Origin: a phage
Direction: 5' to 3' (one strand)
Sequence record: PZ534511.1
DNA length: 64,000 bases
Shown here: one piece after another, positions 1 through 64,000 of the stretch
How the letters are laid out: each line of letters begins with the position of its first letter
How positions within the stretch are numbered: the first letter of the stretch is position 1
The notes under the pieces: generated by a model
Database searches by the model: none
What the model was told of the DNA's origin: nothing
What the model saw: the letters and a program-made list of their open reading frames with translations, nothing else
Program-made: the position numbers and the translations under genes

Positions 1-3000
1 TTGAGAAGTTGTAAGTTCCGTTATAAGTGTGTGTCCCTGAGAATGTGACATCTGCCTTCCCGTAAGAGATGCAAACCAACGCATACTTCCTGTCAGGCAA
101 CGTTTCTCCAGTCTCTGGGTGAGTTTTACCTACCTGGAACACACTCGGGTCAGTAGAGTCGTGACTATCACTAACGGAGCTTGGACCGCCCATCAACTGT
201 GACAAACAATTCCTTACCCATGTCCAGTTATTATCGCTGGAGAAGTCCACAGTCAAATCAAACACAACCCACTCATTTGGCTTCCACACAGGTGTTGCAA
301 TGGACTTGCCTACACCGCCTCCTTGGAGTGTTGCCGACTGTTCGGTGATCAGTGCCGCATAGGCCAGAGTTCCTAAACTCAGAGTCTGGCTTGCTGTCCT
401 CACTACCTTAGAATCAGCATCTGTGAAGTTGTTGATGATTTGGAATGTGCCATAAGTGTTTTTACAGGTAATTCTGGCGTTCAGCGTGTCAATCTTCCTC
501 ACATCTGCCATAGCAGTGTTAGACACAGAGAAGTCAGAAGCTTTAGCTGAGTTTGCCGCAACAGCAGGATCAACGTTAAGAGTTGCGTTGAACTGACAGG
601 CAGGGGTAACCAGCAGCTTGTTATCACCTATTTGCTTCCATGAAATACTTTGGACAGGTAGATTCCATTTAATACCTGAGAAAACTTTAGCAACCCTTGG
701 CCCCAAAGCTCCAGTCCTGTTGTCTTTACAGCACATAGACATGGTGATCGTTGACGGAGTTGCCTGACCGAACAATTCCTGTGCTTTTGCAGAGGACATG
801 GTGTAGAAATTGTCCTTAACAAACTCATCAGCGGCTAAAGATCCATCAGCCCTCCACCACTGGACCTGATACCCTGTTTTATCCCAGCCTCCAACCTGCT
901 TCAAGTCCTCCCAAGAGATTTCCAGATCCCCCGTGGTAGGGTTGATTGCAGCAGTTCCTGGTGTACCGGATGACCACAATGGGATATCAAACCACGCAGG
1001 TTTAACAGATTGCACTGCATTAGGACCTATTGCAGCAGCAAGTTGTTGACCCATCAGCACGCGAGCATCTTTCACCAGGCCCCATTCTATCATAGACCCA
1101 GAGTAACCTTCTTTCTTGTAGGCAGAGGATCCGTTCAAATGGATGAGCCTGCTGCAGTCGAAGCCATACGCTCCACCACCGTTAGGATCTGCAAAGTTGG
1201 TTATGATTCTATCCCTAATATTTTTCCATGCCCTACCTCCAATCTCGTAGTCATGGTCATAACATCTTTGCAACGTTGTCCAGCAAATGATTGCCATTCT
1301 TCTGCCGCCTGTGAACCCGAAAGCGCCGTCATTCAGCTCTTTCCACAGGTAACAGTTGGTTGTCCACATAGCCCTGTGGATATTGAACCAGTTTATAGAT
1401 TTGGCTGAGTTGTTCCACTGAGTCCCAGGTAATTCAGGCCACACTGCATTGACTAGCATGTCCTCTGTACCGGCATCTATTAAGAAGCCTCTTACCTTCT
1501 TGCCCATACCTACCCTGTCTTTAGCAATCCAATTGCCAAACAGTCTCAGTTTTGGACCATAAACAACATCCTCTGGGTGCTCAAAAGAGACATACTTTAA
1601 GTAGATTGTTGGGTCACCGTAGGTGCCATCACAAACACTTTTGTGCATGTTTTCGCCAAGGTCTAGACGAAGCCCCGTCACTACTTTAGACGTGTCGGTG
1701 AATTTGTCTGTTAAGTCAAATTCATACCACCACCACCCACCACCTAGCATAAATTTCTTGCATCGCACAGCGTCTGTGTCAGATATTCTCTTATCCCCTG
1801 CAAAAGGTGAATCAGCAAACTGATAGTGCAGAGCAGTCTCAAATAGGTGGGTGGAAGTTCCGTTCTCTGCAAGAACTTGCTTACCTATCAGATCGCACTT
1901 AATGATCATCACAACACGCTTGTATCCGTTTGTTACCGGAACTTGCATAGATATGGATGTTCCATCCATGTTCGATCTTAGATCACTCATGATGATATAG
2001 GGGTCGACAGCGTTGCCTAAAGTTTCAGGCCCTGGAATTATCTTGTATTTCTTGACCTGGCCCATAAATCTGTCACTGGCGTAAGTTGCAGCCTCAAAAC
2101 AAGAGCCACCACCAGGTAATTCTCCAGGTCCCCAGAAAAATGCCCCATAGCAGTTATAGAACCACTTATTAGGGTCGTATTTGTTCTTGAAGGTCTGGAC
2201 CTCGTTGGCCTGTTTTGTCAAGAAAACCTGCGTGTCTGTGAAGATTGCAGGGTTTACTCTCGCCTGTCTTGGAGGGTAACCTGTAGTTTGGTTAAACCAC
2301 AAATTACAAGAGTAATCCCTCATATAGTCATAATCAGAGTATTTGTTTACATCTTCGTTCCAACACATGTTTAGGTTGGTACCGCCCATGCATACAATAT
2401 ATTCTGCGACATACTTATCACTTCTGGTAGGAATACCTATGAACCATCTGTTAACAGGCTCATCCCAAGCTGTGCGCTCATCTTTAACGCAGATAGCAAT
2501 CCAGTCATGTGTTCCTGTTTTCTTGCACACATCTCGCTTCATACCATAGTAGAACTCTTTAGTATTCGGCTCAGGTGCATTTATCAGGTAACTCCATGCC
2601 TGATTTGCATAAGTTCCATTGGTGCGTGGATCATGATCAAAGGCATACATGATGATCCTTTCCCCACCAAGATGTTCGCCAAGAGTAACTTTGACATTCA
2701 CATCGCCGTAACCATTGCGAACAACATCCATATTATCAATAGAGATACCTCTGGGCGTGTAGGCAATTTTCAGCGAGTTATCTTCACTAGTGCCGCCAAG
2801 TGTAATCCCTATGTTGTTTGTTGTCCCGTCGACATATCTTACTGTAGCTTCCCAGCGTATTCCGAAATACCCTGCATCATGGCTGACAATTTTCAGTGTA
2901 CGAGCTCCTGGGTGAGGTTTTCCAGGATCAGGCCAAGGGTCTGGGTGTTCGTGAACAGTCAACGACGTTCCGTTCTGCTCATTAACCTGCAACATTTTAC

Positions 3001-4948
3001 CACCCTTGCCATTAGGATTGAACTCCCACAAGGCTTGTGTTTTCACAATATTGTCATACGTGGCGCGTCTTTGATCGTAGATCTCTTGGGTCACATCATA
3101 AGTGACTGATCCAGCATCCATTCTGTGGAGTCTGACCATATACGATGTATCCCCTTCTACTGCAGGCTGGGTCCCATTCAGCCCAAAGTATACAGTATCA
3201 TTAACATGGAACTGTTTGTTTCTACCGACAGTATGCCATTTACCATCAGACGGGTACGCAGGAACTATGGTGTTCCAGTTCAAAGTCCTTGTCGTATGGG
3301 TTCTGCCTGTGCCATGCTTGTCATGATAGGTTATTTTTACAGAGTACAGGCCACGTCTGTTAACATTTCTGTTATACTGGGTGACAACAACTTCATTGGC
3401 CCCTCCGTGGTTCCAGTTGGTGGAGAATTGGTAATTTGCATCTGTAACAACCGTGCCTGCAGCATTTACCAGTTCAATCTTGTCAATAATGAACGTAGCC
3501 CCCTCTGGCTGAGGCTTCAATTTCATCTTGACCGTGTCACCAATGTAAATATTGCTAACGCTGCTAACACCGTTAACGTCGAAAATATCCTCAACACCCC
3601 AACTGTCTACCGGGACATTTTTATACCAATTCTCCGGAATCTCTGTGAACCCTTGGCTGTTAAGTCTGCCGCCAAAGAGGTTATTAGATCCTGTAAAACT
3701 TCCCCTTGGGATACCTGACCACCAAAGTTTACCATTAACAACAGTAAAGGTACCTAAGAAACCTTCTCTGTGGATGCCTTGGAAATAAACACTCTCTGTC
3801 CAGCTGACTGGCAGGCGTTGCTCAACATATTTAGCTGTAGCAAGAGCTTGATAGTGGATAAAATCGGCCCTAGGACTATTGTTTGCAGATTGTGCACCAA
3901 TATCATTACATAAGTTGCGAGAGAACCCACGATACTGCTTAGTGCCATTATTGAAGAAAATGCCACTTGTGCCGTACCCACGAGCCATCATTACCTCATG
4001 GGTGTAGGTGATATTCAGTTCCCGCCATGTATCATCTCCCCAAATGTTTTGACCATAAAATACGTTAACAAGCTGCTGGTCATCGGGTCTATGCATCCTC
4101 TGTGTAGCAATTACTGCCCCGTTAGGACCACACATAAACCCTTTCCACTCCTCATCTGCAGGAATGCCCCTCAAATCGTTACGAGTAATCTGCACAGGAG
4201 GCCAAACAAGGTCGTTTCTACTGTTATTTCTCAGAAAGTCGTAACCTGCAATCCAGAATCCGTTAGGACCACCAAAAATAACCGAGTTGTCATGAACTTC
4301 ACAATTAATTCTTGGATTTTTCCAAGGACCTGTCTCTGGACTTTCAGATGTTTCACCGATCTTAACTGGAGTAGCGTGTTGACTTTTGTCAACATGAAGA
4401 GAGCCGTAAGTATTATTGCCAGAGCCGTACAGGTGAAGCATACCATCAGCCTCTGGTGCAGCAATTACCCACACGGTATTGTTTACGCCACCCATTACTT
4501 CAACAAGTCTCTCAGGATGGGTGTCCAAATGCAACCCTGTTACGATCTGTTCCGGCAAAGGTGTCCACTCTCTGACACAAACATCGTTTCCACCTGCTGC
4601 CTCCGATCCGATAAGACCAGCTGTGCAACCAATATAGAAAAATTTATTATCGAATGTGCGGATTACAAATGCACGGTCAGCTCTCCAAACATGGTCTACG
4701 TTCCAAGCTGCCTCATTAGGATAGTTTATTGTATCAAGATCTCCAGTCCGACACTCTCCGAACCTATTATAGCCAGTAATATTAAGCTGACCATCATCAA
4801 AAAGTATAGCTAAGCTATTTACATAGGATACTGTGTTGCTTGTACCATCACTGTTGTCTATTGGGTATGACAGAACAGCAAGTTCCTTAATTCCACCCCT
4901 CTTATCGAGGAAATGACGACCAAGTTTTAGCAAAGGGATTGGAAGCAT
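1..4948 (-). CDS. giant tail fiber/tailspike-like structural protein, N-terminal >=1649 codons (stop lies beyond window start)
   Basis: Minus-strand frame open from ATG (plus 4946-4948, GGAG RBS at 4955-4958) to position 1; manual translation begins MLPIPLLKLGRHFLDKRGGIKELAVLSYP; absent from ORF track, which appears to list only ORFs with an in-window stop; plus-strand ORFs 1010-4813 are Cys/Ile-rich antisense shadows. Confidence 0.6.
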   Translation of the reverse strand, partial: MLPIPLLKLGRHFLDKRGGIKELAVLSYPIDNSDGTSNTVSYVNSLAILFDDGQLNITGYNRFGECRTGDLDTINYPNEAAWNVDHVWRADRAFVIRTFDNKFFYIGCTAGLIGSEAAGGNDVCVREWTPLPEQIVTGLHLDTHPERLVEVMGGVNNTVWVIAAPEADGMLHLYGSGNNTYGSLHVDKSQHATPVKIGETSESPETGPWKNPRINCEVHDNSVIFGGPNGFWIAGYDFLRNNSRNDLVWPPVQITRNDLRGIPADEEWKGFMCGPNGAVIATQRMHRPDDQQLVNVFYGQNIWGDDTWRELNITYTHEVMMARGYGTSGIFFNNGTKQYRGFSRNLCNDIGAQSANNSPRADFIHYQALATAKYVEQRLPVSWTESVYFQGIHREGFLGTFTVVNGKLWWSGIPRGSFTGSNNLFGGRLNSQGFTEIPENWYKNVPVDSWGVEDIFDVNGVSSVSNIYIGDTVKMKLKPQPEGATFIIDKIELVNAAGTVVTDANYQFSTNWNHGGANEVVVTQYNRNVNRRGLYSVKITYHDKHGTGRTHTTRTLNWNTIVPAYPSDGKWHTVGRNKQFHVNDTVYFGLNGTQPAVEGDTSYMVRLHRMDAGSVTYDVTQEIYDQRRATYDNIVKTQALWEFNPNGKGGKMLQVNEQNGTSLTVHEHPDPWPDPGKPHPGARTLKIVSHDAGYFGIRWEATVRYVDGTTNNIGITLGGTSEDNSLKIAYTPRGISIDNMDVVRNGYGDVNVKVTLGEHLGGERIIMYAFDHDPRTNGTYANQAWSYLINAPEPNTKEFYYGMKRDVCKKTGTHDWIAICVKDERTAWDEPVNRWFIGIPTRSDKYVAEYIVCMGGTNLNMCWNEDVNKYSDYDYMRDYSCNLWFNQTTGYPPRQARVNPAIFTDTQVFLTKQANEVQTFKNKYDPNKWFYNCYGAFFWGPGELPGGGSCFEAATYASDRFMGQVKKYKIIPGPETLGNAVDPYIIMSDLRSNMDGTSISMQVPVTNGYKRVVMIIKCDLIGKQVLAENGTSTHLFETALHYQFADSPFAGDKRISDTDAVRCKKFMLGGGWWWYEFDLTDKFTDTSKVVTGLRLDLGENMHKSVCDGTYGDPTIYLKYVSFEHPEDVVYGPKLRLFGNWIAKDRVGMGKKVRGFLIDAGTEDMLVNAVWPELPGTQWNNSAKSINWFNIHRAMWTTNCYLWKELNDGAFGFTGGRRMAIICWTTLQRCYDHDYEIGGRAWKNIRDRIITNFADPNGGGAYGFDCSRLIHLNGSSAYKKEGYSGSMIEWGLVKDARVLMGQQLAAAIGPNAVQSVKPAWFDIPLWSSGTPGTAAINPTTGDLEISWEDLKQVGGWDKTGYQVQWWRADGSLAADEFVKDNFYTMSSAKAQELFGQATPSTITMSMCCKDNRTGALGPRVAKVFSGIKWNLPVQSISWKQIGDNKLLVTPACQFNATLNVDPAVAANSAKASDFSVSNTAMADVRKIDTLNARITCKNTYGTFQIINNFTDADSKVVRTASQTLSLGTLAYAALITEQSATLQGGGVGKSIATPVWKPNEWVVFDLTVDFSSDNNWTWVRNCLSQLMGGPSSVSDSHDSTDPSVFQVGKTHPETGETLPDRKYALVCISYGKADVTFSGTHTYNGTYNFS

Positions 4949-4957
4949 TGTGTTCTC

Positions 4958-4989
4958 CAGATAAGAAAACCGCCCCGTCAGGAGCGGTT
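4958..4989 (-). terminator. rho-independent terminator after 4999..6744 gene
   Basis: Inverted repeat aaccgc/gcggtt (4968-4973 / 4984-4989) with 10-nt loop, followed on the minus-strand RNA by GUUUUCUUAU. Confidence 0.5.
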
Positions 4990-4998
4990 AGATATATA

Positions 4999-6744
4999 TT
5001 AACGTTGTGCAATTACTACGTCTACGATATCACCAACACCACAATATGTTAATTGCAGCAAGGTAACACTATTAGCCTTGTTATTAATAACAGGCGTTGC
5101 CGACAGGATAGCATACTTATCGTGCAAAGTCACGTTGTGACCTACAGCATCCTGAATGACATAGATAACCGCAGTGAATGGATAAGGTTTATCTTCCGCT
5201 GATGTACCAGGCCATTGTCCTATTGTAAAATCCCCTTTCGCGTGGACAACATACATACTGGCCTGCCCGTTAGGTGTCCATGTCCCACTGGACGCGTCAA
5301 CCTCCTCTAAATCAAAATCTACCTTTCCTGCGTGGAAAGTAGGGGCAGTAATGGTTTTACCCGCCTCAATTTCTTGAGAGGTGGTTATCTTGCCACTGGA
5401 GTTAATGCCATTACAAACAAAGTTGACATTAGAGAAGTCTGGCAGCCACCCAGTCACTGTGCCGGATATTTCAAGGTTGTGAAGGTAGGTGGTGCCCGTC
5501 CCTGCTGCGTTTAAACTAACATCTCCATTTACCTGCAAGTTTCTGGTAACGTTGCAGTTTTCAGAGTTTGCAGTTGTTGCAGTTAAAGTAGTGGTTGTCA
5601 GCTCGGTAATTACACCTTTGTTGGCTGTAAGCCCTTCCCCTTCAAAAGTTGCACGCTCATTGACTCTTAGGGTATTCAGAGCTATGTTTTGGATAGAGGC
5701 TGTACCTCGAATAACTACAGATCCGCCAACTTCTAAATCACCATTTATTAATGCGTCCCCCGTGCTTTCAATATAGCTAGGGTAAATCATGGTGCCATCG
5801 ACAGAGTAGGTTATCCCTGTAACAGTGCCTGTCACCTCAAGGTTCTTAACCCTGGTGGTTCCATCTACCTGCAATGTCGGTTCGGTTGCTGCCTTCATGG
5901 CATTACCACGAATGTACACGTAGTCAAAAAAGTTATTACCTAGACCATCAAAATGCACATCGTTATTATTAGCCACTGGTTTCCCAGAAGTTATAGTGTC
6001 AGCTATAACCCTGTGGGTGGACACTTCATGAGGTTGCAGCTCTGTGCTTCTCCAGTCTGCATGCTTAGGATCACTCCACGCAAAAGTAAGTGTAGAAGTA
6101 TTTGCCGTGAGGATTAGGTTCCTGAAGCGTGCAGTAGAATCTGCTCCATTAACAGGCCCATGTAAGGTGAGTGTGCCACCAACTATAGTGTTAGCAAGTT
6201 CTGTAAGACCTTTTACCACCAAAGATCCTACAGTAACTTTCATTCCCTCCATGGCTTCAAATATGCTATCCACATAGTCAACAACAAACTCTGTGTTTGC
6301 TATAGACTCGGATTTGTCGTCCATTGGAGGCGTAGGTACTCGCGGGTCACCTTCGAACCTCGGACTGTTAAGTTTTGCGTAGTATTTTGCCATTACTGCA
6401 GAATCGGTATATAATCTCCAGTTTGGAGATTGTGAAGGATCTGCTGGCATTCTAACCGGGTTAGATTTTGATGCTGCGGGAGCGTACCACCACTGAGGGC
6501 CTGTGTCCCCTTTAAACTCGTACAGCTGGTTAAAAACTGTTGTGGATGCACCATACGCCCAAGGGATCGGTGGCGTTTTAAAATAAAGGGTGTCAAGCAT
6601 GGCTTTTCGTACCGTAGGGATGGTGGTCCCATCCTCTACGACAACTTCATCCACAGCGTTACCGTTGACAATCAGGTGCAAACGTTCAGAATCAACAATT
6701 ACTTGATCTACCGCCTGCTCAAAGCTTGTCATGTCTTGCGCCAT
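4999..6744 (-). CDS. tail fiber/tailspike protein (581 aa)
   Basis: ORF track; Thr/Gly/Asn-rich beta-structure-like repeats (TGTVTGITYSVDG, LEISGTVTGW); position in fiber gene cluster. Confidence 0.5.
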   Translation of the reverse strand: MAQDMTSFEQAVDQVIVDSERLHLIVNGNAVDEVVVEDGTTIPTVRKAMLDTLYFKTPPIPWAYGASTTVFNQLYEFKGDTGPQWWYAPAASKSNPVRMPADPSQSPNWRLYTDSAVMAKYYAKLNSPRFEGDPRVPTPPMDDKSESIANTEFVVDYVDSIFEAMEGMKVTVGSLVVKGLTELANTIVGGTLTLHGPVNGADSTARFRNLILTANTSTLTFAWSDPKHADWRSTELQPHEVSTHRVIADTITSGKPVANNNDVHFDGLGNNFFDYVYIRGNAMKAATEPTLQVDGTTRVKNLEVTGTVTGITYSVDGTMIYPSYIESTGDALINGDLEVGGSVVIRGTASIQNIALNTLRVNERATFEGEGLTANKGVITELTTTTLTATTANSENCNVTRNLQVNGDVSLNAAGTGTTYLHNLEISGTVTGWLPDFSNVNFVCNGINSSGKITTSQEIEAGKTITAPTFHAGKVDFDLEEVDASSGTWTPNGQASMYVVHAKGDFTIGQWPGTSAEDKPYPFTAVIYVIQDAVGHNVTLHDKYAILSATPVINNKANSVTLLQLTYCGVGDIVDVVIAQR

Positions 6745-6753
6745 GATTTCTCC

Positions 6754-7020
6754 TTAAGCTTTTTGCTCTTCGTTTTTAACGTGGTCAGGGTGCTGGCAAC
6801 CCCACCGGAGCGAGATGAATTTGCTAATAAGCTGGGGGCAAGCTACTGAAGGCGCGTATATCCACGCATACCATTCAGGAAGCGTATCATTATACCCCAT
6901 ATGAATAAACACCCCAGTCATCACCGCCATGCCTATGTTCGACCATAGCTTAGATTGGGACACTTTCGTAGGGTCATCAGATGCCGCAACCAGTCCCCAT
7001 AAAAACTGAGTTAGTTTCAT
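6754..7020 (-). CDS. small membrane protein, two predicted TM segments and charged C-terminus (holin-like topology)
   Basis: 88 aa; hydrophobic stretches WSNIGMAVMTGVFIHMGY and YAWIYAPSVACPQLISKFISL, C-terminal HPDHVKNEEQKA; ATG at 7018-7020 with GAGGG RBS. Confidence 0.3.
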   Translation of the reverse strand: MKLTQFLWGLVAASDDPTKVSQSKLWSNIGMAVMTGVFIHMGYNDTLPEWYAWIYAPSVACPQLISKFISLRWGCQHPDHVKNEEQKA

Positions 7021-7031
7021 TTACCCTCTTT

Positions 7032-8078
7032 TTAAGCATAAGATATAGTGATCCATTGACCATTTACAAGTTTTTGGATAGCACCTGTCCAGTAATCACC
7101 TTGATAAGGGTGTTTATAAGCGTAGTTACCAGAGCACATCACATGTCCAGGGTAGACTCTTGACTCTCTGTAGGTGGTTTTAAAACGGTTTGCTATCCTT
7201 ACATCATCAACCCCTCTGCTAGGCATAGGGATAGTAAGGTTACCGCTACTGTCTGCGCCGTTACCATTTACCCTGCGGACCACGTTTCTTCCACCAACTG
7301 TTGCATATTGGCCCCTGACGGTTTCATCGTTACAATCAACTCTTCCACCTATTTGAGCGCTTCCGCAGGATTGTTGTCCATTAACAGTGGCTCTTGGTAT
7401 CGTGACCGCATTGGCATTTGCAGAGGAACTTTTTGCATCGTTGCATTCAAGATTTCCTTGGATAGCCAGTCTTGCACGGTTGGCAGTTATAGCATTGAGC
7501 TTCATAGCTGAAAACACAGGCTGCCCACCAGAAGGTTGAAATCTCCAACGGAACCCATCTATTTGGTGAGAAGGATCATCAAGGTCTGTGCCGTCAGCAC
7601 CACCGATGTTGTCCATAATCCAGAAATCCATCGTCGTCTTGTCTGGAGTTATGGTGGTATATATTGCCGCACTGTCTGTTGACGCAGATGCAAACTCGAT
7701 TCTTTGAAGACCTAAAGTTTGAGTCTGAGTCATTATGTCTCCAGACTTGTCAACATATAGATCGTCCATTTCTTCAGGTGAGTATACATTGAGAACTTGA
7801 CGTGCAGCAGCTTTGTCTGGAACGTCTGCTAGATTATTAGTGACCCTTAAGAATCTATTATCCCATCCTGGGACAACATCTTCTGTTAAATGCTTCAACC
7901 ACGCAGAAAGCATGTGAAGTTCAAAGTTAACAACTTCACATGCCATTCTTTGTGTCATATCCCAACCTTTCAATCTCTCTTCTTTTTTTGGTTGAGATTT
8001 ATTCAACTCTCCCGTATTTTCAAGCACAACATCCTGATTGGCCCAAATATCAAGAGGGATAACTGGTTTAGTCATCAC
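7032..8078 (-). CDS. tail fiber/receptor-binding protein, paralog A (348 aa)
   Basis: N-terminus (MMTKPVIPLDIWANQDVVLENTGELNKSQP) and C-terminus (QKLVNGQWITISYA) clearly paralogous to 9090..10130. Confidence 0.45.
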   Translation of the reverse strand: MMTKPVIPLDIWANQDVVLENTGELNKSQPKKEERLKGWDMTQRMACEVVNFELHMLSAWLKHLTEDVVPGWDNRFLRVTNNLADVPDKAAARQVLNVYSPEEMDDLYVDKSGDIMTQTQTLGLQRIEFASASTDSAAIYTTITPDKTTMDFWIMDNIGGADGTDLDDPSHQIDGFRWRFQPSGGQPVFSAMKLNAITANRARLAIQGNLECNDAKSSSANANAVTIPRATVNGQQSCGSAQIGGRVDCNDETVRGQYATVGGRNVVRRVNGNGADSSGNLTIPMPSRGVDDVRIANRFKTTYRESRVYPGHVMCSGNYAYKHPYQGDYWTGAIQKLVNGQWITISYA

Positions 8079-8164
8079 GTTCTCCTGAGAAAATTCCTTA
8101 GGACTATTTTAACACTTTAGAGAACAAAATGCAAGAACGGAGTCCTTTCCGTTCTGACCTTTGT

Positions 8165-8479
8165 TTACCTTTTACTATGCTCTACGAGCATGTGCAAAAT
8201 CTTTTGTACATCAGCTCGGATGCCGGAGACATCTGTCCTGACATCCTGCTTAAGGTCGTTAATATCGGCCTCTAGCTTGCTTAACCGAGTCTCGATAACG
8301 GAATCAAGTCTATCTTTTGTAACCATACTGTTTTTCACTAAGATGAGGTCTTTCTCCAGCTCATCCAACCTCTTGGAAATGCCTTTCCATTTGGTGTGCC
8401 ACTGGTTGAAAGCCCATACACAGATCGGGACAACGGTACCCATGCAGATACCGTACAATGCCGCCAAATCCAACTCCAC
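8165..8479 (-). CDS. membrane-anchored coiled-coil protein (104 aa)
   Basis: N-terminal hydrophobic segment GICMGTVVPICVWAF followed by heptad-like charged region. Confidence 0.3.
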   Translation of the reverse strand: MELDLAALYGICMGTVVPICVWAFNQWHTKWKGISKRLDELEKDLILVKNSMVTKDRLDSVIETRLSKLEADINDLKQDVRTDVSGIRADVQKILHMLVEHSKR

Positions 8480-8490
8480 AACACCTCCTC

Positions 8491-9075
8491 TTAGAGGGTA
8501 GGTCGCTCCGGGAAGAAAATGTCAGGGGCTTTAGATGTATCTATTTCAAGAAGTTTTACCCTGTACATTTTCAAATCTCTGATGTTACGTTTCTGGTCAT
8601 CAGTAAGATCATATTCAAGGTCAATCATGTCTTGATAGGCACCAATTCTAGCAGTAGCCCAAGCAAGTTCTGTCTCTATGACACCCTCTGCCTGTTGAAC
8701 AAAGAATTCATTGTCTGTGACAAATTCATCACCAACTAAACGCAAAGCGTCGTGGTGAAGCATAATGTTTTCTGGTACCTCTTCTTTTTTGGCGATAACC
8801 ACACGAAGACCTGGAGCAGGCCATAAGGCATCAGGTTCTTCTGTAGATGTCTTAAGAATTCCCTTCTCGTCAACAAGTAGGAAGATACACCCTGGATTTT
8901 CTTGTCGTAATGTTCGTGACTGCACATACCAATCACCATCATCATTACGTAAAAAATACCCAGTGTATGCGGTGTAATCCTCGACCTCTTGAGGGGTCAG
9001 CTCCTTGGTTTCCTTGTTGGAGTAGTATTCGCCAGATCCCGGTTGGTAAAGTTTAAACTCTTGAAGTATTTTCAT
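8491..9075 (-). CDS. tail fiber assembly chaperone (Tfa-like)
   Basis: 194 aa directly downstream of a fiber gene; C-terminal region ELAWATARIGAYQDMIDLEYDLTDDQKRNIRDLKMYRVKLLEIDTSKAPDIFFPERP resembles lambda Tfa/Mu U family endings (from memory). Confidence 0.5.
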   Translation of the reverse strand: MKILQEFKLYQPGSGEYYSNKETKELTPQEVEDYTAYTGYFLRNDDGDWYVQSRTLRQENPGCIFLLVDEKGILKTSTEEPDALWPAPGLRVVIAKKEEVPENIMLHHDALRLVGDEFVTDNEFFVQQAEGVIETELAWATARIGAYQDMIDLEYDLTDDQKRNIRDLKMYRVKLLEIDTSKAPDIFFPERPTL

Positions 9076-9089
9076 GCTAGTCCTCCGAT

Positions 9090-10130
9090 CTATGCATAAT
9101 TAACAGTGATCCATTGACCATTTACAAGTTTTTGTAAAGGTCCTGCCCAGTAGGTTGAACCACGCATCTCTTTTTTGTCACCGAAATGCCAGCCTGTGAC
9201 AACGTAGCCGTTGCGGATTGGAGATTCAGAAACGCCGTCCACAAGTCTTGCACCGATTCTGATGTCTTGCACACCTGTCTGCGGGATAGTGATCGTTACA
9301 TCACCGTTACCGTTAGCCGTCACTCCATTCACGGAGCGCACCACATTTCTGTTACCGACAACACAGTGCTGGCTTCTTACAACCATACTGTCACAACTTG
9401 CACCACCATTAACATATACTGACCCAGCCGTCAACTGACTAGCCACATTACAGTTGGTGAATGTTGCTGTATTGCTGATAGTAAGGTTATTGCACCTCAT
9501 GTTATCGACAACTTCAACATTGCCTACCACTTTCAACAGCGCACGATTAGCCGTGATCGCGTTAAGGTACATCAAAGTGAACTCTGGATTAATATCCGGC
9601 TGAGTTGGCTGGAATCTCCAACGAAACGCATCTACTGTAGATGTACCACCATCATCAAACGACCCGGTATTATCACTTAACCCAAAGTCGAGAGTTGTCT
9701 TATCTGGGCCAATAGTTGTCTCTATCCAAGCCTTATCTGTCTCGGCAGCTTTAAAGTTGATACGTTGCAACCCCAAGGGGCCTGTCATTGTATCACCTGT
9801 AACTTTTACATACCTGGCGTCTGCCTCTTCCTTAGTGATAATCCCAAGGTTTCTACGGGCAACAGGGATGTTCAAAAGATCGCTCAAGTTATTATCACGT
9901 ACCAGATAACGGCCTTCTTGAGCGGGGATCTGCTCGTCAGCAATGTATTTTGCCCAAGTTCCGAGCATATTGAAAATATAGTTAAGTTCTTCACAGGATG
10001 GCTTTTGACCAAGATCCCAACCTTTTCTCCACAAATCATCAATCGGGCGTAGCCTGTTCTGTCTGTGGGTGTTAGGCAGAACCTGATCCTCCTCTGCCCA
10101 AATCTCTAATGGAAAACTAGGTTTTGACAT
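9090..10130 (-). CDS. tail fiber/receptor-binding protein, paralog B (346 aa)
   Basis: Shares N- and C-terminal segments with 7032..8078 (MSKPSFPLEIWAEEDQVLPNT ... QKLVNGQWITVNYA); divergent central region. Confidence 0.45.
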   Translation of the reverse strand: MSKPSFPLEIWAEEDQVLPNTHRQNRLRPIDDLWRKGWDLGQKPSCEELNYIFNMLGTWAKYIADEQIPAQEGRYLVRDNNLSDLLNIPVARRNLGIITKEEADARYVKVTGDTMTGPLGLQRINFKAAETDKAWIETTIGPDKTTLDFGLSDNTGSFDDGGTSTVDAFRWRFQPTQPDINPEFTLMYLNAITANRALLKVVGNVEVVDNMRCNNLTISNTATFTNCNVASQLTAGSVYVNGGASCDSMVVRSQHCVVGNRNVVRSVNGVTANGNGDVTITIPQTGVQDIRIGARLVDGVSESPIRNGYVVTGWHFGDKKEMRGSTYWAGPLQKLVNGQWITVNYA

Positions 10131-10142
10131 TTTATCTCCTGA

Positions 10143-12215
10143 TTATGAGAAGTCTGGAGGGACAACATCTTCTACATACCCTTTCAGAGCAACCTGCCCC
10201 ATATGAAGCACGGTAGAATCTCTGGCTGTAACAGTGATGCTGTCAGACATTACTTGCGGGTATGCCCACACATACTGTTTTACCTCAGGGTATCTATACT
10301 CTATGGTTGCCATGTTTCCGCAGATACATCTCCATAAAAATTCTTGGTAATTCCTGGTTGGGTCGTAGCCATATACCGGAGCAAGCTCTTTACTAGGAAC
10401 GAACCCTGCAAGGTATTGTATTTCAGACGGTTGCCAACCTAACTTAACGATAGGTATGTTTACAGACTCTTTTGCCTTTTCAATACCTCCCTGCATCACC
10501 CAATCGTAGCACTCGGTGCAGAAGAAATCAAGAGCACCTGCTTCTTTTTTATATTGGTCAGCAAGGTTCAGCTTTTGCGTAAGCTCTGTTTCCATAATGG
10601 TTGGGAAAAACAGCAGAGCTGTCATCTGAGCTGATGCAGCGTGTGCCTTTATTGCCTTTGAAATGGCCGCAATACGAGCGCCAAGCTTACCACGACAAAA
10701 TGCTACATACTTGTCGTAAACACCGCCAGTTTTAGGATCGTCAATAGTCCCAATATCTAATGCATACTCACCTGTCTCATCATAAAACGCCTGCTTTGTA
10801 GGGTAATCATAAATACAAGGTCTACGAGTATCGGTATTGTACCACCACCACGGTTCACCAACCTGCATAATCACTGGCAGGTTGTTTCTCATAGCGGCTG
10901 ATGCAAAATTCTTAAATACTGCAGTAAGGAAATTCATACCCTCTTCAATGGTTGGAGACAGGAGGTAGCTACAGGGTGTATACCCTGTTTTAGCGTAGTT
11001 ATCGTTCCAGTCTCTTTGGGTCCATTCCAACGGGCAGGCATCGCTGAAAAGCTCAAAACTTACAGATTGCATAACGTCGAAGTTATGTCGTTTGGCATTG
11101 TACATAAAATCATCATGCCATTTATAAGCTGCAGCGTTTAGCGCCCCTGTTCTGTTTATAGACCATTGGGTTCCTGACCATGTGTAGTCATAATAATGAC
11201 TCATACCAACATAATGGTTTATGGTTCCGGTATAGCCCAGACGCTTGATATTGTTCAACACCCTTAAAGGAGATACGTTCCACATATCGTCATATGCGGT
11301 GCAGATCCCAACGTCGTGCTCTTTAACCTGAATATTGTTAAGTTGCATCATTTTCCAGCCTGTGTCTGGCTGGAGCAGATCTAGGCGCAACTCACACTCT
11401 ACATTTTCCGTTCTCGGGTCTGTGCTATTACTTACCCAGTCTTTAGGCATAAGCGGTATTAAAATCCTTCTCACCTGTCGAGGATCAACACCCATCATGT
11501 TGTTGTTCTGATCCATCCCGACGCAGTCCTCGAAATCAATATGAATCTCTGCAACATTCTTATCCTCTGAGATGCTGACAGCATATTGAGCTAAAGGAAC
11601 ATAGATGATTGTGCCATCAACAAGGTCTACAGTCATAATCATCTTTTCAGGGGTGGAGAAGTTGCTGGCATTGGTTATTGACATTCTGAACCAAAGCTTG
11701 GTGTTTCTCATCTCATAGTGATCATCAAACCCAATACCGAAATGGTCATACTTGTCAACTGTTTCCCAAATGCACCCAGCCATACCTCCATATGTTCTTG
11801 ACACTAAACGGTTAATACAACAGTTGTTATCTGCAACAATACAGGTACTTTCAGTCTGCTGAGTAGTTGTAACCCAATACCTTGGGTGAAACATTCTCTC
11901 CTCAACAGTATCCCAAGATATCCTGTCAAGATTCTCATCTGAAACTATTGTACATTTCGCCCTTTGTGTTCCAATCATCACCCCTTGAGATTTTGATGAA
12001 AACTCCATAAAGAAGCTTCTTGGCAACCTGTTGGGTAATTTGTCAACAATTTCCACTGGGATCTCAATACTGGTTGCCCCAATTGGGATAGTTACATCAC
12101 CCTCAACATGATTATAATCCCTACCAGGAACGGCAGTATCCTGAACTGTGCGGTAATGAAACCGTGCAGCCATTGTAGAGTAATCACGGTAAGGTTTAAA
12201 AATAGCTGTTGCCAT
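10143..12215 (-). CDS. tail/baseplate structural protein (690 aa)
   Basis: ORF track; position between baseplate and fiber genes; Trp/Tyr-rich, no enzymatic motif recognised. Confidence 0.35.
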   Translation of the reverse strand: MATAIFKPYRDYSTMAARFHYRTVQDTAVPGRDYNHVEGDVTIPIGATSIEIPVEIVDKLPNRLPRSFFMEFSSKSQGVMIGTQRAKCTIVSDENLDRISWDTVEERMFHPRYWVTTTQQTESTCIVADNNCCINRLVSRTYGGMAGCIWETVDKYDHFGIGFDDHYEMRNTKLWFRMSITNASNFSTPEKMIMTVDLVDGTIIYVPLAQYAVSISEDKNVAEIHIDFEDCVGMDQNNNMMGVDPRQVRRILIPLMPKDWVSNSTDPRTENVECELRLDLLQPDTGWKMMQLNNIQVKEHDVGICTAYDDMWNVSPLRVLNNIKRLGYTGTINHYVGMSHYYDYTWSGTQWSINRTGALNAAAYKWHDDFMYNAKRHNFDVMQSVSFELFSDACPLEWTQRDWNDNYAKTGYTPCSYLLSPTIEEGMNFLTAVFKNFASAAMRNNLPVIMQVGEPWWWYNTDTRRPCIYDYPTKQAFYDETGEYALDIGTIDDPKTGGVYDKYVAFCRGKLGARIAAISKAIKAHAASAQMTALLFFPTIMETELTQKLNLADQYKKEAGALDFFCTECYDWVMQGGIEKAKESVNIPIVKLGWQPSEIQYLAGFVPSKELAPVYGYDPTRNYQEFLWRCICGNMATIEYRYPEVKQYVWAYPQVMSDSITVTARDSTVLHMGQVALKGYVEDVVPPDFS

Positions 12216-12901
12216 TAACCCTCCTGTCTAGTTGCGTTTACTGTAATACTTTCACAATAAATGGTTGTGGTGTCCCAATCAGGTCTTACGTCAGGAACAT
12301 ACAGCAAAGTAGCCAGCCCACCAACTCCGAATTGGTTTTCTTCCCACACTGATCCGAAGCCAAGAGCTGTAGAGTCCCCTTCAAAACCAAAAGCTTGCCC
12401 TTGCGATTCTGTAAGACGCAAATGACAAGGTAATGGTAGCATATCTAAGATCTGATCGATAGACTGCAATATGTCAAAGCAAGTTTTTCTAATATTTATG
12501 TCAAACCTGAAGTTGTCTCCTTTCCACGTATCGAAATTGTCTCTTCCGAACAATTGTCGCAAGGTGGAGATGACATCTTCGCGAGTCCCGCCCCTTGATG
12601 CTGCGGCCTGCTGAATAATTAGTGTGGCACGAAAATCAGCATCTGAAAGTCCATTCCTAAGAATACCAAGTTGATTACCAACTTCGTCAAGGTATCTTCC
12701 GCTGGCATTGTTAAGCAATCTTCCTTCAGCCAAACCTACCAGCATCTTATCAACATCCTCCAACCTTTTAAGGTATACGGTTAAGAATGTGACTAAATTA
12801 ACCTTCTCAGCCAGAAAATCTCCAGGCAGGTAGTCAAGACCTCCCTGAACAAAATCTGGCAGAGTGTGGATGTGGTTAACATCCGACTTAATCTCTGCCA
12901 T
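12215..12901 (-). CDS. tail/baseplate protein (228 aa)
   Basis: ORF track; stop/start overlap with flanking structural genes. Confidence 0.35.
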   Translation of the reverse strand: MAEIKSDVNHIHTLPDFVQGGLDYLPGDFLAEKVNLVTFLTVYLKRLEDVDKMLVGLAEGRLLNNASGRYLDEVGNQLGILRNGLSDADFRATLIIQQAAASRGGTREDVISTLRQLFGRDNFDTWKGDNFRFDINIRKTCFDILQSIDQILDMLPLPCHLRLTESQGQAFGFEGDSTALGFGSVWEENQFGVGGLATLLYVPDVRPDWDTTTIYCESITVNATRQEG

Positions 12902-12912
12902 ATCTCGCCGCC

Positions 12913-14403
12913 TTAAATAGTTTGTTGGAAAGTTATATTACTTTCGTCGAGGTCAAACACCTCGGTCATGTTCGCAACAATATCGTTTGTAGTGTAAGCT
13001 TCATCAGAAGCTCCTACGGATTTAACTTGAATTACCAGCCTATTAAATCTGCCTATTGACACAGCAGCAGATGCAGCACCTACCAATTGGATATTATACA
13101 ACGTATCTGCAACATCCAGTCCGTTAACAACCTGCAAAAGAGCCTCTATAATGGCATCTTTTTCGGTTGTAGAAAGCGCAGCACCGGAGTAGGTAATTCT
13201 TACATCTAGGCGGTAGGTGTTTGCCTTGGAGTAATAAATTCTTTCAGTTTGACCGTCAGATGTAGTGACATCGTAGAAAATATTACCATAAGTCCTGTTC
13301 GTACAGGCTATAGTTTGGTAAAGTGCTTGGCAAATGTCTTCCGTTGCACCACCAAACACAACCACTTGGAACTTGTAAGGGGGTATACCTTTAGCATCAG
13401 TTTTATCGGTGTTATTGGAGAACACTCTCACTTTCTCAACACCTTTCACCTCGCTTACAGCGCTAAGGATTGCAGGACGGGTAGCCTTAGATGTTAACTG
13501 TTTTGTGCTGGAAGCTCTTAAGCGATACTCTGAGTCTTTCTCAACATCCCTGCCCTCATTGAATCTTTCTCGGTTGGTAAGCTTGATAAATCCACTGGGA
13601 GTAGGTGACATTGTTGTCACGGTTTCTGCCTCTCTTGACAACTCACCCGCCTCGTTAGCGATAACATCCAGTGTGATAGTTCTTTCCCCTACAATCGGGG
13701 ATACTCTGAAATCTACTCTACTATTAAGTCCAACTTGATCAAGATTCGAATTGTACCCTATCCACAACGTTCCTGTCAACATATCTATCTGAATCAAATC
13801 GTCGTTCAACAGGGTTGTATTATCGACAATGAACTGCTTAATCTCTCCGTAAAAGCTTGGCAGATCAGAAGAGTCCAGAGACTTATCTGTTAAAACCAGA
13901 CTTTTTGTTTTGATACTTCCATCTGTCTGGTTGGTAATTTGAAAGTTGTATTTACCAATCCTTAGGTCTGGGGCATTTATTCTGTGAGCAATAAGATTCC
14001 CTGCTACTTGCACATCGTTGCTAAGAACAAAGTTGCCACTGTCCAGCGTATAAGTTTTGGAATCATAAATCATATTGTACGGCACAGTTGTGTTGATTGT
14101 CAACTGGCAGGTACCTGATGATTTAGAACGGCCTCTTCGGTAAATACCTTGTCTTCCAAGAAGCTCATCTAGGTAAATACCTTCTGCCCCATACAGCGTC
14201 TGTGATGCGTATACAGATGCTGCCATAAGAATAAGTTGATACTCTCGCTCGTTGAAGATAGTGGTCAGCTTATCTGCAACGGAGTTACTCTGTACGTTGA
14301 AGTTTTCGCCAAAAGCACGGATCAGGCTTTGCTTAGTTTCAACGATTAGGTCATTTAGGGTTGGTATAACGAAACCAGCCTCTGTCAATCCATACTTAGC
14401 CAC
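12913..14403 (-). CDS. baseplate/tail structural protein (496 aa)
   Basis: ORF track; size and position compatible with baseplate wedge (J-like) protein; inference only. Confidence 0.35.
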   Translation of the reverse strand: MAKYGLTEAGFVIPTLNDLIVETKQSLIRAFGENFNVQSNSVADKLTTIFNEREYQLILMAASVYASQTLYGAEGIYLDELLGRQGIYRRGRSKSSGTCQLTINTTVPYNMIYDSKTYTLDSGNFVLSNDVQVAGNLIAHRINAPDLRIGKYNFQITNQTDGSIKTKSLVLTDKSLDSSDLPSFYGEIKQFIVDNTTLLNDDLIQIDMLTGTLWIGYNSNLDQVGLNSRVDFRVSPIVGERTITLDVIANEAGELSREAETVTTMSPTPSGFIKLTNRERFNEGRDVEKDSEYRLRASSTKQLTSKATRPAILSAVSEVKGVEKVRVFSNNTDKTDAKGIPPYKFQVVVFGGATEDICQALYQTIACTNRTYGNIFYDVTTSDGQTERIYYSKANTYRLDVRITYSGAALSTTEKDAIIEALLQVVNGLDVADTLYNIQLVGAASAAVSIGRFNRLVIQVKSVGASDEAYTTNDIVANMTEVFDLDESNITFQQTI

Positions 14404-14470
14404 GTCACTCCTCCGGTATGAAAATCTCTACAAGGTATTTTACCAAATTTTGTAACAATAGTCAATCTGA

Positions 14471-14500
14471 GCATAAAAATAAACCCCGCCGAAGCGGGGC
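14471..14500 (-). terminator. rho-independent terminator after J-like gene
   Basis: ccccgc-cgaa-gcgggg hairpin (14484-14499) followed on minus RNA by UUUAUUUUUAU. Confidence 0.6.
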
Positions 14501-14508
14501 TTTAAAGG

Positions 14509-17500
14509 TTAGTCGTGAGACTCGTTCCAAGGTCCCTGGAAGCTAGAGTTTGAACGACTTACTATCACAGTAGGACAGGATATTGTAACACCTGTTATAG
14601 CTGAGGTGGACCAGCGTGTGTAAATTTCAACAATAATGTCTATGGTCTGTTCACCCAGCCCTGTTATCCCGACTGCACACATACCATCGTTGTCGTTACC
14701 ATACTTCTTGCCAGCGAGCAACTGGTGCCCCGCTATCCACACATTCAACTGGGAGCCTCCTAGAGTTCCGTTAAGCTTAAAGAAGAATGTTACGTTCTTA
14801 CCTTGTCCTTGAACGTTATCCACGTATCTCCATCTCCAACGGCAAACCTGCTGCTGAGAGTTGTATACTGGAGGACAGTCACCGTAGGTCTTGTGTGCAA
14901 CTATTGCACCTTCGAACTGGTTAGCACGAATAACAGAAGCCTCTACACGCCCACGGAAGGTACCTCCGGTTGCATCTATGGTGCCCCTAAAGCTACCGTT
15001 ATTGGCATAAACATCCCCACGGAAGGTACCACTGGTGGCGTTAACTGCCCCTGTGAAGTTACCAGAACTGGCGTTGATGTTGCCTTTCACCCATACATCC
15101 ATAAATTGGGCGTGCCCGTTCTTGTTAATATACCAACCGTATTTATGGTACCCGTTGCCATCGTAGTTGTTTGACGAAATTTCTTGTGCGATCTTGGCAG
15201 AAGAGATCGTGCCATTCTCTATAAAAGCGTCTTTCAAGAACGCTTGGTTGTTCTTGATTGCGAAAGCAAGGGTTGCTGTTCCATTTCCGGGGTTGTATAC
15301 CGCAAAGTTGTTTGCACTAACCATGAAGTAGGATTGAACTTGGCCCCCAGACCCTTCCATCCCCAACTGGATACCTGCAACATATTTATTCCCTGCGGAG
15401 TCTACCTGTATTTTTGTGCCCCATTGAGCATTTACTTTACCCTCTAAGTCGGTTACAGCCTTAGATGTTGTAGCTACTGCAGCCCTAAGCTCAGATACAT
15501 CCCCAACATCATTGATGATCTCCTGCTTAGCGACAGCAAGTTCTTGACGAATAGCTGACGCTGTGCCGTTGATAAGGTCCACAGTGGCTTTGTTGGTATC
15601 GGAAATTGTAGCATCCAGCGCTGTTTTTGTGGAGGTCAGTTTTCCATCCAAAGCATCAATCGCTTGCTTGTTGGTAGAGATCTCCCCACGTGCAGAAGTT
15701 ATTTGCTCTGACAGTGCAGATGTTTTCTGATTCAACAAGTCAGTGGTGGCCTTGTTGGTATTGGCAATCAAGGTGTTGAGGTCAGTTTTTGCGGTAGTTA
15801 TCTTGCCGTCAAGGGTGGTATAGTTTTTAGATACCGTCGCGTTTGTCTGACTAATCTTTTGATCCAGAGTTTCAGATGTCCTGTTCAAAAGATCTACAGT
15901 GGCTTGGTTAGTGCTCAAGATGCTTGCGTCAAGTTCTGTTCTCTGAGTATTGATCTTACCATCCAGAGTTTTATCTCCGGCTAAATACCCGCTCTCAACT
16001 CCCCCTATCTGCTCTACCAGCTCACCTTTGGCGGCAACCAATTTCTCATCTAAAGCCTCTGTCTTTTTGTTCAGAAGATCAGTAGTTGCTTTATTGGTTG
16101 TCTCGATTAGAGATGCCAGTCTGCCACTTTCAGTGTTCAGATCGTTGGTGAATTTGTTCTGTGCAGCAACAAGTTTCCTATCCAGCGCTGTAATGTTACC
16201 ATTGACATCTTCAAACTTCTGAGTTGTTTCTGTAACTACCGCACCTATTCTGTCCCCAAGTTGCTGGAACGCTTCATCTACCCTACCATCCATGTACCTG
16301 TTAAGTTCTGTGACACGATTTTCAACCTCTTCAATAGAGGAATCCAAAGTGCTCATCAACTCTTTATAAGTTTCTGTCTTTTTGAATTCAGCATCTATCT
16401 GAGGCATCAAATCCTCAATAGAGGTGTAGCAGCGTGCAGCGCATTCTACAAACTGAGAACTACCAAAAGCGTTTGTGGTTCGAATATACCAATAATAAAC
16501 CTTATCGTTCTGCAGACCTTCAGATGTCCAAGTTGAACCAACACCCATACGGGTGGCGTTTGAAGTAACGGTTGCATCACTGGTGTCTGGCAACCTTGTC
16601 ATACCGGATGTCCAAAAGTCATACTGGGTGCTAACACTTGCTAAATCCCTACTATGCGGAATCAAGGTGATAGCAAAGTATCCTTGCTTAACCTCTACAG
16701 AAACCGGAGCTTCAGGTGCCTGAATGTTAAACTCACAATACGCTTCTGGAGATACACCACCTTTATAAGATGTTGCAACCACGGTTGCTGTGTATGACCC
16801 TTTGGTCAAACCTTCTACTCTGACAAACTGCTCAACTGTCTGTGCTGTCCAAACAATCTCTCCGTTCTTTCTTACCTGCACAATATTTTGAGCGTAAGTC
16901 CCAACGTTGTCCCAAGCCAAAACACCGTGAGTTACTTCCCCAGCTTGGAGAACGGAGTATCTGAAGTTTTGCGGTTGAGCTACACCAGATGGAGATATCG
17001 GAATATCTACATTGCCAGAATCCGGAAGTTGCCCTGTGGCATCATTCCACTCTTTAGCATCTTGACGAAGTTTTACCTTGACACCACCCTTTTTGGTAAA
17101 CTCCCATTCAAGAACCCTCATTTCTTGGCCCACTATACCTATACTTGGAAGGTTCATTGTAACGTAACGACCAGGTTTAAATTTAAAACCTCGCATATTG
17201 CAGGTGACTTCAATAATCCTGCCAGCTCTCGCGCGTCTTAAGAAGATTGCAGAAACACGCTGAGCTTGATAAGGGCTGGTAACAAAGCGATAGTCTATAT
17301 CGATTATCTTTCTTTCTCCATCCTTCTCTATCCACTCTGGGACAAACACTGATGGAAAATCTGTTTCAGAATACCCTTTGGTCGGACTAGTGAATCTGCC
17401 GGTTATTGTGTTGGATCTTTTGTCAAATGAGGCTTCCGGGTAGATCTTGACCTCACCACAGACACAATCCTCACTCAGTGTCATTGTTGCCGGGCCATAG

Positions 17501-18348
17501 TATGCACCAACCAGCAAACCATACTTACCAGCTACATAGCTGAGATCTGCGCCACAAGCTTTCAGCATTTCTGCCATAATACTTGCTGGGGCCTCATCCA
17601 TATCGAACTCGCCATTAATTGTGTAACGACGCTCGCTGGTTCCGTCTGCGTTTCTTACAGCCTCGTCGCATATGTTGGCAGCCTCCTTGAAGGACTCCCA
17701 GTTGATGGTTTCGTCAGGACATTTAAGGTACGTTCTTAAATAGTCCAGAATCACCAAGGCAGCGTTATTGGTATACACCTCTTTACTAGTGCGAGGATCA
17801 TAGCATTTTTTACCAACCTTGACGAGTGTGACGTTTGGCAACCCAAAAGGAAACTTGTTAGGGTCAAACCTAAAGCTGACCCGTAGCCAACTGATCCCTC
17901 TACCTATCATGTCCGGTGACCACGATGGGCAGTGTGTGCCCATGAAAGGATCAGAGGTTTTTCTATCGTTATGTAGCTCCCACGATACCAAATCCCCATA
18001 CGAAGAAATAGGATTACCGTCGATAAGTATATCTTCTATACCTTCCAGAGGGTGATTGGCAAGAACAATAGCACAATGAAGGGTTCTGTCCCTGTCCTGC
18101 TCCAAAAACGCAAGCAATCCAGATGTACGTGTCTTCCCATACACTACAGAGCAAGGTGCAGCAGAAGATCTGAGAAGCTTTTGTCTATCTTGCTGACTTC
18201 TGTAAGATTTGTTTCCCTCGAAAATCTTATCCAGAGTTCTGGTGGTAACAGTGTTCAGGCTGTCAGCCAGAGCTGCCTTGGATGCGTTCCAGTCATAACT
18301 TGAAGATCTTGCAGAAGCAACGATGTTATCAATCATTGCAATTGGCAT
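14509..18348 (-). CDS. central tail fiber / tip attachment protein (lambda J-like, 1279 aa)
   Basis: Recalled similarity to lambda J over several blocks (e.g. [25 protein letters not shown] ~ lambda [63 protein letters not shown] ~ lambda [36 protein letters not shown]); internal coiled-coil repeats. Confidence 0.7.
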   Translation of the reverse strand: [1279 protein letters not shown]

Positions 18349-18785
18349 TAATACCTCCAGACATCAACAACGATAGAATCTTTCATGTCGAACATAAAGA
18401 CCCCTTTATCACCTTTAGCCCAAATCTGGTTGTTCCAGAACACACCAGCGGTGAGCCCGTTCAGACCTTCGAAAATGACAATATCTCCACGCTGAGCCTG
18501 TTTAGGAGTATCCAGCCGAGTCATAAAGAGATCAAAAATAGTAGGCAGGTGTGTGGTTTTGAAACGAAGCATGCACCATCTTTTGCTTTCCAACTCTGTT
18601 TTATACGTTCCTTCAAAGTTAGAAAGAAAATCTGTTCCGTATTGGGCATCAACACACTTAGCCGCAAAGGTGCAACAATCGTGGAATCCCCATTCAAAAG
18701 GTATGGTGGCCTCTTCGTCAAACACTTTCCACAATCTTTCTTGCCAATCCACTAAACGAGGATGTGTGCTCATTAAACCTCCCAA
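18348..18785 (-). CDS. tail tip assembly protein (possible NlpC/P60-like, gpK/I-like)
   Basis: 145 aa immediately upstream of J-like gene; conserved-looking HDCCTF Cys motif. Confidence 0.3.
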   Translation of the reverse strand: MGGLMSTHPRLVDWQERLWKVFDEEATIPFEWGFHDCCTFAAKCVDAQYGTDFLSNFEGTYKTELESKRWCMLRFKTTHLPTIFDLFMTRLDTPKQAQRGDIVIFEGLNGLTAGVFWNNQIWAKGDKGVFMFDMKDSIVVDVWRY

Positions 18786-19339
18786 ATGATCGGGCGGCTC
18801 GCCACCTGATCCACATATTTAAAAAATCTGTCGTTATCGTTTCTTGAGCTGTGGCTTTCCTCCGTGTACCGATAAGGAAAACCTCTTAACCAGCTGTTGA
18901 AGATGGAGGAGATGGATATGGACAAAGCACTATTCTCGCCTGTCTGAATAGCCATATCTGTTATAAGGCCGTCAAACAAGCCATTAGTTGTAACAGGCAG
19001 ACCATTCTCCATAGCGGTAATGTACAACGTGGCACGACAACCAGAATACTCCGTCTTCAGCAGATCACCCACATACTTAGGATCAAACCCGTTCAATGTC
19101 GCTACCACAGATCCGAAGTTGGTGGCATCTTTCTCAGACACAGCAGTTAACGTTGCTGATCCACCTATCCCTATAAAATGTTGCCCCTCAATTACTACAA
19201 CACCAGTGCCTGAGCACACCCTGACAGTTCCTGTCGGTAGCTCCAGCTTTGCAGCAATTAAGATCTCAACACCATCAAGCTCCAGCTTTTCAAGAAATAA
19301 ATTATCTAATGGCGCTCTGATCATCTTAGAAATCCTCAA
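18773..19339 (-). CDS. tail tip protein (188 aa)
   Basis: ORF track; overlaps neighbours by 13-14 nt in operon with J-like gene. Confidence 0.3.
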   Translation of the reverse strand: MRISKMIRAPLDNLFLEKLELDGVEILIAAKLELPTGTVRVCSGTGVVVIEGQHFIGIGGSATLTAVSEKDATNFGSVVATLNGFDPKYVGDLLKTEYSGCRATLYITAMENGLPVTTNGLFDGLITDMAIQTGENSALSISISSIFNSWLRGFPYRYTEESHSSRNDNDRFFKYVDQVASRPIIWEV

Positions 19340-19916
19340 AGAAGTTGATAACTATATTATCACCTTTTTGCATAGCATCGACTTTTTGCTTAATTTTATA
19401 AATATCTCTGATATGAAACCTACCCTTCGGAGATTGAGTTATTATCTTCATGGTGTCCCCTGCGGCAATAGGCTTTCTAAGTCTTGGAGATATGCCTATA
19501 ACAGCAGACCCAACACCATCACTACGCACTGGAGCTGTTACCACTTTCAATTCATCATTGACAGATATTTTATCCCCAGCTCTAGCTATGTCTCTGTTTG
19601 GCTCCCATCCGACCGTCTTCAAAAAATCGTCGTTACCAGTAGGCCCAAGGGCGATTGGCTCATTAGTTGTTACTGAGTGACCGTAAGTTTTAATAAGAAA
19701 GATGTTTCCATCTTTATACACCTGATCAACAAAGCTCTTAAGCTCTAGCAACTGTGACTCGCTGATATTGGAGACCGTCAAAGTGCCTTTCCAGTTAGGT
19801 GTGGCATAGGTTACTTTTTGCGTTTTACCTGTAAATGGACTTTTAAACGTAACAATATCTGCCAGCAGCTCCAATCTAATATCTGGAAGATATCTAGGCC
19901 TTTCCCATAAAAACAT
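19326..19916 (-). CDS. minor tail protein (196 aa)
   Basis: ORF track; position analogous to lambda M/L upstream of K/I/J. Confidence 0.3.
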   Translation of the reverse strand: MFLWERPRYLPDIRLELLADIVTFKSPFTGKTQKVTYATPNWKGTLTVSNISESQLLELKSFVDQVYKDGNIFLIKTYGHSVTTNEPIALGPTGNDDFLKTVGWEPNRDIARAGDKISVNDELKVVTAPVRSDGVGSAVIGISPRLRKPIAAGDTMKIITQSPKGRFHIRDIYKIKQKVDAMQKGDNIVINFFEDF

Positions 19917-19980
19917 TGTGCCTCCGGGTTAAACAATCATGATAGCTATTTTACCAGATTTTAAGTTAATACGCAATACA

Positions 19981-20010
19981 AACAAAAAGCCCCCGCCGAA
20001 GCGAGGGCAA
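19981..20010 (-). terminator. rho-independent terminator after long tail fiber gene
   Basis: gcccccgc-cgaa-gcgagggc hairpin (19991-20010), U-run on minus RNA from 19981-19990. Confidence 0.55.
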
Positions 20011-20015
20011 AACAG

Positions 20016-23000
20016 TTACTTCAGTTTCTCTTGCAACCCAGTAACAACCTCTGTCAATTTTTTAACCTGCTCCTCAAGGGCGGTTATTTTATCATCTTGT
20101 TCTCTGCAAACCTGAACAAGCAATCCTGTTACAGCCGCATAGTCAACATTATAGAATCTTTCCTCGGTCATCAGAGGAATACCATCTTGAGTAGGACCAG
20201 GAACCTCTTTCCTTTTCACGAAAGAACCAACCGCTTCAGGCAATGCTTCCATAACCTCTTGAGCAATTACCCCCGCGTGAGGCATACCATTCTCTTTTAG
20301 AGTGTAGGTATAGCCTTTCATCTTACGGATAGCTTCCAACGCGTTAGGAATAACCTCTATGTTATCCTTCAGGTCACGGTCAGAGCTCTGGCTGACAGCG
20401 GTGCACTCTACTACGCCGTTGACAGCAAAGTACCTTGACTTGGCCTCATCTGTCTTAGCACCACAATGCCATACCCAACTGGCAGATGTAGCGTTGTCGT
20501 TTATCTGAAACTCAAGCACGTTCTTCCTGTCTGCGCCATTACCCCAGTAGTACATTCTGCCTGTATTAGAAGGCATGTTGGAAGTGTTGGTAACATCGGT
20601 CCCACCACCTGTATGTATCATGAACTCTGGGTCAAGATTGGAACCTGCGGTTTTAAGAGTAATTCCCTTACCACCAAGCTGCTGCCAAGGTCCCCATGTG
20701 AAAACACTACCTATTGTTGTTCCATAACGCAGGAATTTTTCCCCAAGATATGATATATACTCCTGTACGCAACTCTCTGGAACATTGGCGTAGTTCCTGT
20801 ACACGATAAGCGTACCTGCCCGGGAGCATGGGTAGTTTCTATCAGGTGTGGCTTGAGCATTGGCCTCCTGATGATAAAAACCTTCCCTATCCCCTTTGTA
20901 GTCGTTAAGGTCATTAATCCCCAGACCTTGCCCTCTGTGTTGTATGACCTTGTTCCACGCTCTATGGTTACCACCCTCGATAGATCTGGTGTATAACTGA
21001 TCAAGGCGTCCAGCCATTTGGAAAGCATAGTTTCCAGAGAACGCCACAGACAGTCCACCAACAACCATCGAGCCTTCTGGTCCGTTAACATTACCCGCCA
21101 TTATTTTTGACGGGTTATTAGACCCAAACTGGTTGTTCCAGTCTCCACCAGTATGACATACAAAACCACCAGGGGCCGAGAAAGTACCGTCTTTGTTGAA
21201 ATTGTAGAATCTGTGAGCTGTGCCCACAACATCGCGAACAATAACTTGACCAGCTTCTGGGGTAGATCTGAACTCTGCCTGACCTTTGAGGCCAGCACCA
21301 TTACCGCATTTAGAGGTAAACGTACCGTTAGTTAGATCCTCTGTTCCATCTGATGCACACTGGAATCCTGCATTAGAGAATAACGCCTTTCTAGGGCTGC
21401 CATAGCACAAATAGTCAATACCGTCAGCCCATAGTTCGACTTTAGGCATGTTCATTTTGCTCATCACCGCATAGCGTTCAGCAGTGCCTATATAGTGCCA
21501 CTGTGTGCCGCCGCCAGTGTAGAACCCAGAGGTACCTTTGAAGTCAACAATAGGTCTGGTGTTGGTATTGTTATCTCCAAGAACAGCAAGATTCAAATCT
21601 GCTGACTGGAGAGGCGCAACAAACTTAACACCGTCCTGATTGTCTGTTACAGCTCCGACCTGGTAATCTTGCTCTCTGGTAAACACTTCTACAACATTTC
21701 TACTTGCGTATACGCTGACAGGGAAAGCACGAGCCTCTACATAGAAAGCAACATACTCTTGTTTACCCCTTGTTGGAGCAACCATCCCAAGAAGTGCTTT
21801 TTCATTCTGGTAGAAATTTACTACCCCGTAGAAAGAGTCTCCTCTGTCTGTCCAGCCCCCAGTTCTGTAATGGCACTGCAGAGTAGCGCAGTTCATAGGG
21901 TCACTGCCGGATGACGATCTGGTAACTATGGTAATATCAGTACCAGTTGCTGGAGCATAGTACGGATCTGTTCTAACGATGATTGGGTAGTATTTCCCAT
22001 CTTCCATCCCTGCAGTTCTTGGCAGTGTTAAGAAATCTTTGACACCCGCAGCTATAGGAACTTTGAACAGATTCTGAGCATCTGCCAGGGTTGTAGCCCC
22101 AGTGCCACCTGCGGCGTGAGATAAAGGTTCCCACTTGGCCTTCCGGTTGTTATAAACACCCCATTCCAGAGTGCCGTTACCGGACTCATCCATCCCACCA
22201 TCCCAGACGACCATCTTGGCGGCTTTCTTGGACCCCCAGAAGCCTCTTTCTGCTCCTGAACTACGAATCCACTCTCCAAGTCCCCAGTTTGTCAGCTGAC
22301 CAGTAAGATCCCCAACCTGCATGTATTTAGGGCAGTCTAACACGCCGTCTTCGCGTAAACCTAAATATCTATGAGTTTCAGATCCTTTTGCACCTTTGTG
22401 CAGGTGGATTGTCAACCAAGCCTTATTGTCGTTTCTTACCTCAGAATAGATCCTATATCCATGCTCAAGGACACCGTCAGTATTATATTTATCTCCATGG
22501 AGAATACCTGAGGCCGATTTAACATCTCCCGAGTATTGAGCTAAGTAAAGGTGCCCGAAGGCTGGCGAGTTGTTTTTACCAAGGCCAATATGAGATCTGA
22601 AGGTATCATCGTTACGAGGTCTGACCATCGGCTGCCATGCAGTCCACTGATTTGTGTTGGCCTGATAGGTTCTCAAATACCAAACATCTACGTTAGAGAA
22701 TGGATAGTATTCCTGACGACAACCTGTACCGCCGTTAGCATTGTTCTGCCAAACAATCAAGTGACCAGCACCAGAACCTGCAGGGTAACCATTTGCCTCA
22801 GTTGCATTAGCAGTCATCGGCTGGTAGTATATACCATCCTGATTACCAGTCAAATTATTGATATTGAAATTTGCATCAAGCGCAGCACGCTGCTTATAGA
22901 AAGCACCGATATTGATACGGACTCCAGCGGCATCTCTAGCCCCTGTGCCGCCTTGCTCTATAGCAAGAGGTTGCCACGAAGCTGTTTGTTGGTTCCACAT

Positions 23001-23816
23001 ACCCCAACGGCCTGTTGCATCAAGCTGCAAGTACCCTGCCGTATTTAAATCATCTCCAGCACGGATAACTGTTCTTGTTGGGTTATTTGTCTCTAGGCGT
23101 TTAAATTCATCACGAAGTGCTATTCTTTTTGTTGTTGCTACACCGTTGGTTACTGCAATGGTGTACATAGCTCCGGTGGTAGCGCCACGGAAAATACCAT
23201 CAACAGTTGTAGTATCACGACGAGATACCACACCGTTCAGAAATTTTTCACCAGCTGCTACAGAAGGGTAGTTGGTAGTTCTTCCCTCTTCAATAACTGC
23301 AGGGCCAACAAAGTTATCAAGGTGAATAACATCGCCTACAGTGTGCACTGTACCAAAATCTACACGCTGTGCAAGTGCTTTAGCATCGTTAGCTGTCTGA
23401 ACAGTAACATCCATTACATCCTGGACAGACTGCCCTTCGGCTGTCATGATCATAGATGCGCCAATGGTAGATTCCAGCTCCTCCCTTAGGGACGGGTCAG
23501 TATATACCATCCATGCAGCGTCAGTAATCCCACCATCAGCGTACGGTGAAGACAGTGCAGGAACAGTGTGTGGAAATTCGCCTTTCCAACGCAGGTAGAG
23601 GTCTTCCTCTTCGAAGTAGGCAAAATCCATTGGGCCGTTTAACTTACCACCTTCCTTAAAGGAGATTACATGAGAAACAGTCCCATCCACATGGACAACA
23701 TCGCCAATTTTTACACGACGAGTCAGGTCTGGTTGTTGAACAACCAGGTAATCATCCTCTGTCACTGCGGTAGTGGCAGGAAGAGATTCAATTCTGACAA
23801 CTTTAATATCAGCCAT
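20016..23816 (-). CDS. long tail fiber with C-terminal intramolecular chaperone (peptidase S74-like) domain
   Basis: 1266 aa; C-terminus SSDRDLKDNIEVIPNALEAIRKMKGYTYTLKENGMPHAGVIAQEV...coiled coil matches autoproteolytic chaperone of endosialidase/T5 L-shaped fibre type; N-terminal domain shared with 26451..27119. Confidence 0.6.
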   Translation of the reverse strand: MADIKVVRIESLPATTAVTEDDYLVVQQPDLTRRVKIGDVVHVDGTVSHVISFKEGGKLNGPMDFAYFEEEDLYLRWKGEFPHTVPALSSPYADGGITDAAWMVYTDPSLREELESTIGASMIMTAEGQSVQDVMDVTVQTANDAKALAQRVDFGTVHTVGDVIHLDNFVGPAVIEEGRTTNYPSVAAGEKFLNGVVSRRDTTTVDGIFRGATTGAMYTIAVTNGVATTKRIALRDEFKRLETNNPTRTVIRAGDDLNTAGYLQLDATGRWGMWNQQTASWQPLAIEQGGTGARDAAGVRINIGAFYKQRAALDANFNINNLTGNQDGIYYQPMTANATEANGYPAGSGAGHLIVWQNNANGGTGCRQEYYPFSNVDVWYLRTYQANTNQWTAWQPMVRPRNDDTFRSHIGLGKNNSPAFGHLYLAQYSGDVKSASGILHGDKYNTDGVLEHGYRIYSEVRNDNKAWLTIHLHKGAKGSETHRYLGLREDGVLDCPKYMQVGDLTGQLTNWGLGEWIRSSGAERGFWGSKKAAKMVVWDGGMDESGNGTLEWGVYNNRKAKWEPLSHAAGGTGATTLADAQNLFKVPIAAGVKDFLTLPRTAGMEDGKYYPIIVRTDPYYAPATGTDITIVTRSSSGSDPMNCATLQCHYRTGGWTDRGDSFYGVVNFYQNEKALLGMVAPTRGKQEYVAFYVEARAFPVSVYASRNVVEVFTREQDYQVGAVTDNQDGVKFVAPLQSADLNLAVLGDNNTNTRPIVDFKGTSGFYTGGGTQWHYIGTAERYAVMSKMNMPKVELWADGIDYLCYGSPRKALFSNAGFQCASDGTEDLTNGTFTSKCGNGAGLKGQAEFRSTPEAGQVIVRDVVGTAHRFYNFNKDGTFSAPGGFVCHTGGDWNNQFGSNNPSKIMAGNVNGPEGSMVVGGLSVAFSGNYAFQMAGRLDQLYTRSIEGGNHRAWNKVIQHRGQGLGINDLNDYKGDREGFYHQEANAQATPDRNYPCSRAGTLIVYRNYANVPESCVQEYISYLGEKFLRYGTTIGSVFTWGPWQQLGGKGITLKTAGSNLDPEFMIHTGGGTDVTNTSNMPSNTGRMYYWGNGADRKNVLEFQINDNATSASWVWHCGAKTDEAKSRYFAVNGVVECTAVSQSSDRDLKDNIEVIPNALEAIRKMKGYTYTLKENGMPHAGVIAQEVMEALPEAVGSFVKRKEVPGPTQDGIPLMTEERFYNVDYAAVTGLLVQVCREQDDKITALEEQVKKLTEVVTGLQEKLK

Positions 23817-23851
23817 TCTTTCTCCTGAAAGGGGGCAAACAGCCCCCTATG

Positions 23852-26449
23852 TTAAAGGTACAATCCACGGTATTGAGCATAAAGACCCAGACCGCGAAGG
23901 ATTTCGCCAGAGTGATAGCCAACCGGATCAGAAACTGCCCAGCAGCCGTTTAAAATATTATCCCCATTAATGAAGTGGTGCTTTTGCAGTAGCTTCACAC
24001 AGGCTTCTACAACAATATCTATTTGAGGTATTGTCTCTGAATACCCGCACAGACCTAGCCAGCAGCAACCTGCAAGCCATTCACCTACCACCCACATCCT
24101 GTCCCCTCTGTCTTGATAAGAGTATCCCCCAGAGGTGTTAAAGTCTGTAGGCAGATTTCCTGAATGAGATGACTGGAATCTGTTGAGGAACCATGCCCAT
24201 TTCTGGCAGAACAGGAACAGTCTTTCATCAACAGGTTCTTTATGTTTCTTGAGCTCATATATTGTGCGGCACGCAGCAACAAAAGATCTTGACTGGAGCT
24301 TAGAGTTATCTACCATCTCCCACCAACCAGTCAACCCTTCATTGCCTCTCTGCCATACATAACGTGAGGCAACTGGACCCTCTGTCCTAAATGTATTATT
24401 ATACCAGACTTGAGCGTCATACAGAAAGCCTATTGTATTTGACAATCTATGGCGATCTATGTTTTCTGCACCCATGCAGTAGACTGCTGGGTATTGCATG
24501 CCAGGGTAGGGCCAATTTGGCTTTTCCTCTAAGAGATAGTTTTCCTTATCTATCACCTTTCCGGCAGGGAACACACCCGGTGTGTGCCTGTATGCACCTT
24601 GCTTGTAGTTTCTGACATAGCAATCGCCAACCTTAGCGGTTGATTCTGTCTTGCTTGCCATCCACACGCTAAACCAGATTAGATAAGCATCCCTATCTGC
24701 AATATAGAATTGCGGCAGCGTGTTGACGCAATACAGATCAAACAAGCCATTACCTATCTGCCTGTCGCTTAGACTGAAATCTACAGAGGTTAGTCCCTTA
24801 GGATTAGCAAAGAAAGGTTTAATCTCTTCTTCGGTGTGATGAGGTTGTGTCGGATCTAGTTTGAAATCTCCTAGAGTAAGAGTTTCTGTTATCCATTGTC
24901 CATTGGTGGCATATAGATCAGCATACCATAACCACCTGTCTTTGTCAAGAAATTTGACCCTTACCATCTCATCATCTGATCGATAAGTTACTGAGTTTAA
25001 AGAAATCTCTCTTCCAAAATTGAAAGTTACTTTACCTCTTGCTATATTACAACGGGTGAAGTTGTCAGAGTGGTTGTAAATGTCGGTATCATACTGCATA
25101 CTAACACTAGCACCACCGCTTACGGCAATGTTTTCCTCTTTAGGTAAGAGATACGGATTACCGTCTTTACCAACCACCTCTACGAAATCGGTAACCTTGG
25201 CAACTATTTCTGTTACCTCTGCCCTTCCAAAAGGAACCCCTATCCTGTACTGTTTTTTGTTATTGTTGCCATCATTAAGGATGAAATGTGGCTGGAACAG
25301 AACCCCCTCTCCTCCGAAATTCATAACAATTTCAGCATCTCTGCCTATTTTGTATGTAGTCCCTTTTTGGATTATTTCGCAAGGCTGGCGTGCGTTCATT
25401 CTAAAATTGATATACCCGTCACTGTCCCTGCTCATGACAGGAACTGTTCCTGCAACAAGACAAGTACCATCTGTAAACGGTGCCTTAATCAACGTGGTCT
25501 TTCTAAACAATTTGTCGTAGGCGTTTATATCACTGAAATTAAGCAGTTTGTTGTAAGACTGTTCAAACGCGGTGTAATACTTTTCCTCACCTGTCAAGGT
25601 GTAGAGTTGATAACAAGCGTCACACCACATTTCTTCCCCGTCCAACTCTGGGGCCTGATTATCTGCAACCACGTTTATAGGATTTACAATTACAGGGGAT
25701 CCTGCAGGTATCACCGATCCACCCTGCTCCTGAGGTAATCTTACACAATAGGTCACCTTGTGGCTGCCTGTAACACCCTTATCTTGTAATTGGATTGTGC
25801 CGAACTCTACAGACGTATGACCACTGTCGGCTATGCTACCGTTAGCCCAATAGCGGTTACCATCCCATGCTATGTACCACTCAACCCACCAACTTAATCC
25901 GGATGTTGTCCAATCTGGGTTAGCATCTGTGCCACCGTAAACATCAGAGTCTACAGTGTTTCTTCCTAACACACCGTTATACGCTTGGAATGCCTTGTCC
26001 AGGTATTCCCCCCATGTCGGAGATCCAGCTGGGATTTTTCCTCTACCGTTGGTAAAAGACACCACCACATCTTTAAACCCACCGTGTGATGGAACCCCAT
26101 CTGTGGATAGAGGGTAGTGGGACAATCTTTGCATTTTACTTTCTACGGCATATGCACCCAGAAGATGACTATTGTAAGCTTCCCAAGCATCTTTTGCCCT
26201 ATCCAGATAGAAATCGCTTTTCGATGCCCTGTATGCTTCAATGTATCCCAGAATCAACACAGCTTGGGACTCATGCATTGCCCAATCGTTATTTATCTTA
26301 TTACCTGCCCACCCTGCAGCTATAAGACCATCAGGGTTTACTAGCTTATTTTGTGTAGGTGTGTTGGTAATACCTGTGTTGTTATCGAGGCACTTCCTGT
26401 GCCCCTCAATCATCTGAAATACGTTATCAATGTTGTGTTGAATACGCAT
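23852..26449 (-). CDS. tailspike/tail-associated protein, possible glycan-hydrolase fold (865 aa)
   Basis: ORF track; Trp/Tyr/Asp-rich sequence; sits between two fibre genes; function inferred only. Confidence 0.35.
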   Translation of the reverse strand: MRIQHNIDNVFQMIEGHRKCLDNNTGITNTPTQNKLVNPDGLIAAGWAGNKINNDWAMHESQAVLILGYIEAYRASKSDFYLDRAKDAWEAYNSHLLGAYAVESKMQRLSHYPLSTDGVPSHGGFKDVVVSFTNGRGKIPAGSPTWGEYLDKAFQAYNGVLGRNTVDSDVYGGTDANPDWTTSGLSWWVEWYIAWDGNRYWANGSIADSGHTSVEFGTIQLQDKGVTGSHKVTYCVRLPQEQGGSVIPAGSPVIVNPINVVADNQAPELDGEEMWCDACYQLYTLTGEEKYYTAFEQSYNKLLNFSDINAYDKLFRKTTLIKAPFTDGTCLVAGTVPVMSRDSDGYINFRMNARQPCEIIQKGTTYKIGRDAEIVMNFGGEGVLFQPHFILNDGNNNKKQYRIGVPFGRAEVTEIVAKVTDFVEVVGKDGNPYLLPKEENIAVSGGASVSMQYDTDIYNHSDNFTRCNIARGKVTFNFGREISLNSVTYRSDDEMVRVKFLDKDRWLWYADLYATNGQWITETLTLGDFKLDPTQPHHTEEEIKPFFANPKGLTSVDFSLSDRQIGNGLFDLYCVNTLPQFYIADRDAYLIWFSVWMASKTESTAKVGDCYVRNYKQGAYRHTPGVFPAGKVIDKENYLLEEKPNWPYPGMQYPAVYCMGAENIDRHRLSNTIGFLYDAQVWYNNTFRTEGPVASRYVWQRGNEGLTGWWEMVDNSKLQSRSFVAACRTIYELKKHKEPVDERLFLFCQKWAWFLNRFQSSHSGNLPTDFNTSGGYSYQDRGDRMWVVGEWLAGCCWLGLCGYSETIPQIDIVVEACVKLLQKHHFINGDNILNGCWAVSDPVGYHSGEILRGLGLYAQYRGLYL

Positions 26450-26450
26450 C

Positions 26451-27119
26451 TTAGATAGCTCCTGCGATAATCAGTGCCCCGTACCAAGTTAACCCGTTGT
26501 CGTAGGTTTCCAACTTGAAAATATCTGTTGCACCAGCTGTAAATGTTAGGATAGGATCTCTTCCGTAGGACCATTTAACATTACCAGGCCAATAGACTTT
26601 GTTGCCGCCAGAGGTCTGAGTAATGCATACGGTTATAGTCCTCGCCACCCCTTCAAGACCTTCTGTTTGATTTTCAAAAGAGATTGTGGTATTTGAAGTT
26701 AGTCGAACCTTAAAGGTATCCGCAACTTCAAGATCCATATCAAGCTGACCACCGATAGATCCGTAATCAACTATTCTGCCAGAAGAAGTTGCAGCAAGCT
26801 CACCAAAAACAGACCAGGCATTTGCAGACACACCCCCAGCACCCTCTACAGTGGAGTCTGGGAGGATTATTTTAGGATAATCCCCGTTCCACGTGTAGTA
26901 GCGCTTAGTTTCTGGATCATAAGCAAAGTCCTTCTTGCTCTTAAGATAACCACCCTCTGTGAAATAGACTATCTTAGTGATGCTAAGATCGTTGACAACA
27001 TCGTCAATCTTAGCCTTTCTTGTCCCATCAGTCTGGTTGACAACCAAGAAGTCATCACTCAGGACTGTTTCTGCATCTTCAAGATCTGGAATTGGTATTG
27101 TAGGATAAGCTACAGCCAT
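26451..27119 (-). CDS. short tail fiber/adaptor protein (222 aa)
   Basis: N-terminus (LEDAETVLSDDFLVVNQTDGTRKAKIDDVV...FTEGGYLKSKKDFAYDPETKRYYTWNGDYP) parallels N-terminus of 20016..23816. Confidence 0.4.
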   Translation of the reverse strand: MAVAYPTIPIPDLEDAETVLSDDFLVVNQTDGTRKAKIDDVVNDLSITKIVYFTEGGYLKSKKDFAYDPETKRYYTWNGDYPKIILPDSTVEGAGGVSANAWSVFGELAATSSGRIVDYGSIGGQLDMDLEVADTFKVRLTSNTTISFENQTEGLEGVARTITVCITQTSGGNKVYWPGNVKWSYGRDPILTFTAGATDIFKLETYDNGLTWYGALIIAGAI

Positions 27120-27128
27120 GATTTCTCC

Positions 27129-27845
27129 TTAGTTAACATCAATAGCACGACCAGACTGGTTGGCAATAGCCTCATCATTGGAGGTAGCAATAACACCAGA
27201 GTATTCGCGCTCATCTGGAGCAAGCGTCCAGGTATTGCGGTTAATGGTTTGTTCTGCCTCAGTCATCAGCAGATCTTTATCCTGAGTCAACAGAGAGCCT
27301 ACAGGGATCGGGTTTTCCATCTCAGGACCAGCATACTGGTTCCACCATGTGGCATCTCCGGTTCTAGGCAATCTGAAGTTGATCAGATAGTACAGTTTAT
27401 TAGCCCACTTAATCCAACCCTCATCATCACAGAGGGAGGTTGTCCCAGAATCAGGCTGTGGGTAGGTGAACTGATCAAGACCTACAAAAGCCAGCCTTAC
27501 AATCTCGTTCTCTTTGGTAACAACCTCAAAGAACGCTTGGTATGTTCTCGATCTTCTATCCATGGTGGATTGGAAGTTTATGATGTTTAGCACATCCGGC
27601 TCTTGTCTTGCCACTTCCATAATCTTGTTATCAAGAACAGTCTTCATGACCTTCTTGCTGAGAAAGTCCATATAAGGGAAGCCAAACAGCTCGTCAAAGT
27701 ACCAGCTCCCCTTCCACGTATTAAATCTCATCCACAAGCGCTGGCGCAGACTTACCTGGTTTGAATCTATCAACTCAAGACCTTTGTCTATCGCCAAATC
27801 GCCTGTCTGTGGGTCCATCAATATATCACTATAAAGCGTAGCCAT
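27129..27845 (-). CDS. baseplate protein (238 aa)
   Basis: ORF track; operon position between spike-like protein and fibres. Confidence 0.3.
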   Translation of the reverse strand: MATLYSDILMDPQTGDLAIDKGLELIDSNQVSLRQRLWMRFNTWKGSWYFDELFGFPYMDFLSKKVMKTVLDNKIMEVARQEPDVLNIINFQSTMDRRSRTYQAFFEVVTKENEIVRLAFVGLDQFTYPQPDSGTTSLCDDEGWIKWANKLYYLINFRLPRTGDATWWNQYAGPEMENPIPVGSLLTQDKDLLMTEAEQTINRNTWTLAPDEREYSGVIATSNDEAIANQSGRAIDVN

Positions 27846-27857
27846 GAAAGCCCTCTA

Positions 27858-28535
27858 TTAGTGCGGTCCACTTGTCTCGCCATCAGGGCAAGAGTGGGTA
27901 TGACCTTTATATTCTGCATAGAATGAATCCAAATCCACGCCAGCAGCAGTTATAATTCTACCAGATGGGTCTATTGTGGCACCATTCATTCTGATATTTC
28001 CATCCACAGCAGCTCGCAAATTGGCAGCACCGTTAGTGAAAGAAAACTCCCCGCTGCTGTCGCACCGTAATGTTCCACCCGGTGTCTGAAGCTCAAAATC
28101 GCCAGAAGGTGTCAGTTTAAAATAAACCCTATCATTCCATAACTCTACGTTATCAGGATCGATCTGTAAAGCGTTTGAGTCTGAATGAACGGAGGTGATT
28201 GCCCACCCTGGAAACAGGCCGTGAGTTTGTTGATCGTCGTTATTGTTTTCATTCCTCTCTGAAAACTGCAATCCTACAACATCTCCGGCCTTAATAGGAA
28301 GTGTTAACCTTGCCTTTCCGCTGTTTGCAGACATCACCTGAATTGGAACGTCATAGATAAGGGGGTATCTCTCCACATCTCCGTCATCAAACGTGGTTTC
28401 AGCTATTGGCTGCACAGATGCAGAAGGGATACTGTAGTCTACACTGACAACTCTGGCCCTGATACTGGTGTGGTAGTCCCTCATTATTTTTTCTATGAAG
28501 GATCTTACAGCAGCATCTTTCCTATTTATTGCCAT
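27858..28535 (-). CDS. baseplate hub/spike-like protein (225 aa)
   Basis: ORF track; position downstream of tape measure; weak recollection of gpV/gp45-like N-terminus. Confidence 0.3.
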   Translation of the reverse strand: MAINRKDAAVRSFIEKIMRDYHTSIRARVVSVDYSIPSASVQPIAETTFDDGDVERYPLIYDVPIQVMSANSGKARLTLPIKAGDVVGLQFSERNENNNDDQQTHGLFPGWAITSVHSDSNALQIDPDNVELWNDRVYFKLTPSGDFELQTPGGTLRCDSSGEFSFTNGAANLRAAVDGNIRMNGATIDPSGRIITAAGVDLDSFYAEYKGHTHSCPDGETSGPH

Positions 28536-29539
28536 TATACCTCCTCAGTTTTGTCAACAACTCCACCCACTGTTTCCCCAAGGCCAAGCTCTGTAGTGTA
28601 ATCACCTCCTTCTATGGTGCCCTTATGATGCACCGTGATCACCTTATAGAATCCTGTATATTGCTTGCTTTTAAGATAAATAGTGGACTCTGGGAGGATA
28701 GCTCCGTTAAGGCATGTGGTTACAGTAAGGCCAACATCCTCTCTCGGGTTTTTCTTTTTCTTTTTAGATGTCGAACCGCCTTTGGCAGCAGCTTTAGCTT
28801 TTCGTTTTTTAGCAGGTTCTGGGTTTTTAGGGGTAGGCGATCCGTGCATCCCAGACTCTGCACTTATTTCAAACACAGAGTCTTTGAACCTTTTTCCAAC
28901 CTTGGTCCAATACAAAGCTCCATCCTGAACGCTAAATGTGGAGTTGGTCAGCCTTGCAAACCTGCGGAGGTTCTCTGCAGTGTTTCCAGAGAAAGCCATA
29001 GAGTATTGCAAAGTCTGGTTTCCAAAACCCACAACCCTACCTTTTGGCAAGTTCATATCCTTCAGCAGGTCATTAAGCACAGAGTTCAGAGGTGTACCTT
29101 TCTGATAAGATCTTGTGCTTTGGCACTTAATAATGTTCTCAGTACCATCTCCAAAGATGAACTTAGTTTTTCTGGTCGGACCTTCCCATCTGTCTTCAAC
29201 AAACTCTACAGTTCCGGAGAATATTAACTGGTTCTCATCATCATATCCAGCTTCAAACATAACTGCAAGGGCATCAGCCTGATGCATATCCAGATAGTTA
29301 ACTGTATCGTCAGACAGGTTGTAAACTGTCACATAACCTTTGTTTGGCTCTTTGGTATTATCCTTTTGTATGTCAAACTCTATATTGGCAGCACCAGTGT
29401 CAGAGCTAACTTCATAAACTCCGGAATCACTCTCCCCTTTCTTTTCAACAGATTTTGGGATATTGGTTTTTGATTTACCGCCATGTTCTACAGGACGACC
29501 AAACAATAATCGCCATGTTCTACGTCTGTACTCCGCCAT
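28535..29539 (-). CDS. tail/baseplate protein with Lys-rich segment (334 aa)
   Basis: ORF track; KKRKAKAAAKGGSTSKKKKK low-complexity tract. Confidence 0.3.
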   Translation of the reverse strand: MAEYRRRTWRLLFGRPVEHGGKSKTNIPKSVEKKGESDSGVYEVSSDTGAANIEFDIQKDNTKEPNKGYVTVYNLSDDTVNYLDMHQADALAVMFEAGYDDENQLIFSGTVEFVEDRWEGPTRKTKFIFGDGTENIIKCQSTRSYQKGTPLNSVLNDLLKDMNLPKGRVVGFGNQTLQYSMAFSGNTAENLRRFARLTNSTFSVQDGALYWTKVGKRFKDSVFEISAESGMHGSPTPKNPEPAKKRKAKAAAKGGSTSKKKKKNPREDVGLTVTTCLNGAILPESTIYLKSKQYTGFYKVITVHHKGTIEGGDYTTELGLGETVGGVVDKTEEV

Positions 29540-29919
29540 TATTCTAACCCTTGCTGTTCCTTGTAAAGATCAACCGGGGTGCCGTATACAAGTTGTAGCT
29601 CAGATCTCGCCCCAAGGTTATATCTTCCAACCCTGCCCCAATATTGATCGTCTTTAAACGACAGCGCCATCAGTCTACCTTTCGGTAAATCATCTCGGTA
29701 ATGCAGTCCGTCTAAAATATCTTGACAAGCTGTTACTTTTCTGGTTACTAAAGGGCTGTCACCTACCGGACCAAGAGATAACCACCAGGACTCATCCCTC
29801 TCATTCCATTGCATACGCATTTCATACGTTTCGTTGTCTAAAACAACACGCATGGTTTGATCAGGAAAGCCGTCAATGTCCCACACAAAGGTGATTATGC
29901 ACCAATCTTTAAGCTCCAT
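29539..29919 (-). CDS. tail protein (126 aa)
   Basis: ORF track; ATGA start/stop overlap with neighbour. Confidence 0.3.
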   Translation of the reverse strand: MELKDWCIITFVWDIDGFPDQTMRVVLDNETYEMRMQWNERDESWWLSLGPVGDSPLVTRKVTACQDILDGLHYRDDLPKGRLMALSFKDDQYWGRVGRYNLGARSELQLVYGTPVDLYKEQQGLE

Positions 29920-29931
29920 TATACGCTCCCC

Positions 29932-30843
29932 TTATTTCCCGTTAACTTTGTTGTAGTTCCCCTGCTCAGATGGGACTATGGTAGAAGGTCTTCCATATTC
30001 CTGATAATACCAATCCGCAGCCGATTGGGTAACACCGTTTTCATCTGTCCACATCATGGATTTGTATGGCTGCCACTCCTCTGCAGCATTTGTGGATGCA
30101 GTGTCTGCGAATGCTCCTGTGTCCCTCTTGTTACCTACGTTACTACCATTCTTACAGTCGTTGACAGCACCTTTTTGTTGGGTCTTGCCTACTTTCTTAG
30201 GATTGCTGTATACAGTTGCATTAACAACCTTGTTCAAGTAGAATGTGCGGAACTCTGTAAGTTCTACATCAAAAACCATTGCAGCACCTTCACCAACAGA
30301 CTTGCTGGCAGAAAGGCTGGTTATAATGTAGTTCTCAAGGAGTCTTTCCTCGGTAACCAAAGAAACCAATTGGCGCTTATTAATGATCTCAGTCAAAGCC
30401 TCCAGTGCAGCGCCCGGTCGCATAGATGCTGCAGGGTTTTTAGAGTCAGTATTCCTGTCAATGTAGTTTTGCTCATAGATTATATGTGGTGATGTATTTA
30501 CCCTACCAGTAAAAGAAAATACACCATCTTTAATTACAGCGTGGTCTGACAGGGTAGACTTATCTTCCACTGCAAAACTAGTTTTATCAACAGAATGTTT
30601 GAAAGAATAGTTCTCAACCTGGTCGAAGATAATGGCAAGATCGTTAGTAAAGTTTTTACCCTTCATCTCCGTATTGCGACCACCATAGTTAAGACCGCTG
30701 ACAAACATAGTGTACTTTACATCGCTTTCAGTTTGCTGCTCTGCCTTTTCAGCCTTTGGAGATTTAACCTCTTGAGGCTTGTACAGGTCTTTTTCATCAA
30801 CTATATTGCTTGGCATAACCTCTCCAGGACACTCCGATACCAT
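29932..30843 (-). CDS. tail protein downstream of tape measure (303 aa)
   Basis: ORF track; first gene after tape measure in operon. Confidence 0.3.
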   Translation of the reverse strand: MVSECPGEVMPSNIVDEKDLYKPQEVKSPKAEKAEQQTESDVKYTMFVSGLNYGGRNTEMKGKNFTNDLAIIFDQVENYSFKHSVDKTSFAVEDKSTLSDHAVIKDGVFSFTGRVNTSPHIIYEQNYIDRNTDSKNPAASMRPGAALEALTEIINKRQLVSLVTEERLLENYIITSLSASKSVGEGAAMVFDVELTEFRTFYLNKVVNATVYSNPKKVGKTQQKGAVNDCKNGSNVGNKRDTGAFADTASTNAAEEWQPYKSMMWTDENGVTQSAADWYYQEYGRPSTIVPSEQGNYNKVNGK

Positions 30844-30879
30844 CTAGATATTGTATCATAAAATAGCCGTTTTTACAAC

Positions 30880-30908
30880 ACCGATAAAATAAAGGGGGCC
30901 GGAGCCCC
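30880..30908 (-). terminator. rho-independent terminator after tape measure gene
   Basis: gggggc-cgga-gccccc hairpin (30892-30907) with U-run on minus RNA. Confidence 0.55.
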
Positions 30909-30922
30909 CCCTGCACAGTTTA

Positions 30923-33259
30923 TTACCAAAGGTCGGTAGACATGAAGTTGATATCTTTATTGTTCTCCCACTCAAGTTTTGCATCAAATATTTTGTTAAA
31001 CTCACCCTCATCTATTGAAATCGTGATTTTCCCATCACTGATCTCTAAAGGTAGCATTTCCATAGTTCTTAATTGAGAAGCAAAACCAGGGCCACCCGGC
31101 AACGGAAGAGTCCCGCCCGGTAAGGTGTCCAAAGGATTAACAAACCCGTTACCTCCCGATATGATATCTTTGCGAATCATATCGCTGATAGTATCCAGCT
31201 GCTGATTTCTTTCACTTAGTGGGTTGTAACGGTCATTAAATAATTCCCCGGCGCTTAGTATTGTACCGATAATGCCCAGCTTACCGAGCAGACCAACTTT
31301 GCCACCAGGTGTCTTGAGGCCACCTCCACCTTTTCCTGCCGGAGCTCCACCACCAGATCCTTCTGTAGTAGCGGCACCCGCTGCTCCAGCTGCACCCCTT
31401 AGAGAGTTAAGGAATTTAAAGGTTTTTACAAGCATAGATGCCATGACAAAACCTTTTGTTAGGGCGTTGACGACCAGCATGATGGCAGCAGCAAACCCTG
31501 CCCATTTAGCATAGCTAAAGGTGTCATGAAGCTCTTCAGAATATTCCTTCGTCTTGGCTGTTATGAACCCCCATTTAATCCCCCATTCAAGGAAAAACAT
31601 GCGGATCTTGACTATAGTGTTGTTTAGTTCACCAACTACCCAGTTAAGGCCTCTCACAAACCCGCTAACAAAATCACCAGAGGCATCCCACACAAATTGC
31701 AGAGTCTCACCCGTGCGGATCAGTGTATAATAGAACTCTGTTAGTTCGTCAGACCAACGGGTGAACAGTTTCTGACGAGTCAGTTCGATGAAGGTTTTCA
31801 GTCTGTTTTCTGCCAGCACGTTAGACTTCTGCATTCTTTCATAACCAGCTGCAGATGCCTCGTTCATGTACTTAGCCACATACTTCATGATCTTGGCTGT
31901 TTTAACCTCACCTTTCTTCATCATGTCCATGAACTGATCCATGGAGAGTTCAGAAAGACCAAAAGCCTCTTTGGTGGCCTTGATAAAAGGTTCGTATGCA
32001 CCAGGCAATGCTTCAGCAAGTTGTTGCTTCAGTTCTTCGGACATTACTTGCCCTTTACCGAGCATTTGCTGGATTGCCATAATACCGCGCTGGTATTTTA
32101 CCTCATCGGCACCATAAGCAGCAGCATACTGGGAGTATGCAGAAAACAGCTCATGCACTTCCTGATTTGTCATCTGGTTTTTGGCGTTTACCGACATCTG
32201 GGCGTAACCTTGAAGACCAGATTTGAGATCAAAACCAAGACGCATAGCCTCTTGCTGGACAAACGCAACCTCACTGTTAGCTTTGTTTGGATCTCCAGTA
32301 ACAGCAGTAAGAGCAGCACTTGCCCCCTCCATCATGTGACCGGATCTATTAACTGCAGCAAATCCAGAAAAAGCTGTATACGCAGCTGTTGCATTAATAA
32401 CAGATCTACGTAAGTCTCTCATGGCATCGCCTAGTGTAAGCGTTTGGCTGGTGGCGCTTTTAAACCCAGACTGCAGCGCTGACAGGTGGGCGTTAAAGGT
32501 TGACTTCTTCATCTCCCCGCGAGCAAACCTGGACTCTAACTCTGAGTATCCTGGCAAGCTTCCACGGAATCCGGCCCCATACTTGGCAGAAAGTCTTATC
32601 GCGGAGTTGTAGAGGTGGGTTCTCCTTGCCTCACGATCCGACATAAGCCTATTATCCATACCAGCTTTACTGTCTCTTCTTAGCTGTCTATGATAACGAT
32701 TCATGGCAGCGGTCTGGGCTTTCACAAGATTAGGATCTGAAGCCACTCCACCCATGTTCGGGTTGCCTGGAATATATCTGAAAGACTTGGCGTTAGCAAG
32801 AACTCTTGCCTTAGGTGCCTTATAACCCCCATAGGATACTGGTGCAGATTTGGCAGCTTTTTTAGCCTCTTTAGCTTGCTGCTGGTAGAACTTACGCATC
32901 CTAGCCATCTCTGGGTTTTTGGCGGTAAGATTGCCTACAGCTTGCCTACGTCTTGCATTCTCCCTACGCTCTATTGCAGCCTTTACTGCAGCCTCTTTCT
33001 TAGCCTGAGCAACGCTCTCCCTGTGCAGTTTAGCATTTGCTTGAGATTGTTGTCTGGCAACACGTTGCATTGTCTGCTGAGTTTTAACCGCCACTGCCTG
33101 CCATCTACTCATGGGGTTGGCTGAGTTAAAATCCTCGCCCAGTTTCCTGAACTCCCTCCCAATACTGCGAATTTTCTCTACAGCTTTTTTGTAGGAGGAG
33201 TTCTCTATCTCAAAGCCAATCTTGTTGACTGTTGTGGCAACTATTTTGTTTGTAGCCAT
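30923..33259 (-). CDS. tail tape measure protein (778 aa)
   Basis: Long, largely alpha-helical composition with Gly-rich tract GAAGAAGAATTEGSGGGAPAGKGGGGLKTPGG; located after tail chaperone genes. Confidence 0.6.
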   Translation of the reverse strand: MATNKIVATTVNKIGFEIENSSYKKAVEKIRSIGREFRKLGEDFNSANPMSRWQAVAVKTQQTMQRVARQQSQANAKLHRESVAQAKKEAAVKAAIERRENARRRQAVGNLTAKNPEMARMRKFYQQQAKEAKKAAKSAPVSYGGYKAPKARVLANAKSFRYIPGNPNMGGVASDPNLVKAQTAAMNRYHRQLRRDSKAGMDNRLMSDREARRTHLYNSAIRLSAKYGAGFRGSLPGYSELESRFARGEMKKSTFNAHLSALQSGFKSATSQTLTLGDAMRDLRRSVINATAAYTAFSGFAAVNRSGHMMEGASAALTAVTGDPNKANSEVAFVQQEAMRLGFDLKSGLQGYAQMSVNAKNQMTNQEVHELFSAYSQYAAAYGADEVKYQRGIMAIQQMLGKGQVMSEELKQQLAEALPGAYEPFIKATKEAFGLSELSMDQFMDMMKKGEVKTAKIMKYVAKYMNEASAAGYERMQKSNVLAENRLKTFIELTRQKLFTRWSDELTEFYYTLIRTGETLQFVWDASGDFVSGFVRGLNWVVGELNNTIVKIRMFFLEWGIKWGFITAKTKEYSEELHDTFSYAKWAGFAAAIMLVVNALTKGFVMASMLVKTFKFLNSLRGAAGAAGAATTEGSGGGAPAGKGGGGLKTPGGKVGLLGKLGIIGTILSAGELFNDRYNPLSERNQQLDTISDMIRKDIISGGNGFVNPLDTLPGGTLPLPGGPGFASQLRTMEMLPLEISDGKITISIDEGEFNKIFDAKLEWENNKDINFMSTDLW

Positions 33260-33313
33260 GGTTTCCTCATAATAAAAAGGGCCAGATCCCAGAAAAGGAA
33301 TCCGGCCCTTAGA

Positions 33314-33562
33314 TTATCCTCTCCTGCGCTTAGCTTTCGCAGCAGCTGCGGCAGCCTTCTGCTCCCGCTCCATTTCCCTGTTTTGGACGGTATCTAGGAA
33401 TTCTTCGATATCAAGATACTCACATAGCTTCAGGAAATACGCCATATCTGCAAGATTTAGCGATTCAAAATTTTCCCCTTTGAAATTCTTGAGCACCCTG
33501 CACCAAAGAAAGTCGAACCAGTTTAGTGAACTGTTCTTGGCTGCCCACTCACTGGCCCTCAC
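33314..33562 (-). CDS. tail assembly chaperone, downstream frame (82 aa as listed)
   Basis: GTG-initiated ORF whose frame stays open upstream into the 3' end of 33574..34047 in the -1 frame. Confidence 0.3.
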   Translation of the reverse strand: MRASEWAAKNSSLNWFDFLWCRVLKNFKGENFESLNLADMAYFLKLCEYLDIEEFLDTVQNREMEREQKAAAAAAKAKRRRG

Positions 33563-33573
33563 AACAACCTTGC

Positions 33574-34047
33574 TTATTCCTGCTCTTCCGGAGTCTGATC
33601 CAGATTGTTCACCTGCTGAATCATACCCATCTGCTGTAACATCTCCAGAAGGCTTCCTAAACCGTCTTGTGTGAAAAAACAGCCGTAGTTAACCTCCAGA
33701 ACCTTACCTGCCAGCTTAATCATCTCCAGCAGATGCCCTGCAAACACAACATCCGGGTTAAGCCTATCCACACCATCTACGGTAATATCTTCGAACAAGA
33801 TTTTAAATAGCTCTTCAATGGAGTTATCATCAAGTTCTTGGAACAGGTAAGCCAGGGCTGTAGGAAGGACCTCTGCCATATTCTGACCACCTGAGAGAAT
33901 AGATCCACCGATAGCACCTAGCGGGACAGCCACAATCTTACCGATTTTAGGCATGTTTTTCATTGCTTTCATCGGCCCCCAGTGGGTGATCACAAAGTTG
34001 TGCCCTGCTAAATCAATCTCTGTTGTAGGTCTAAAGTTTATAGCCAT
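33574..34047 (-). CDS. tail assembly chaperone (157 aa)
   Basis: Acidic C-terminus; position between tube-like gene and tape measure (G/E-like). Confidence 0.35.
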   Translation of the reverse strand: MAINFRPTTEIDLAGHNFVITHWGPMKAMKNMPKIGKIVAVPLGAIGGSILSGGQNMAEVLPTALAYLFQELDDNSIEELFKILFEDITVDGVDRLNPDVVFAGHLLEMIKLAGKVLEVNYGCFFTQDGLGSLLEMLQQMGMIQQVNNLDQTPEEQE

Positions 34048-34209
34048 TTTATAGCATCCTTATTAGTCATGTTGTGCACCATATTTGTGTATTTTACCAT
34101 GATTATGGTGCATTGTCAATTTAACCTTTCAAGCAATTCAAGAACGTGTGTCAAAACCATAAAAGCAAAAAGCCCCACCCGAAGGTGAGGCTTATGCTAA
34201 AGTGTGCCC

Positions 34210-34683
34210 TTAAATAATACCTGCAAGACCTGCGAGGCCAGTAAGAGCACCAGTGATGTTATCACGGTTGAGCCATGCATCCAGAATACCGATATCCCAG
34301 TCCAGTTGACCTACTTCGGTTCCGTAAGTCAGGTCAGGCTGTTTCTGGATCCAACCGATTGTGGAAATACCAGGGCCCTGGCTACCTTCCAGCAGAACCG
34401 GGAAGAATACCAGGCCAGTAATAGATGCCTGTTTCTGCCAGTCAGAAAGGTAAGCGTTCCATACAGAAGTGTTCTGCAAAGATACAGTCATAACACCGGA
34501 TTGGTTACGGGACAGAGCCGCAGACATTTCACCATCCACACCGACGTGAGGATAAATGTTGTCTTCGTTTCTTGAAACAACAATCTTGGTGTCAGCAGCG
34601 AAGCCAGTGACACGCTGCTGCATCAGATACAGTTTGACCTTTTTAGGGTCATACGCATAAGGAGTTAAAATTTGAGTTTCCAT
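34210..34683 (-). CDS. tail tube protein (putative)
   Basis: 157 aa immediately downstream of sheath-like gene. Confidence 0.4.
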   Translation of the reverse strand: METQILTPYAYDPKKVKLYLMQQRVTGFAADTKIVVSRNEDNIYPHVGVDGEMSAALSRNQSGVMTVSLQNTSVWNAYLSDWQKQASITGLVFFPVLLEGSQGPGISTIGWIQKQPDLTYGTEVGQLDWDIGILDAWLNRDNITGALTGLAGLAGII

Positions 34684-34693
34684 CTAGGCTTCC

Positions 34694-36070
34694 TTATTCA
34701 GTCATTGCAACAGCATTGGTGGATTTAGAACCAACTTTGTCCAGAAGGACGTTGATCCGGATACGGACGAAGTGCAGGGCGTTGTTATACACCAGTTCTA
34801 CTTTCACACCTTCCAGAACACGAGCAGCCAACTGATTGGTTGGGATTTCTGCACGTTTAGGAACTGTGATGATCGGGTCGTAGAATACATTATTGTCTTC
34901 GTCGAAACCTGTCAGGATCGCACCATTCTTAATGCCAGTGTTGATTGGGTTGTTCATCAGGACAGACTTGATAACCGGAAGATCATCATCAGACATCTTC
35001 ATGCTTAAACCCATGTTGGAGCGACGATGCATGTACCCAAACATAGATTCTTCAGATCTGAACTTGATCCAGTGTGCAAAACGAATAGCGTCTGCATACT
35101 GACCTGAAGCACACTTACCTTCCCAGAAAGCGCCAACACCGTTAATCATTCTGTAGAAGTTAACGTGGTTTTCCCAAATAGCCATACGCTGAGTTAAAGT
35201 CAGAGACGGTGCAATCACACCTGGCATCTGTTTTAAGTGCAAGCTGTCGCCGTAAGACGGATCGTTGGATGCCATAGCACCTATGATACCACCCTCCGGG
35301 AAGTCCTTATCTGCACGAGGATCGTACATGCCAACACTGTCATATTGTGCAGCCATCAGTTTGGTGGCGATGTTATTATCTTTGCCAGTCACATCTTCTG
35401 CAGTAGAGTAGACATGCAGCTTGTAGTTAGCCTGAGCCCACTTCGCACATGCTTCAATGTCGGTGTGGTCTTCATGGCACAGGAAGTACCAATTGTCACG
35501 CTCAGCATTGATCTTATCAACTACTGTAGAAGGTTTTTCAGCATTGGCGATATTTTTGATTGTATAGTTACCAGTATGATAACCAACAGTACAGTCACCC
35601 GTGATGGTGAGAACACCGTCTTCAGCCGCTACAGTGATATCGTCCAAGTTATCATCTGCTTCGATTTTAGTCTTCATGGACTCTGCAATCTGAGTTGCAC
35701 CTGTTCCACCAGAGATAGGCACTATCAGAGAAGTATTGTAGCCACCTTTTGCAATAGTCATTACGACATCGGTATCAGCTGCGGCAGCAATACCTTTAAA
35801 ATCTACAGTGGTTTTTTCTTTTGCCTGTCTGCCGATCATAACATACTGCGGAGGGAATACACCGCCGAAAGCTTTTGCTGCAAACTCATAAGCTGCAGAG
35901 CCTTGTGCGAAACCGTCTTCCACCATCTGATCCAGCTCAGCATATACACGAGCTCGCTCAGTAAAGTTGTTGTGGATAGCGATGAACAGCGGAGTTTCGA
36001 AACCTACAGTGTCAATAGGCTGGGTTCCGAGGTTAACTGTAACATCTACCACTTTATCTAAATATGGCAT
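34694..36070 (-). CDS. major tail protein, probably contractile sheath (458 aa)
   Basis: Size, operon position before tube and chaperones; C-terminal part (GAFWEGKCASG ... VELVYNNALHFVRIRINV) resembles sheath C-terminal domain from memory. Confidence 0.45.
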   Translation of the reverse strand: MPYLDKVVDVTVNLGTQPIDTVGFETPLFIAIHNNFTERARVYAELDQMVEDGFAQGSAAYEFAAKAFGGVFPPQYVMIGRQAKEKTTVDFKGIAAAADTDVVMTIAKGGYNTSLIVPISGGTGATQIAESMKTKIEADDNLDDITVAAEDGVLTITGDCTVGYHTGNYTIKNIANAEKPSTVVDKINAERDNWYFLCHEDHTDIEACAKWAQANYKLHVYSTAEDVTGKDNNIATKLMAAQYDSVGMYDPRADKDFPEGGIIGAMASNDPSYGDSLHLKQMPGVIAPSLTLTQRMAIWENHVNFYRMINGVGAFWEGKCASGQYADAIRFAHWIKFRSEESMFGYMHRRSNMGLSMKMSDDDLPVIKSVLMNNPINTGIKNGAILTGFDEDNNVFYDPIITVPKRAEIPTNQLAARVLEGVKVELVYNNALHFVRIRINVLLDKVGSKSTNAVAMTE

Positions 36071-36112
36071 TTGTTTCCTCTTAATATCTGTGCACGGATA
36101 TCAAACACGCAG

Positions 36113-36127
36113 TGTAATCATTACACT
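36113..36127. promoter_or_regulatory. perfect 15-bp palindrome upstream of sheath gene
   Basis: gtgtaatcattacac is its own reverse complement; lies in 72-bp gap upstream of 36070 start. Confidence 0.3.
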
Positions 36128-36142
36128 ACACAATTATAACGA

Positions 36143-36694
36143 TTACTGACCACTGTCTGTAACCGCTTTACCAGAATTGGGTGAAGGGAAGTGTGTGGTT
36201 ATTTCAGCCTTAATTCCCTGAAGATCCTCAAAAGCCCCAATGTCTGTTTCAACAAACCTTACGTTAAATGTCAGCATCACAGTGGCTCTATTTTCATACG
36301 TCTGCTTATTCAACGGCACTCTTTGAGGTGAGATTGTTGAATTGTTAGAGTAGGCAAAGCACGATCCCAGAGGGAAATACTTGTCATAAAACATTGGAAG
36401 GTTTATTGCTTGCAATACTCTGCTAAGTGCAGCATATGCTCTGCCACGATAAGCTGTTAACAGATAAGTAACAGTGTAACTGTGGGTGACGTAAGCATTA
36501 CCCTCTGCATCTTGAAACTCATTATCTTCCCAAGTTGTGGGATTGATCGCCAAGGTTTGTAAAAGTACAAACTCACCTTCCGGCTTCGGTATGGTAGAGC
36601 TTTCTGCCAGAACTACAGTTCTTCCTGTGGCAACCTTGACGAGCTTAGCAATGGTTGTTTCAAGATCAGAAAAAACTTTTTCGAAAGCTTCCAT
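36143..36694 (-). CDS. neck/tail completion protein (183 aa)
   Basis: ORF track; between head and tail genes. Confidence 0.3.
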   Translation of the reverse strand: MEAFEKVFSDLETTIAKLVKVATGRTVVLAESSTIPKPEGEFVLLQTLAINPTTWEDNEFQDAEGNAYVTHSYTVTYLLTAYRGRAYAALSRVLQAINLPMFYDKYFPLGSCFAYSNNSTISPQRVPLNKQTYENRATVMLTFNVRFVETDIGAFEDLQGIKAEITTHFPSPNSGKAVTDSGQ

Positions 36695-37119
36695 CAGTTT
36701 TCTCCTTCAGGCTCTTCTACTACAAAAAATCTATATCTCCCACCACCAGAGGTAACATATGCATCGCATTTTAAAACGGTAAACCATTTCAAGTCACCAC
36801 GAATGTCAGGAAGTTGAATTTGATCAGCCATTGCATATGTCCCTTCATCCGGACTATACAACTTGGTTGAAGAGTAAACTGTAAAAGCCTCGTACTGTCT
36901 GTCACCTTCAGGGTTTATTTGAGAGGAGTAATCTTTAGCTGCCCTTCCTGTCAACGGCTGCACAACACACTCTAAGACATCAAACTCTTCATACTCAAGT
37001 TCTAACCCCTCGTTGGCAAAAGGGCCACCAACTGTTTTGTTATACACTCTGTGGCGACCTTTGAATGTTTTACGAGGTATTAGTCTGTTCTTTCCTATCA
37101 GCTTATAACCTGCTGCCAC
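36694..37119 (-). CDS. head-tail joining protein (141 aa)
   Basis: ORF track; operon position. Confidence 0.3.
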   Translation of the reverse strand: MAAGYKLIGKNRLIPRKTFKGRHRVYNKTVGGPFANEGLELEYEEFDVLECVVQPLTGRAAKDYSSQINPEGDRQYEAFTVYSSTKLYSPDEGTYAMADQIQLPDIRGDLKWFTVLKCDAYVTSGGGRYRFFVVEEPEGEN

Positions 37120-37134
37120 TCAACCCCCTTATTT

Positions 37135-37605
37135 TTACTGTCCGATTTTAAAGGTTGCAGATTCAAGCAGCACATCGTAATGCCGCATAGCCTCGTTGAA
37201 GCCCTTTTCTTGTGCCCACTGCTCACTAACAGTAGGATTACTAAACTGCCCAGCCTCAATAACAAACTGGATAGCTTTGGCCCCTGTGTCCCCCATCTGC
37301 TTAAGAATAGCCTCTGCACTTGATCCTCTAGCCATAGCTCTCAACAATTTTTCTGTCAAGGTCTGTAGTTGAGTACTATGAAATGCAAAGGCTGTCTCCA
37401 TGAAATTGCGAACAGGCAGCCCGTTCCAACCGAAGTTGTGAATGGCTGCCAATGTTGCCATATTTAAGCCTGACGGGTGAGGTTCGTCATAAAAGCCGTA
37501 GGTTATTGTTTTACTTTCAAGTCTCACAAGTTCTTTGTAGAAGCGATCTAAACGCTTTAGGTTGAACCTTGTTTGACATTTAACCTTTAGCATTATATCC
37601 CTCAC
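37135..37605 (-). CDS. head-tail connector/completion protein (156 aa)
   Basis: ORF track; operon position. Confidence 0.3.
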   Translation of the reverse strand: MRDIMLKVKCQTRFNLKRLDRFYKELVRLESKTITYGFYDEPHPSGLNMATLAAIHNFGWNGLPVRNFMETAFAFHSTQLQTLTEKLLRAMARGSSAEAILKQMGDTGAKAIQFVIEAGQFSNPTVSEQWAQEKGFNEAMRHYDVLLESATFKIGQ

Positions 37606-37646
37606 TAATGTATTTTACCACAAAGATACATCAAAAGCAACAATTT

Positions 37647-38267
37647 TTAAAAACTGCGTTTGCGTCTTGGGTGGCGAGGAGGTTGGTTATTTAGACCACT
37701 GATAGGTGTAATCCCCTGGACATCGAACGGTCCGTTGCTGTTTTCATTAAATTTAACCCGAATTCCTTCGTCTACACGAACACCACCAATGATAATCATT
37801 CTGCTGTAAGCATCTAGCTCAGAATCTACATAGTCTGGGTGTGCCAGCAGCCAATCAAGGAAATCCTTCCATTGGGCGTAGGAAGATCCACCACGAATCT
37901 CTATGGTCTCATCACCTATTTTTTCCAGACGGGAAGTTATACTTGCATTACCACTGGACACTTCCTGCATCATCAGCCACCGCACAAGCTGCACAAGCAC
38001 ATTGTACTTAAGCAGGGGCAGCTTATCAGGATCTGCCGGATAATTTAGTTTCAACTTCTCCATGTCAAGGAATGTTTTAATTACCTCATCAGGGAGGGTT
38101 TCCTCATCAACATTGCCAAGTAACAACCTCATAATATTAATAAGAGGTTGGTCTGGATCAGGTTCCGGAGGTACAGGATCTTCTTTTGGTGGTTCTTCTG
38201 GGGTATCGACTACACCATCATGGTTAGGCGGTGACGGGATAATCTCTTCATCTTCATACCATGCCAT
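37647..38267 (-). CDS. head-tail adaptor protein (about 206 aa)
   Basis: Start trimmed to ATG at 38265-38267 (MAWYEDEE) with GAGG RBS; track start at 38324 overlaps upstream gene. Confidence 0.3.
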   Translation of the reverse strand: MAWYEDEEIIPSPPNHDGVVDTPEEPPKEDPVPPEPDPDQPLINIMRLLLGNVDEETLPDEVIKTFLDMEKLKLNYPADPDKLPLLKYNVLVQLVRWLMMQEVSSGNASITSRLEKIGDETIEIRGGSSYAQWKDFLDWLLAHPDYVDSELDAYSRMIIIGGVRVDEGIRVKFNENSNGPFDVQGITPISGLNNQPPRHPRRKRSF

Positions 38268-38326
38268 TTGAAAATACCTCGTAAAAATAAAGCCCCATTC
38301 CTGATTTGGAAGGGGCCTTAACAAAA

Positions 38327-39154
38327 TTATGCCAGTGCAGCCTCAAAATCTTTCATCATATTTTGGAAAGTTTTTGCCTTACTTAAGGTAACACCGTACT
38401 CTTTAGCGAAGGCTTGAAGTGCATCTTTTGAACCACTTTTGTCATCTTCGTTGTTAAGAGCTGCGGCCTGTTTAAGGATTTCATCCTTATTCTCAATGGC
38501 TACAAATGAGGAAGAGGATACAGTCACATCTTGCGGATCTGCTACAGTAACTTCACCGTCACCACCAGGTTCAGTAGGACCTACAGGCGGCTCCGGCTCT
38601 GGTTCAGGCGGTGGAGCTATCGTAGAGACCAGTCCAAGATTTACAACCTGAGAACGTTTCTTAGGCCACTCAATGGTGAAAGTTTGGGTATCTTCTTCAT
38701 AAACAATGTTGCATTGCTCATCGTTTATGGTCACTTTTTTAGGCATCCCTACAGGGTCCCATAGATGGCCCTCTGCCACGGAAACTTGGAAAGCAGCATC
38801 TACCTCTTTAAACACTGAAGGAGTTAGTGTGATATTGACATCCCCGCTTTGCAGTGTTAAAGTGCTTTCATCAAGGTTCTCTGTGAAGAACAGAAGAATA
38901 ACACCCATACGGATAGTTGAAATACCAGTATCAATTGGCAGGCCTGTGTGTTTTGCAATCTTCTGGAAGAAGTCTACAATCGTTCTGCATGGATAGTGAA
39001 CACTGCCAATAACGAATTCTGTTGGTGGCAGAAGAGCTGATAAACCAACATTGATTTCTGGATTGTATTGTGCTAAAAATTGATAAAAACTTAACTGATT
39101 GTTGAAAACTCTTAATAGAGGATCATACTCAACTGGATATACGGCTCTCTTCAC
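38327..39154 (-). CDS. head-associated protein with Pro/Glu-rich linker (275 aa)
   Basis: ORF track; PPPEPEPEPPVGPTEPGGDGE linker; downstream of capsid gene. Confidence 0.3.
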   Translation of the reverse strand: MKRAVYPVEYDPLLRVFNNQLSFYQFLAQYNPEINVGLSALLPPTEFVIGSVHYPCRTIVDFFQKIAKHTGLPIDTGISTIRMGVILLFFTENLDESTLTLQSGDVNITLTPSVFKEVDAAFQVSVAEGHLWDPVGMPKKVTINDEQCNIVYEEDTQTFTIEWPKKRSQVVNLGLVSTIAPPPEPEPEPPVGPTEPGGDGEVTVADPQDVTVSSSSFVAIENKDEILKQAAALNNEDDKSGSKDALQAFAKEYGVTLSKAKTFQNMMKDFEAALA

Positions 39155-39174
39155 GGGACACTCCTGTTAAACCC

Positions 39175-39210
39175 TAATAAATAAAAAGGGGAGGGGAGAA
39201 CCCCCTCCCC
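39175..39210 (-). terminator. strong rho-independent terminator after major capsid gene
   Basis: ggggagggg-agaa-cccctcccc hairpin (39188-39210) followed on minus RNA by UUUUUAUUUAUU. Confidence 0.7.
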
Positions 39211-39234
39211 GTATGGGATGAATCACCTTAGTGA

Positions 39235-40245
39235 TTAGCCACCGTTTTTCAGAGTTACTTTAACAACCAGCTCCGGACGGGTGTTAACTGCCAGCATAGA
39301 AGTTTCAGATTCAATCTTCTCTTCACGCAGGTATGCAGAGTGTTTATACCACATATACAGTTCCTGTGCTGGAGTATTTGCTTCGTTAACATCGTCTGCC
39401 GGAGCAAAGTGCAGCTGGAACATCTGATCAATACCCATCGGCAGAATGCGAGCTTCTTTCTTAGGAATATTGCCAGAGATATCTTCGATAAAGGTGATAC
39501 CTTTATGTTCGAACACACGATAAACGCTGTCCTGACCGCCAGCACCCAGACGACGACGCAGAGGTTCCTGAGCAGAGCCGTAGTAGGTGTATGCCAGCTC
39601 TACCAGAGGGTGGTGAGTGATTGCACTGAAGAACTCAGGAGAGCACAGAGCCACGATACGGTAGCCAGCAGCGTTGTCACCAGCTTGCAGGGCGATATGC
39701 AGACGAGCGTCTTCCAGAACTTCCATCGGGTCCTGATCTGCTTTTGCTGGATCGATTTCTACAGATTTCTGATCTACGCCCCACAGAGTGTAGTAGTCAT
39801 ACTGACAGGTTGTGTCACCAGGTGCATAGGATTTACCCAGAATAGCCTGGAACAGCGCTTTCTCACGCAGTGCTTCATGAGAAACACGGATACGGCGAAC
39901 AACGCGGGTTACTACGTCCTGAACAGTTTTCGGAGCATCAGGGGTGAAGTAACGACGGAAGTTCTGAACATCTGCTGCGGTGATGCCTTTGTCCAGAGGG
40001 AAGAACGGGATGTTCAGGTTTTTAACCTGAGCACGTTCACTACCAACGTAGTTACGCTCACCACCACGACGGCGTGCCGGAATGTCGGTTACAACTTCAT
40101 CAACACGCTCAATCTGAGCAATTGTTGAGGTGCCGAGACGGGTTTCGAACAGATCCATACCAGTAATCAGGCGGAATTGACGTGGAACAAGGTCCAGAGT
40201 AGCACCTAAATCAACAATGCCAAATTCATCTTTACGAGTAATCAT
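39235..40245 (-). CDS. major capsid protein (lambda gpE-like family)
   Basis: 336 aa, position after scaffold and decoration-like genes and before strong terminator; size and composition typical of E-family capsid proteins. Confidence 0.55.
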   Translation of the reverse strand: MITRKDEFGIVDLGATLDLVPRQFRLITGMDLFETRLGTSTIAQIERVDEVVTDIPARRRGGERNYVGSERAQVKNLNIPFFPLDKGITAADVQNFRRYFTPDAPKTVQDVVTRVVRRIRVSHEALREKALFQAILGKSYAPGDTTCQYDYYTLWGVDQKSVEIDPAKADQDPMEVLEDARLHIALQAGDNAAGYRIVALCSPEFFSAITHHPLVELAYTYYGSAQEPLRRRLGAGGQDSVYRVFEHKGITFIEDISGNIPKKEARILPMGIDQMFQLHFAPADDVNEANTPAQELYMWYKHSAYLREEKIESETSMLAVNTRPELVVKVTLKNGG

Positions 40246-40293
40246 TTATTTCTCCAAAGTAAAACTTAAATATTTTCCCGAACAATTTAGGAC

Positions 40294-40683
40294 TTACTCT
40301 TCACCAAGAGTCTGGACGTGAACTTTGTTACCCAGAGCTTCCAGCTTTTCAAGAACAGCCTGCTTAGCTGCTTCACCGTTAGACCCCAGCAGCTTATCTT
40401 TTGCAAAGGTAACACCGTGAACTGCAACAACCAGTTTATATTTCTGACCTGTTTGCAGAGGCTCAGCAAGATGAACTTTTCCTGCATCTTTTACCAAAGC
40501 TCGGTCTACAAGAACACCATAAACGTCTGAGCCATCATCGTTAGCGATAGTGCCAGTTTTTGTTACAACAGTACCCGCATGGTGGTGCTCTGTCAGTGTA
40601 ATTTCCATCTCTTTAAAATTGTAGCCAGCATCGCTAGAATCAACTTTGCCGAGCACGATATCAGAATATTGAGCGGTAATCAT
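40294..40683 (-). CDS. head decoration/capsid-associated protein (129 aa)
   Basis: Small protein between scaffold and capsid genes (gpD-like position). Confidence 0.3.
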   Translation of the reverse strand: MITAQYSDIVLGKVDSSDAGYNFKEMEITLTEHHHAGTVVTKTGTIANDDGSDVYGVLVDRALVKDAGKVHLAEPLQTGQKYKLVVAVHGVTFAKDKLLGSNGEAAKQAVLEKLEALGNKVHVQTLGEE

Positions 40684-40703
40684 TTATTTCCCCCGTTAAT
40701 GTC

Positions 40704-41681
40704 TTATTTGTTAGATTCTGCACGTGCACGAGCAAGTGCTTTTGCAACGTTTTCAGCAAGAATTTCTTCTGCGGATTTCGCAATATCATCCACAACAGGT
40801 TCGCCATCATTACCATGTTCAGTGGTGGCAAACTCTTCTTTAGTTTTATGCACCTCTGCTTCCAGCTCTTCAATTTTTGCTTGAGCTTTCTCCAGCATAG
40901 CTACGATAGGTTCGTTAGCTTTTTCCAGCATGAAGTTAACCAGGGTTGCGTGATCTTCTTCACCAACAAAGCTTAAAGCTTGAGCCTTAGTCAGCATTTT
41001 AGCTTTTTCAACTTCAACCTGGGCCTTGATGATTTCTTCAGCTTTACTCTGGGTTGCTTTCAGCTCTTCTACTTGCTTCAGCAGATCCAGATACTCTTTA
41101 GTTTTGGTTACGTCCACCGGATTCTCCTCGGTATTTGCGGATTTTGCAACATCATCCACCTCGGTAGTTTTATCCACCTCAGCAGGTTCCTGTACCGCCT
41201 TGATCAGGTTCCCTTCTTTATCGAAGAGATCAGCGGTTACTTGTTCAAAAATCTGTTGTGTTTTTAACAGGCTGTATTGATCTACCACACTAAGCTGCTT
41301 GCCTTCTTTTGCAGCTTTATGAATGGTCACGTTATCACAACGCTCTTCCAGCCATGCAATACAAGACTCTGCGTCAGCTTGCGCCCATTCCCAATCAGGA
41401 TGCTCTTTAGCCCAAGCCTCCTCTTCAATCTCAAAACCAAGCATGTGTGCAAGTGCTTTAGCATCATCATACCACATATCGAAGAAACGACGCAGGTATT
41501 CTTCAAAACTAAGCTCCACAGTAACTTGGCGAAGTGCCTTAACAATGTCGTCTGTTAACTGCTCAGGCTTAAGATCACTCTTCATTAAAAGAGATACAGG
41601 TCTGTTGTTAGCGCTATAGCCTTGCGCCTTATGGCACAGGGCAATCCCCTTCTCTTTAATAGTAATCGTTTTTTCAGACAT
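40704..41681 (-). CDS. scaffolding protein (325 aa)
   Basis: Highly acidic, coiled-coil-like sequence (EELKATQSKAEEIIKAQVEVEKAK), between protease-like gene and capsid. Confidence 0.5.
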   Translation of the reverse strand: MSEKTITIKEKGIALCHKAQGYSANNRPVSLLMKSDLKPEQLTDDIVKALRQVTVELSFEEYLRRFFDMWYDDAKALAHMLGFEIEEEAWAKEHPDWEWAQADAESCIAWLEERCDNVTIHKAAKEGKQLSVVDQYSLLKTQQIFEQVTADLFDKEGNLIKAVQEPAEVDKTTEVDDVAKSANTEENPVDVTKTKEYLDLLKQVEELKATQSKAEEIIKAQVEVEKAKMLTKAQALSFVGEEDHATLVNFMLEKANEPIVAMLEKAQAKIEELEAEVHKTKEEFATTEHGNDGEPVVDDIAKSAEEILAENVAKALARARAESNK

Positions 41682-42112
41682 TATTCATTGCCCTCTTCTA
41701 CAACACTGATTCCGAAGTTTACGTTGGTAATTTCACCAGTTTCTTCATCAACATTACCTGTTGCCTGAATGCTTAGGCCACCAACAATGCCAGCCTTCTT
41801 AGCTTCCCATAGTTCAGGATTATTGTATTTAACTTTAGCAACCCAAGAGCCAGCCTTGATGACCTGCTCAGTGCCAATTACTACAACATCAAACTCTTCT
41901 TGAATCCACGTCTTTTCAATAGTGAAAGCATCTGTAGAGGTCAAGTGAAAAAGGTTTTCAGAAACTAGGCCTGCGGCGTATGCTGCGTCCCAGTTATCTT
42001 TAGCCTTTTTGATGGTGTCTTTACTCATCCACTCACCGTGAGCATCTTTAGTGTCAGGCTCGTAGATGATTTCGTAGGAAATCATTTCTTCCTGTGGCAT
42101 CTTATTCCCCAT
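41681..42112 (-). CDS. prohead protease or head maturation protein (putative)
   Basis: ORF between portal and scaffold; start moved to first ATG after portal stop (42110-42112); true start uncertain. Confidence 0.3.
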   Translation of the reverse strand: MGNKMPQEEMISYEIIYEPDTKDAHGEWMSKDTIKKAKDNWDAAYAAGLVSENLFHLTSTDAFTIEKTWIQEEFDVVVIGTEQVIKAGSWVAKVKYNNPELWEAKKAGIVGGLSIQATGNVDEETGEITNVNFGISVVEEGNE

Positions 42113-42167
42113 GTGGATTATTTTATCACGCCAAAGGAGGTTTTGCAACCCCCTGTGTTGATAATTT

Positions 42168-43724
42168 TTAATTTTCCATGTTGGATATGGAATTATCTCT
42201 GGTTGATGACATCTTAGAAGTGCCGTTACCAGTGGATCCTGCAGCCATTCCATCACCAGCCCTACTGATGTCCTGGCCCAAGAGCTTCATCAGCTCTTCC
42301 TGATCCATGTCCTCGTCAAATCTTTCATCAAACCCGCCTACTTCAAGAATCTTATTAATTACTGCAGGAGTTTTTGGCAAGTAACCTACAGCACCGATCC
42401 TCTGGACAAATTTGGAGAAGCTCTCCATGTCCACCTCTTCAATCAGACCAGGTTTCAGTTTAGGCATATCATCATCTTCAAGGATGATACCATTCAATGC
42501 CAGAAGCTGTGGAATAAGATCCTTATTGAAGGCTTCAGTGATAATATCTATATCACGCTGAACAAAATGACCATGGATAGACTGTTTTGACTCAGACAGA
42601 GAGAAGGATCCAACGTTATCGTTACCGAGGTTAATAAAGCCAGCACCGAAACGGTCAAGAATCGCCTTCTTACGGGCATCAATCAAATCTTTAGTCGAAT
42701 ACTGCTTACCCATACCATCAACCCCCTTCAGGGTCATGGAGTAAAGCTCTTTACCAGACTTATCTCTATCAGACGGAAGTATAAAGAAACTTTGCTCACC
42801 ACTATGGGCGTTTGCTGCGTCAAGCATAAGGTCTGCAACCATTCTCCCTTCCATTGAATTCGGGTCAATGCTGGCCTTGTTCAAAATATTGGAAGGAATT
42901 TTCAGCTCAAGCACGCCACCAAGGTCTTTGGAACAGCCAACAACCTCAAGGTTTTCAATCAGAACTTTCTCACGGAAAGATCTGTAGCAACCTATCATCG
43001 GTGACACACCTGCAGGGTTAGATTCTGTTCCTGACAGGGTCATGAGCATAAGCTTTTTAGCAGGGATGAAAATTTCAGGCTCATTAAAGCCTTTTGAAGG
43101 CATTGCAGCAAGAGGTCCAGCCCAGCGTGCATTCTGAGTGTTTAGAAATGCATTAGGTGACTGATAAATACCTGTCAGTGTTCTACTATTCTTGTCAAAA
43201 ACAAACGGCTCTGATCTGGACAGGCTGGCCTGAGGTCGGAATGCAATTTTATCAATAAGAAGCATCCCGGCATATTTACCTTCTTTCTCTCTGCGGTATA
43301 CTTTCTCAAACAGTGAAAAACCATACTCGTTAAAGGTAGCTGCGCTTCTTGCAATATCTCGAAGAGTTTGTTGGTTTGCCAAATTACGCAAAGAATACTC
43401 TATAAGCTCGGCAGCTTTCTTAGAGTCTTCACTTTTAACATTATAAAGGATCTTAAAATCATTGAATGCTTTCGTGATGAAAACATATTTTGTATCTAAG
43501 GCAGTAGCAACTGTGGAATCACATTTCATAGTCTCCACTGTGGCAATCAGCTGAGGCCAACGCAATTCCTCAACCATCATAGATTGCGATTCTGCCATAA
43601 TTTGGGAAAGTGCGCCAGAACCGATCTCACTCATACGAACATTATGAGTTGGTGCGCCTGCGTTCCCAGATTTATTCACAGTTTTGGCTGTGGCGTTGTG
43701 TTTCCTGCGGTTCTTTTTGGACAC
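42168..43724 (-). CDS. portal protein (518 aa)
   Basis: Size and position directly downstream of terminase large subunit; GTG start with GAGGGG RBS. Confidence 0.55.
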   Translation of the reverse strand: MSKKNRRKHNATAKTVNKSGNAGAPTHNVRMSEIGSGALSQIMAESQSMMVEELRWPQLIATVETMKCDSTVATALDTKYVFITKAFNDFKILYNVKSEDSKKAAELIEYSLRNLANQQTLRDIARSAATFNEYGFSLFEKVYRREKEGKYAGMLLIDKIAFRPQASLSRSEPFVFDKNSRTLTGIYQSPNAFLNTQNARWAGPLAAMPSKGFNEPEIFIPAKKLMLMTLSGTESNPAGVSPMIGCYRSFREKVLIENLEVVGCSKDLGGVLELKIPSNILNKASIDPNSMEGRMVADLMLDAANAHSGEQSFFILPSDRDKSGKELYSMTLKGVDGMGKQYSTKDLIDARKKAILDRFGAGFINLGNDNVGSFSLSESKQSIHGHFVQRDIDIITEAFNKDLIPQLLALNGIILEDDDMPKLKPGLIEEVDMESFSKFVQRIGAVGYLPKTPAVINKILEVGGFDERFDEDMDQEELMKLLGQDISRAGDGMAAGSTGNGTSKMSSTRDNSISNMEN

Positions 43725-43744
43725 AAGCTTTACCCCTCAAAACA

Positions 43745-43774
43745 GTATAACAAAATAGCCCTCGTCAGAGGGCT
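43745..43774 (-). terminator. hairpin/terminator-attenuator between terminase and portal
   Basis: agccctc-gtcag-agggct perfect 7-bp stem (43757-43774) followed on minus RNA by AUUUUGUUAU. Confidence 0.4.
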
Positions 43775-43824
43775 AGTATCTCCAATTACTTTATTGTACC
43801 ACATCTAATTAAGATTGGCAACAC

Positions 43825-44625
43825 TTAGATAAAACGCTTGAACATAGAAGGTGATGAGATTGATGGAATCACACAAGGAAGTGCTACCTCCTCTTTCTCC
43901 AGGAAATTAATCGCAGAAGCTACGCAGTCGGCCCAGTCGTCTTTTCTGTTAAATGTTGATCTTTCCCCGTTGAATTTTTCAAGTTCAGTCAGAAATGCTT
44001 CCAGAGTATCAGGATGGAAACTGGATTTTACAATCCTCACCATTCCTTGTTGGGCAAGATTGGCAAAAGGTGAGAACCTTGTCAGTTTAGACTTGTTGGA
44101 AGGCATTGGGTCTTCTTCAACCCTGAACCCTTCGGCAAGCAAGGATCTGGAGGAGGTTAAGAACTCACTCTTACCTGCCTGCCCTGGGTCCACAGAGAAG
44201 ACGATTATGCAATCATCACCATCGAACTGCGCCTGTTTCCTGATGATCACATCTCGTTCACCAGCCTTTTTACAGAACTTGCCTTCCAGACCTGTGGAAT
44301 ACCTCCCGTCATCCACGTTCTCAGGACAATAATCACCGGACAGGTAATAAAAGCCGTCGCTATCTTTACTTACCTTAATACTGGCAGTAAAGTCAGGAAA
44401 TTTATTACCGGAAGTTCTCTCGGTTCCTGCCTTATCCCATGCCCTGCAAGATACTGACCCAAGAGGTACTCTATCGGCATCACGAAGGAAAGATCTTTGA
44501 AAATAGTTTGCACCCTCAGGCTTTGCAAACCAGTTACCATGGAGAAGCTGAGCTTTTTCCAGCTCTGGTAGACCTTCAAGGAAAGCAAGGTATTCTGGGT
44601 TATCTCTCAGGCAGACAGGATTATC
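43825..44625 (-). CDS. terL: terminase large subunit, exon 3 (nuclease domain); 5' boundary approximate
   Basis: Frame open from about 44631 to stop at 43825; contains nuclease-type acidic motifs (CRAWDKAGTE, DCIIVFSVDPGQAG, KDDWADCVASAIN); upstream intron carries group I R/S-like elements. Confidence 0.6.
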   Translation of the reverse strand, partial: DNPVCLRDNPEYLAFLEGLPELEKAQLLHGNWFAKPEGANYFQRSFLRDADRVPLGSVSCRAWDKAGTERTSGNKFPDFTASIKVSKDSDGFYYLSGDYCPENVDDGRYSTGLEGKFCKKAGERDVIIRKQAQFDGDDCIIVFSVDPGQAGKSEFLTSSRSLLAEGFRVEEDPMPSNKSKLTRFSPFANLAQQGMVRIVKSSFHPDTLEAFLTELEKFNGERSTFNRKDDWADCVASAINFLEKEEVALPCVIPSISSPSMFKRFI

Positions 44626-45604
44626 GAATCCTTATATTCAAAGGTGGTCGCAACACCACCTTCCGCACCTTTACGTGCTGCTGCATGTTACCATGCAGAG
44701 TAGACTATATCACCACCCATTTCAGGGTGCTTCGCTTTTCGAGCGCCATAAGCTTGCGCCCTACTCCCTCTCGGGATAGTCGTTGAACTACATTACCAAT
44801 CGTAATTGTTTGAAATATAGGTGTAAGTCTTACGGTCTTTTATTCCTTTAACAACACTAAAACTTACTCCCCACTTCTTAGCTATTTTATTGACACACAA
44901 GACCTTATCACTAAGATCCTCGCAGATACCTATTATCTTGTGCTCACTTATCCGATTAGAGGTTGGCACTTTTCTAAAGTTAAACTCTTTAGAAATATCT
45001 GGGTATACTGAGCCATTCTTTATACCACTTACAAGTGGTTGATTGACACCGAACATTTCACAAATGTCTTTTACCCTTGCGCCTTGTTCTAACAGCCTAC
45101 ATATTTCAAGAGCAGTGGCATCATCCAGGGACCTGTATTTATTGACATAGTCCTTTTTAAGTCCCATTTCATGAGCGTGATGTGTGTTTTCCTCAGGCGT
45201 TGTCCACTCAAGGTTCCATGCGGCGTTATTCAACTTATTACCATCTAGGTGGTTTACTTGAGTTTTCACGCTGGGATTGTCATTATCAACAAAAGTCATA
45301 GCAATCACTCTGTGAACGAGCACTTGGAACTTTTTACCGTCCTCGCACAAAGTTACCATAGCATAGCCAGTCTTTTTCTGCACATTAGGATGGAGGAATT
45401 TATTAGAATACAGACTGTAAATTCTGCCATCGTATGTAGCACAATAATGATTGTAGCCTAAAAAGCCTAAATTTTTCATTTCAAACATCTCCCTACTACA
45501 GGTTCGGAAGGGTAATTATAGCTGCTGATTGTCCGTTTAGCAATCGGATTTCCCAGCAATTAACGAAGTTATTCGACGTGCATTTCTGCACGAAGCCACT
45601 ATCA
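44626..45604 (-). mobile_element. group I intron 2 in terminase gene (boundaries +/- about 15 nt)
   Basis: Separates terminase exon 2 and 3; contains HNH ORF plus conserved-looking elements GTTCAACGACTA (plus-strand tagtcgttgaac 44778-44789) and GATATAGTC (plus 44703-44711). Confidence 0.55.
44793..45488 (-). CDS. HNH homing endonuclease (intron-encoded)
   Basis: 231 aa; HNH core NHLDGNKLNNAAWNLEWTTPEENTHH; located wholly within intron 2. Confidence 0.65.
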   Translation of the reverse strand: MFEMKNLGFLGYNHYCATYDGRIYSLYSNKFLHPNVQKKTGYAMVTLCEDGKKFQVLVHRVIAMTFVDNDNPSVKTQVNHLDGNKLNNAAWNLEWTTPEENTHHAHEMGLKKDYVNKYRSLDDATALEICRLLEQGARVKDICEMFGVNQPLVSGIKNGSVYPDISKEFNFRKVPTSNRISEHKIIGICEDLSDKVLCVNKIAKKWGVSFSVVKGIKDRKTYTYISNNYDW

Positions 45605-45925
45605 TTTAATGGTTGCGCCTATAAACGAGAATGACAACGGTCTTGGCTTGATCTCAACACCCAGTCCGTTAACCGTGGTGTATTTCTCTATCAACTCTTC
45701 TTTAGAGTCTCCCCAGATAAATTCACCGTCGCGTCGGATAAAATATCTTTTCTTACCGCATTTCTCCGGATCTGGATACCCTTCATCGTCCAACCACCAT
45801 CTAACCAGTTTGGCAAGCATGTGTTCTGAATCGGGGTTACAGCTGATAACCATTCTTGATGGATACTTTGACTGAGATCGCAGACGAGACATCAGATAGT
45901 CTATCTGCTCCCATTCGAATTGTGT
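45605..45925 (-). CDS. terL: terminase large subunit, exon 2 (ATPase coupling region); boundaries approximate
   Basis: Frame open 45928..45605; sequence TQFEWEQIDYLMSRLRS...MVISCNPDSEHMLAKL continues logically after exon 1 Walker B (FDEG). Confidence 0.55.
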
Positions 45926-46808
45926 CGTTTATGTTCGGGCAAGGTCGCTAGTCTTGCCCCGCCATTTTCAGGCAGCTGCATGTCTCCATGCAGACCAGAC
46001 TATATCTTATGAATGTGTAAATACTCTGCCGCTCTAAGAATAGTTTCCTCATCCTCTTGGAAGAAACCTAAAGCTCTGTTGCATTTATCACAAAGCAACC
46101 CTCTTACAGCACCAGTTTTATGGTCATGATCAACACAAAAGAAATCTCTATACCCTTGCGTCCTATACTCATCAAGGGATATTCTACAAATGGCACACTT
46201 ATGATCTTGATCTGAGAGTAGACGATAGTATTCATCTTTTGTTATGTGAAATTTCTTCTCAATCTGATAAAACTTTTCACACATCTTACACCTGTTCGTA
46301 ACCAGATATACTTTACCATAGTCACGTTTTGTGTAAAAACTATCAGCGAGCATACTTTCATGACAAGATTTGCATTCAAAAAGTTCACCTTTCTTCAGCA
46401 AGTCTTGAATAAACAATGCTGCGTCATCTCTCTTAACCATATTTTTGTTTTTACGAGATCCACCCTTCCTGTAGTACATATAGCATTCCTTGCATGTACC
46501 TGAGTATCCATCCTTGCTCTTAGATGATAAAAAGAAATCATCAATAGGTAGAACTCTTTGGCAATCCATACATTTTTTAGTATTACACATTCACCCTCCC
46601 GTTTCGAATCGCTTGATTCTACGTCTTTCGACTAGTCGTTGAACGTTCATCCTCTCGGATGCTTCGCTGCGGATTATCTAAATTAACACACTGTTACCAT
46701 ACCTTCGATCTCTCTTCGAAGCCTCTATCATGTTACCATGACAGGTTGGTGGTGTCAATAATAAAGATTTCCCCGCAATTAGGGAGGTTTTACGAGAGCT
46801 ACAAATTA
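45926..46808 (-). mobile_element. group I intron 1 in terminase gene (boundaries +/- about 15 nt)
   Basis: Inserted immediately after Walker B codons; contains R-like element (plus tagtcgttgaac 46633-46644), HNH ORF, S-like element (plus gactatatc about 45999-46007). Confidence 0.55.
46000..46590 (-). CDS. HNH/endonuclease VII-like homing endonuclease (intron-encoded)
   Basis: 196 aa; N-terminal Cys-rich zinc finger and C-terminal CVDHDHKTGAVRGLLCDKCN motif; ATG with GGGAGGG RBS; inside intron 1. Confidence 0.65.
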   Translation of the reverse strand: MCNTKKCMDCQRVLPIDDFFLSSKSKDGYSGTCKECYMYYRKGGSRKNKNMVKRDDAALFIQDLLKKGELFECKSCHESMLADSFYTKRDYGKVYLVTNRCKMCEKFYQIEKKFHITKDEYYRLLSDQDHKCAICRISLDEYRTQGYRDFFCVDHDHKTGAVRGLLCDKCNRALGFFQEDEETILRAAEYLHIHKI

Positions 46809-47234
46809 ACCCTCATCGAAGCAAACCATGGTATACTCAAGCCCTTGATGGTTAAGCTTATCTTGTACATACTCCATGTGGCAGTATTTTACAACAGCTC
46901 CCTTTTTGCTTCTATCCCACTTGCCGGTGTTCGGATCAAACCGTGGAAAAATGAACTTATGATCCTTCTCTCTGAACTTTGGCTTAATGTTTTCAGGCAG
47001 ATCACTATAAATAGCTACTGCTTTAGGCCATAGTCCACCCTCACCTTCCAACTGTGGGGTTGTTCTTCGGAACATAACCACAGAGCTGTGGGGGTCATCA
47101 ATAATTTTAAGTGGCATCAATTGCAAGAGGAACGACTTGCCAGACCCTGCGGCACCGCCGATTACCAAAATATCTGCATCGTTTTCAAGGATCATCTTCT
47201 GCTTTTCAGAACACGGTCCGTAAATCTTAGACAT
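46809..47234 (-). CDS. terL: terminase large subunit, exon 1 (ATPase Walker A/B)
   Basis: Walker A GGAAGSGKS, Walker B MVCFDEG at exon end; in-frame TAA follows immediately (intron start); ATG overlaps spanin stop (TAATG). Confidence 0.7.
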
Positions 47235-47521
47235 TAACCTCTCTCCTTTGGAAACAGTGTTCTAATATAGTCTTGCAAAATGATCAATTTAGCTCTATCA
47301 TTGCTACAAGACAGATTATTATCCCTCATAATGCCAGAATTCACTGCATCTGGCGCACCTTTCTTCAAAGGCATAGCTTTAGCAGGTGGTTTCATGGCAC
47401 CTTCCGGGGGTTTAACAATCAACCTTCCTACATCAGGAGGGTCAATCTTGTATTCTCTCTCAACGCTGGTTGCACACCCACATAATAACAAGCACACAAT
47501 AAACAGTGCAGCAACTCTCAT
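47234..47521 (-). CDS. o-spanin (Rz1-like outer-membrane lipoprotein)
   Basis: 95 aa; signal peptide ending in lipobox-like LLCGC, Pro-rich mature region; overlaps i-spanin by 4 nt. Confidence 0.55.
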   Translation of the reverse strand: MRVAALFIVCLLLCGCATSVEREYKIDPPDVGRLIVKPPEGAMKPPAKAMPLKKGAPDAVNSGIMRDNNLSCSNDRAKLIILQDYIRTLFPKERG

Positions 47522-47916
47522 CGACCCTCCTGATTAATACTCTCATTATAAATATCTATAAGCTGATCAGGGAGTGTTGACTTCTTACCCTCAGGTGATT
47601 GGAGGTAAATAATCTGCTTTTCTTTACCTGCCCTCTCAGCTATATTTAATTTATCCTGCAGATCAGAAAGAGATTTTTCAAGGTTTTTAACCTCCTCTGC
47701 GTGGCCCATTTTAATCTTGTCGGCCTGCTTTTGTTGCTGATCAAGGATCCGTTCCCACTTTAACTCTGTTGCTGACACACCCTCCTGGTAGGCATCATTA
47801 AGCTTGGAGTTAAACCAATACACGGCCCCAAGATAAGCTGTACCTATCGCAGCTGCAAAAACTAAACCTTTTATGATCCCTTTATACCTACTCAGCCATG
47901 TTAAAACTGAAATCAT
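47518..47916 (-). CDS. i-spanin (Rz-like)
   Basis: 132 aa; N-terminal TM (GLVFAAAIGTAYLGAVYW) followed by coiled-coil periplasmic domain. Confidence 0.55.
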   Translation of the reverse strand: MISVLTWLSRYKGIIKGLVFAAAIGTAYLGAVYWFNSKLNDAYQEGVSATELKWERILDQQQKQADKIKMGHAEEVKNLEKSLSDLQDKLNIAERAGKEKQIIYLQSPEGKKSTLPDQLIDIYNESINQEGR

Positions 47917-47930
47917 TTTAAGGCTCCAGA

Positions 47931-47965
47931 AACGAAAAAACCCCGCAGCTATGCAGCTAACGGGG
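47931..47965 (-). terminator. rho-independent terminator upstream of spanin genes
   Basis: ccccg...cgggg stem with internal agct pairing (47941-47965), U-run on minus RNA from aacgaaaaaa. Confidence 0.45.
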
Positions 47966-48021
47966 CGGGTTAAAATTGAGTAACCTAAATAGATCGAAAC
48001 TAACTAAAAGGAGACTAATAC

Positions 48022-48292
48022 TTATCGAGGCACTCGGTGGATGATTCTAACAGTAACTGCATTTTCATTCATCAAGTATGCATCTACATCTCTGTAAATA
48101 TAAAACTTCTGCTCACTATCAACAACACAAGCTACTGCCCCTTCAGAGTTGTCTTCAAAAAAGACCACCACTGCATCGCAGCTGAGTTCATGATATGACT
48201 CTCGAAGATTTACAGCCAGAGGATTGAAATCGTCACGAAAATCTACAGTATGGGTTGGATTTACACGCTCTACAATTTTAAGTGTATACATT
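48022..48292 (-). CDS. hypothetical protein (90 aa)
   Basis: ATG at 48290-48292 (MYTLKIVERV); track N-terminal extension to 48381 rejected because it overlaps tRNA-Pro. Confidence 0.4.
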
Positions 48293-48337
48293 TTAAAGGT
48301 TCCTTTTGTTTGTATATGTTTAAAGTATAACTGAAAG

Positions 48338-48414
48338 TGGTCTCCACGGAGTGATTCGAACACTCGACCTCCTGATCCCAAATCAGGCGCTCTACCAAGC
48401 TGAGCTACGCGGAG
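48338..48414 (-). tRNA. tRNA-Pro (anticodon UGG)
   Basis: Manual fold: acceptor CUCCGCG/CGUGGAG, D-arm GCUC/GAGC, anticodon loop UUUGGGA, T-loop UUCGAAU, CCA encoded. Confidence 0.8.
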
Positions 48415-48425
48415 TATTTATTATT

Positions 48426-48500
48426 TGGTGGCCCTGGGTGGAATTGAACCACCGTCTGGCGATTATGAGTCGCTTGCTTGAACCTTCCAGCTACAGGGCC
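48426..48500 (-). tRNA. tRNA-Met or tRNA-Ile2 (anticodon CAU)
   Basis: Acceptor GGCCCUG/CAGGGCC, anticodon loop CUCAUAA, T-arm GGUGG-UUCAAUU-CCACC, CCA encoded; G1-C72 suggests elongator type. Confidence 0.75.
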
Positions 48501-48501
48501 A

Positions 48502-48577
48502 TGGTGCTGATAGCAGGACTCGAACCTGCAACCTATTGATTACAAATCAATTGCACTACCAATTGTGCTACATCAGC
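48502..48577 (-). tRNA. tRNA-Thr (anticodon UGU)
   Basis: Acceptor GCUGAUG/UAUCAGC, anticodon stem-loop AUUGA-UUUGUAA-UCAAU, T-loop UUCGAGU, CCA encoded. Confidence 0.8.
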
Positions 48578-48582
48578 AAAAA

Positions 48583-48681
48583 GGTGCTAGGTGATGGAAT
48601 CGAACCACCTATGTATTCAACGACTACCTCGTCTATTTTCAGGATTAAAAATCCTCGCCCTTGCCAAAGGGCTTACCTAGC
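48583..48681 (-). tRNA. atypical tRNA-like gene (about 99 nt; identity unresolved, CCA not encoded)
   Basis: Perfect 7-bp acceptor (GCUAGGU/ACCUAGC), D-arm GCCC/GGGC, T-arm GGUGG-UUCGAUU-CCAUC, but about 47 nt between D- and T-arms containing AGGAUU-UUU-AAUCCU hairpin and a second GACGA-GGUAG-UCGUU hairpin. Confidence 0.45.
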
Positions 48682-48779
48682 TCAGTATGTTGACCATGTT
48701 GCTAGTCGGCGATGACGACTGTAACATTTGATAATCCGGTTCTGCTTCCGGCTTTCGCTTAATTACAAGGTCAACAATA

Positions 48780-48870
48780 TGGCTGAGGGTAATGGAATCG
48801 AACCATCATCGAGTCATCCTCAACGGGACGGTTTTCAAGACCGCTTGAGCACCATTGCTCCCTACCCTCA
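48780..48870 (-). tRNA. tRNA-Ser (anticodon UGA), type II
   Basis: Anticodon stem-loop GCGGU-CUUGAAA-ACCGU, long variable arm (UUGAG-GAUGA-CUCGA), T-loop UUCGAUU, discriminator G, CCA encoded. Confidence 0.75.
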
Positions 48871-48984
48871 TTTATAAACAATACTGATAATGACACTGAT
48901 TTTCGAGCAGTTAGTGACTAGTATAAACGACGATAAATATCAATGCCATTATCTGTATGATTTATGCATTTAAAAATGTAAATT

Positions 48985-49071
48985 TGGTGGGGAGTGGTGG
49001 AGTCGAACCACCCGAGTCGCAATGACAATAGATTTACAGTCTACACCGCTACCTCTACGGGATAACTCCCC
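48985..49071 (-). tRNA. tRNA-Tyr (anticodon GUA), type II
   Basis: Acceptor GGGGAGU/ACUCCCC, anticodon loop CUGUAAA, long variable arm, T-loop UUCGACU, CCA encoded. Confidence 0.8.
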
Positions 49072-49075
49072 AATT

Positions 49076-49150
49076 TGGCACCCCGTACTGGACTCGAACC
49101 AGTGTCAACGGCTTAGAAGGCCGCTGCTTTATCCACTAAGCTAACAGGGC
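49076..49150 (-). tRNA. tRNA-Arg (anticodon UCU)
   Basis: Anticodon stem-loop GCGGC-CUUCUAA-GCCGU, T-arm ACUGG-UUCGAGU-CCAGU, acceptor with two G-U pairs, CCA encoded. Confidence 0.7.
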
Positions 49151-49208
49151 ACTGGGTGGCTTTCTTTTACACCTTAGCCGCCAGAAAAGGTGGGAGACCA
49201 TGTTTACA

Positions 49209-49237
49209 ATATTACACTGTTAAGCAAAGTTTGTCAA
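49209..49237 (-). promoter_or_regulatory. sigma70-like promoter driving tRNA cluster
   Basis: On minus strand TTGACA (plus 49232-49237), 17-nt spacer, TAATAT (plus 49209-49214); about 55 nt upstream of tRNA-Arg. Confidence 0.55.
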
Positions 49238-49246
49238 GAAAATATT

Positions 49247-49585
49247 TTAACTATTGCCAACAGGCTGTATTTCTGTGGTAAATGGCATAAAAGGTGCTGG
49301 TTTTTCAGCCTCTTCTACTACCACCTCTTCCTCTTCACCGAACATCTCATCATATTCTTCCTGCATTCGGTCTGCCTTATCAAGAACATACTCTGCAATG
49401 CTTTGACGAATATTTTGTTTGGTTTTCGGGTCCAACATCAGCTCTCTTAAAACTTTGTGAGCTTCTGGAACCATCGCTATAAAAGATTCCTTCATATCAA
49501 GGATGTTCTTCTCTAGCTGAATGGCGTTGGACTCCTCTTTCAGAGGTCTGCCTCTACGGCGACGCTTTTTAGTTGTATCCGCCAT
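49247..49585 (-). CDS. small DNA-binding-type protein with basic N-terminus and acidic C-terminus (terminase small subunit or regulator candidate)
   Basis: Start trimmed to ATG at 49583-49585 (MADTTKKRRRRGRPLKEE) with GGAGGA RBS; acidic tail EEEEVVVEEAE. Confidence 0.35.
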   Translation of the reverse strand: MADTTKKRRRRGRPLKEESNAIQLEKNILDMKESFIAMVPEAHKVLRELMLDPKTKQNIRQSIAEYVLDKADRMQEEYDEMFGEEEEVVVEEAEKPAPFMPFTTEIQPVGNS

Positions 49586-49613
49586 GTTTCCTCCATTATC
49601 ACGTGATAGGTGG

Positions 49614-49642
49614 ATTTTATCATAGCAAATACTGATTGTCAA
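49614..49642 (-). promoter_or_regulatory. sigma70-like promoter for 49247..49585 gene
   Basis: On minus strand TTGACA (plus 49637-49642), 17-nt spacer, TAAAAT (plus 49614-49619). Confidence 0.55.
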
Positions 49643-49929
49643 GTTCGCCGCAGGGTGGTATTCCCTGCGACTTGTCCAGCGTCCTAGACCAGCAAGACCC
49701 AACAAGTGGGTTACCAGAGCCCATTACCGCACTTTGGCTCGACCTTATTACAGGTTGGCTGGGGTCACATCGTCATGTGCTGGCTGCCCCTACCATTTTA
49801 AGTGTGGTGCACTATCAAGCCCTCTAAGGGGAACTCAGTCTTCTCCGAACCCTGTTTCAAAGCATCCGGAGATAAAGCCATCAAATTCATCTTTAAATTG
49901 GATATTCATCATGATACACGAAAACAACC

Positions 49930-50172
49930 TCATTGTAAAGCACAAATAAATAAAACATACTTAATTTGTTTGTTATCAGGCTCAGGGTAGAAGTAGAAGA
50001 TCTTGCTATCACCGATCTGAACACCACCATCCCAACAGCATAGCCCATAACCCGTATTCATACAAGCTAAGTCGTTGGCAAAATCTATTGCATCATCCAG
50101 TGCACGAAATTCACCTTCATCTTCTAAATAATCCTCATTCATGGAACGAAAAACGAGCTTAACCTTAAACAT
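49930..50172 (-). CDS. hypothetical protein (80 aa)
   Basis: ORF track only. Confidence 0.3.
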   Translation of the reverse strand: MFKVKLVFRSMNEDYLEDEGEFRALDDAIDFANDLACMNTGYGLCCWDGGVQIGDSKIFYFYPEPDNKQIKYVLFICALQ

Positions 50173-50248
50173 AGCATTACCTGTAGACCTCGTAAGTTAA
50201 AATTGTATCACATCATATTGCAGATCTTATCAGGTAACATTATTTTTG

Positions 50249-50458
50249 TCAACAGATTCCGGCCTTATCTCGCCTGTCTGCGTATTCTTTAATCGCAACC
50301 TCCTCTGCATTGGTGACTAAATCTTCAAAGTAACTCTCAAGCTCCTCGTCAATGTCAGGAAACCAACTCTTTTTCCTGTCAGTGTGAATCGCAGACTTGT
50401 TGAATTTATTACAGTTCTTTGCTACCGGATTATTCATTAATAGCCCCTCAGCGTTCAT
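50249..50458 (-). CDS. hypothetical protein (69 aa)
   Basis: ORF track only. Confidence 0.3.
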   Translation of the reverse strand: MNAEGLLMNNPVAKNCNKFNKSAIHTDRKKSWFPDIDEELESYFEDLVTNAEEVAIKEYADRRDKAGIC

Positions 50459-51026
50459 AGTAAATCTTATTTAACATTACCTCATCCTTTGCAGAAAGAA
50501 TACCGAGATATGCATCACCGAACCTGCCTGCAACAACCTCTACATGATACATCACTTCGTTAATATCGTCAAGAGTGATAACTGGATGACCGTATCTCTC
50601 TGAGTATTGTCTCAGAGTGCGATGTAGGGAATCATCATCGTAGGCAGACTTTTTAATATCACAAACACGACGAATAGCCTTGATGTCGAAAAACCCTGTG
50701 CGATACCAACCAAGAAAAAGGTTTCGTGCAGTGTCAACACCTACATCAACACCGTCAAGAACCTTATCTACAAGATAGCTGTCATCCTTTGGACCTGCTT
50801 CCTTAGTTCGAATGTAGTTGCCATCTTTTCCAGGTGACAGCTCCTTCTCATCACCAACCTGAATGCCATCATTTGGCGGTGTTAACCACTTATCCGGATG
50901 CTTACGATCACGAGCGTTAGAATGATTACGCTGGAAACCTGGCTTCCACTTGAAAGTTTTCTCCATCTGTTCTTCATTCTGATAACGTTTTGCAATCTTT
51001 TCACGGTCATCTTTGCGTGGACTCAT
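50448..51026 (-). CDS. hypothetical protein (192 aa)
   Basis: ORF track; no recognisable motif. Confidence 0.35.
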   Translation of the reverse strand: MSPRKDDREKIAKRYQNEEQMEKTFKWKPGFQRNHSNARDRKHPDKWLTPPNDGIQVGDEKELSPGKDGNYIRTKEAGPKDDSYLVDKVLDGVDVGVDTARNLFLGWYRTGFFDIKAIRRVCDIKKSAYDDDSLHRTLRQYSERYGHPVITLDDINEVMYHVEVVAGRFGDAYLGILSAKDEVMLNKIYYER

Positions 51027-51530
51027 AGCTGCCTCCTCTTCAAGTTATAGAAAAACTCACTGTATCGCTTTGTAACGAGCTTTTCTATCAAACTGGTGCG
51101 ATTGCCTTACCTGATATAGTTTATATAGCTGTGGAGCGATTTAGGGGCCTTCTTGTCCGTTTCCACACATAAACTTCATCCAAGCTCGCGCGGGAGACTC
51201 TCAACCGACTCCTTCCGGCGCTGGCAAGCTTTCGTCGGTGGTCCACATCAGTGCTCGGCCTTTGGCCTGCGCTATCGCTTCGCTCCCACACATGTTAACA
51301 GACCTGCATGTATGCACTTCTGTTATTGTGTGCACCAGAGAGGCCCGGCATCTCGCCCCTCGTAGGCGAGTGCCAATGAAGGGCCGACACTACCAATAGT
51401 AAGTAATAAATTTAAAACATGGTACTTAGGATCTAATATATTCTACATAAGTTAAGTATATGTACTTAGTACCATAAGTACTAGATCTTTTGTTTTTTAT
51501 TATTTAGTTATTTTAGTTATATTCTTTATG

Positions 51531-51611
51531 TGTCCGTATCACGGACAGTTAGTGTCCGTATTACGGACAGATTTGTCCGCGTGACGGACAGTAGTGTCCG
51601 TATCACGGACA
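51531..51611. repeat. array of four phased 17-bp palindromic sites (TGTCCG-N5-CGGACA), putative operator/iteron array
   Basis: tgtccgtatcacggaca (51531-47), tgtccgtattacggaca (51553-69), tgtccgcgtgacggaca (51574-90), tgtccgtatcacggaca (51595-611); centre spacing 22/21/21 bp; flanked by AT-rich segment. Confidence 0.8.
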
Positions 51612-51686
51612 GTTACTAACCTCTGTTCCAGAGCGAACATAAAACATACGAATCCTTATAGTACAGATATTTAAGTTTTTACTGGT

Positions 51687-52037
51687 CTAACCAGTTGTTG
51701 ACATTCGAATAACTTCTTCTGGTGGCAAAACTTTGGAAAATGTGCATCTTTTACCTCTCCCTTGTGTGGATATTTCAACCACTCCCGCACATTCTAAAGT
51801 TTTAACGCACGCTGCTGCTTTTGTTTTCTTTATTCCAACATCTGCTGCAATTTTCCTTGTGCTGGGTGTGAAGCGTGAACTTCCTCCAAGCTTATACCAG
51901 TTGTGCAGGTAGCAGTATACGATCTTGTCATACAAGTCAAGAACAACAACCTCCCCAGTTGTGTCATTCAAAACTTTTGACATAGACAGTATTTCAAGGG
52001 GGACTTTAAGATATAGCAGCTTATCCCCATCTTTCAT
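51687..52037 (-). CDS. small helix-turn-helix DNA-binding protein (candidate binder of adjacent palindromes)
   Basis: 116 aa; HTH-like segment TRKIAADVGIKKTKAAACVKTLECAGVV; gene ends 76 bp from palindrome array. Confidence 0.4.
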   Translation of the reverse strand: MKDGDKLLYLKVPLEILSMSKVLNDTTGEVVVLDLYDKIVYCYLHNWYKLGGSSRFTPSTRKIAADVGIKKTKAAACVKTLECAGVVEISTQGRGKRCTFSKVLPPEEVIRMSTTG

Positions 52038-52084
52038 ATCTCCTGATTCTCCTTGTGTGGCAATTTTCTTTAAAATAGCAGGGA

Positions 52085-52639
52085 TTACTCCCCGCTGTCA
52101 ATAGCAAAACTCATTGCAATACGGTATGCCTCTTCTAATGGTAAGAGTCTCCCCCACACATCCCAACCGACATCAAACTGTCTGCCAAACAACTGTTGTG
52201 TGGTTCCGTGAGCATGACCGAACAGTTGGACTGATCCGTGAGGCTTTCTGTTCCACTTTGCAAACTGGTAATGGCTCATACAGATCAAATTCTTGTTGTG
52301 GCGAAGCTCGTAATAATCTACAACCTCATGACCGAACTCTTTCATAATTCTGACAGTCGTCCTTGTGTCATGGTTGCCACGAACAAGAATAATATGTCCG
52401 TTCAACATATTTAGAATATCTGGAAGTAAGTTGTTGATATTCTTATCATTAGTGCACGCAATATCTCCCAAGTGGAACACAGTGTCTGCAGGTGACACAA
52501 CAGAGTTCCATTCGGCGATGATTCCCGCATTCATACTGTCAAGATTGTGATCATACTGAGATCTGTGTTTTTGACATGAATCAAACTCCATGACCCGCTG
52601 GTGGAGAAAGTGTGTGTCGCTTGTTACAAAGTATTTCAT
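52085..52639 (-). CDS. calcineurin-like metallophosphoesterase (Ser/Thr phosphatase or 2',3'-phosphoesterase type)
   Basis: Motifs DTHF (D-x-H), HLGDIACTND (GD), VRGNHD (GNHD), GHAHG; start trimmed to ATG 52637-52639 with GAGGA RBS. Confidence 0.7.
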   Translation of the reverse strand: MKYFVTSDTHFLHQRVMEFDSCQKHRSQYDHNLDSMNAGIIAEWNSVVSPADTVFHLGDIACTNDKNINNLLPDILNMLNGHIILVRGNHDTRTTVRIMKEFGHEVVDYYELRHNKNLICMSHYQFAKWNRKPHGSVQLFGHAHGTTQQLFGRQFDVGWDVWGRLLPLEEAYRIAMSFAIDSGE

Positions 52640-52646
52640 ACATTCC

Positions 52647-53184
52647 TCATTTAAGTTTAATGCAGTTTTTAAGCTGGCGTTCCATACGATCCACAACCTT
52701 GTCTGGAACATCATGAATGCTTTTATTGCCGTGGCGGTTTTCAACCACGATCACGGTATAACTATACCCATGACTGATTGCCATGTCAACATATTCCTGC
52801 ACATGTTTTTCTTTTGTAAACGTATTACTTACCACGATACGGTCGTATCCCATACGCATCATATCTTCTACGTTATCTTTCGGTATAACTATACCCATGA
52901 CTGATTGCCATGTCAACATATTCCTGCACATGTTTTTCTTTTGTAAACGTATTACTTACCACGATACGGTCGTATCCCATACGCATCATATCTTCTACGT
53001 TATCTTTGCACCATTTCGCTGCGAGTGTTACTTTACTTGCATCCCAGTTGTAATTGCCGTCATCGTCATACCAGAACATGTCGTTCTCAAAATGTGGATA
53101 CAGACCCTCTAAAGATAGCGCATTTGCCAGTGTTGATTTGCCAGACCCTGGTAGACCACGCACGATATATAGCATTTTAGACAT
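52647..53184 (-). pseudogene. P-loop polynucleotide-kinase-like gene (T4 Pnk kinase-domain-like) disrupted by 127-bp tandem duplication
   Basis: Walker A GLPGSGKST after ATG 53182-53184 (GGAGG RBS); reading frame breaks at duplication junction, producing two overlapping ORFs (52873..53241 and 52647..52931) that both encode KDNVEDMMRMGYDRIVVSNTFTKEKHVQEYVDMAISHGYSYT. Confidence 0.6.
52754..53007. repeat. perfect tandem direct duplication, 2 x 127 bp
   Basis: 52754-52880 is identical to 52881-53007 (cggtataactatacccatgactgattgccatg...tcttctacgttatcttt), checked base by base; unit length not divisible by 3. Confidence 0.9.
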
Positions 53185-53212
53185 AGTGACCCTCCGTTTT
53201 AATTTCAACGAT

Positions 53213-53241
53213 AGTATACCTAACTGTTTTGTTAATTTCAA
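53213..53241 (-). promoter_or_regulatory. sigma70-like promoter for kinase/phosphoesterase genes
   Basis: Minus strand TTGAAA (plus 53236-53241), 17-nt spacer, TATACT (plus 53213-53218). Confidence 0.4.
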
Positions 53242-53244
53242 GTG

Positions 53245-53274
53245 TTGACACTAGGTTATTTGTGTGGCAGGATA
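53245..53274 (+). promoter_or_regulatory. candidate divergent promoter for RNA ligase operon
   Basis: TTGACA at 53245-53250; weak -10 candidates 17-18 nt downstream (caggat/aggata). Confidence 0.3.
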
Positions 53275-53302
53275 GACTGACAAAATGACAAATGAGGAAC
53301 GT

Positions 53303-54220
53303 ATGATGAAGTATTTTAATGCAGACGACCTAGTTGACAAAGGTCTTGTAACCAGTAGGTATTACCCAGATCTGGGGTTAAAGATCTATAAATATGCTAG
53401 AAAAGTATTTTACAACAATTTATGGTATTTGTCCCCTCGTTTACTGGAGTGCCGAGGCATTGTTGTAGGTAATGAAGGAAATGTTGTGGCATGGCCCTTC
53501 ACAAAAGTGTTTAACTTGGGAGAAAACTCCACCAACCTGCCTGACAATAAGCTTGTGACTGCGGTAGAGAAAAAGAACGGATTCCTTGGTGTGGTATCAT
53601 CTCATAAAGGTGACCTATTGTTCTCAACAACCGGGTCTCTTGATTCTCCATATTGTAACCTTGCAAAGGAAACCATCCAAGAGCAATGTGGTAATTTAGA
53701 TCTTATCAAGAAGGTTATGGGCAATGAAAACATGACATTCATGTTTGAAATTTGTCACCCTTCAGATCCGCATATTGTTCAAGAAGACCATGGCGCATAT
53801 TTGATAGGTTGCAGATATAATGATTCTGGAATAATGCTACCAGAAGCAGCTTTAGATGGGATTGCCAAATACCTTGGTGCAAAACGTCCTCTCACTGTGC
53901 GTGAAATCCCGTTCAGCTATGCAAAAGAATTAGCCGCAGAAACAAGGGGCGAAGGGTATATGATCCGTAAGCCTTACTACCCTTATGACCTGCAGCTGAA
54001 GATCAAGTCTCCATACTATTTGGCACGGAAGGCCGTAATGAGGGGTAAAGCTTGGAAGATTTGGGATGATGATATCTTTAAACGTATTGACGAAGAGTTT
54101 TACGGCATGGTAAACTTCATTCGTAGCAATTACACAGAAGATGTGTGGAACTGCCTCCTGGAGCAGGAACGCCGTGAGATACTTGATTGCTATTTTCACA
54201 ACGAGGACTATATGCAATGA
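53303..54220 (+). CDS. RNA ligase, T4 Rnl1 (RnlA)-like
   Basis: Recalled alignment to T4 Rnl1: LLECRGIVV ~ ALECRGIMF, TKVFNLGEN ~ EKFFNLNEN, nucleotidyltransferase motif I EKKNGF ~ TKEDGS; start set at ATG after GAGGA RBS (track start 53285). Confidence 0.7.
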   Translation: MMKYFNADDLVDKGLVTSRYYPDLGLKIYKYARKVFYNNLWYLSPRLLECRGIVVGNEGNVVAWPFTKVFNLGENSTNLPDNKLVTAVEKKNGFLGVVSSHKGDLLFSTTGSLDSPYCNLAKETIQEQCGNLDLIKKVMGNENMTFMFEICHPSDPHIVQEDHGAYLIGCRYNDSGIMLPEAALDGIAKYLGAKRPLTVREIPFSYAKELAAETRGEGYMIRKPYYPYDLQLKIKSPYYLARKAVMRGKAWKIWDDDIFKRIDEEFYGMVNFIRSNYTEDVWNCLLEQERREILDCYFHNEDYMQ

Positions 54221-54567
54221 AGAAGTTGATTGTGTGGCTGGATGACTTGAGAGATCCGTCAAATTACGGAATCCAAAATGCTCTTTGGCTGAAGAACTCT
54301 TCTGAGTTCATGGATTTTATTAACGATAATAGAAAGCTCTACAGGCGCGTTTCTGAGTGGCATTTTGACAGCGATTTAGGAGAAGTCTTAGAAGGGTACG
54401 ACTGTTTCTGCATGTTAGAGGAAAAATTTGTATTTGGTAAGCCTCCTGTAGTTGACAACGTGAAGATTTTCGTGCACACTTCTAATCCATCAGCGGCTCG
54501 TAAATTCATGCTTGCAGCTGACTCGTTTAAAAAGTTTGGAATAGAGATTAAACAAAACATCTACTGA
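54217..54567 (+). CDS. hypothetical protein (116 aa)
   Basis: ATGA overlap with RNA ligase stop; MKKLIVWLDDLRDPSNYG; no motif assigned. Confidence 0.4.
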   Translation: MKKLIVWLDDLRDPSNYGIQNALWLKNSSEFMDFINDNRKLYRRVSEWHFDSDLGEVLEGYDCFCMLEEKFVFGKPPVVDNVKIFVHTSNPSAARKFMLAADSFKKFGIEIKQNIY

Positions 54568-54575
54568 GGACACTT

Positions 54576-55337
54576 ATGCGACGACTGATTATTATCTCCG
54601 GTGCTGGTTTGAGCGCTGAATCTGGTATTCCCACTTTCCGATCTGGTAGCACTGCAATGTGGGAGAATTTCAGCATCGATGAGGTGTGCAACATCCACAC
54701 CTTTGCCAAGAACTACTATAAGGTGCATGACTTTTACAATGCACGCCGTGTAGCTCTGGGCAGTGTTGATCCTAACCTTGCGCATCTCCGGATCGCTGAG
54801 TGGTATTCCCGCTGGCCTGGCCGTGTGATCAATCTTACCACCAATGTAGATGATTTGCTGGAGCGTGCTGGTGTAAAACATGAAGATATTCTACATGTCC
54901 ACGGGTATTTGCCAGAAATAGTCTATGAGGACGATGAAGGAAGTAACGTCATTAAGGACATTGGATACTCTGAGGTAGATCCAGGAAAGTATATCTGGGT
55001 TAAGCCTAATGTGGTGTTCTTCGGAGAAGTAGCTCCGAAGTATACAGACATGTACGACCTGTTGACTTCCCTTACGAGTAATGATATGGTTATCCTTGTA
55101 GGGTGTTCCAACACAGTTATCAATTTTAACTGGGAGCTATTCCCTGCCTGCAATAAGGGAACCAAACTGCTGATCGTTAACAAATACGACTCACAGCATC
55201 TAGAGGAGAATGGCATTTCACGTAGTGATATTTACCAGTACGAGGATCGCGGCATCCCAGTTTGGTTTAACGGGGCGGTTGACGCTTTCTCTGATAAAAC
55301 ATTCATTGAGACCGTAGAAAACTTTATGGAACTTTAA
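54576..55337 (+). CDS. SIR2-family (sirtuin-like) NAD-dependent protein
   Basis: Sirtuin signature GAGLSAESGIPTFRS, PNLAHLRIAEW, TTNVDDLLERAG, catalytic-type HG in LHVHGYL; no obvious Cys4 zinc ribbon. Confidence 0.7.
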   Translation: MRRLIIISGAGLSAESGIPTFRSGSTAMWENFSIDEVCNIHTFAKNYYKVHDFYNARRVALGSVDPNLAHLRIAEWYSRWPGRVINLTTNVDDLLERAGVKHEDILHVHGYLPEIVYEDDEGSNVIKDIGYSEVDPGKYIWVKPNVVFFGEVAPKYTDMYDLLTSLTSNDMVILVGCSNTVINFNWELFPACNKGTKLLIVNKYDSQHLEENGISRSDIYQYEDRGIPVWFNGAVDAFSDKTFIETVENFMEL

Positions 55338-55350
55338 AAGGAGACCTTTA

Positions 55351-56064
55351 ATGCTGAATACTAAACTGATCGACAACCTGGAAAAACTGTCTCAGCCTGA
55401 AAACTACCTTTGGTCTGCCAACTGGGTGGAAAACTGGAACCGTGTGGCAGCTAAAGTGAAAAAATCATACACACCATTCGAATTACAGCTTAGCTTCATT
55501 GAGGAAGAGTTCAATGAAGTTTTGGAAGAGCTGGAGAAAGGTGATGGTGGAGATCACCTGCTAAAAGAGGCCTGCGATCTTCATGTTGTCACAAGTTATG
55601 CCGCTTATCTTGTTAATGATAATCACGAAAAGTGGTCAAACCTGTTTGATAATCCGCGAGGTCTTAAGTTCAAGATCGGTGAGTTCTATGATACACTGAT
55701 CGCTGCGAAAAACACCTCTAAGCAAAGAGCATCCGCTTACCGCTTAGCAGAGTTGTCAACAGCTTTGCTGTTCCAGCTTCGCGGCGATGTGTGCGGGATG
55801 ATGCGTAAGGTTCTCAAATCTAATGACAGCAAGTTTGCACGGGTCAACCATCTACGGTATTCACACGGTGCCAGTGCAGATATGCCTGCTGAACAACTCA
55901 TCGAGTTGGAGATTAAAGATCTTGAGCGACGCTTTGATGGTAGATATGAAGGTTTTGTTGCTAAGGAAGAATTCTACAACGGTAATAAAGTTATCATATT
56001 TCTTGACAGTAAAGGTAAGATCATGAAGCCTTCTAGCTTCAAGGATGTAACAGAGTATATTTAA
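55351..56064 (+). CDS. MazG-like nucleoside triphosphate pyrophosphohydrolase
   Basis: EExxE-type motif FIEEEFNEVLEELEKGDGGDHLLKEACDL. Confidence 0.5.
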   Translation: MLNTKLIDNLEKLSQPENYLWSANWVENWNRVAAKVKKSYTPFELQLSFIEEEFNEVLEELEKGDGGDHLLKEACDLHVVTSYAAYLVNDNHEKWSNLFDNPRGLKFKIGEFYDTLIAAKNTSKQRASAYRLAELSTALLFQLRGDVCGMMRKVLKSNDSKFARVNHLRYSHGASADMPAEQLIELEIKDLERRFDGRYEGFVAKEEFYNGNKVIIFLDSKGKIMKPSSFKDVTEYI

Positions 56065-56071
56065 CAACATA

Positions 56072-56100
56072 GCCGGGATTACCCGGCTTTACTTGTTGTG
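56072..56100 (+). terminator. candidate rho-independent terminator after MazG-like gene
   Basis: agccggg-atta-cccggct hairpin (56072-56089) followed by ttacttgttgt. Confidence 0.4.
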
Positions 56101-56106
56101 GAAAGT

Positions 56107-56436
56107 ATGCAAGTGAGGCAGATAGTTATGTACAAGCACTCTAGAGATCTTGAAAACGATGCTGTGTTTGGGGATCAGATGAAAGAGTTGGTTAAACTCA
56201 TAGGCAGGATAGAGGATAAGTTTGACACTAAAATCTACATCGACAGCAAAGTATTCAACCACAAAATATGGACAAATCTGTGTGTTGGACTGCATGGAGA
56301 TAAAGATGTGGTAAATTTAGTTGTAATTAAGTTCATAGTGTGGCAGAATAAAACTATAAACTATTACGATCCACACCTGCTTGTTTACCCGATAAAAGAC
56401 CTATTAGATAAGGAGGACTGCAATGCCGTTATTTAA
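56107..56436 (+). CDS. hypothetical protein (about 109 aa)
   Basis: ORF track; first ATG used (track start is GTG at 56098). Confidence 0.3.
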   Translation: MQVRQIVMYKHSRDLENDAVFGDQMKELVKLIGRIEDKFDTKIYIDSKVFNHKIWTNLCVGLHGDKDVVNLVVIKFIVWQNKTINYYDPHLLVYPIKDLLDKEDCNAVI

Positions 56437-56692
56437 TCTTGCTAAACCTGTAGAAGCACACCAGTTTGACGGAAGCTCTTCATCAGTATCTGATCTGCAA
56501 CGGTGGATTGATACAGGTGTGTTTACATCGTCACCTGTTCGGACCAGAGATCTTCGTCGTATGTGTGAGCTTGTAGAGCCGTTTGGTAACCTAGTCTTGT
56601 ACCAGGGTGATTGGCTTGTTGATTTTATGGGGGACTGGTTGGTAATGAGTAAAGAAGAGATGTTTAAAATTTTTAAGGAAGAGGTAGAGTAA
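56423..56692 (+). CDS. hypothetical protein (89 aa)
   Basis: ATG with AAGGAGG RBS. Confidence 0.4.
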   Translation: MPLFNLAKPVEAHQFDGSSSSVSDLQRWIDTGVFTSSPVRTRDLRRMCELVEPFGNLVLYQGDWLVDFMGDWLVMSKEEMFKIFKEEVE

Positions 56693-57975
56693 TGCATCAA
56701 ATCAAAACAACACTGTACGCACTGAACAAAGATGGCAGCTACCAACAGTGGAAAGTATTCACGGATGGTGATAAGGTTATCGTAGAGTTTGGCAAGCTTG
56801 ATGGTAAACTGCAATACAAAGAGACGATCTGCACACCTAAGAACGTGGGTCGTACCAATGAAACTACAGCTGAGCAACAGGCCGAGCTGGAAGCGATCAG
56901 TAAGTGGGAAAAACAAGTCCGTCTGGGGTATGTTGAAAACATGGAAGATTGCGAGCAGGGTGTTGACCTTTTACCCATGCTGGTGCATGACTACCTGAAG
57001 CGTGGCAAGGCACTTAAATTACCTTGCTGGATCTTGCGTAAGTTAGATGGCCTTCGTCTGCTTGTTGTTTTCCAAAATGGTGAGCCTAAATTTATTTCCC
57101 GTGGTAATAAGTCCTACCCTATTCAAGGAAAGCTTTTAGAGCAACTTCGTTCTTTCCATTCTACCACTGGGATTAAACAACTTGATGGGGAACTATACAT
57201 TCATGGTCTTCCTTTGCAGAAAATAGTGTCTCTTGCAAAACGGTGGCGCACACAGGAAGAGATTCAGGCCGAGATCGATAAAGACTATGAGGCAGATAAA
57301 AAACGCCGTCATGCAGCAATTAAGGCAGGCTTATCAACATACAAAAACTTCAACAAGATAGATATTCCTGTCGATGTTGAGCCTGTTCGTGATGATTTGC
57401 GTTACGGTGGGTACTGTAGCTACGATCTGGAGTATCACATTTTTGATATTCCTAGCGACAAGGTGTGGTGGGATCCAGAAACAGAGTCTGGACGCTGCAA
57501 GGATCTTATGGATGCAGAGGATACCGTTACCACTCTGATGCTTGACCATATCAAGGTTGTTGACGCAGAGCTTGCGTACACAGTTGATCATTGCGAAGAA
57601 TCTGTTGGTATATTCATGTCCGAAGGATATGAAGGTACTATCATGCGTAATTTCTGCGGTAAATACGAGTACGGTCAGCGAACATCTGAAGCATTGAAAT
57701 GGAAAAAGTTCAACGACGCAGAGGTGAAAGTTATTGACGTTGAGAAAGATAAGAATGATGAAGGTGTTCTTATCTGTGTTGACAAGGAAGGTGTTATTGT
57801 TAAAATGAAGATGAAAGGCACGCACGAGGAGCGTAGCTATGACAGGATGCAGGAAATGATCGGCAAGTTTGTCACCTTCAAATATCAATCAAGGACAGAA
57901 GACAACAACTACCAATTCCCTGTCGGTATCTGCGTCCGAAATGTTGACCCAGACACTTGGGAGGTTCTGGAATGA
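56692..57975 (+). CDS. ATP-dependent DNA ligase (T7-type)
   Basis: Adenylation motif I KLDGLR within LPCWILRKLDGLRLLVV; 427 aa; GAGG RBS. Confidence 0.7.
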   Translation: MHQIKTTLYALNKDGSYQQWKVFTDGDKVIVEFGKLDGKLQYKETICTPKNVGRTNETTAEQQAELEAISKWEKQVRLGYVENMEDCEQGVDLLPMLVHDYLKRGKALKLPCWILRKLDGLRLLVVFQNGEPKFISRGNKSYPIQGKLLEQLRSFHSTTGIKQLDGELYIHGLPLQKIVSLAKRWRTQEEIQAEIDKDYEADKKRRHAAIKAGLSTYKNFNKIDIPVDVEPVRDDLRYGGYCSYDLEYHIFDIPSDKVWWDPETESGRCKDLMDAEDTVTTLMLDHIKVVDAELAYTVDHCEESVGIFMSEGYEGTIMRNFCGKYEYGQRTSEALKWKKFNDAEVKVIDVEKDKNDEGVLICVDKEGVIVKMKMKGTHEERSYDRMQEMIGKFVTFKYQSRTEDNNYQFPVGICVRNVDPDTWEVLE

Positions 57976-58099
57976 TGTAGGAAGGTTTAGTAGGTAACGG
58001 TAGCCAATCGAATGATGGTTTTTCAATTGGCACCTACATAACCACACTGTGTAGTGTTGTTGATCTGGTTAGTTATGAGTAAACTGGAGAGTATGAAAA

Positions 58100-58570
58100 A
58101 TGAAACTTGATAAAAATGTTCAACGAAAAGCTTTCTTGGATATGATCGCATATTCAGAAGGCACAGATAATGGTAGACAACCCACCAAGGATCGGGGCTA
58201 TGATGTCATAGTTGGTGGCAAGCTGTTTAGCGATTACAGCAAGCATCCAGGTGTGTACGTTAAGCTAAATGCTAAACTTACCTCCTCCGCTGCTGGGCGT
58301 TACCAGGTTTTGGAGAAGTTTGCTAAACACTACATGGAACAGTTAGGATTGCCAGATTTTGGCCCTGCCAGTCAGGACAAGATTGCGTTGCAACTGATCC
58401 GTGAGTGCAAGGCTCTCGCCGACATTGACGAAGGGCGTATCCACGAGGCTATCCATAAATGTCGTTCCCGCTGGGCTTCGTTACCTGGTGCTGGATATGG
58501 TCAGCATGAACAGAAGATTGAGAAGTTGATCGAGGTGTTTAAAAAGGCAGGCGGTGTTGTCCTTGATTGA
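58100..58570 (+). CDS. endolysin, lambda R-like lytic transglycosylase
   Basis: Near-identity of blocks to lambda R from memory: QRKAFLDMIAYSEGTDNGRQ, GYDVIVGG, AAGRYQ, WASLPGAGYGQ. Confidence 0.85.
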   Translation: MKLDKNVQRKAFLDMIAYSEGTDNGRQPTKDRGYDVIVGGKLFSDYSKHPGVYVKLNAKLTSSAAGRYQVLEKFAKHYMEQLGLPDFGPASQDKIALQLIRECKALADIDEGRIHEAIHKCRSRWASLPGAGYGQHEQKIEKLIEVFKKAGGVVLD

Positions 58571-58633
58571 TCATTGACATAACCACACGGACGTGGTATT
58601 GTTGCCTCATAAAATGTTTAGGAGGGTTTAACC

Positions 58634-58840
58634 ATGAAAGATTTTCTGTTGGCAATTTTGTTCATGGCAGCATGTCTGGCCTGTGGTGTCGTGTTTGCAG
58701 GTGAAACAGCGTATCTTGTCGATGTATATCGGGACAATGGTAAACGTATTTGCCTTTATGAGACAAGCCAAGGTGAGCTCTACGAGCTTGTGAAACAAGG
58801 CGAGGCTGGATCTTGTCCTCGCACCCATTTCTTTGAATGA
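58634..58840 (+). CDS. small membrane/secreted protein (possible lipoprotein or holin-like lysis accessory)
   Basis: 68 aa; N-terminal hydrophobic segment LLAILFMAACLACGVVFA; AGGAGGG RBS; directly after endolysin. Confidence 0.35.
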   Translation: MKDFLLAILFMAACLACGVVFAGETAYLVDVYRDNGKRICLYETSQGELYELVKQGEAGSCPRTHFFE

Positions 58841-58849
58841 GGAGAATAC

Positions 58850-59314
58850 GTGGAAGACGGACGTTTAATGAAGTCTGAACGCAGGCTTATTGTGCAACTG
58901 ATCCCAGAAACAGCTTGGTATAATAACCTCCGGAACGCTGTGAAGAAGAGTGAGTGGGATAAGATCCGCAAGAAGTGCTATAGAGAAGCCAACTACACTT
59001 GTGAGGTGTGCGGCGGTAAAGGCAGCAAACACCCAGTGGAGTGTCATGAACTTTACACTTTCGAAGAGGGAGTGATCCGGCTTGTCGGACTGATAGCGTT
59101 GTGCCCAGATTGTCACACATCGGTGCATCCTGGGTTAGCAAATATCCGTGGAAAGTATGATCAAGCAGTTAATCAGTTGGCTAAGGTGAATAAGATCACC
59201 AAAGGTATGGCAGAGGCGTATTACCGAGACTGCTTTGCAGAGTGGCGTGAGCTTAGTAAAGTTCCAGAATGGAAGACTGACTTTTCGTGGATAGAGGGTT
59301 ACCTTGATGGCTAA
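58850..59314 (+). CDS. HNH-like zinc-binding nuclease domain protein
   Basis: CEVCGG...VECHE...LCPDCH...H spacing typical of HNH/zinc-finger nucleases; GTG start with GAGGAG RBS. Confidence 0.4.
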   Translation: MEDGRLMKSERRLIVQLIPETAWYNNLRNAVKKSEWDKIRKKCYREANYTCEVCGGKGSKHPVECHELYTFEEGVIRLVGLIALCPDCHTSVHPGLANIRGKYDQAVNQLAKVNKITKGMAEAYYRDCFAEWRELSKVPEWKTDFSWIEGYLDG

Positions 59315-59597
59315 GAGACCTGTAAAAGAGAAATTCGATAAGACAGCTTTTGTATTCGATACACCTCTGGACGATATCATCAGAGGTATGCAAGCCTTGT
59401 ATCGGAAGGCTGAATCTGAGCAGTTGTCTGAATCAGAACTTTACTGGCTTGGTTGGTGGGAGTTAAACCTGCCTAAAGCTGAAAGTTCTTGTCTGAGAAC
59501 TGTTAAAACGTGCGCCCAAGAAAACGCTGCACTTGGAATCTACCACAAAAGGAAAAGATCAACAAAAAGCTCTCCAAGAAAGACTAAAAAGTCTTGA
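59307..59597 (+). CDS. hypothetical protein, basic C-terminus (96 aa)
   Basis: ORF track; first ATG used. Confidence 0.3.
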   Translation: MAKRPVKEKFDKTAFVFDTPLDDIIRGMQALYRKAESEQLSESELYWLGWWELNLPKAESSCLRTVKTCAQENAALGIYHKRKRSTKSSPRKTKKS

Positions 59598-59623
59598 CAA
59601 AAGTGTTATTAATCTGATATTAT
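59594..59623 (+). promoter_or_regulatory. near-consensus sigma70 promoter
   Basis: TTGACA (59594-59599), 18-nt spacer, TATTAT (59618-59623); AGGAGA RBS and ATG at 59657 follow. Confidence 0.6.
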
Positions 59624-59656
59624 CGGTCAGATATCTATAAACTAGGAGAACTAGAT

Positions 59657-59965
59657 ATGCTTAAAATTTTTATTGTTGAAGATAAAGATATTGTCCAGTT
59701 GTATGCAAACGAGAATCATAAAGGTATGATTCTGAAGAAGGCAAGCAACCTTCATGAAAACACAATTCAACCTGGCGATGTAATTAAGATCTGTGGTTAT
59801 ATGATACCAGACTCCTTGATGAAAATAACCCACCACTGGGGGTCTAATCCGTTCCTTTTTGAAAAGTATTGGGATGTTGAGTCACTTATTGCAGAGAGTG
59901 ATGATGCATTCCATTACAGCATCCAACCATCTTGCAGAATAACTAACAGGAGGGTCTTTGAGTAG
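59657..59965 (+). CDS. hypothetical early protein (102 aa)
   Basis: First gene after strong promoter; good RBS. Confidence 0.45.
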   Translation: MLKIFIVEDKDIVQLYANENHKGMILKKASNLHENTIQPGDVIKICGYMIPDSLMKITHHWGSNPFLFEKYWDVESLIAESDDAFHYSIQPSCRITNRRVFE

Positions 59966-61097
59966 AGAATATCCACTTATTGAGTCCATAGATTGTCTGG
60001 CTGATCTTCTTGAACCTGACGCTATAGTTTATTATGACTTCGATCAGGTTGCATATCAAGCTGCAGCAAGTTGTGAAAAAAGGACAATTGAGGTAACACA
60101 CAAAGCCTCCGGACGTAAGAAGATGTTTAAAACACGAACAGAGTTCTGGGGGCGGCAGAAGAACACCGTTGGTGGTTGGTTAAAAGCTGAGAATACCAAC
60201 CGTGAAGCTGCATGTAAAAAGGCTGGCAAGGAGTTTATTCCGTGGACACGAGAAGATTTCGATGTCTTGGATATCCAAACCCCTGATCCTGTAGAGAACT
60301 GCTTGCACACAATTAAGTGTAAAGCTAATGCAGTCCTTAATTATCTCGGTATTCCGGAAGATCGGTGCGTGGGGGTACTTGGAGGCACAGGTAATTTCAG
60401 ACTAGATCTTCCCATGCCGGAAAGATATAAAGCCAACCGTAACAATACTCTTCGACCACTGCTGCTTGGAGATGCAAGACAGTATCTCCAAAAGCAGTAT
60501 AATGCTCAAGTGATCAACGGTATCGAGGCTGACGACTGGTTAGCTATTCAGCAATTTGAAGGTTGGAACCACTACCAAAAAACAGGTAAGTTCAACAAGT
60601 TTATTATCTCTATTGATAAGGACCAAAGAACACTACCTGGGCTTGTGTTCGATCCCATGCGAAACGATAAGGGTGATTTTGTAAGGGAAACCCCTATGCT
60701 GATCGATAACGGTATGGGGAACATCTTCATGAAGCCTAATGGAGAGGTTGGTGGTTACGGAATGCTGTTCTTCGGATACCAAATGCTGTGTGGTGACTCT
60801 GCTGACAACATTAAGCCGTATCAAGGACTTATCGGTAAGGGTAAGTTCGGAGATGCCTCAGCATTCTACCTACTGTCTCAGTGCAGCACTCCAAAGGAGA
60901 TGTGGGTGGCTATTATTGATCAGTACAAGAAGTGGTTCCCGAAAGGTGTTGTTAAGTATACTGACTTCAATGGTATTGATCGTAGAATTTCCGTAGGTCA
61001 ATGGATGAGTATAATTTTTGACTGTTTGTATATGAAGCGGACATTCAATGATCAAACAAAACTTGTTAACGTTCTTAGAAATGTTGGAGCAATTTGA
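59958..61097 (+). CDS. 5'-3' exonuclease / flap endonuclease (T5 D15 / T4 RNase H family)
   Basis: Motifs GIEADDWLA and LCGDSADNIKPYQGLIGKGKFGDASA; TTG start preceded by AGGAGGG. Confidence 0.75.
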   Translation: MSREYPLIESIDCLADLLEPDAIVYYDFDQVAYQAAASCEKRTIEVTHKASGRKKMFKTRTEFWGRQKNTVGGWLKAENTNREAACKKAGKEFIPWTREDFDVLDIQTPDPVENCLHTIKCKANAVLNYLGIPEDRCVGVLGGTGNFRLDLPMPERYKANRNNTLRPLLLGDARQYLQKQYNAQVINGIEADDWLAIQQFEGWNHYQKTGKFNKFIISIDKDQRTLPGLVFDPMRNDKGDFVRETPMLIDNGMGNIFMKPNGEVGGYGMLFFGYQMLCGDSADNIKPYQGLIGKGKFGDASAFYLLSQCSTPKEMWVAIIDQYKKWFPKGVVKYTDFNGIDRRISVGQWMSIIFDCLYMKRTFNDQTKLVNVLRNVGAI

Positions 61098-61429
61098 TGA
61101 CTAAAAATTCTGTAGATAGTGCAATTATGGAAGCTGTTTTTGAGGATGATCATACAACAGGGACACTTAAAACAAAAAATACATTCGTTGTTGCCACAGG
61201 TATGTGGCGGTTGTATGAAGATGACACCATTTCATACATCCTGTACACTGATGATTACGCAGATGACCGTGTATGGTCTGCTGTTTTAAAAGAGGATTGT
61301 GAACTGATTGAGGGCGAGCGGTTATGCATGTTCACCAGTGTGGAAACAGATGTTAAGCTTTGCTCTCTCGTCTTGTTCAAAGATAAGGCTTATGCTCCTG
61401 ATGAAGGAGAGGAGGATGAGGGAGTATGA
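61094..61429 (+). CDS. small highly acidic protein (111 aa)
   Basis: ATGA overlap with upstream gene; Asp/Glu-rich (YEDDTISYILYTDDYADD, PDEGEEDEG). Confidence 0.4.
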   Translation: MMTKNSVDSAIMEAVFEDDHTTGTLKTKNTFVVATGMWRLYEDDTISYILYTDDYADDRVWSAVLKEDCELIEGERLCMFTSVETDVKLCSLVLFKDKAYAPDEGEEDEGV

Positions 61430-62055
61430 GAGAGCGTCTATTATCCATAGACCAGTCGTTGACACACACAGCTTGCGTTGTATGGGACGATGGAAAGCCT
61501 GTTCATAAGGTTGTGTTACGAACTCAAAGCTCATCTGCAAAAGAGAAGAAACCAGGGACGGTTTCTTTTGCAACAGCTGCTGAGCGTATTGACTGGATCT
61601 GCAAACAGGTCAGATATTATATCCACACGCACGGAGTTGACACCGTGGTTATGGAAGGGCTTTCCTTTGGATCACGCGGGGATGCCACACGTGAACTGGC
61701 CGGGTTGTTTTACGGTCTTGAAATTATGCTTTGGGATGCCTTAGCTGATTGTGCAAATGACGGCCTGTTTAAGGTCCACACAGTGACACCAACAACCGCC
61801 AAAAAGTTTGCTCGCAGTCATCTTCCTGAAGAACTTGCTTTTGAGGAGAAGAAAAAGCTTGACAAAAAGACAGGTAAAGAGCATACTGTGAAGAAACCTG
61901 TTACAATGGATAAAAAGTTGATGGTTAAGGCCTGCGAAGTATCTGAACCTGGGTTCCTAGACGGAATCAATTTGGTACAAGGTAAGGCCGATCTCGCAGA
62001 TGCTTATTGGATAGGCAGGGCTCATCTGGAGGGATTATCGCAAAGCGTAAAATAA
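61426..62055 (+). CDS. RuvC-like Holliday junction resolvase
   Basis: RuvC-type acidic motifs in order: SIDQSL (first Asp), VVMEGLSFG (Glu), KADLADAYWIGRAHL (paired Asp + His) compared to E. coli RuvC GIDPG / AIEQVF / ADAADALAIAITH. Confidence 0.55.
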   Translation: MRERLLSIDQSLTHTACVVWDDGKPVHKVVLRTQSSSAKEKKPGTVSFATAAERIDWICKQVRYYIHTHGVDTVVMEGLSFGSRGDATRELAGLFYGLEIMLWDALADCANDGLFKVHTVTPTTAKKFARSHLPEELAFEEKKKLDKKTGKEHTVKKPVTMDKKLMVKACEVSEPGFLDGINLVQGKADLADAYWIGRAHLEGLSQSVK

Positions 62056-62612
62056 GAAAGAAAGCTGTCAAAGCCCCAGTTCATAACGGGTGGTTAAAAG
62101 ATTCTAAGGACATAGCCAACTTTCGAAAAGAATTGTCAGAGGAGCAGGATGGTCTTGATCCGATCTTGTGCGAGCCACTTCGTAAGCCTTGTTTAGATCA
62201 TGATCATCTGACTGGTCGTTGCAGGGGTGTTTTGTCTCAATGCACTAATACCTTTGAGGGGTATGTGCTTAAATACTGGATGAAATACTGTAACGAGTAT
62301 ACAGATTGCAGTTTATCAGAGGCGTTGCGCCGGATGGCTGACTATTTGGAGAAAGACTACAGCGACTTCCCGCTCCACAAAAACTACAGAGATGATATGA
62401 CAAAGTTCTTGAGGAGATGCTCTAAAGCTACGATTATTGCACGAGCAGAATCAGATCTCAATCTTGTCATTAATCCGGAGTGCACCAAGCATGAGGCTAT
62501 TGAGTTCTACATGCAGGAGTTTATAAAGAAAACTGAGGAGAGAGATTTCTATGGGGATGAAAAAGGTATTCAATCCTTGCGACTCAGTCCTGATCAGGAT
62601 GAAATACCGTAA
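62007..62612 (+). CDS. endonuclease VII-like (T4 gp49 family) nuclease; start codon uncertain
   Basis: CLDHDHLTGRCRGVLSQCTN matches endo VII zinc/HNH-like core; no in-frame ATG upstream of domain; track start is TTG overlapping RuvC-like ORF by 49 nt. Confidence 0.55.
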   Translation: MDRQGSSGGIIAKRKIRKKAVKAPVHNGWLKDSKDIANFRKELSEEQDGLDPILCEPLRKPCLDHDHLTGRCRGVLSQCTNTFEGYVLKYWMKYCNEYTDCSLSEALRRMADYLEKDYSDFPLHKNYRDDMTKFLRRCSKATIIARAESDLNLVINPECTKHEAIEFYMQEFIKKTEERDFYGDEKGIQSLRLSPDQDEIP

Positions 62613-62772
62613 CTGGAAAGGTGTTGTTGCAGATCGCTGCGTTACTGAGCCTAATTTATGGTTTGGCTCTACAGAGTATCATAAAGAAGAGCAGTGGTTG
62701 ATGCGTGCCTTCGATGTAGACAAGGGCGAATATCGTGACTTCGCTTTAAAAGACATTCTTCAGTTTTACTAA
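62551..62772 (+). CDS. hypothetical protein (73 aa)
   Basis: ATG with GAGGAGAGAG RBS; overlaps 3' end of endo VII-like ORF. Confidence 0.35.
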   Translation: MGMKKVFNPCDSVLIRMKYRNWKGVVADRCVTEPNLWFGSTEYHKEEQWLMRAFDVDKGEYRDFALKDILQFY

Positions 62773-62784
62773 GGAATCTTAACG

Positions 62785-63768
62785 ATGATGACAAAGTTAA
62801 CTCTTGAGCAAATTTTAACACTAAAGCAACAGGGATACACTAATAGACAAATTGCTCGTGAATTTTTAGGCCGTGAGTCACGTGAGAGCTGGATCCGACT
62901 ACAGCTTAAACGTGCACAAGAGAATATGTCAGAGATTGTAGGAGAAGCAACGGAGCGCTTCCTTGAAGAGCACAAAGGTGCTAAAGTTTGGGTGTATGAT
63001 ACAGAGACATCCCCAACAAACGGCTGGTTCTTTGGGCACTATAAGACCAACATTCAAACCTGTGGTATTGAAGTTATGCCCTATATGCTAACTTTCGCAG
63101 GTAAGTGGTTAGACAGTCCTAGTGTGGTTGACTGTGCTCTTCCTGATTATAAAATGTGGGGCGAAGATATTCACAATGATCTCGAATTGATTCAGGATTT
63201 GTGGTATTATCTGGATAAATGTGATGTCGCAGTAGCCCACAATTCAGGTTTTGACTGTGGGTGGGCCAACCAACGATTTGCATTTCACGGGTTGCCGCCA
63301 ACAAGCCCATACAAAGAGGTTGACACCCTCAAAATGATCAAGAAGGCATTCCGTTTGAATGCAAACACTTTGGAGTATGCATGCAAATACTTCCAACTTG
63401 CCCGGCAGAAACTGATTGACCACACATTTGAAATGTGGATCAAGTGTGTTCACGGTGATCTTGAGGCATTTAAACAGATGCGGGAGTACAATGTTGGCGA
63501 TATCCTATCTCTGGAAGGCCTGTATTTGCTGGCACGCCCGTTTGCTAAGCAGCACCCCAACATGTCGTTGTACTACCAGGACGAGGAGCCAAAAGTTCGT
63601 TGCCCACGCTGTGGTGGAGAACACCTTCACGAGGAAGAAGCTTTGGCGTATACTCAATTGAGCGCATTTAAAACATACCGCTGCGAAGGTTGTGGATCTG
63701 TTGTTCGTGATCGTAACAACATCCGTACCAGAGAAGAAATGAAAAACACCCTGATTCAGATAATCTAA
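62785..63768 (+). CDS. DEDD-family 3'-5' exonuclease with N-terminal HTH-like segment and C-terminal Cys4 zinc ribbon
   Basis: Exo motifs VYDTETS (Exo I), HNSGFD (Exo II), YNVGD (Exo III); CPRCGG...CEGCG at C-terminus. Confidence 0.65.
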   Translation: MMTKLTLEQILTLKQQGYTNRQIAREFLGRESRESWIRLQLKRAQENMSEIVGEATERFLEEHKGAKVWVYDTETSPTNGWFFGHYKTNIQTCGIEVMPYMLTFAGKWLDSPSVVDCALPDYKMWGEDIHNDLELIQDLWYYLDKCDVAVAHNSGFDCGWANQRFAFHGLPPTSPYKEVDTLKMIKKAFRLNANTLEYACKYFQLARQKLIDHTFEMWIKCVHGDLEAFKQMREYNVGDILSLEGLYLLARPFAKQHPNMSLYYQDEEPKVRCPRCGGEHLHEEEALAYTQLSAFKTYRCEGCGSVVRDRNNIRTREEMKNTLIQII

Positions 63769-63775
63769 CAATTAT

Positions 63776-63803
63776 AGGGAGGCTTGCGCCTCCCTTTTCC
63801 TTT
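63776..63803 (+). terminator. rho-independent terminator after exonuclease gene
   Basis: gggaggc-ttgc-gcctccc hairpin followed by ttttccttttgg. Confidence 0.65.
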
Positions 63804-63813
63804 TGGAGGTACT

Positions 63814-64000
63814 TTGAGCAAGAAAGAGTCCAACGACAAATATTACACAAACCCTGAGTATGCAGAATATCTTGTTGGTAAAGTAAAAGATAAGTATGGG
63901 AATTGTGCATACGTTGAGCCTTCTGCTGGAAGGGGTTCTTTTTCAAAACTATTTTCAGAGATACTGTCGTACGATTTAGTACCAGATCCTGAATTTGAAG
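63814..64000 (+). CDS. N6-adenine DNA methyltransferase, N-terminal fragment (runs off window end)
   Basis: TTG start after GGAGG RBS; YYTNPEYAEYLV and AdoMet-binding motif I-like VEPSAGRGSF; not in ORF track because no in-window stop. Confidence 0.5.
   Translation, partial: MSKKESNDKYYTNPEYAEYLVGKVKDKYGNCAYVEPSAGRGSFSKLFSEILSYDLVPDPEFE

What the first reader, a model, noticed from the sequence alone, without database searches (positions are those of the whole stretch)
1..4948. Giant fibre-like gene running off the window start, invisible in the ORF track
The minus strand is open for about 1649 codons from the ATG at 4948 to position 1, yet the track lists only short plus-strand antisense ORFs here. 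With the other fibre genes (4999..6744, 7032..8078, 9090..10130, 20016..23816, 23852..26449, 26451..27119) this gives at least seven fibre/spike-type genes, suggesting a branched or multi-receptor host-recognition apparatus.
Basis: seen in the sequence. Interest (0 to 1): 0.45.

Follow-up and report, generated by a model that had tools for sequence, protein, structure and literature searches.

The report
Known giant rV5-type tail-locus gene
The long open frame is real, but it is the already annotated, edge-truncated copy of the largest gene in the tail-fibre locus of rV5-like coliphages (rV5 gp27), a multi-domain sugar-binding-type protein whose role as a "fibre" has never been shown.

Summary
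Observation confirmed. The minus strand is open for 1649 codons from the ATG at 4948 to the window edge. The chance of that is about 3e-44, and dN/dS is 0.05-0.07. The ORF track misses it only because it drops ORFs that run off the window.

The window is a Vequintavirus (rV5-like myophage). The gene is 99.7% identical in DNA to phages DrSchubert ("lateral tail fiber protein with intimin domain") and Mangalyan ("Ig-like domain containing protein"). It is the ortholog of rV5 gp27 (1878 aa). About 227-230 C-terminal residues, including the Big_2 Ig-like domain, lie beyond the window.

The multi-fibre apparatus is published (phi92 and the BASEL collection).

The "fibre" label is not demonstrated. 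The protein reads as an N-terminal RCC1-like propeller, then beta-sandwich domains, a CBM-like jelly-roll, a conserved 570-aa region with no homologue outside the family, and more beta-sandwiches. No fibre-type repeat or fibre domain was found. It follows a predicted terminator. The rV5 virion mass-spectrometry evidence is marginal. The gene is broken or deleted in several sequenced relatives.

Most likely it is a low-copy, conditionally dispensable glycan-binding accessory adhesin of the tail. Already known; low interest.

The parts
2..4948 (-). 5' 88% of the gene: 1649 codons, truncated by the window edge. Ortholog of rV5 gp27, DrSchubert bas50_0041 and Mangalyan gp025. Base 1 is a leftover base of codon 1650.
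   Evidence: Open frame. 99.7% DNA identity to annotated CDSs. PHROG 15684 matched over aa 1-1649 of a 1878-position profile, 3974 bits. dN/dS 0.05-0.07.
4955..4958 (-). Shine-Dalgarno GGAG, 6 nt before the ATG at 4946-4948
   Evidence: Read from the sequence. An RBS is annotated at the same place in Mangalyan.
4968..4989 (-). Intrinsic-terminator-like hairpin (9 pairs, 6 G-C, then a T-rich tail) between the upstream fibre gene (stop at 4999) and this gene. Identical to rV5 terminator t028.
   Evidence: Terminator scan. The identical sequence CCGCTCCTGACGGGGCGGTTTTCTTAT is listed as t028, dG -12.4 kcal/mol, in rV5 Table S4.
3614..4846 (-). aa ~35-445: RCC1-like beta-propeller region. It is the most conserved part of the family and is shared with the last fibre-operon gene of Phapecoctavirus and Seunavirus.
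   Evidence: PHROG 4219 E=4e-7 and PHROG 11922 'tail protein' E=6e-25. PF25390 is sub-threshold in 12 of 16 members. BLAST to ukendt gp231 gives 40% identity over aa 1-197, plus aa 393-440; BLAST to 4MG_038 gives 30%. Both of those pass the Pfam RCC1 repeat threshold and hit PF25390 over aa 40-330. The AF2 model of this part is poor.
2411..3601 (-). aa ~450-846: beta-sandwich (Ig/FN3-like) modules, with poorly modelled segments (aa 562-606 and 629-733) between them
   Evidence: Sub-threshold PF16403 Bact_surface_Ig-like at about aa 506-560 in 12 of 16 members. Beta strands in both models; aa 731-846 has pLDDT 65-84.
1574..2119 (-). aa ~944-1125: beta-jelly-roll resembling carbohydrate-binding modules
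959..1573 (-). aa ~1126-1330: strongly conserved, predicted helical orphan domain. Invariant motifs are EDMLV, NWFNxHRAMW, CW..L.RCY, EIGG and EGY..SMIEWG.
   Evidence: Invariant columns. Helical but pLDDT below 50. A profile of aa 760-1330 found only its own family among 1.84 billion representatives. No Pfam, NCBIfam or PDB sequence hit.
2..958 (-). aa ~1331-1649: further beta-sandwich modules and the most variable part of the family. The Big_2 domain and the terminal domain lie beyond the window.
   Evidence: Beta-sandwich segments aa 1331-1430 and 1530-1640 with pLDDT 60-85. Identity to distant members falls to 12-35%. Big_2 sits at aa 1682-1733 of P0001. Relatives carry 227-230 further residues.

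Best explanation
This is the edge-truncated ortholog of rV5 gp27, the last and largest gene of the late tail-fibre operon of a Vequintavirus.

Shown here: it is a real gene under strong purifying selection. It is modular, with an N-terminal RCC1-like propeller shared with the equivalent gene of related genera, beta-sandwich spacers, a CBM-like jelly-roll, a family-restricted conserved helical domain and variable distal beta-sandwich/Big_2 modules.

Inferred: it is made in small amounts by read-through of the terminator that precedes it. It is carried in low copy on the tail periphery, anchored by its conserved N-terminal module. It acts as an accessory adhesin that binds surface or environmental glycans through its CBM-like and Ig-like modules. 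This would add reversible attachment or host-range breadth. It would not be one of the three core trimeric fibres, and it would not be needed for plaque formation on laboratory hosts.
For: Identity and synteny.

Purifying selection is uniform along the gene (dN/dS 0.05-0.07).

The conservation gradient fits an anchor-plus-variable-tip layout: aa 1-450 is 70-100% identical across the family, and aa 1450-1649 is 12-46% identical. The N-terminal module is reused with different distal parts: an 890-aa protein with Big_2 plus BspA-type LRR in ukendt, and a 567-aa protein with Big_2 in 4MG. In both it is the last gene of the fibre operon.

A terminator lies directly upstream, and the rV5 tables list no promoter for the gene.

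Dispensability: a nonsense codon at position 617 in magaca, four ORFs in V18, about 3 kb deleted in APECc02, and a C-terminal frameshift in DrSchubert. All are from sequenced phage isolates.

Three gp27 peptides appear in the rV5 virion MS table.
Against: Virion presence is weak. The three rV5 peptides are semi- or non-tryptic with low scores, in the same tier as the non-structural rIIA. The authors did not mark gp27 as having MS evidence.

No density has been assigned to it in Vequintavirinae or phi92 cryo-EM.

AF2 confidence is low for more than half of the protein (mean pLDDT 45 and 53, from 16 sequences). The domain map is therefore partial, and the oligomeric state is untested.

Glycan binding is inferred from fold only.

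Some of the 'broken' alleles could be sequencing errors, although the APECc02 deletion is not.

The very low dN/dS, even in the distal part, is unusual for a host-range determinant under an arms race.
Confidence: 0.5

Rival explanations
1. It is a classical homotrimeric lateral tail fibre subunit: one of the three fibre sets seen in phi92-type baseplates, or the distal part of one. It would act as a primary receptor-binding protein that sets host range.
For: It lies in the fibre operon next to bona fide fibre genes. The BASEL authors annotate it as a lateral tail fibre and count it among the three large fibre genes with allelic variation. Fibre II of phi92 is still unassigned. The conserved N-terminus and variable C-terminus are typical of fibres.
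Against: No fibre-type domain, coiled coil, beta-helix signature, collagen-like repeat or adjacent chaperone was found. The architecture is a chain of globular modules starting with a propeller. The gene is broken or largely deleted in several sequenced relatives. A terminator upstream suggests lower expression than the other fibre genes. dN/dS is 0.05-0.07 with no diversifying segment. phi92 has only a 295-aa weak structural relative, gp153.
Confidence: 0.2
2. It is not a stable virion component. It would be a late-expressed accessory protein released at lysis or acting inside the infected cell, for example a glycan-binding or glycan-modifying factor using the conserved orphan domain, or an assembly factor.
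For: The MS evidence is marginal and sits in the same tier as rIIA. No cryo-EM density has been assigned. The helical domain is strongly conserved, with invariant acidic, His and Arg residues that look like a catalytic site. The gene is dispensable in some isolates.
Against: It is the last cistron of the structural late operon in three genera. The N-terminal module matches a PHROG annotated as 'tail protein'. Ig-like, CBM and propeller strings are typical of virion surface proteins. No signal peptide or enzymatic family was detected.
Confidence: 0.15
3. It is a head, neck or whisker decoration of the Hoc type. Its Ig-like domains would hold the phage in mucus or on animal-derived glycans rather than on the bacterium.
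For: It has Ig-like/Big_2 modules and a CBM-like domain. It is dispensable in culture yet under strong purifying selection in nature. Many isolates come from gut, faecal or sewage sources. One weak profile match is to a phage decoration protein (E=0.63).
Against: The gene sits in the tail-fibre operon, far from the head genes. Its N-terminal module is shared with proteins annotated as tail proteins. There is no experimental link to mucin binding.
Confidence: 0.1
4. It is a chance open frame or a decaying pseudogene.
For: Broken copies exist in some relatives.
Against: The chance of no stop is 3.5e-44. dN/dS is 0.05-0.07. The gene is intact, at 1875-1878 aa, in most of the 109 near-full-length matches.
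Confidence: 0.01

Closest known systems
Escherichia phage rV5 gp27 (1878 aa, 'conserved hypothetical protein', Big_2). Equivalent to DrSchubert bas50_0041 'lateral tail fiber protein with intimin domain', Mangalyan gp025 and FV3 ORF027 'Ig-like domain-containing protein'. PHROG 15684.
   Same: Same gene: 87-99.7% DNA identity over all 4948 bases, the same start codon, the same upstream terminator t028, and the same position after the gp28-type fibre gene.
   Different: The window copy lacks the last 227-230 codons because the window ends. Nothing else distinguishes it.
Last gene of the fibre operon in related genera: Phapecoctavirus ukendt gp231 ('tail protein', 890 aa) and Seunavirus 4MG_038 ('Ig domain-containing protein', 567 aa)
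   Same: Homologous N-terminal RCC1-like module (30-40% identity over aa 1-200, plus the last blade). Big_2 Ig-like domains. Same operon position.
   Different: They lack the roughly 900-aa middle of the Vequintavirus protein (extra sandwiches, CBM-like jelly-roll, orphan helical domain). ukendt gp231 carries a BspA-type LRR/DUF285-like C-terminus instead.
Phage N4 gp65 non-contractile tail sheath (PDB 9lc0_I) and other beta-sandwich-string tail proteins (lambda J, R4C Megatron, T5 pb3)
   Different: TM-scores are only about 0.12 and sequence identity 8-9%, with no sequence homology. The resemblance is in module type, not in overall architecture or family.
phi92 multivalent adsorption apparatus (gp143 endosialidase fibre I, gp147 fibre III, unassigned fibre II)
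   Same: Related myophage lineage with an orthologous fibre locus and several co-expressed fibre sets.
   Different: phi92 has no full-length ortholog. Only gp153 (295 aa) matches weakly by fold, at 18% identity over 154 columns. None of the phi92 fibre candidates corresponds to this protein.
T4 Hoc and other Ig-like-domain virion decorations (my own knowledge: the Barr et al. 2013 model of phage adherence to mucus)
   Same: Non-essential virion proteins with Ig-like domains, proposed to bind glycans weakly.
   Different: Hoc is a small capsid protein encoded with the head genes. This is a 208-kDa product of the tail-fibre operon with propeller and CBM-like modules. No homology was detected.

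Membership tests
rV5 gp27 / PHROG 15684 family | End-to-end sequence similarity to family members | tested here: met
   PHROG 15684 E=0, 3974 bits, aa 1-1649 on profile 1-1649 of 1878. 95% identity to P0001. 99.7% DNA identity to DrSchubert and Mangalyan.
rV5 gp27 / PHROG 15684 family | Position as last gene of the late tail-fibre operon, after the gp28-type fibre gene and terminator t028 | tested here: met
   Gene order in the window matches DrSchubert, Mangalyan, FV3 and rV5. The hairpin is identical to t028.
rV5 gp27 / PHROG 15684 family | C-terminal Big_2 Ig-like domain and terminal domain | not testable with these tools
   Big_2 lies at aa 1682-1733 of full-length members. The window ends at aa 1649.
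Trimeric phage tail fibre / tailspike | Fibrous shaft or beta-helix repeats, a known fibre N-terminal adaptor, or an S74 or separate chaperone | tested here: not met
   No Pfam family at E<=1. The only PHROG tail hit is the RCC1-like N-terminus. No collagen-like repeat. The models show discrete sandwiches and helices. The only chaperone gene in the locus sits between the two short-fibre paralogs. Caveat: model confidence is low for about half of the protein, and the C-terminus is missing.
Trimeric phage tail fibre / tailspike | Demonstrated presence on the tail of the virion | tested here: inconclusive
   rV5 MS gives 3 low-score peptides, 9 spectra and 3.1% coverage, and was not claimed by the authors. 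Cryo-EM of Bas49 and Bas54 resolved three fibres out of nine annotated fibre proteins.
Trimeric phage tail fibre / tailspike | Homotrimeric assembly | not testable with these tools
   Only monomer prediction was available.
Intimin/invasin adhesins (NF033627) | Full-length match: N-terminal beta-barrel anchor, Big arrays and a C-type lectin tip | tested here: not met
   Only a 39-residue Big_2 stretch of the full-length homologue matches, at 21.5 bits against a cut-off of 1400. The window part has no hit. 'Intimin domain' in the GenBank name means no more than a Big_2 fold.
RCC1-like beta-propeller (PF25390 / PF00415) | Profile match to RCC1 repeats across about seven blades | tested here: inconclusive
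   The window protein has no Pfam hit but hits PHROG 4219 at E=4e-7. 12 of 16 members hit PF25390 below threshold, best E=1e-4. The homologous N-termini of ukendt gp231 and 4MG_038 pass the RCC1 repeat cut-off and cover PF25390 over about 290 aa. Blade-by-blade self-comparison was weak, best non-trivial E=0.0016. The AF2 model is poor.
Carbohydrate-binding module (beta-jelly-roll CBMs) | CBM fold | tested here: met
Carbohydrate-binding module (beta-jelly-roll CBMs) | Sequence membership of a CAZy/Pfam CBM family and a demonstrated sugar-binding site | tested here: not met
   No Pfam, NCBIfam or PDB sequence match. No homologue outside the family. Binding itself cannot be tested here.

The most novel reading that the evidence does not exclude
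The protein is not a fibre. It is a new kind of low-copy, conditionally dispensable virion adhesin. An RCC1-like propeller docks it on the tail. A CBM-like module plus Ig-like modules bind glycans of the natural habitat (gut mucus, or a capsule/ECA-type polymer). The 570-aa region with no homologue outside the family, with its invariant EDMLV / HRAMW / EIGG / SMIEWG motifs, is a previously undescribed glycan-active enzyme fold. This would explain why the gene is under strong purifying selection in nature yet is repeatedly lost in laboratory-propagated isolates.
Probability: 0.15. Interest if true: 0.5.

Novelty: already known. Interest (0 to 1): 0.15.

Why it matters
For the scan, it shows that the "invisible giant gene" is a track artefact at the window edge. 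It also shows that the multi-fibre inference repeats published knowledge on rV5-, phi92- and BASEL-type phages.

The remaining value is modest. Nobody has shown what gp27-type proteins do. Most of the annotated fibre proteins of these therapeutically popular, broad-host-range phages have no assigned density. This one has a conserved orphan domain and an odd pattern: strong purifying selection, yet frequent loss in isolates. Knowing whether it matters for host range or gut retention would help phage-therapy cocktail design. That question needs experiments, not this window.

Tried and rejected
1. AF2 of aa 1-860 with the 16-sequence alignment gave mean pLDDT 45. The propeller was not modelled, so I ran no fold search on it.
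2. A second word-indexed homologue search, using the family alignment as query, returned the same 15 clusters.
3. phmmer and profile searches against PDB sequences found nothing meaningful. The best hits were a T-cell receptor chain at E=0.19 and a phage decoration protein at E=0.63.
4. An exhaustive profile search of aa 760-1330 against 1.84 billion representatives found only the family itself and one fragment. No remote family could be named for the orphan region.
5. hhalign blade-versus-blade comparison of the N-terminal region: the strong hits were only the deliberate 11-residue overlaps. The real cross-blade signal was weak.
6. Foldseek against PDB on the multi-domain model gave long, low-TM (0.12) alignments. 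I use these only as 'same kind of modules'.
7. I treated the rV5 MS entry for locus 27 as support at first. I downgraded it after reading the peptides.
8. The Schwarzer 2012 (phi92) and Santos 2011 (PVP-SE1) papers are not held, so their virion proteomes could not be checked.
9. O157 typing phage 14 shows a 415-aa stump, but the record is a partial genome. I do not count it as a deletion.
10. The intimin reading was rejected.
Full report
**1. The observation**

Translating window 4948..1 on the minus strand gives 1649 sense codons beginning MLPIPLL, with no stop. The other five frames of the same stretch contain 32 to 156 stops. Given the local base composition, the probability of no stop in 1649 codons is about 3.5e-44.

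The ORF lister reports only four plus-strand antisense ORFs here. By its own definition it leaves out ORFs that run off the source. That is the whole explanation for the gene being "invisible in the ORF track".

The ATG at 4946-4948 follows a GGAG six bases upstream. It is the annotated start of the same gene in two near-identical phages. The first methionine is invariant across all family members.

**2. What it is**

The 4948 bases match 121 phage records, and 109 of them match over at least 80% of the length. Nearly all are Escherichia phages of the genus Vequintavirus.
- The best matches, at 99.7% identity, are phage DrSchubert of the BASEL collection and phage Mangalyan.
- In DrSchubert the CDS is annotated "lateral tail fiber protein with intimin domain" (1818 aa). 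In Mangalyan it is "Ig-like domain containing protein" (1875 aa).
- Gene-by-gene comparison with the published rV5 table shows it is the ortholog of rV5 gene 27. That gene is an 1878-aa, 208-kDa "conserved hypothetical protein" with a Big_2 domain. It lies after gene 28 at the end of the late tail operon.
- PHROG 15684 ("unknown function") matches from residue 1 to 1649 of a 1878-position profile.

Aligning the window gene with five relatives shows that full-length alleles continue for another 227-230 residues past the window edge. Those residues contain the Big_2 domain and a terminal domain that comes in two allelic types.

The other end of the window (40000-64000) matches a different Vequintavirus best: HdK5, at 97.7%. 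The genome is therefore a mosaic member of the genus rather than a copy of one deposited record.

**3. The surrounding fibre genes**

DrSchubert annotates ten fibre-type products in the locus:
- lateral fibres with glycosidase, deacetylase or FN3 domains;
- two short-fibre paralogs with a chaperone between them;
- a sialidase-domain protein.

This is established knowledge.
- It cites the phi92 "nanosized Swiss army knife".
- The RBPseg study counts nine annotated fibre proteins in two Vequintavirinae, but found density for only three fibres (PMC12143355).
- The 2026 phi92 structure assigns fibre I and fibre III and leaves fibre II open (PMC13450770).

**4. Anatomy of the protein**

The family is narrow. 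Two searches of 5.8 billion clustered proteins returned the same 15 clusters, of 1711-1976 aa and 45-95% identity.

Conservation is highest in aa 1-450, at 70-100% identity even to the most distant member. It is lowest in aa 1450-1649, at 12-46%.

*N-terminus, aa ~35-445: probably an RCC1-like beta-propeller.*
- The window protein hits PHROG 4219 ("regulator of chromosome condensation") at 4e-7 and PHROG 11922 ("tail protein") at 6e-25.
- Twelve of 16 members hit Pfam PF25390 below threshold.
- The homologous N-termini of the last fibre-operon gene in Phapecoctavirus ukendt (gp231, 890 aa) and Seunavirus 4MG (gp038, 567 aa) align to aa 1-200 and to aa 392-449.
- Both of those pass the Pfam RCC1 repeat threshold and cover PF25390 over about 290 residues.
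- My blade-versus-blade profile comparison was weak, and AF2 failed on this part. I rate the assignment as probable, not proven.

*aa ~450-846.* There are beta-sandwich modules. Support comes from sub-threshold Bact_surface_Ig-like hits and from strands in both models, with pLDDT 65-84 for aa 731-846.

*aa ~1126-1330.* This stretch, and the wider aa 760-1330 block, is strongly conserved with many invariant acidic, His, Arg, Trp and Cys residues. It is predicted helical at low confidence. An exhaustive HMMER scan of 1.84 billion representatives found no homologue outside the family. It has no Pfam, NCBIfam or PDB sequence match either.

*aa ~1331-1649.* These are again beta-sandwiches.

The best overall structural neighbours are phage tail proteins built as strings of such modules: N4 non-contractile sheath, lambda J, the Megatron protein and T5 pb3. 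TM-scores are only about 0.12, so this is a resemblance of parts, not of family.

The "intimin domain" of the GenBank name is a 39-residue Big_2 match, worth 21.5 bits against a cut-off of 1400. It lies outside the window.

**5. Is it a fibre?**

I found nothing fibre-like in the strict sense. There is no fibre or spike Pfam domain, no collagen-like or other shaft repeat, no S74 domain in the part present, and no adjacent chaperone.

The gene is preceded by an intrinsic-terminator-like hairpin at 4989..4968. Its sequence is identical to terminator t028 of the rV5 paper, which lists no promoter for gene 27. Expression by read-through, at a lower level than the upstream fibre genes, is a reasonable inference.

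The rV5 virion mass-spectrometry table does list locus 27, with 3 peptides, 9 spectra and 3.1% coverage. However, the peptides are semi- or non-tryptic with low scores. They sit beside rIIA, which is not structural, and the authors did not flag gp27 as having MS evidence. Presence in virions is therefore open.

**6. Selection and loss**

dN/dS between the window and V5, FV3 and magaca is 0.051, 0.071 and 0.074. It is low in every 150-codon block. dS swings from 0.02 to 1.26 between blocks, which is the signature of recombination between alleles. The protein is clearly functional in nature, and no segment shows diversifying selection.

The gene is nevertheless damaged in several deposited phages:
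- magaca has an in-frame stop at codon 617;
- V18 has four ORFs;
- APECc02 retains only about 2.7 kb, in three ORFs;
- DrSchubert has a C-terminal frameshift;
- naswa, ECP26, YP-6 and EPFV3 are annotated as two ORFs.

Some of these may be sequencing errors, but the APECc02 deletion is not. The simplest reading is an accessory function that is not needed for plaque growth on laboratory hosts.

**7. Best explanation and rivals**

I commit to the following, at confidence about 0.5. This is a low-copy, tail-associated accessory adhesin. It is anchored through its conserved N-terminal propeller module. It binds glycans through the CBM-like and Ig-like modules, and it is conditionally dispensable.

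The rivals are:
- a true trimeric lateral fibre, perhaps the unassigned one (0.2);
- a late, non-virion accessory or enzymatic protein (0.15);
- a Hoc-like decoration for mucus adherence (0.1);
- chance or a pseudogene (0.01, refuted by the selection analysis).

Shown here: the gene's reality, its identity, its synteny, its modular map in part, the terminator, purifying selection, and the damage in relatives.

Inferred: location on the virion, copy number, glycan binding, and the anchor role of the N-terminus.

**8. Novelty and verdict**

The gene and the multi-fibre apparatus are already known and annotated in more than a hundred genomes. The window adds nothing beyond a truncated copy.

The only points a specialist might find mildly interesting are the non-fibre architecture, the orphan conserved domain, and the contrast between strong purifying selection and repeated loss in isolates. 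None of these can be resolved from this window. Interest 0.15.

Noticed in passing
window 4968-4989 (-): An intrinsic-terminator-like hairpin lies directly between the stop of the upstream fibre gene (4999) and this gene's RBS. It is identical to the published rV5 terminator t028. It implies that the giant gene is expressed by read-through.
   Followed up: partly
L005 (magaca), L006 (V18), L008 (APECc02), L001 (DrSchubert); corresponds to window 1-4948: The same gene is interrupted or shortened in several deposited Vequintaviruses. magaca has a nonsense codon at 617. V18 has four ORFs. APECc02 has about 3 kb deleted. DrSchubert has a frameshift that truncates it to 1818 aa. Four more records are annotated as two ORFs.
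   Followed up: partly
window 959-2671 (-), aa 760-1330: A 570-aa block with dozens of invariant residues has no detectable homologue outside this phage family in a 1.84-billion-protein exhaustive HMMER scan. The helical half (aa 1126-1330) looks like a catalytic domain, but no fold could be assigned.
   Followed up: partly
window 1-4948, compared with L010 (V5) and L009 (FV3): Synonymous divergence is strongly mosaic along the gene: dS is 0.02 in some 150-codon blocks and above 1.2 in others against the same phage. dN/dS stays at or below 0.17. This indicates frequent recombination between alleles under purifying selection.
   Followed up: partly
phage collection hits to window 1-4948 and 40000-64000: Fifteen to twenty GenBank records named 'Campylobacter phage' (MG0656xx, host Campylobacter jejuni) are 91-97% identical to this E. 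coli Vequintavirus over whole regions. The host labels look doubtful.
   Followed up: no
L003:7001-9673 (ukendt gp231): The Phapecoctavirus counterpart joins the same N-terminal RCC1-like module to Big_2 domains and a C-terminus with weak BspA-type LRR / DUF285 / PARCEL-repeat hits. One anchor module is therefore combined with different distal modules in different genera.
   Followed up: partly
window 40000-64000 versus 1-4948: The two ends of the window have different closest relatives: HdK5 at 97.7% versus DrSchubert and Mangalyan at 99.7%. The genome is a mosaic not identical to any record in the collection.
   Followed up: no
window 7032-8078, 8491-9075, 9090-10130 (-): Two paralogous short-tail-fibre genes (both PHROG 4465) flank a tail-fibre chaperone gene, as in rV5 gp30, gp32 and gp33. 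The BASEL paper relates them to Mu GpS and GpU.
   Followed up: no

Follow-up and report, generated by a model that had tools for sequence, protein, structure and literature searches.

In an rV5-like E. coli phage, the small protein orf88, encoded within the short-tail-fibre cluster, is probably a holin or, at the least, a lysis protein that is essential and sits in the inner membrane, since members of its family lie elsewhere directly behind endolysin genes; we infer that it is not a fibre accessory. The window, a stretch of 64,000 nucleotides from sequence record PZ534511.1, represents the genome of a Vequintavirus (rV5-like) myophage with 99.7% identity to known phages, and the proteins of the locus are 99–100% identical to their counterparts in DrSchubert and slur16. 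The reading proposed here is that of an rV5-like short-tail-fibre module in which orf88 acts as a holin or essential lysis protein and a second small protein, orf104, might, on much weaker grounds, modulate lysis. As a whole this reading is given a probability of roughly 0.55. If it is correct, orf88 is a lysis protein (holin) that was previously missed in rV5-like phages.

The short-tail-fibre module

All open reading frames reported in an earlier note on this DNA were found where the note had placed them, on the minus strand, in the order STF1, Tfa chaperone, orf104, STF2, orf88 and lateral fibre. The features of the locus and the lysis genes of the window are the following:

10143..12215, minus strand: upstream fibre with Calx-beta and N4 gp65-type (non-contractile tail sheath) TIM-barrel domains (Pfam)
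9090..10130, minus strand: STF1, short tail fibre 1, 346 aa (phrog_4465; GenBank 'short tail fiber protein')
8491..9075, minus strand: Tfa chaperone, Mu gpU-like, 194 aa (Pfam Caudo_TAP; phrog_136)
8165..8479, minus strand: orf104, predicted N-terminal TM helix and long coiled-coil-type helical domain (phrog_5345, hydropathy, AF2)
8134..8155, minus strand: terminator-like hairpin, an 8-pair stem followed by TGCATTTTGT (consensus-level evidence only)
7032..8075, minus strand: STF2, short tail fibre 2, 347 aa from the ATG at 8075 (phrog_4465)
6754..7020, minus strand: orf88, predicted helical-hairpin membrane protein (phrog_1322)
4999..6744, minus strand: lateral tail fibre with glycosidase domain (phrog_4549 at 1.5e-250; GenBank annotation)
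47518..47916, minus strand: i-spanin, N-terminal TMD preceded by basic residues, adjoining the terminase gene
47234..47521, minus strand: o-spanin, lipoprotein-type signal with LLLCGC, adjoining the terminase gene
58100..58570, plus strand: endolysin, 156 aa (translation; position equivalent to that of Bas54 bas54_0202, 'endolysin')

The fibre part of this locus is already published and does not differ from the Vequintavirus locus described: for rV5 and for phages of the BASEL collection, two short tail fibres with a chaperone, akin to Mu gpS/gpU, have been recognized in a study that leaves the two small ORFs undiscussed (Maffei et al. 2021, PMC8594841). These ORFs carry the annotation 'hypothetical protein'. 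Both possess strong Shine–Dalgarno sites (GAGGAGG for orf104, AAGAGGG for orf88) and are conserved across many phage genera, and are therefore real genes and not chance ORFs. The junction sequence places the Shine–Dalgarno site of the lateral tail fibre gene over the orf88 stop codon, and a spacer of 86 nt harbouring the terminator-like hairpin lies between orf104 and STF2. At the other end of the locus, the upstream fibre matches the Pfam families TIM-barrel_NCTSP (4.1e-80) and NCTSP_N (7.2e-13).

STF1 and STF2 are paralogues, as the earlier note had proposed: they share 43% identity over their full length (BLASTP, E 2e-94) and both match the whole profile of phrog_4465 'tail fiber protein' (1.8e-171 and 2.1e-166, respectively). 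STF2 had been listed as a 348-aa frame, 7032..8078, for which the ATG at 8075 is a better start. The two had also been described as sharing both termini and differing in the centre. This is only roughly right. The last ∼20 residues (QKLVNGQWIT) are common to both proteins and the distal tips differ, but the alignment shows identity distributed over the full length. Peak values occur in alignment columns 121–150 (65%) and over the final 30 columns (57%); the lowest are those of columns 211–270 and of the distal tip, columns 331–360 (19%). At the DNA level, recognizable repeats are confined to the 3′-terminal 62 nt (84%) and a single stretch of 28 nt.

The solved structure of the phiTE short tail fibre (9cuy) matches STF1 residues 1–108 (E 1.4e-19) and, more weakly, STF2 residues 2–84 (E 1.1e-9); in the phiTE paper, residues 3–92 of the fibre are modelled bound to the wedge. 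Mu gpS (5yvq) matches STF1 residues 286–343 (E 1.7e-6), and for STF2 no 5yvq match was found at E ≤ 1. The likeness to Mu gpS/gpU resides in this STF1 C-terminus and in the adjacent chaperone, whose Tfa-like nature was rightly noted earlier: the protein matches Caudo_TAP (PF02413) at 1e-11, with 45.6 bits for a gathering threshold of 22.1, and phrog_136 at 1e-36. STF1 and STF2 are accordingly regarded as Mu gpS-type short fibres, trimeric by analogy, which would dock to the baseplate wedge via the conserved N-terminal domain; the single Tfa presumably folds both. The phi92 homologue, gp147, has been fitted into the density of fibre III, and STF homologues were detected by mass spectrometry in virions of CB7 and W70; the homologous Tfa chaperone was undetected in the CB7 virion. 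The two fibres, likened earlier to alternative receptor-binding modules, are not redundant alternatives in K-12: Bas54 requires both according to its essentiality calls, which are subject to the polarity caveat discussed below.

Gene order in relatives accounts for the present arrangement. STF2 is missing from L025 and from Certrevirus, Seunavirus and phi92-like loci; in such single-fibre relatives the small ORFs are adjacent, or a 4-TM gene alone lies between them. In the clade comprising L009–L012 a third allele fills the STF2 slot and shares about 44% identity with each STF of the window. STF1 is 73–74% identical to the first STF of that clade; its identity to the lone STF that L025 encodes is 34–36%. 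To judge from these comparisons, STF1 is the orthologue of the lone STF in related genera and STF2 a lineage-specific duplicate whose distal tip differs and which was inserted between ancestrally neighbouring small ORFs. The pattern of one membrane ORF per fibre, to which attention had been drawn, is an accident of this insertion.

A widespread family beside endolysin genes

The 88-residue product of orf88 had been described as a two-TM protein. The AF2 model contains a helix of transmembrane length (residues 22–44) and a kinked helix (49–72) at low confidence (pLDDT 64), and the sequence is moderately hydrophobic, with a maximal KD19 of 1.05 and a charged C-terminal tail; a two-TM architecture is plausible on this model, not certain. 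Across the family the median KD is 1.3–1.6, and members share a length of 75–90 residues, a helical hairpin, a basic N-terminal motif, S-H-T-K-x-W-x-N, and the charged tail.

The orf88 family is widespread and unannotated: a search of 1.84 billion representatives yielded 119 clusters at E ≤ 1e-3. orf88 matches phrog_1322 'membrane protein' (2.7e-32), as do 108 of 108 family members scanned, of which five, all remote relatives, also match DUF2644 (PF10841; best E 6.3e-5); orf88 itself gave no match to DUF2644 even at E ≤ 10. Neither phrog_1322 nor DUF2644 carries a functional assignment. Searches with orf88 and its phiTE and phi92-type homologues retrieved no Pfam or NCBIfam family, curated holin families included, at E ≤ 10, and fold searches with AF2 models of the small ORFs returned nothing beyond family members. 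For the small ORFs, membership of XhlA (PF10779) was rejected, the match reaching 16.2 bits against a threshold of 34.7 over 20 aligned residues only.

The functional clue comes from bacterial genomes, where a prophage subfamily is related to the orf88 family at an hhalign probability of 99.4% (E 2.3e-21). Among 57 bacterial (prophage) loci searched with a small endolysin panel, an endolysin gene lies directly upstream of the orf88 homologue, on the same strand and at a distance of 3–494 nt, in 28; the other 29 showed no endolysin from this panel. The upstream enzymes are soluble endolysins of three unrelated Pfam classes, GH108+PG_binding_3, Phage_lysozyme and VanY. At one locus scanned with PHROGs (L064), the order is endolysin, orf88 homologue and Rz-like spanin. 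Mu-like prophages that have an orf88 homologue also encode a TMD/coiled-coil protein (phrog_462) in the same cassette. The earlier proposal of a holin gains support for orf88, although the adjacency to endolysin genes is also compatible with an antiholin or a different accessory protein of lysis.

A different, and rather unlikely, explanation is that both small ORFs encode membrane-associated proteins, absent from the virion, that help to assemble the baseplate periphery or the fibres, and without which no fibres would form; orf104, for example, might be a second, gp57A-like coiled-coil chaperone of the STFs at the inner membrane. Much of the gene order can be read in this way. orf104 is found directly 3′ of the Tfa gene in every relative compared, and orf88 always directly 5′ of a large structural gene, with translation signals that overlap or closely abut. 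Both are strictly conserved within this operon of baseplate and fibre genes, in phages ranging from those of enterobacteria to those of Aeromonas and Pseudomonas, and both orthologues are called essential in Bas54. Moreover, mass spectrometry of CB7 and W70 virions detected the flanking fibres and baseplate proteins and left the intervening small proteins undetected, like the Tfa chaperone, which suggests that the small ORFs are not virion components. What speaks against assembly factors is that orf88 homologues are located in prophage lysis cassettes by endolysins and spanins, remote from fibre genes. In addition, orf88 is retained whether the downstream gene encodes the lateral tail fibre or a wedge protein, and the small-ORF proteins remain 46–80% identical across relatives although fibres have been exchanged. 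To our knowledge, a membrane-anchored fibre chaperone has no precedent.

Lysis genes and essentiality in Bas54

The endolysin of the window, 51 kb from orf88, has a hydrophilic N-terminus with neither SAR nor signal sequence, and is for this reason presumed to need a holin partner; its sequence can be read as lambda R-like. In Bas54, the annotation names both i-spanin and o-spanin, and zero transposon insertions were recovered in either of them or in the endolysin gene bas54_0202. The Bas54 gene annotated as 'putative holin', bas54_0115, received insertions at 27 of 28 TA sites and is therefore dispensable, and the authors of the LL12 study could not identify a holin. The orf88 orthologue, on the other hand, has a transposon at none of its 19 TA sites and is called essential; the orf104 orthologue, hit at 1 of 20 sites, is likewise called 'Essential'. 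The holin gene t, both of T4 and of Bas37, also shows 0 insertions. Among the essential Bas54 genes examined (0001–0040, 0087, 0101 and 0110), only the spanins, orf104 and bas54_0110 are clearly membrane proteins; orf88 is borderline in the same survey.

These essentiality calls may be polar. The small ORFs would then encode dispensable accessory membrane proteins with some other function, and the holin would be encoded elsewhere, a scenario that is still less probable than a role in assembly. Every gene of the operon bas54_0032–0040 scored essential, so that the operon holds no insertion-tolerant internal control, and its translation signals overlap or sit close together. The dispensable gene bas54_0031 lies upstream, separated from the operon by terminator-like and promoter-like sites. 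A rival holin candidate is at hand in bas54_0110, an essential 117-aa protein with a single N-terminal TMD. However, the transposon was designed without a terminator and, according to the authors, essential genes usually tolerate insertions upstream of them. Both families are deeply conserved, which points to an important function, and the linkage of orf88 homologues to endolysin genes is independent of Tn-seq.

With orf88 taken as the holin, the protein would be made late from the fibre operon and accumulate in the inner membrane, where at a set time it would let the cytoplasmic endolysin reach the wall; the spanins (47234..47916) would subsequently break the outer membrane. Lysis genes would be scattered in rV5-like phages, as in T4.

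Membrane proteins within a fibre cluster had been considered unusual. This is not the case: in T4 the holin gene t lies directly 3′ of tail-fibre gene 38, in the order 37-38-t, the T7 holin gene 17.5 follows fibre gene 17, and fibre or receptor-binding genes contain or adjoin T5 llp, phi80/T1 cor and lambda lom. T4 t (and T7 17.5) would resemble orf88 as essential small inner-membrane lysis proteins that end a late fibre/chaperone block, with the endolysin gene remote. The resemblance does not extend to sequence, as orf88 matches no Pfam holin family. Nor does it extend to architecture: T4 T combines a single TMD with a large periplasmic domain, whereas orf88 is a predicted two-helix hairpin and the bulk of orf104 is predicted to be cytoplasmic. 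Further parallels to orf88 are the class II holins and pinholins, such as phage 21 S68 and T7 gp17.5. Like orf88 as modelled, these consist of 65–95 residues with two helices, the first weakly hydrophobic and rich in G/A/S/T/M, a predicted N-in/C-in topology and a charged C-terminal tail. They show no homology to orf88, for which hole formation is putative only, and a pinholin mechanism alone would be insufficient here because the endolysin has no SAR domain.

T5 Llp, phi80/T1 Cor and T4 Imm are small membrane proteins or lipoproteins, some of them encoded beside receptor-binding genes, and the earlier note had raised superinfection exclusion as a possible role of the small ORFs. A function in exclusion or receptor masking, after the fashion of Llp or Cor, is very improbable. 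It would agree with the predicted membrane location, with the position next to receptor-binding genes and with the PHROGs category of phrog_1322, 'moron, auxiliary metabolic gene and host takeover'. Exclusion proteins of this kind, however, are dispensable and receptor-specific: T4 imm is freely disrupted, whereas the Bas54 orthologues of the small ORFs tolerate essentially no insertions. The small-ORF sequences show no co-variation with fibre alleles or receptors, which change between flagellotropic phiTE and the LPS/glycan-binding rV5-like phages. The predicted cytoplasmic placement of most of orf104 and the lysis cassettes around the prophage homologues of orf88 point in the same direction.

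orf104 and its possible role

The description of 8165..8479 as a TM/coiled-coil protein agrees with the present analysis. Its N-terminal hydrophobic segment (residues 3–24) is strong, with a KD19 of 1.91, and is followed in the AF2 model by two long helices (pLDDT 63, low confidence). Of 55 family members, 42 reach a KD of at least 1.6, and the mean number of K/R residues over all 55 is 0 before the helix and 2.7 after it. By the positive-inside rule, this charge distribution predicts an N-out/C-in topology and hence a cytoplasmic, membrane-tethered coiled coil.

The same outline is displayed by the Mu 'releasin' gp25 (DUF2730), a protein of about 100 aa with an N-terminal TMD, predicted N-out/C-in topology and a cytoplasmic coiled coil. 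Releasin genes are expected downstream of the endolysin, no more than about five genes away, together with a SAR endolysin partner (Chamblee et al. 2022, PMC9239132). By contrast, orf104 is more than five genes from the endolysin, which here is not of the SAR type. Homology between the orf104 family and Mu gp25 was undetected by hhalign (7%), and none of the 55 family members scanned matched DUF2730 (PF10805) at E ≤ 1; as controls, Mu gp25 itself matched DUF2730 at 2.5e-13 and an Aeromonas orf104 homologue was recovered by hhalign at 95.7%. Comparison with the TMD/coiled-coil proteins of the prophage cassettes gave hhalign values of 12% and 2%. It may be guessed that orf104 takes part in lysis as a modulating partner, like an antiholin or a releasin; involvement in fibre assembly has almost the same probability.

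That orf104 is an i-spanin, with an N-terminal anchor and a periplasmic coiled coil, is scarcely credible: its Rz-type outline, a TMD and then ∼80 residues of coiled coil, is superficial, the family charge distribution predicts the opposite topology, no lipoprotein partner is embedded or adjacent, and a complete spanin pair, essential in Bas54, is already present at 47234..47916. orf104 belongs to phrog_5345, a family without assigned function, and phi92 gp149 is a further member of the orf104 family.

Gene order and short tail fibres

The region 4900-12300 shares 99.7% identity with Escherichia phage A6-1 and 99.5% with DrSchubert (Bas50), and a single match covering at least 80% of it is found in 111 phage records, nearly all of them Vequintavirus. 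Sixteen 'Campylobacter phage' records (MG0656xx, host C. jejuni) show ~99% identity to the E. coli rV5-like phages over the 7.4-kb region: these are probably mislabelled or derived from contaminating coliphages. Every gene of the fibre region is carried by the minus strand.

Genes of the fibre region in transcription order, named after the GenBank annotation of the relatives DrSchubert and slur16
12913..14403, minus strand: baseplate J-like protein
12215..12901, minus strand: baseplate protein, 228 aa
10143..12215, minus strand: lateral fibre with N4 gp65-type TIM barrel
9090..10130, minus strand: short tail fibre (STF1)
8491..9075, minus strand: tail fibre chaperone (Tfa)
8165..8479, minus strand: hypothetical protein (orf104)
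7032..8075, minus strand: short tail fibre (STF2)
6754..7020, minus strand: hypothetical or 'membrane' protein (orf88)
4999..6744, minus strand: lateral fibre with glycosidase domain
off the window start, minus strand: very large fibre with intimin/Ig domains

The absence of a listed ORF from 1..4950 (minus strand) is explained by the last of these genes, a ~5.5-kb intimin/Ig-like lateral tail fibre gene that overruns the window start; its orthologue in the close relative Bas54 (MaxBurger), bas54_0041, is dispensable on K-12 and depleted on a clinical isolate. The 10143..12215 fibre contains Calx-beta and N4 gp65-type (non-contractile tail sheath) TIM-barrel domains. Enterobacterial common antigen is the BASEL assignment for this type of fibre (PMC8594841), and for its phi92 gp142-type homologue a 2026 preprint names the N4 glycan receptor (NGR). 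The interval that separates the FN3 fibre gene from the baseplate J gene contains, at 14437..14502 (minus strand), a strong terminator-like hairpin of 9 pairs plus a T run, followed by a promoter-like TTGACT-17-TAAAAT with a TG; given these two sites, the genes from 14403 to the window start may form a transcription unit of their own.

The proposal of the earlier note that STF1 and STF2 are paralogues is borne out: they share 43% identity over their full length (E 2e-94) and both are full-length members of phrog_4465. The N-termini of both match the phiTE short tail fibre (PDB 9cuy), whose first ~90 residues were modelled on the baseplate wedge in the phiTE structure paper; the C-terminus of STF1 matches Mu gpS (5yvq), and the gene after STF1 encodes, as had been supposed, a Tfa-like chaperone, recognized by a Caudo_TAP match. 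The description of the pair as sharing terminal segments and differing centrally needs amendment: the last ~20 residues are indeed conserved, but similarity is dispersed along the length, being lowest at alignment columns 211-270 and also at the distal tip 331-360 (19%). Repeats at the DNA level are confined to the 3'-terminal 62 nt and one 28-nt stretch. Two paralogous short tail fibres with a chaperone were reported by BASEL for Vequintavirinae sensu stricto, the locus being homologous to the single-STF locus of phi92-like phages and ultimately to Mu gpS/gpU (PMC8594841), and the STF homologue phi92 gp147 has been fitted, on the wedge protein, into the density of fibre III. The fibres of the locus are therefore ordinary and belong to what had already been published.

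Comparison of the window proteins with 29 loci, drawn from GenBank phages and IMG/VR contigs, reveals five arrangements. The order in the window is that of Vequintavirus proper and is kept in a clade of four IMG/VR 3300045988 contigs (L009-L012; 65-80% protein identity to the window). In one locus, L025, there is just one STF; Tfa, orf104 and orf88 come next, with no gene between the two small ones, and after them the lateral fibre. The series STF, chaperone, orf104 homologue, 4-TM protein, orf88 homologue and fibre is displayed by Certrevirus, Seunavirus, Henunavirus and an Aeromonas phage. Finally, in Phapecoctavirus and phi92-like phages orf88 lies just 5' of the wedge gene and a TMD/coiled-coil protein comes after Tfa; phi92 gp149 belongs to the orf104 family. 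Directly before STF2 is an 86-nt spacer with a terminator-like hairpin. Judged by the arrangements in relatives, STF2 is an insertion peculiar to its lineage, placed between two small genes, orf104 and orf88, that were neighbours ancestrally. The pattern of one membrane ORF per fibre, to which attention had been drawn, is thus a by-product of that insertion, the two ORFs being adjacent in the single-STF L025.

In L009-L012 (about 2840-5970) the fibre in the second slot is a third allele, ~44% identical to STF1 and to STF2 alike. The C-terminal ~60 residues of the paralogues are nearly identical to each other there and Tfa is only 45% identical to that of the window, which suggests gene conversion of the fibre tips and co-evolution with the chaperone.

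The 4-TM protein (146-157 aa, with 3-4 strong hydrophobic helices) is encoded between the orf104 and orf88 homologues at L003 6519-6977, L013-L024 about 5512-5985 and L033 4496-4936. It is missing from L025, and for phiTE_239, a representative, neither the window nor Bas54 62-92 kb and 1-42 kb contains a homologue. Its enterobacterial and Aeromonas versions have no detectable similarity to each other.

orf88 as a candidate for the missing holin

Few coliphages are isolated as often as the rV5-like and phi92-like ones, which are also therapy candidates; the authors of the LL12 description state explicitly that no holin was identified. In the window, the endolysin (58100..58570) has a hydrophilic N-terminus without SAR or signal sequence, and the spanin pair (47234..47916) adjoins the terminase gene. 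Right after the endolysin, 58634..58840 (plus strand) is a 68-aa ORF with a signal-peptide/lipoprotein-like N-terminus, MKDFLLAILFMAACLACG...; bas54_0201, at this position in Bas54, tolerates insertions.

The 88-aa product of orf88 is only moderately hydrophobic (KD 1.05), and an N-in/C-in topology is predicted for it. Its AF2 model, of low confidence (pLDDT 63-64), has three helices, a short N-terminal one, one of 23 residues and a kinked one of 24, so that the earlier label of a two-TM protein agrees with the modelled helices and, given the KD, is an approximation. Strong Shine-Dalgarno sequences precede both orf88 and orf104. No Pfam or NCBIfam match at E <= 10 was obtained for orf88 or its phiTE and phi92-type homologues, a PDB sequence search with orf88 and orf104 yielded nothing meaningful, and Foldseek against BFVD with the orf88 model retrieved family members only.

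A first single-sequence homologue search recovered near-identical proteins only. With a profile built from 65 family members, 119 clusters at E <= 1e-3 were recovered among 1.84 billion representative proteins; all 108 relatives scanned belong to phrog_1322 and five match Pfam DUF2644. The family is characterized by an S-H-T-K-x-W-[SA]-N motif ahead of the first helix, by SKF[LI]S[LM][RK][YF]G at the end of the second and by a charged tail. A 16-member subfamily then served as query against bacterial genomes, one for each species, and 57 bacterial loci with a homologue emerged, in Neisseria, Moraxella, Kingella, Eikenella, Nitrosospira, Jeongeupia, Burkholderiaceae and others. Profile-profile comparison links the Vequintavirinae family to this prophage subfamily with 99.4% probability (E 2.3e-21, 80 columns).

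In three unrelated loci the gene directly 5' of the homologue encodes an endolysin, each of a different class: GH108 plus PG_binding_3 in L064, Phage_lysozyme in L048 and VanY/M15 peptidase in L052. A panel of five endolysins found a member in 28 of the 57 loci, in every case on the same strand and directly upstream of the orf88 homologue, at 3-494 nt; the remaining 29 lack an endolysin of that panel. The order in L064 is endolysin, orf88 homologue, Rz-like spanin, DksA-like protein, TMD/coiled-coil protein (phrog_462) and terminase region, and by gene order the homologue there occupies the holin position of a lysis cassette. NCBIfam and cluster names for the prophage homologues are 'hypothetical protein' or DUF2644 only, and a full-text literature search returned no paper on DUF2644.

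Since clear homologues adjoin endolysins of three classes, orf88 is probably a lysis protein, most likely a holin (probability roughly 0.55-0.6). The earlier suggestion of a holin or antiholin among the small ORFs thereby gains support for orf88, as an inference from gene neighbourhood. Were orf88 the holin, a large group of phages would have its lysis system complete, and a function would be at hand for the widespread, unannotated phrog_1322/DUF2644 family of many prophages in Neisseria, Moraxella, Kingella, nitrifying bacteria and others.

Essentiality and competing readings

Published transposon-insertion sequencing of Bas54 (HIDEN-SEQ) bears on these assignments.

Insertions in Bas54 orthologues of the fibre region (TA sites hit, call)
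bas54_0035, STF1: 3/61, essential
bas54_0036, Tfa: 2/35, essential
bas54_0037, orf104: 1/20, essential
bas54_0038, STF2: 1/57, essential
bas54_0039, orf88: 0/19, essential
bas54_0040, lateral fibre: 1/123, essential
bas54_0031 and bas54_0041, flanking fibres: 180/221 and 281/336, non-essential

Zero insertions are likewise recorded for the Bas54 endolysin, both Bas54 spanins and holin t of T4 and Bas37. Every gene of the Bas54 fibre operon is called essential, and the calls may therefore reflect polar effects; the transposon has no terminator and the authors of the study argue against widespread polarity. In bas54_0115, which carries the annotation 'putative holin', 27 of the 28 TA sites are hit, and the gene is hence dispensable; it encodes two very hydrophobic helices (L030 24921-25292) and is freely disrupted.

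Among the Bas54 essential genes checked (0001-0040, 0087, 0101 and 0110), a clear hydrophobic helix is encoded only by the spanins, orf104 and bas54_0110, orf88 being borderline. As bas54_0110 combines an essential call (9/31 TA sites hit) with an N-terminal TMD, it is a rival holin candidate; its product has 117 aa (L030 22644-22997).

A different reading, that orf88 and orf104 are both assembly factors, appears improbable. Mass spectrometry of virions from CB7 (Certrevirus) and W70 (Septuagintavirus) found the wedge, STF and LTF proteins encoded on either side, and neither the chaperone nor the small proteins between them; proteins of the orf104/orf88 type are therefore probably non-structural, although mass spectrometry easily misses small hydrophobic proteins. 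Superinfection exclusion, also raised earlier for the small ORFs, is disfavoured because the Bas54 orthologues are called essential and the small proteins do not co-vary with the fibres.

orf104 and a possible lysis-timing cassette

The TM/coiled-coil protein noted earlier after Tfa is orf104, 104 aa, with a strong N-terminal hydrophobic helix (KD 1.91) and otherwise long predicted helices (AF2, low confidence, pLDDT 63-64). Its family comprises 109 proteins, every one of which comes from an rV5-like, phi92-like, PVP-SE1-like or CR3-like phage or a contig of such phages. The N-terminus is acidic and lacks K/R up to the helix, which is followed by a basic cluster: this charge distribution predicts an N-out/C-in topology with the coiled coil tethered in the cytoplasm. 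The Mu gp25 'releasin' is described as having this same architecture (PMC9239132).

Homology to Mu gp25 was not supported (hhalign 7%), nor was homology to the prophage phrog_462 TMD/coiled-coil proteins (12% and 2%), the Aeromonas orf104 homologue scoring 95.7% as a positive control. At E <= 10, Pfam and NCBIfam gave sub-threshold coiled-coil noise only; DUF2730 was not among the families for 55 members scanned at E <= 1, and Foldseek against BFVD returned nothing for the model. An i-spanin was discarded because the predicted topology is opposite and the spanins are at 47234..47916.

A lysis-related role for orf104 is tentative, somewhat against the odds. The protein may either modulate lysis or, held at the membrane, act in fibre assembly, the latter being considered because orf104 always comes after Tfa.

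More speculative still is the doubtful picture in which phrog_1322, remotely related to DUF2644, would be an unrecognized, widespread proteobacterial phage and prophage holin family. In rV5-like, phi92-like and PVP-SE1-like phages, the orf88 holin and orf104, as a membrane-tethered cytoplasmic coiled-coil regulator, would make up a lysis-timing cassette, joined by the 4-TM partner in some genera. Its location inside the short-tail-fibre operon would couple lysis to expression of the last virion parts.

The prophage phrog_462 TMD/coiled-coil protein, found at L064 7026-7346 and L048 6842-7201, occupies the position of the Mu gp25 releasin, and it belongs to a different PHROG from both Mu gp25 (phrog_736) and orf104 (phrog_5345).

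Follow-up and report, generated by a model that had tools for sequence, protein, structure and literature searches.

Can a phage with a contractile tail also carry the tail tip of a siphophage, and where in the virion would such a tip sit? The question is raised by a 64,000-nucleotide stretch of phage DNA (PZ534511.1, the window), in which sheath- and tube-like genes occur together with a gene resembling lambda J. An earlier note on this DNA left two options, a myovirus with a siphovirus-like central fibre or a phage whose 458-aa product serves as major tail protein of a non-contractile tail, and took both to imply modular exchange. The reading frames concerned are true ORFs, all on the minus strand: 14509-18348 (1279 aa), 34694-36070 (458 aa) and 34210-34683 (157 aa).

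Phage identity and previous annotation

The window shows 96% nucleotide identity over 21.5 kb with more than 100 Vequintavirus (rV5-like) genomes, and the proteins of its structural module, gp37 to gp40 included, are 98-100% identical to their rV5-like orthologues. The source is an rV5-like (Vequintavirus) E. coli myophage with a contractile tail. Its combination with a siphophage-type set of four tip genes (Dit, gpL-like, K-like and J-like), hereafter the cassette, is a real mosaic, although not a new one, as the cassette genes had been annotated in public genomes before. They are rV5 gp40 to gp37, and in more than 100 Vequintavirus genomes, such as BASEL Bas53 (bas53_0027-0030), they show the same order at the same site, and nothing material differs. 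RefSeq names rV5 gp40 to gp37 as distal tail protein, tail protein, hypothetical protein and central tail fiber J, and the GenBank notes of 2008 mention their similarity to PY54. The BASEL name for gp37 is "lateral tail fiber with fibronectin type III domain"; therefore, public annotations conflict on whether this fibre is central or lateral.

The contractile tail genes

The genes of the tail axis, the baseplate and the neighbouring fibres are the following:

34694..36070, minus strand, contractile tail sheath, rV5 gp53 homologue, 458 aa (Pfam DUF3383, PHROG, solved structures)
34210..34683, minus strand, tail tube protein, rV5 gp52 homologue (Pfam KPP10_Orf10)
33574..34047, minus strand, tail assembly chaperone, G/E-like (Pfam Phage_TAC_15, E 1.6e-23)
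33314..33679, minus strand, -1 frameshift extension of the chaperone, GT/E'-like (slippery T_TTT_TTC at ~33679-33673)
30923..33259, minus strand, tape measure protein, the sole one in the region (Pfam TMP_3, public annotation)
29932..30843, minus strand, tube initiator of the myophage baseplate (Pfam Dit_like; BASEL "tail tube initiator"; phi92 gp135 equivalent)
29539..29919, minus strand, baseplate plug (Pfam Pam3_gp18)
28535..29539, minus strand, baseplate hub, rV5 gp46 homologue (public annotation)
27858..28535, minus strand, central membrane-piercing spike, gp138 type (Pfam Gp138-type N-terminal domain, PF18352)
27129..27845, minus strand, sheath initiator (Pfam Sheath_initiator on the L008 orthologue)
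20016..27119, minus strand, three fibre/spike genes, rV5 gp43, gp42 and gp41
12215..14403, minus strand, baseplate wedge genes flanking the cassette, rV5 gp36 and gp35 homologues (PHROG baseplate wedge / baseplate protein)

The sheath matches the PHROG "tail sheath" profile with an E-value of 3e-118, and its residues 3-454 match the solved sheath of phiTE (E 2e-143) and phi92 gp130 (E 3e-48). The product of the adjoining tube gene matches the phiTE tube (E 3e-66) and phi92 gp131 (E 1e-30), and the spike matches a phiTE baseplate chain (E 3e-62) and phi92 gp138 (E 2e-18). Together with the DUF3383 and KPP10_Orf10 domains, these matches confirm the sheath and tube proposed previously. The gpE/E'-type chaperones and tape measure that were said to follow the tube are also present, as shown by Phage_TAC_15, the slippery heptamer and TMP_3; the frame entered after a -1 shift at T_TTT_TTC is open as far as 33314, and rV5 is annotated at this locus with two overlapping genes, gp50 and gp51. 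The hub shares 57-60% identity with the hubs of PVP-SE1 and a Klebsiella phage, the wedge proteins are 58-63% identical to their orthologues in the same phages, and gp41 contains Tail_spike_N and Peptidase_S74 domains. The contractile tail is complete and conventional, with sheath, tube, frameshifting chaperones, tape measure, tube initiator, plug, hub, spike and wedges.

The alternative, a siphovirus with the 458-aa product as major protein of a non-contractile tail, found no support and is refuted. Solved myophage structures include matches to the sheath (with the phiTE and phi92 E-values given above), the tube, the hub and the spike, and the sheath initiator, wedges and spike are all encoded. 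In electron microscopy (EM), the rV5 tail is contractile and its contracted sheath measures 44 x 20 nm (PMC3606486). Furthermore, rV5 gp53 was detected in virions by mass spectrometry (MS), and polysheaths are formed by gp053, the sheath protein of FV3, another rV5-like phage (PMC6357053).

The solved baseplates of phi92 and phiTE, which are related to Vequintavirinae, contain homologues of the sheath, tube and spike described here (E 2e-18 to 2e-143) and show the same multi-fibre "Swiss army knife" layout as the window phage. However, the description of the phi92 baseplate includes no Dit-, gpL- or J-like component, whereas the window phage encodes all three, and the gp40, gp39 and gp38 sequences match no solved chain, those of phiTE and phi92 included.

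The siphophage-type tip cassette

The cassette is a four-gene operon, flanked by the fibre genes on one side and the wedge genes on the other, which encodes a complete siphophage-type tip set and retains the gene order Dit, L-like, K-like and J:

19940..20008, minus strand, hairpin terminator 3' of gp41 (20008-19989), then an extended -10 promoter-like site, AAAATCTGGTAAAATA, preceding the cassette
19326..19916, minus strand, siphophage-type distal tail protein Dit, rV5 gp40 homologue, 196 aa (PHROG, AF2, Foldseek)
18773..19324, minus strand, gpL-like hub protein, rV5 gp39 homologue, 183 aa (PHROG, AF2, Foldseek)
18348..18773, minus strand, DUF6950 protein, K-like, rV5 gp38 homologue, 141 aa (Pfam DUF6950, E 5e-34)
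14509..18348, minus strand, J-like hub-plus-fibre protein, rV5 gp37 homologue, 1279 aa (Pfam, PHROG, solved lambda J)
14437..14502, minus strand, hairpin terminator 3' of gp37 (14502-14481), then a TTGACT-17-TAAAAT promoter-like site preceding the wedge gene

The cassette has a unit of terminator, putative promoter and Shine-Dalgarno sequence of its own, duplicated from the unit of the wedge type.

Profile searches recovered the J family as well as the sheath and tube families. The gp37 protein shows a hub (residues ~47-480), two Ig/FN3 domains (490-652), a coiled coil of roughly 300 residues (~655-955), a Phage_Tail_Tip domain (957-1097), and beta-helix repeats and a C-terminal domain up to residue 1279. 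Pfam assigns Phage_Tail_Tip with an E-value of 1.2e-38, Ig_J_second with 1.2e-30, and Ig_J with 2.5e-5, the last at 24.8 bits, which is under the 29-bit cut-off of that family. The PHROG profile "central tail fiber J" covers residues 143-1135 (E 6e-165), and residues 666-838 and 845-991 of solved lambda J align to gp37 497-671 and 958-1116, respectively. The protein is J-like, as the earlier note proposed, with hub domains, two Ig_J domains, the coiled coil and Phage_Tail_Tip, and a siphophage-type J module is present. An equivalog-level match to NCBIfam lambda_TipJ was not reached by gp37 (154 bits against a 1950-bit cut-off).

Small genes do precede the J-like gene, at 18348-19916, as had been proposed, but by sequence they are not lambda I, L or K: their comparison with the lambda L, M and I profiles gave no match (probability <1%). 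By fold and position, the first encodes a Dit, the second a hub protein resembling gpL and the third a K-like protein of the DUF6950 family. The I-like assignment is wrong: the product of the first gene shows the Dit fold of T5 pb9, and the cassette contains no gpI counterpart. The gp40 protein matches the PHROG "distal tail protein" (E 7e-50), and its AF2 model (pLDDT 88) shows the two-domain Dit fold, with a tube-like N-domain and a C-domain. Its best Foldseek matches are the pb9 Dits of T5 and DT57C (E 1e-8, TM 0.6), followed by the Dits of Chi, R4C and JBD30. It is therefore a Dit of the two-domain T5 pb9 kind, in contrast to lambda gpM, which is of the small kind.

The gp39 protein matches the PHROG "tail protein" (E 9e-68), and its AF2 model, of medium confidence (pLDDT 72), matches the N-terminus of T5 pb3, lambda gpL, and proteins of T1, the GTA hub, JBD30 and Chi (Foldseek entries 7zqp_b, E 3e-6; 8iyk_L, TM 0.57; 9l9p_J; 6tba). 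By sequence, gp39 shows no homology to gpL (hhalign probability 0.1%) and no Pfam match. The gpL protein carries a conserved cysteine set for an Fe-S cluster; this set is lacking in gp39, and no invariant or near-invariant cysteine was found in a 41-sequence alignment of the gp39 family. A G..DC motif is common to gp38 and the NlpC/P60 half of lambda K, with the DC aligning and the histidine not; gp38, with 141 aa, is too short to hold the MPN half of gpK. A Seuratvirus homologue of gp38 shows a weak NLPC_P60 match (E 0.033, below cut-off).

In relation to solved tips, lambda (gpM, gpL, gpK, gpI and gpJ) is represented by the aligned part of J, 666-991, and by gpL, on which the gp39 model superposes (TM 0.57); L, M and I show no detectable sequence similarity to the cassette. 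In relation to T5, gp40 has pb9 as its best structural match, gp39 resembles the N-terminal hub domain of pb3, and gp37 245-472 match pb3 528-752 (E 6e-5), so that gp39 and gp37 jointly correspond to one pb3. The hub is thus split over two genes, as in lambda, whereas T5 has the single pb3; and the fibre is fused to the hub in gp37, whereas T5 has separate pb4 and pb5. The context also differs, since the T5 tip belongs to a siphophage and the cassette to a myophage.

Relatives and origin of the cassette

The same four tip proteins, in identical order, are found in siphophages of the Queuovirinae (Seuratvirus and Nonagvirus) and in Yersinia phage PY54. The cassette is colinear with the tip genes that follow the tape measure in PY54 and Seuratvirus, with 29-57% identity. 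Against PY54, identities are 36% (gp40 and ORF17), 29% (gp39 and ORF18), 45% (gp38 and ORF20) and 40% (gp37 47-673 and J). Across Seuratvirus and related siphophages, the N-terminal 500 residues of gp37 are 54-57% identical, and the J protein of KurtStettler shows 53% identity to gp37 48-721; the small proteins range between 29 and 46% across the Queuovirinae and PY54. In KurtStettler the tape measure is followed by genes for proteins of 194, 194 and 144 aa and then by J.

We also analyzed 77 non-Vequintavirus IMG/VR loci with cassette homologues. Where resolved, the Dit homologue follows a large ORF at a distance of 7-100 nt, or 352 nt in a single locus; this ORF encodes 770-1140 aa in most loci. 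The flanks stored for these loci, up to 10 kb long, showed no sheath, tube or wedge gene. In the Queuovirinae and PY54, the module adjoins the tape measure and forms the tail tip; in contrast, the J-type placement right behind the tape measure of a non-contractile tail is not found in the window, where the cassette lies ~11 kb from the sole tape measure gene, between fibre and wedge genes.

The proteins themselves differ in three traits. The coiled coil is much longer in the myophage J, a 1279-aa protein compared with 847-987 aa in the Queuovirinae and PY54. The N-terminus of gp37 is polar (Kyte-Doolittle 19-mer maximum 0.31), whereas the N-termini of siphophage J homologues are transmembrane-like (1.6-2.2; about 70 of the 77 loci were readable in frame), and this hydrophobic segment has been lost from the myophage copies. 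The C-terminal GSKKDAPxFxYK, conserved in siphophage homologues with a near-invariant decapeptide, is likewise missing from gp39.

At the syntenic loci of the sister lineages PVP-SE1 and a Klebsiella phage the cassette is absent, and gp33, 35, 36 and 44-46 are retained at 45-71% identity; these cassette-free relatives are viable phages. A deeper lineage carries the cassette at the same site, and records at least 95% identical number 117 for the J N-terminus and 117 for the wedge. The cassette and the Seuratvirus-/PY54-type siphophage tip module share ancestry. The modular exchange put forward in the earlier note is directly demonstrated by the empty loci, by siphophage tip genes as nearest kin and by one block-recombinant genome.

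In this genome, L009, the flanks are of the window type (94-96% nucleotide identity), and the other allele spans the C-terminal end of gp41, gp40, gp39, gp38 and residues 1 to ~1000 of gp37; the cassette genes have been swapped between lineages as a block. All four genes show dN/dS values of 0-0.055 (dS 0.06-0.2), as do the baseplate genes, and the cassette is under strong purifying selection. The gp38 protein diverges much faster than its neighbours (56% vs 84-87% amino acid identity).

Position and role of the cassette in the virion

MS of purified rV5 virions detected gp37 (PMC3606486), with four peptides and five spectra and only one clean tryptic peptide; the 19 proteins listed do not include gp38-40. 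The tube gave four spectra, and gp41, of similar size to gp37, gave nine. EM of rV5 shows five to six thin 70-nm fibres and no single central one (PMC3606486), and cryo-EM of two Vequintavirus phages located only three fibres, the J-like one not among them.

We consider it probable that the cassette encodes an exapted, off-axis accessory adhesin complex on the contractile baseplate. Trimers of gp37 and gp39 would form a closed hub cone with a gp40 ring as cap, like in a siphophage tip. The complex would no longer lie on the DNA path, a reading suggested, by correlation, by the polar N-terminus of gp37 and the missing near-invariant decapeptide of gp39. Exapted as an off-axis receptor-binding organelle, it would project a long fibre in which the two Ig domains are followed by some 45 nm of coiled coil, then by the J tip domain and finally by a receptor-binding domain at the C-terminus, and would add one further adhesin to the multi-fibre baseplate; gp38 would probably act as an assembly factor or be a minor component. 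No baseplate docking domain was identified for the complex. A hexameric Dit ring has no obvious off-axis partner, which counts against an off-axis position. Somewhat short of an even chance, in our estimate, is the fuller proposal that the myophage has domesticated an entire siphophage tip, with its Dit ring, its split hub and its central fibre, as a "tail tip without a tail", a self-contained accessory adhesin mounted on the contractile baseplate off the DNA path, which would have shed its lumen- or membrane-facing segments and kept the cone architecture.

A true central fibre, as the earlier note supposed, would mean that each virion has a single gp40-gp39-gp37 complex, positioned on the tail axis either beneath the spike or surrounding it. 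Homologues outside Vequintavirus are all axial tip complexes, the hub and Dit set suits a six-fold or three-fold axis, and the spectral count of gp37 (five, against nine for gp41) would fit a low copy number. However, the axis is already occupied by the tube initiator, plug, hub and sharp gp138-type spike, and the homologous parts are resolved in phi92 and phiTE with nothing beneath. PVP-SE1 and the Klebsiella phage, with hub and spike 57-61% identical, do without the cassette; the lumen-/membrane-type N-terminal segment and the gp39 tail are lost in the myophage copies, and the fibres reported by EM of rV5 are several. We regard this placement as quite improbable.

It is unlikely, although somewhat less so, that gp37 is the sole structural fibre and that gp40, gp39 and gp38 are chaperones or adaptors, absent or sub-stoichiometric in the particle, with no Dit-hub cone. 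Lambda gpK is an assembly factor and not a major virion protein, a precedent in line with this reading, as are the fast evolution of gp38 and the rV5 proteome lacking gp38-40. Nevertheless, that proteome is shallow (19 proteins and four tube spectra), and small low-copy proteins would therefore escape detection; furthermore, the Dit fold of gp40 and the hub fold of gp39 are preserved in full length at dN/dS <=0.05, and both proteins are co-transferred with the hub half of gp37. A role outside the virion, in which free tip complexes would act as decoys, poison tail assembly or block the receptor of co-infecting Seuratvirus-/Nonagvirus-type siphophages, is very improbable. The nearest relatives are indeed E. 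coli siphophages of the same habitats (54-57% identity), virion evidence is weak, and the cassette was not placed in cryo-EM maps. However, it lies inside the late structural gene block with the promoter type of the wedge gene, a tryptic gp37 peptide is present in purified virions, the long fibre and the C-terminal domain have been kept and swapped as is usual for receptor-binding proteins, and the literature searched offers no precedent.

Significance

Phages of the rV5 type rank among those most often isolated from E. coli, and cocktails for biocontrol and therapy make use of them; the literature still calls the assignment of genes to their many fibres unclear (PMC8594841). Should the J-like gene be part of a complete, co-inherited Dit-hub-fibre module borrowed from siphophages, the "central" and "lateral" annotations could be reconciled, host-range engineering would gain a defined four-gene unit with a natural recombination joint near fibre residue 1000, and there would be a concrete test case for the re-use of tail-tip complexes away from the tail axis. 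A "tail tip without a tail", if true, would be a new way to build and dock a receptor-binding organelle.

Contractile tail genes of the window phage

The region 14509-36070 shows 94-97% full-length nucleotide identity to over 100 Vequintavirus phages of Escherichia, among them rV5 (NC_011041) and the BASEL phage JohannBauhin, and the genes of the window pair one-to-one with the annotations of these phages. The phage is of a known type, another member of a heavily sampled genus. Every long ORF between ~9 and 42 kb lies on the minus strand. The main tail genes, with gp numbers of their rV5 homologues, are:

14509-18348, minus strand: gp37 homologue, J-like, 1279 aa (Pfam, PHROG, solved lambda J, PY54 J, T5 pb3)
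18348-18773, minus strand: gp38 homologue, DUF6950, K-like, 141 aa
18773-19324, minus strand: gp39 homologue, gpL-like, 183 aa
19326-19916, minus strand: gp40 homologue, predicted Dit, 196 aa
33314-34047, minus strand: tail assembly chaperone, Phage_TAC_15 with shifted-frame extension (Pfam, slippery heptamer)
34210-34683, minus strand: tube, 157 aa (solved phiTE and phi92 tube proteins)
34694-36070, minus strand: sheath, 458 aa (Pfam DUF3383, PHROG 'tail sheath', solved phiTE and phi92 sheaths)

The 458-residue protein matches the solved sheath of the myophage phiTE (E-value of 2e-143 over residues 3-454) and phi92 gp130 (3e-48). The chaperone gene contains a -1 slippery heptamer, T_TTT_TTC, at ~33679-33673, and the -1 frame stays open for ~120 codons more, to 33314, in a programmed frameshift arrangement of the G/GT (or E/E') type. 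The sole tape measure of the region, a TMP_3 protein, is 3' of the chaperones and is followed by a tube initiator (Pfam Dit_like), a plug (Pam3_gp18), a hub, a gp138-type central spike and a sheath initiator; the spike matches a phiTE baseplate chain (3e-62) and phi92 gp138 (2e-18). The central baseplate described for phi92 (PMC13450770) is the same as that of the window. By homology, the contractile tail is real and complete, and the rV5 tail is contractile by electron microscopy (PMC3606486). The earlier note had recognized the sheath, the tube, the E/E'-type chaperones and the tape measure, all of which were corroborated by these profiles and solved homologues. Its alternative, a non-contractile major tail protein of 458 residues, is refuted by the sheath matches together with the complete, phi92-like contractile baseplate.

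Two further observations concern the window. About 18-22 unannotated GenBank 'Campylobacter phage' records (e.g., MG065653, MG065682 and MG065661) show at least 98% protein identity across 9000-36000, and their host was probably mis-attributed or their source was contaminating coliphages. The GC skew changes sign at ~53000-54500, which suggests a switch in transcription direction or a module boundary.

The J-like protein and the three upstream genes

The gp37 homologue contains Ig_J, Ig_J_second and Phage_Tail_Tip domains, its residues 143-1135 match the PHROG 'central tail fiber J' profile, and it aligns to residues 666-838 and 845-991 of the solved lambda J. Residues 47-673 show 40% identity to J of the siphophage PY54, and residues 245-472 match residues 528-752 of the T5 baseplate hub pb3; the N-terminal part is hub-like as well. 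The resemblance to lambda J noted earlier was confirmed by domains, profile and the alignment to solved lambda J. By the NCBIfam cut-off of 1950 bits, gp37 falls outside the lambda J equivalogs, with a score of 154 bits. Residues ~655-955 form a repetitive coiled coil, which with ~300 residues would extend ~45 nm and, together with the hub, two Ig domains and tip domains, ~60-70 nm (estimate).

Residues ~650-950 (window 15500-16400, minus strand) show sequence repeats of ~55 aa (TNKATTDLLN...), and Tandem Repeats Finder detected no tandem repeat in this region at the DNA level. The coiled coil is the length-variable part of gp37, whose alleles have 1279 or 1199 aa. [quoted passage not shown]

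Pfam and NCBIfam searches with gp39 and gp40 gave nothing, permissive E-values included, and among the three genes upstream of J the only assignment in these databases was DUF6950, in gp38. Sequence searches of solved structures with the three proteins gave no match, and comparison of the gp39 and gp40 family profiles to L, M and I of lambda was negative. The predicted model of gp40 (pLDDT 88) has as top matches the T5 and DT57C pb9 proteins (E-value of 1e-8, TM 0.6), followed by the Dits of Chi, R4C and JBD30, and by this predicted structure gp40 is a two-domain Dit. The gp39 model (pLDDT 72) shows the hub-domain fold common to the T5 pb3 N-terminus, lambda gpL (TM 0.57), T1 tip, GTA hub and VgrG; gp39 and gp37 together are equivalent to one complete siphophage hub. 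The G..DC motif of gp38 is shared with the NlpC/P60 half of lambda gpK, and the histidine is not. The earlier description of these small genes as K/I/L-like is upheld in spirit for L and K, by fold and position only, and fails for I; the first gene is a Dit.

Siphophage origin of the cassette

The four-gene cassette gp40, gp39, gp38 and gp37 is colinear with PY54 ORF17, 18, 20 and 22 (36, 29, 45, and 40% identity, respectively), which are placed after the tape measure. The nearest non-Vequintavirus relatives of the gp37 N-terminus are in Seuratvirus- and Nonagvirus-type siphophages (54-57% identity), and in the siphophage KurtStettler the tape measure is followed by genes for proteins of 194, 194 and 144 aa and then by J. 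An IMG/VR set contained 80 loci, 77 of them non-Vequintavirus, stored with at most 10 kb of flanking sequence. In the non-Vequintavirus loci with both the Dit and its upstream ORF resolved, this upstream ORF is large (770-1140 aa in most) and ends 7-100 nt before the Dit, or 352 nt before it in one locus, and no sheath, tube or wedge homologues were found in the flanks of the 77 loci.

In the sister-lineage myophages PVP-SE1 and a Klebsiella phage, the syntenic 29-kb loci encode homologues of gp33, 35, 36, 44, 45, and 46 (45-71% identity), and gp37-40 are absent from them; the part of the W70 virion proteome table that was covered lists none of the PHROG families of the cassette. The cassette is constant within Vequintavirus: at 95% identity or more, the J N-terminus and the wedge are each matched by 117 records. 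From gene order and similarity, the cassette is a siphophage tip module added to a myophage baseplate. The modular exchange proposed in the earlier note is borne out by this colinearity, by the absence from the PVP-SE1 and Klebsiella loci and by a natural block recombinant described below. In gp41, residues 1086-1239 of the S74 chaperone region (window 20016-20560, minus strand) show 47% identity to the KurtStettler 'lateral tail fiber chaperone', a second link of the fibre cluster to Queuovirinae siphophages.

The myophage and siphophage copies differ in two segments. Siphophage J proteins start with an Ala/Gly-rich TM-like segment of 45-57 residues (readable in frame in ~70 of the 77 loci) with an N-terminal Kyte-Doolittle 19-mer maximum of 1.6-2.2, whereas the N-terminus of both Vequintavirus alleles is shorter and polar, with a maximum of 0.31-0.39. 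In the gpL-like proteins of siphophages, the C-terminus is a nearly invariant GSKKDAPxFxYK, and the Vequintavirus gp39 copies terminate just ahead of its position. We infer that contacts or functions in the tube lumen, with the tape measure or in membrane insertion may have been lost.

Selection, block exchange and transcription

In comparisons with rV5 and JohannBauhin, dN/dS of the four genes is 0-0.055 at dS of 0.06-0.2 and cannot be told apart from that of hub, spike and wedge. The site of the cassette is unchanged in a more diverged lineage (L008 and L010), which has 80-93% amino acid identity in all genes and a J of 1199 aa. Between the cassette alleles, gp38 (18348-18773, minus strand) diverges far faster than its neighbours (56% amino acid identity against 84-87%), with dN/dS of 0.15-0.2.

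Contig ABPQDZ010000011.1 of GCA_034689965.1 (L009) has window-type flanks (94-96% nucleotide identity) around a diverged allele which spans the C-terminal end of gp41, gp40, gp39, gp38 and gp37 to ~residue 1000 (against window 15350-20830); beyond that residue, gp37 is 100% window-type. L009 is a natural recombinant. The Dit, gpL-like and DUF6950 proteins therefore travel together with the hub and the coiled coil of J, and the distal tip of gp37 can be exchanged separately.

Two near-duplicate units bracket the cassette, at 19940-20008 and 14437-14502 (minus strand), each composed of a hairpin terminator, a promoter-like site of the extended -10 type and a Shine-Dalgarno sequence. Exact copies of the 16-mer AAAATNTGGTAAAATA are confined to these two units within the 64 kb, and cassette-less relatives have a single such terminator-promoter unit, ahead of the wedge gene. 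With its predicted promoter sites, the cassette is likely its own transcription unit, and it is functional and acts as one unit.

Proposed assembly and virion evidence

The cassette is a complete, expressed-looking and selected set of Dit, hub and fibre genes, and the myophage that carries it has a fully equipped axis of its own. Its proteins would assemble into a siphophage-like cone bearing a long fibre, and this complex would be attached off-axis as an extra adhesin. Thin fibres of 70 nm have been reported in rV5 (PMC3606486); the predicted length of gp37 is compatible with them, and gp41 could account for them too. In the rV5 virion mass spectrometry tables, gp37 is represented by 5 spectra and 4 peptides, of which one is a clean tryptic peptide; this is weak evidence of virion association. 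In that run the sheath gave 15 spectra only and the tube 4, and gp38-40 are not listed. The data set lacks the depth to settle stoichiometry, and the literature searched yielded no further virion proteome from Vequintavirus. In cryo-EM of two Vequintavirus phages at low resolution, three types of fibre were placed, the J-like fibre not among them (PMC12143355), and the BASEL authors considered the gene-to-fibre assignment unclear (PMC8594841).

As a separate observation, orthologues of the gp34 homologue (10143-12215, minus strand) show NCTSP_N and TIM-barrel_NCTSP domains, and its Bas53 homologue is annotated as a lateral fibre with a glycan-deacetylase domain. In the BASEL study, such a Vequintavirinae lateral fibre was linked to recognition of enterobacterial common antigen.

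The cassette genes, the J and Dit names and the PY54 similarity are already in public records, and the finding as stated by the earlier note was therefore already known. In the literature searched, we found no discussion of myophages with a second Dit or a second tip complex, and no statement of the complete tip set, of its co-inheritance as a block, of the loss of two conserved siphophage segments, or of its absence in PVP-SE1 and the Klebsiella phage against its presence in every Vequintavirus record examined. The complete set, the sister-lineage absence, the block inheritance and the segment loss make a modest but testable addition.
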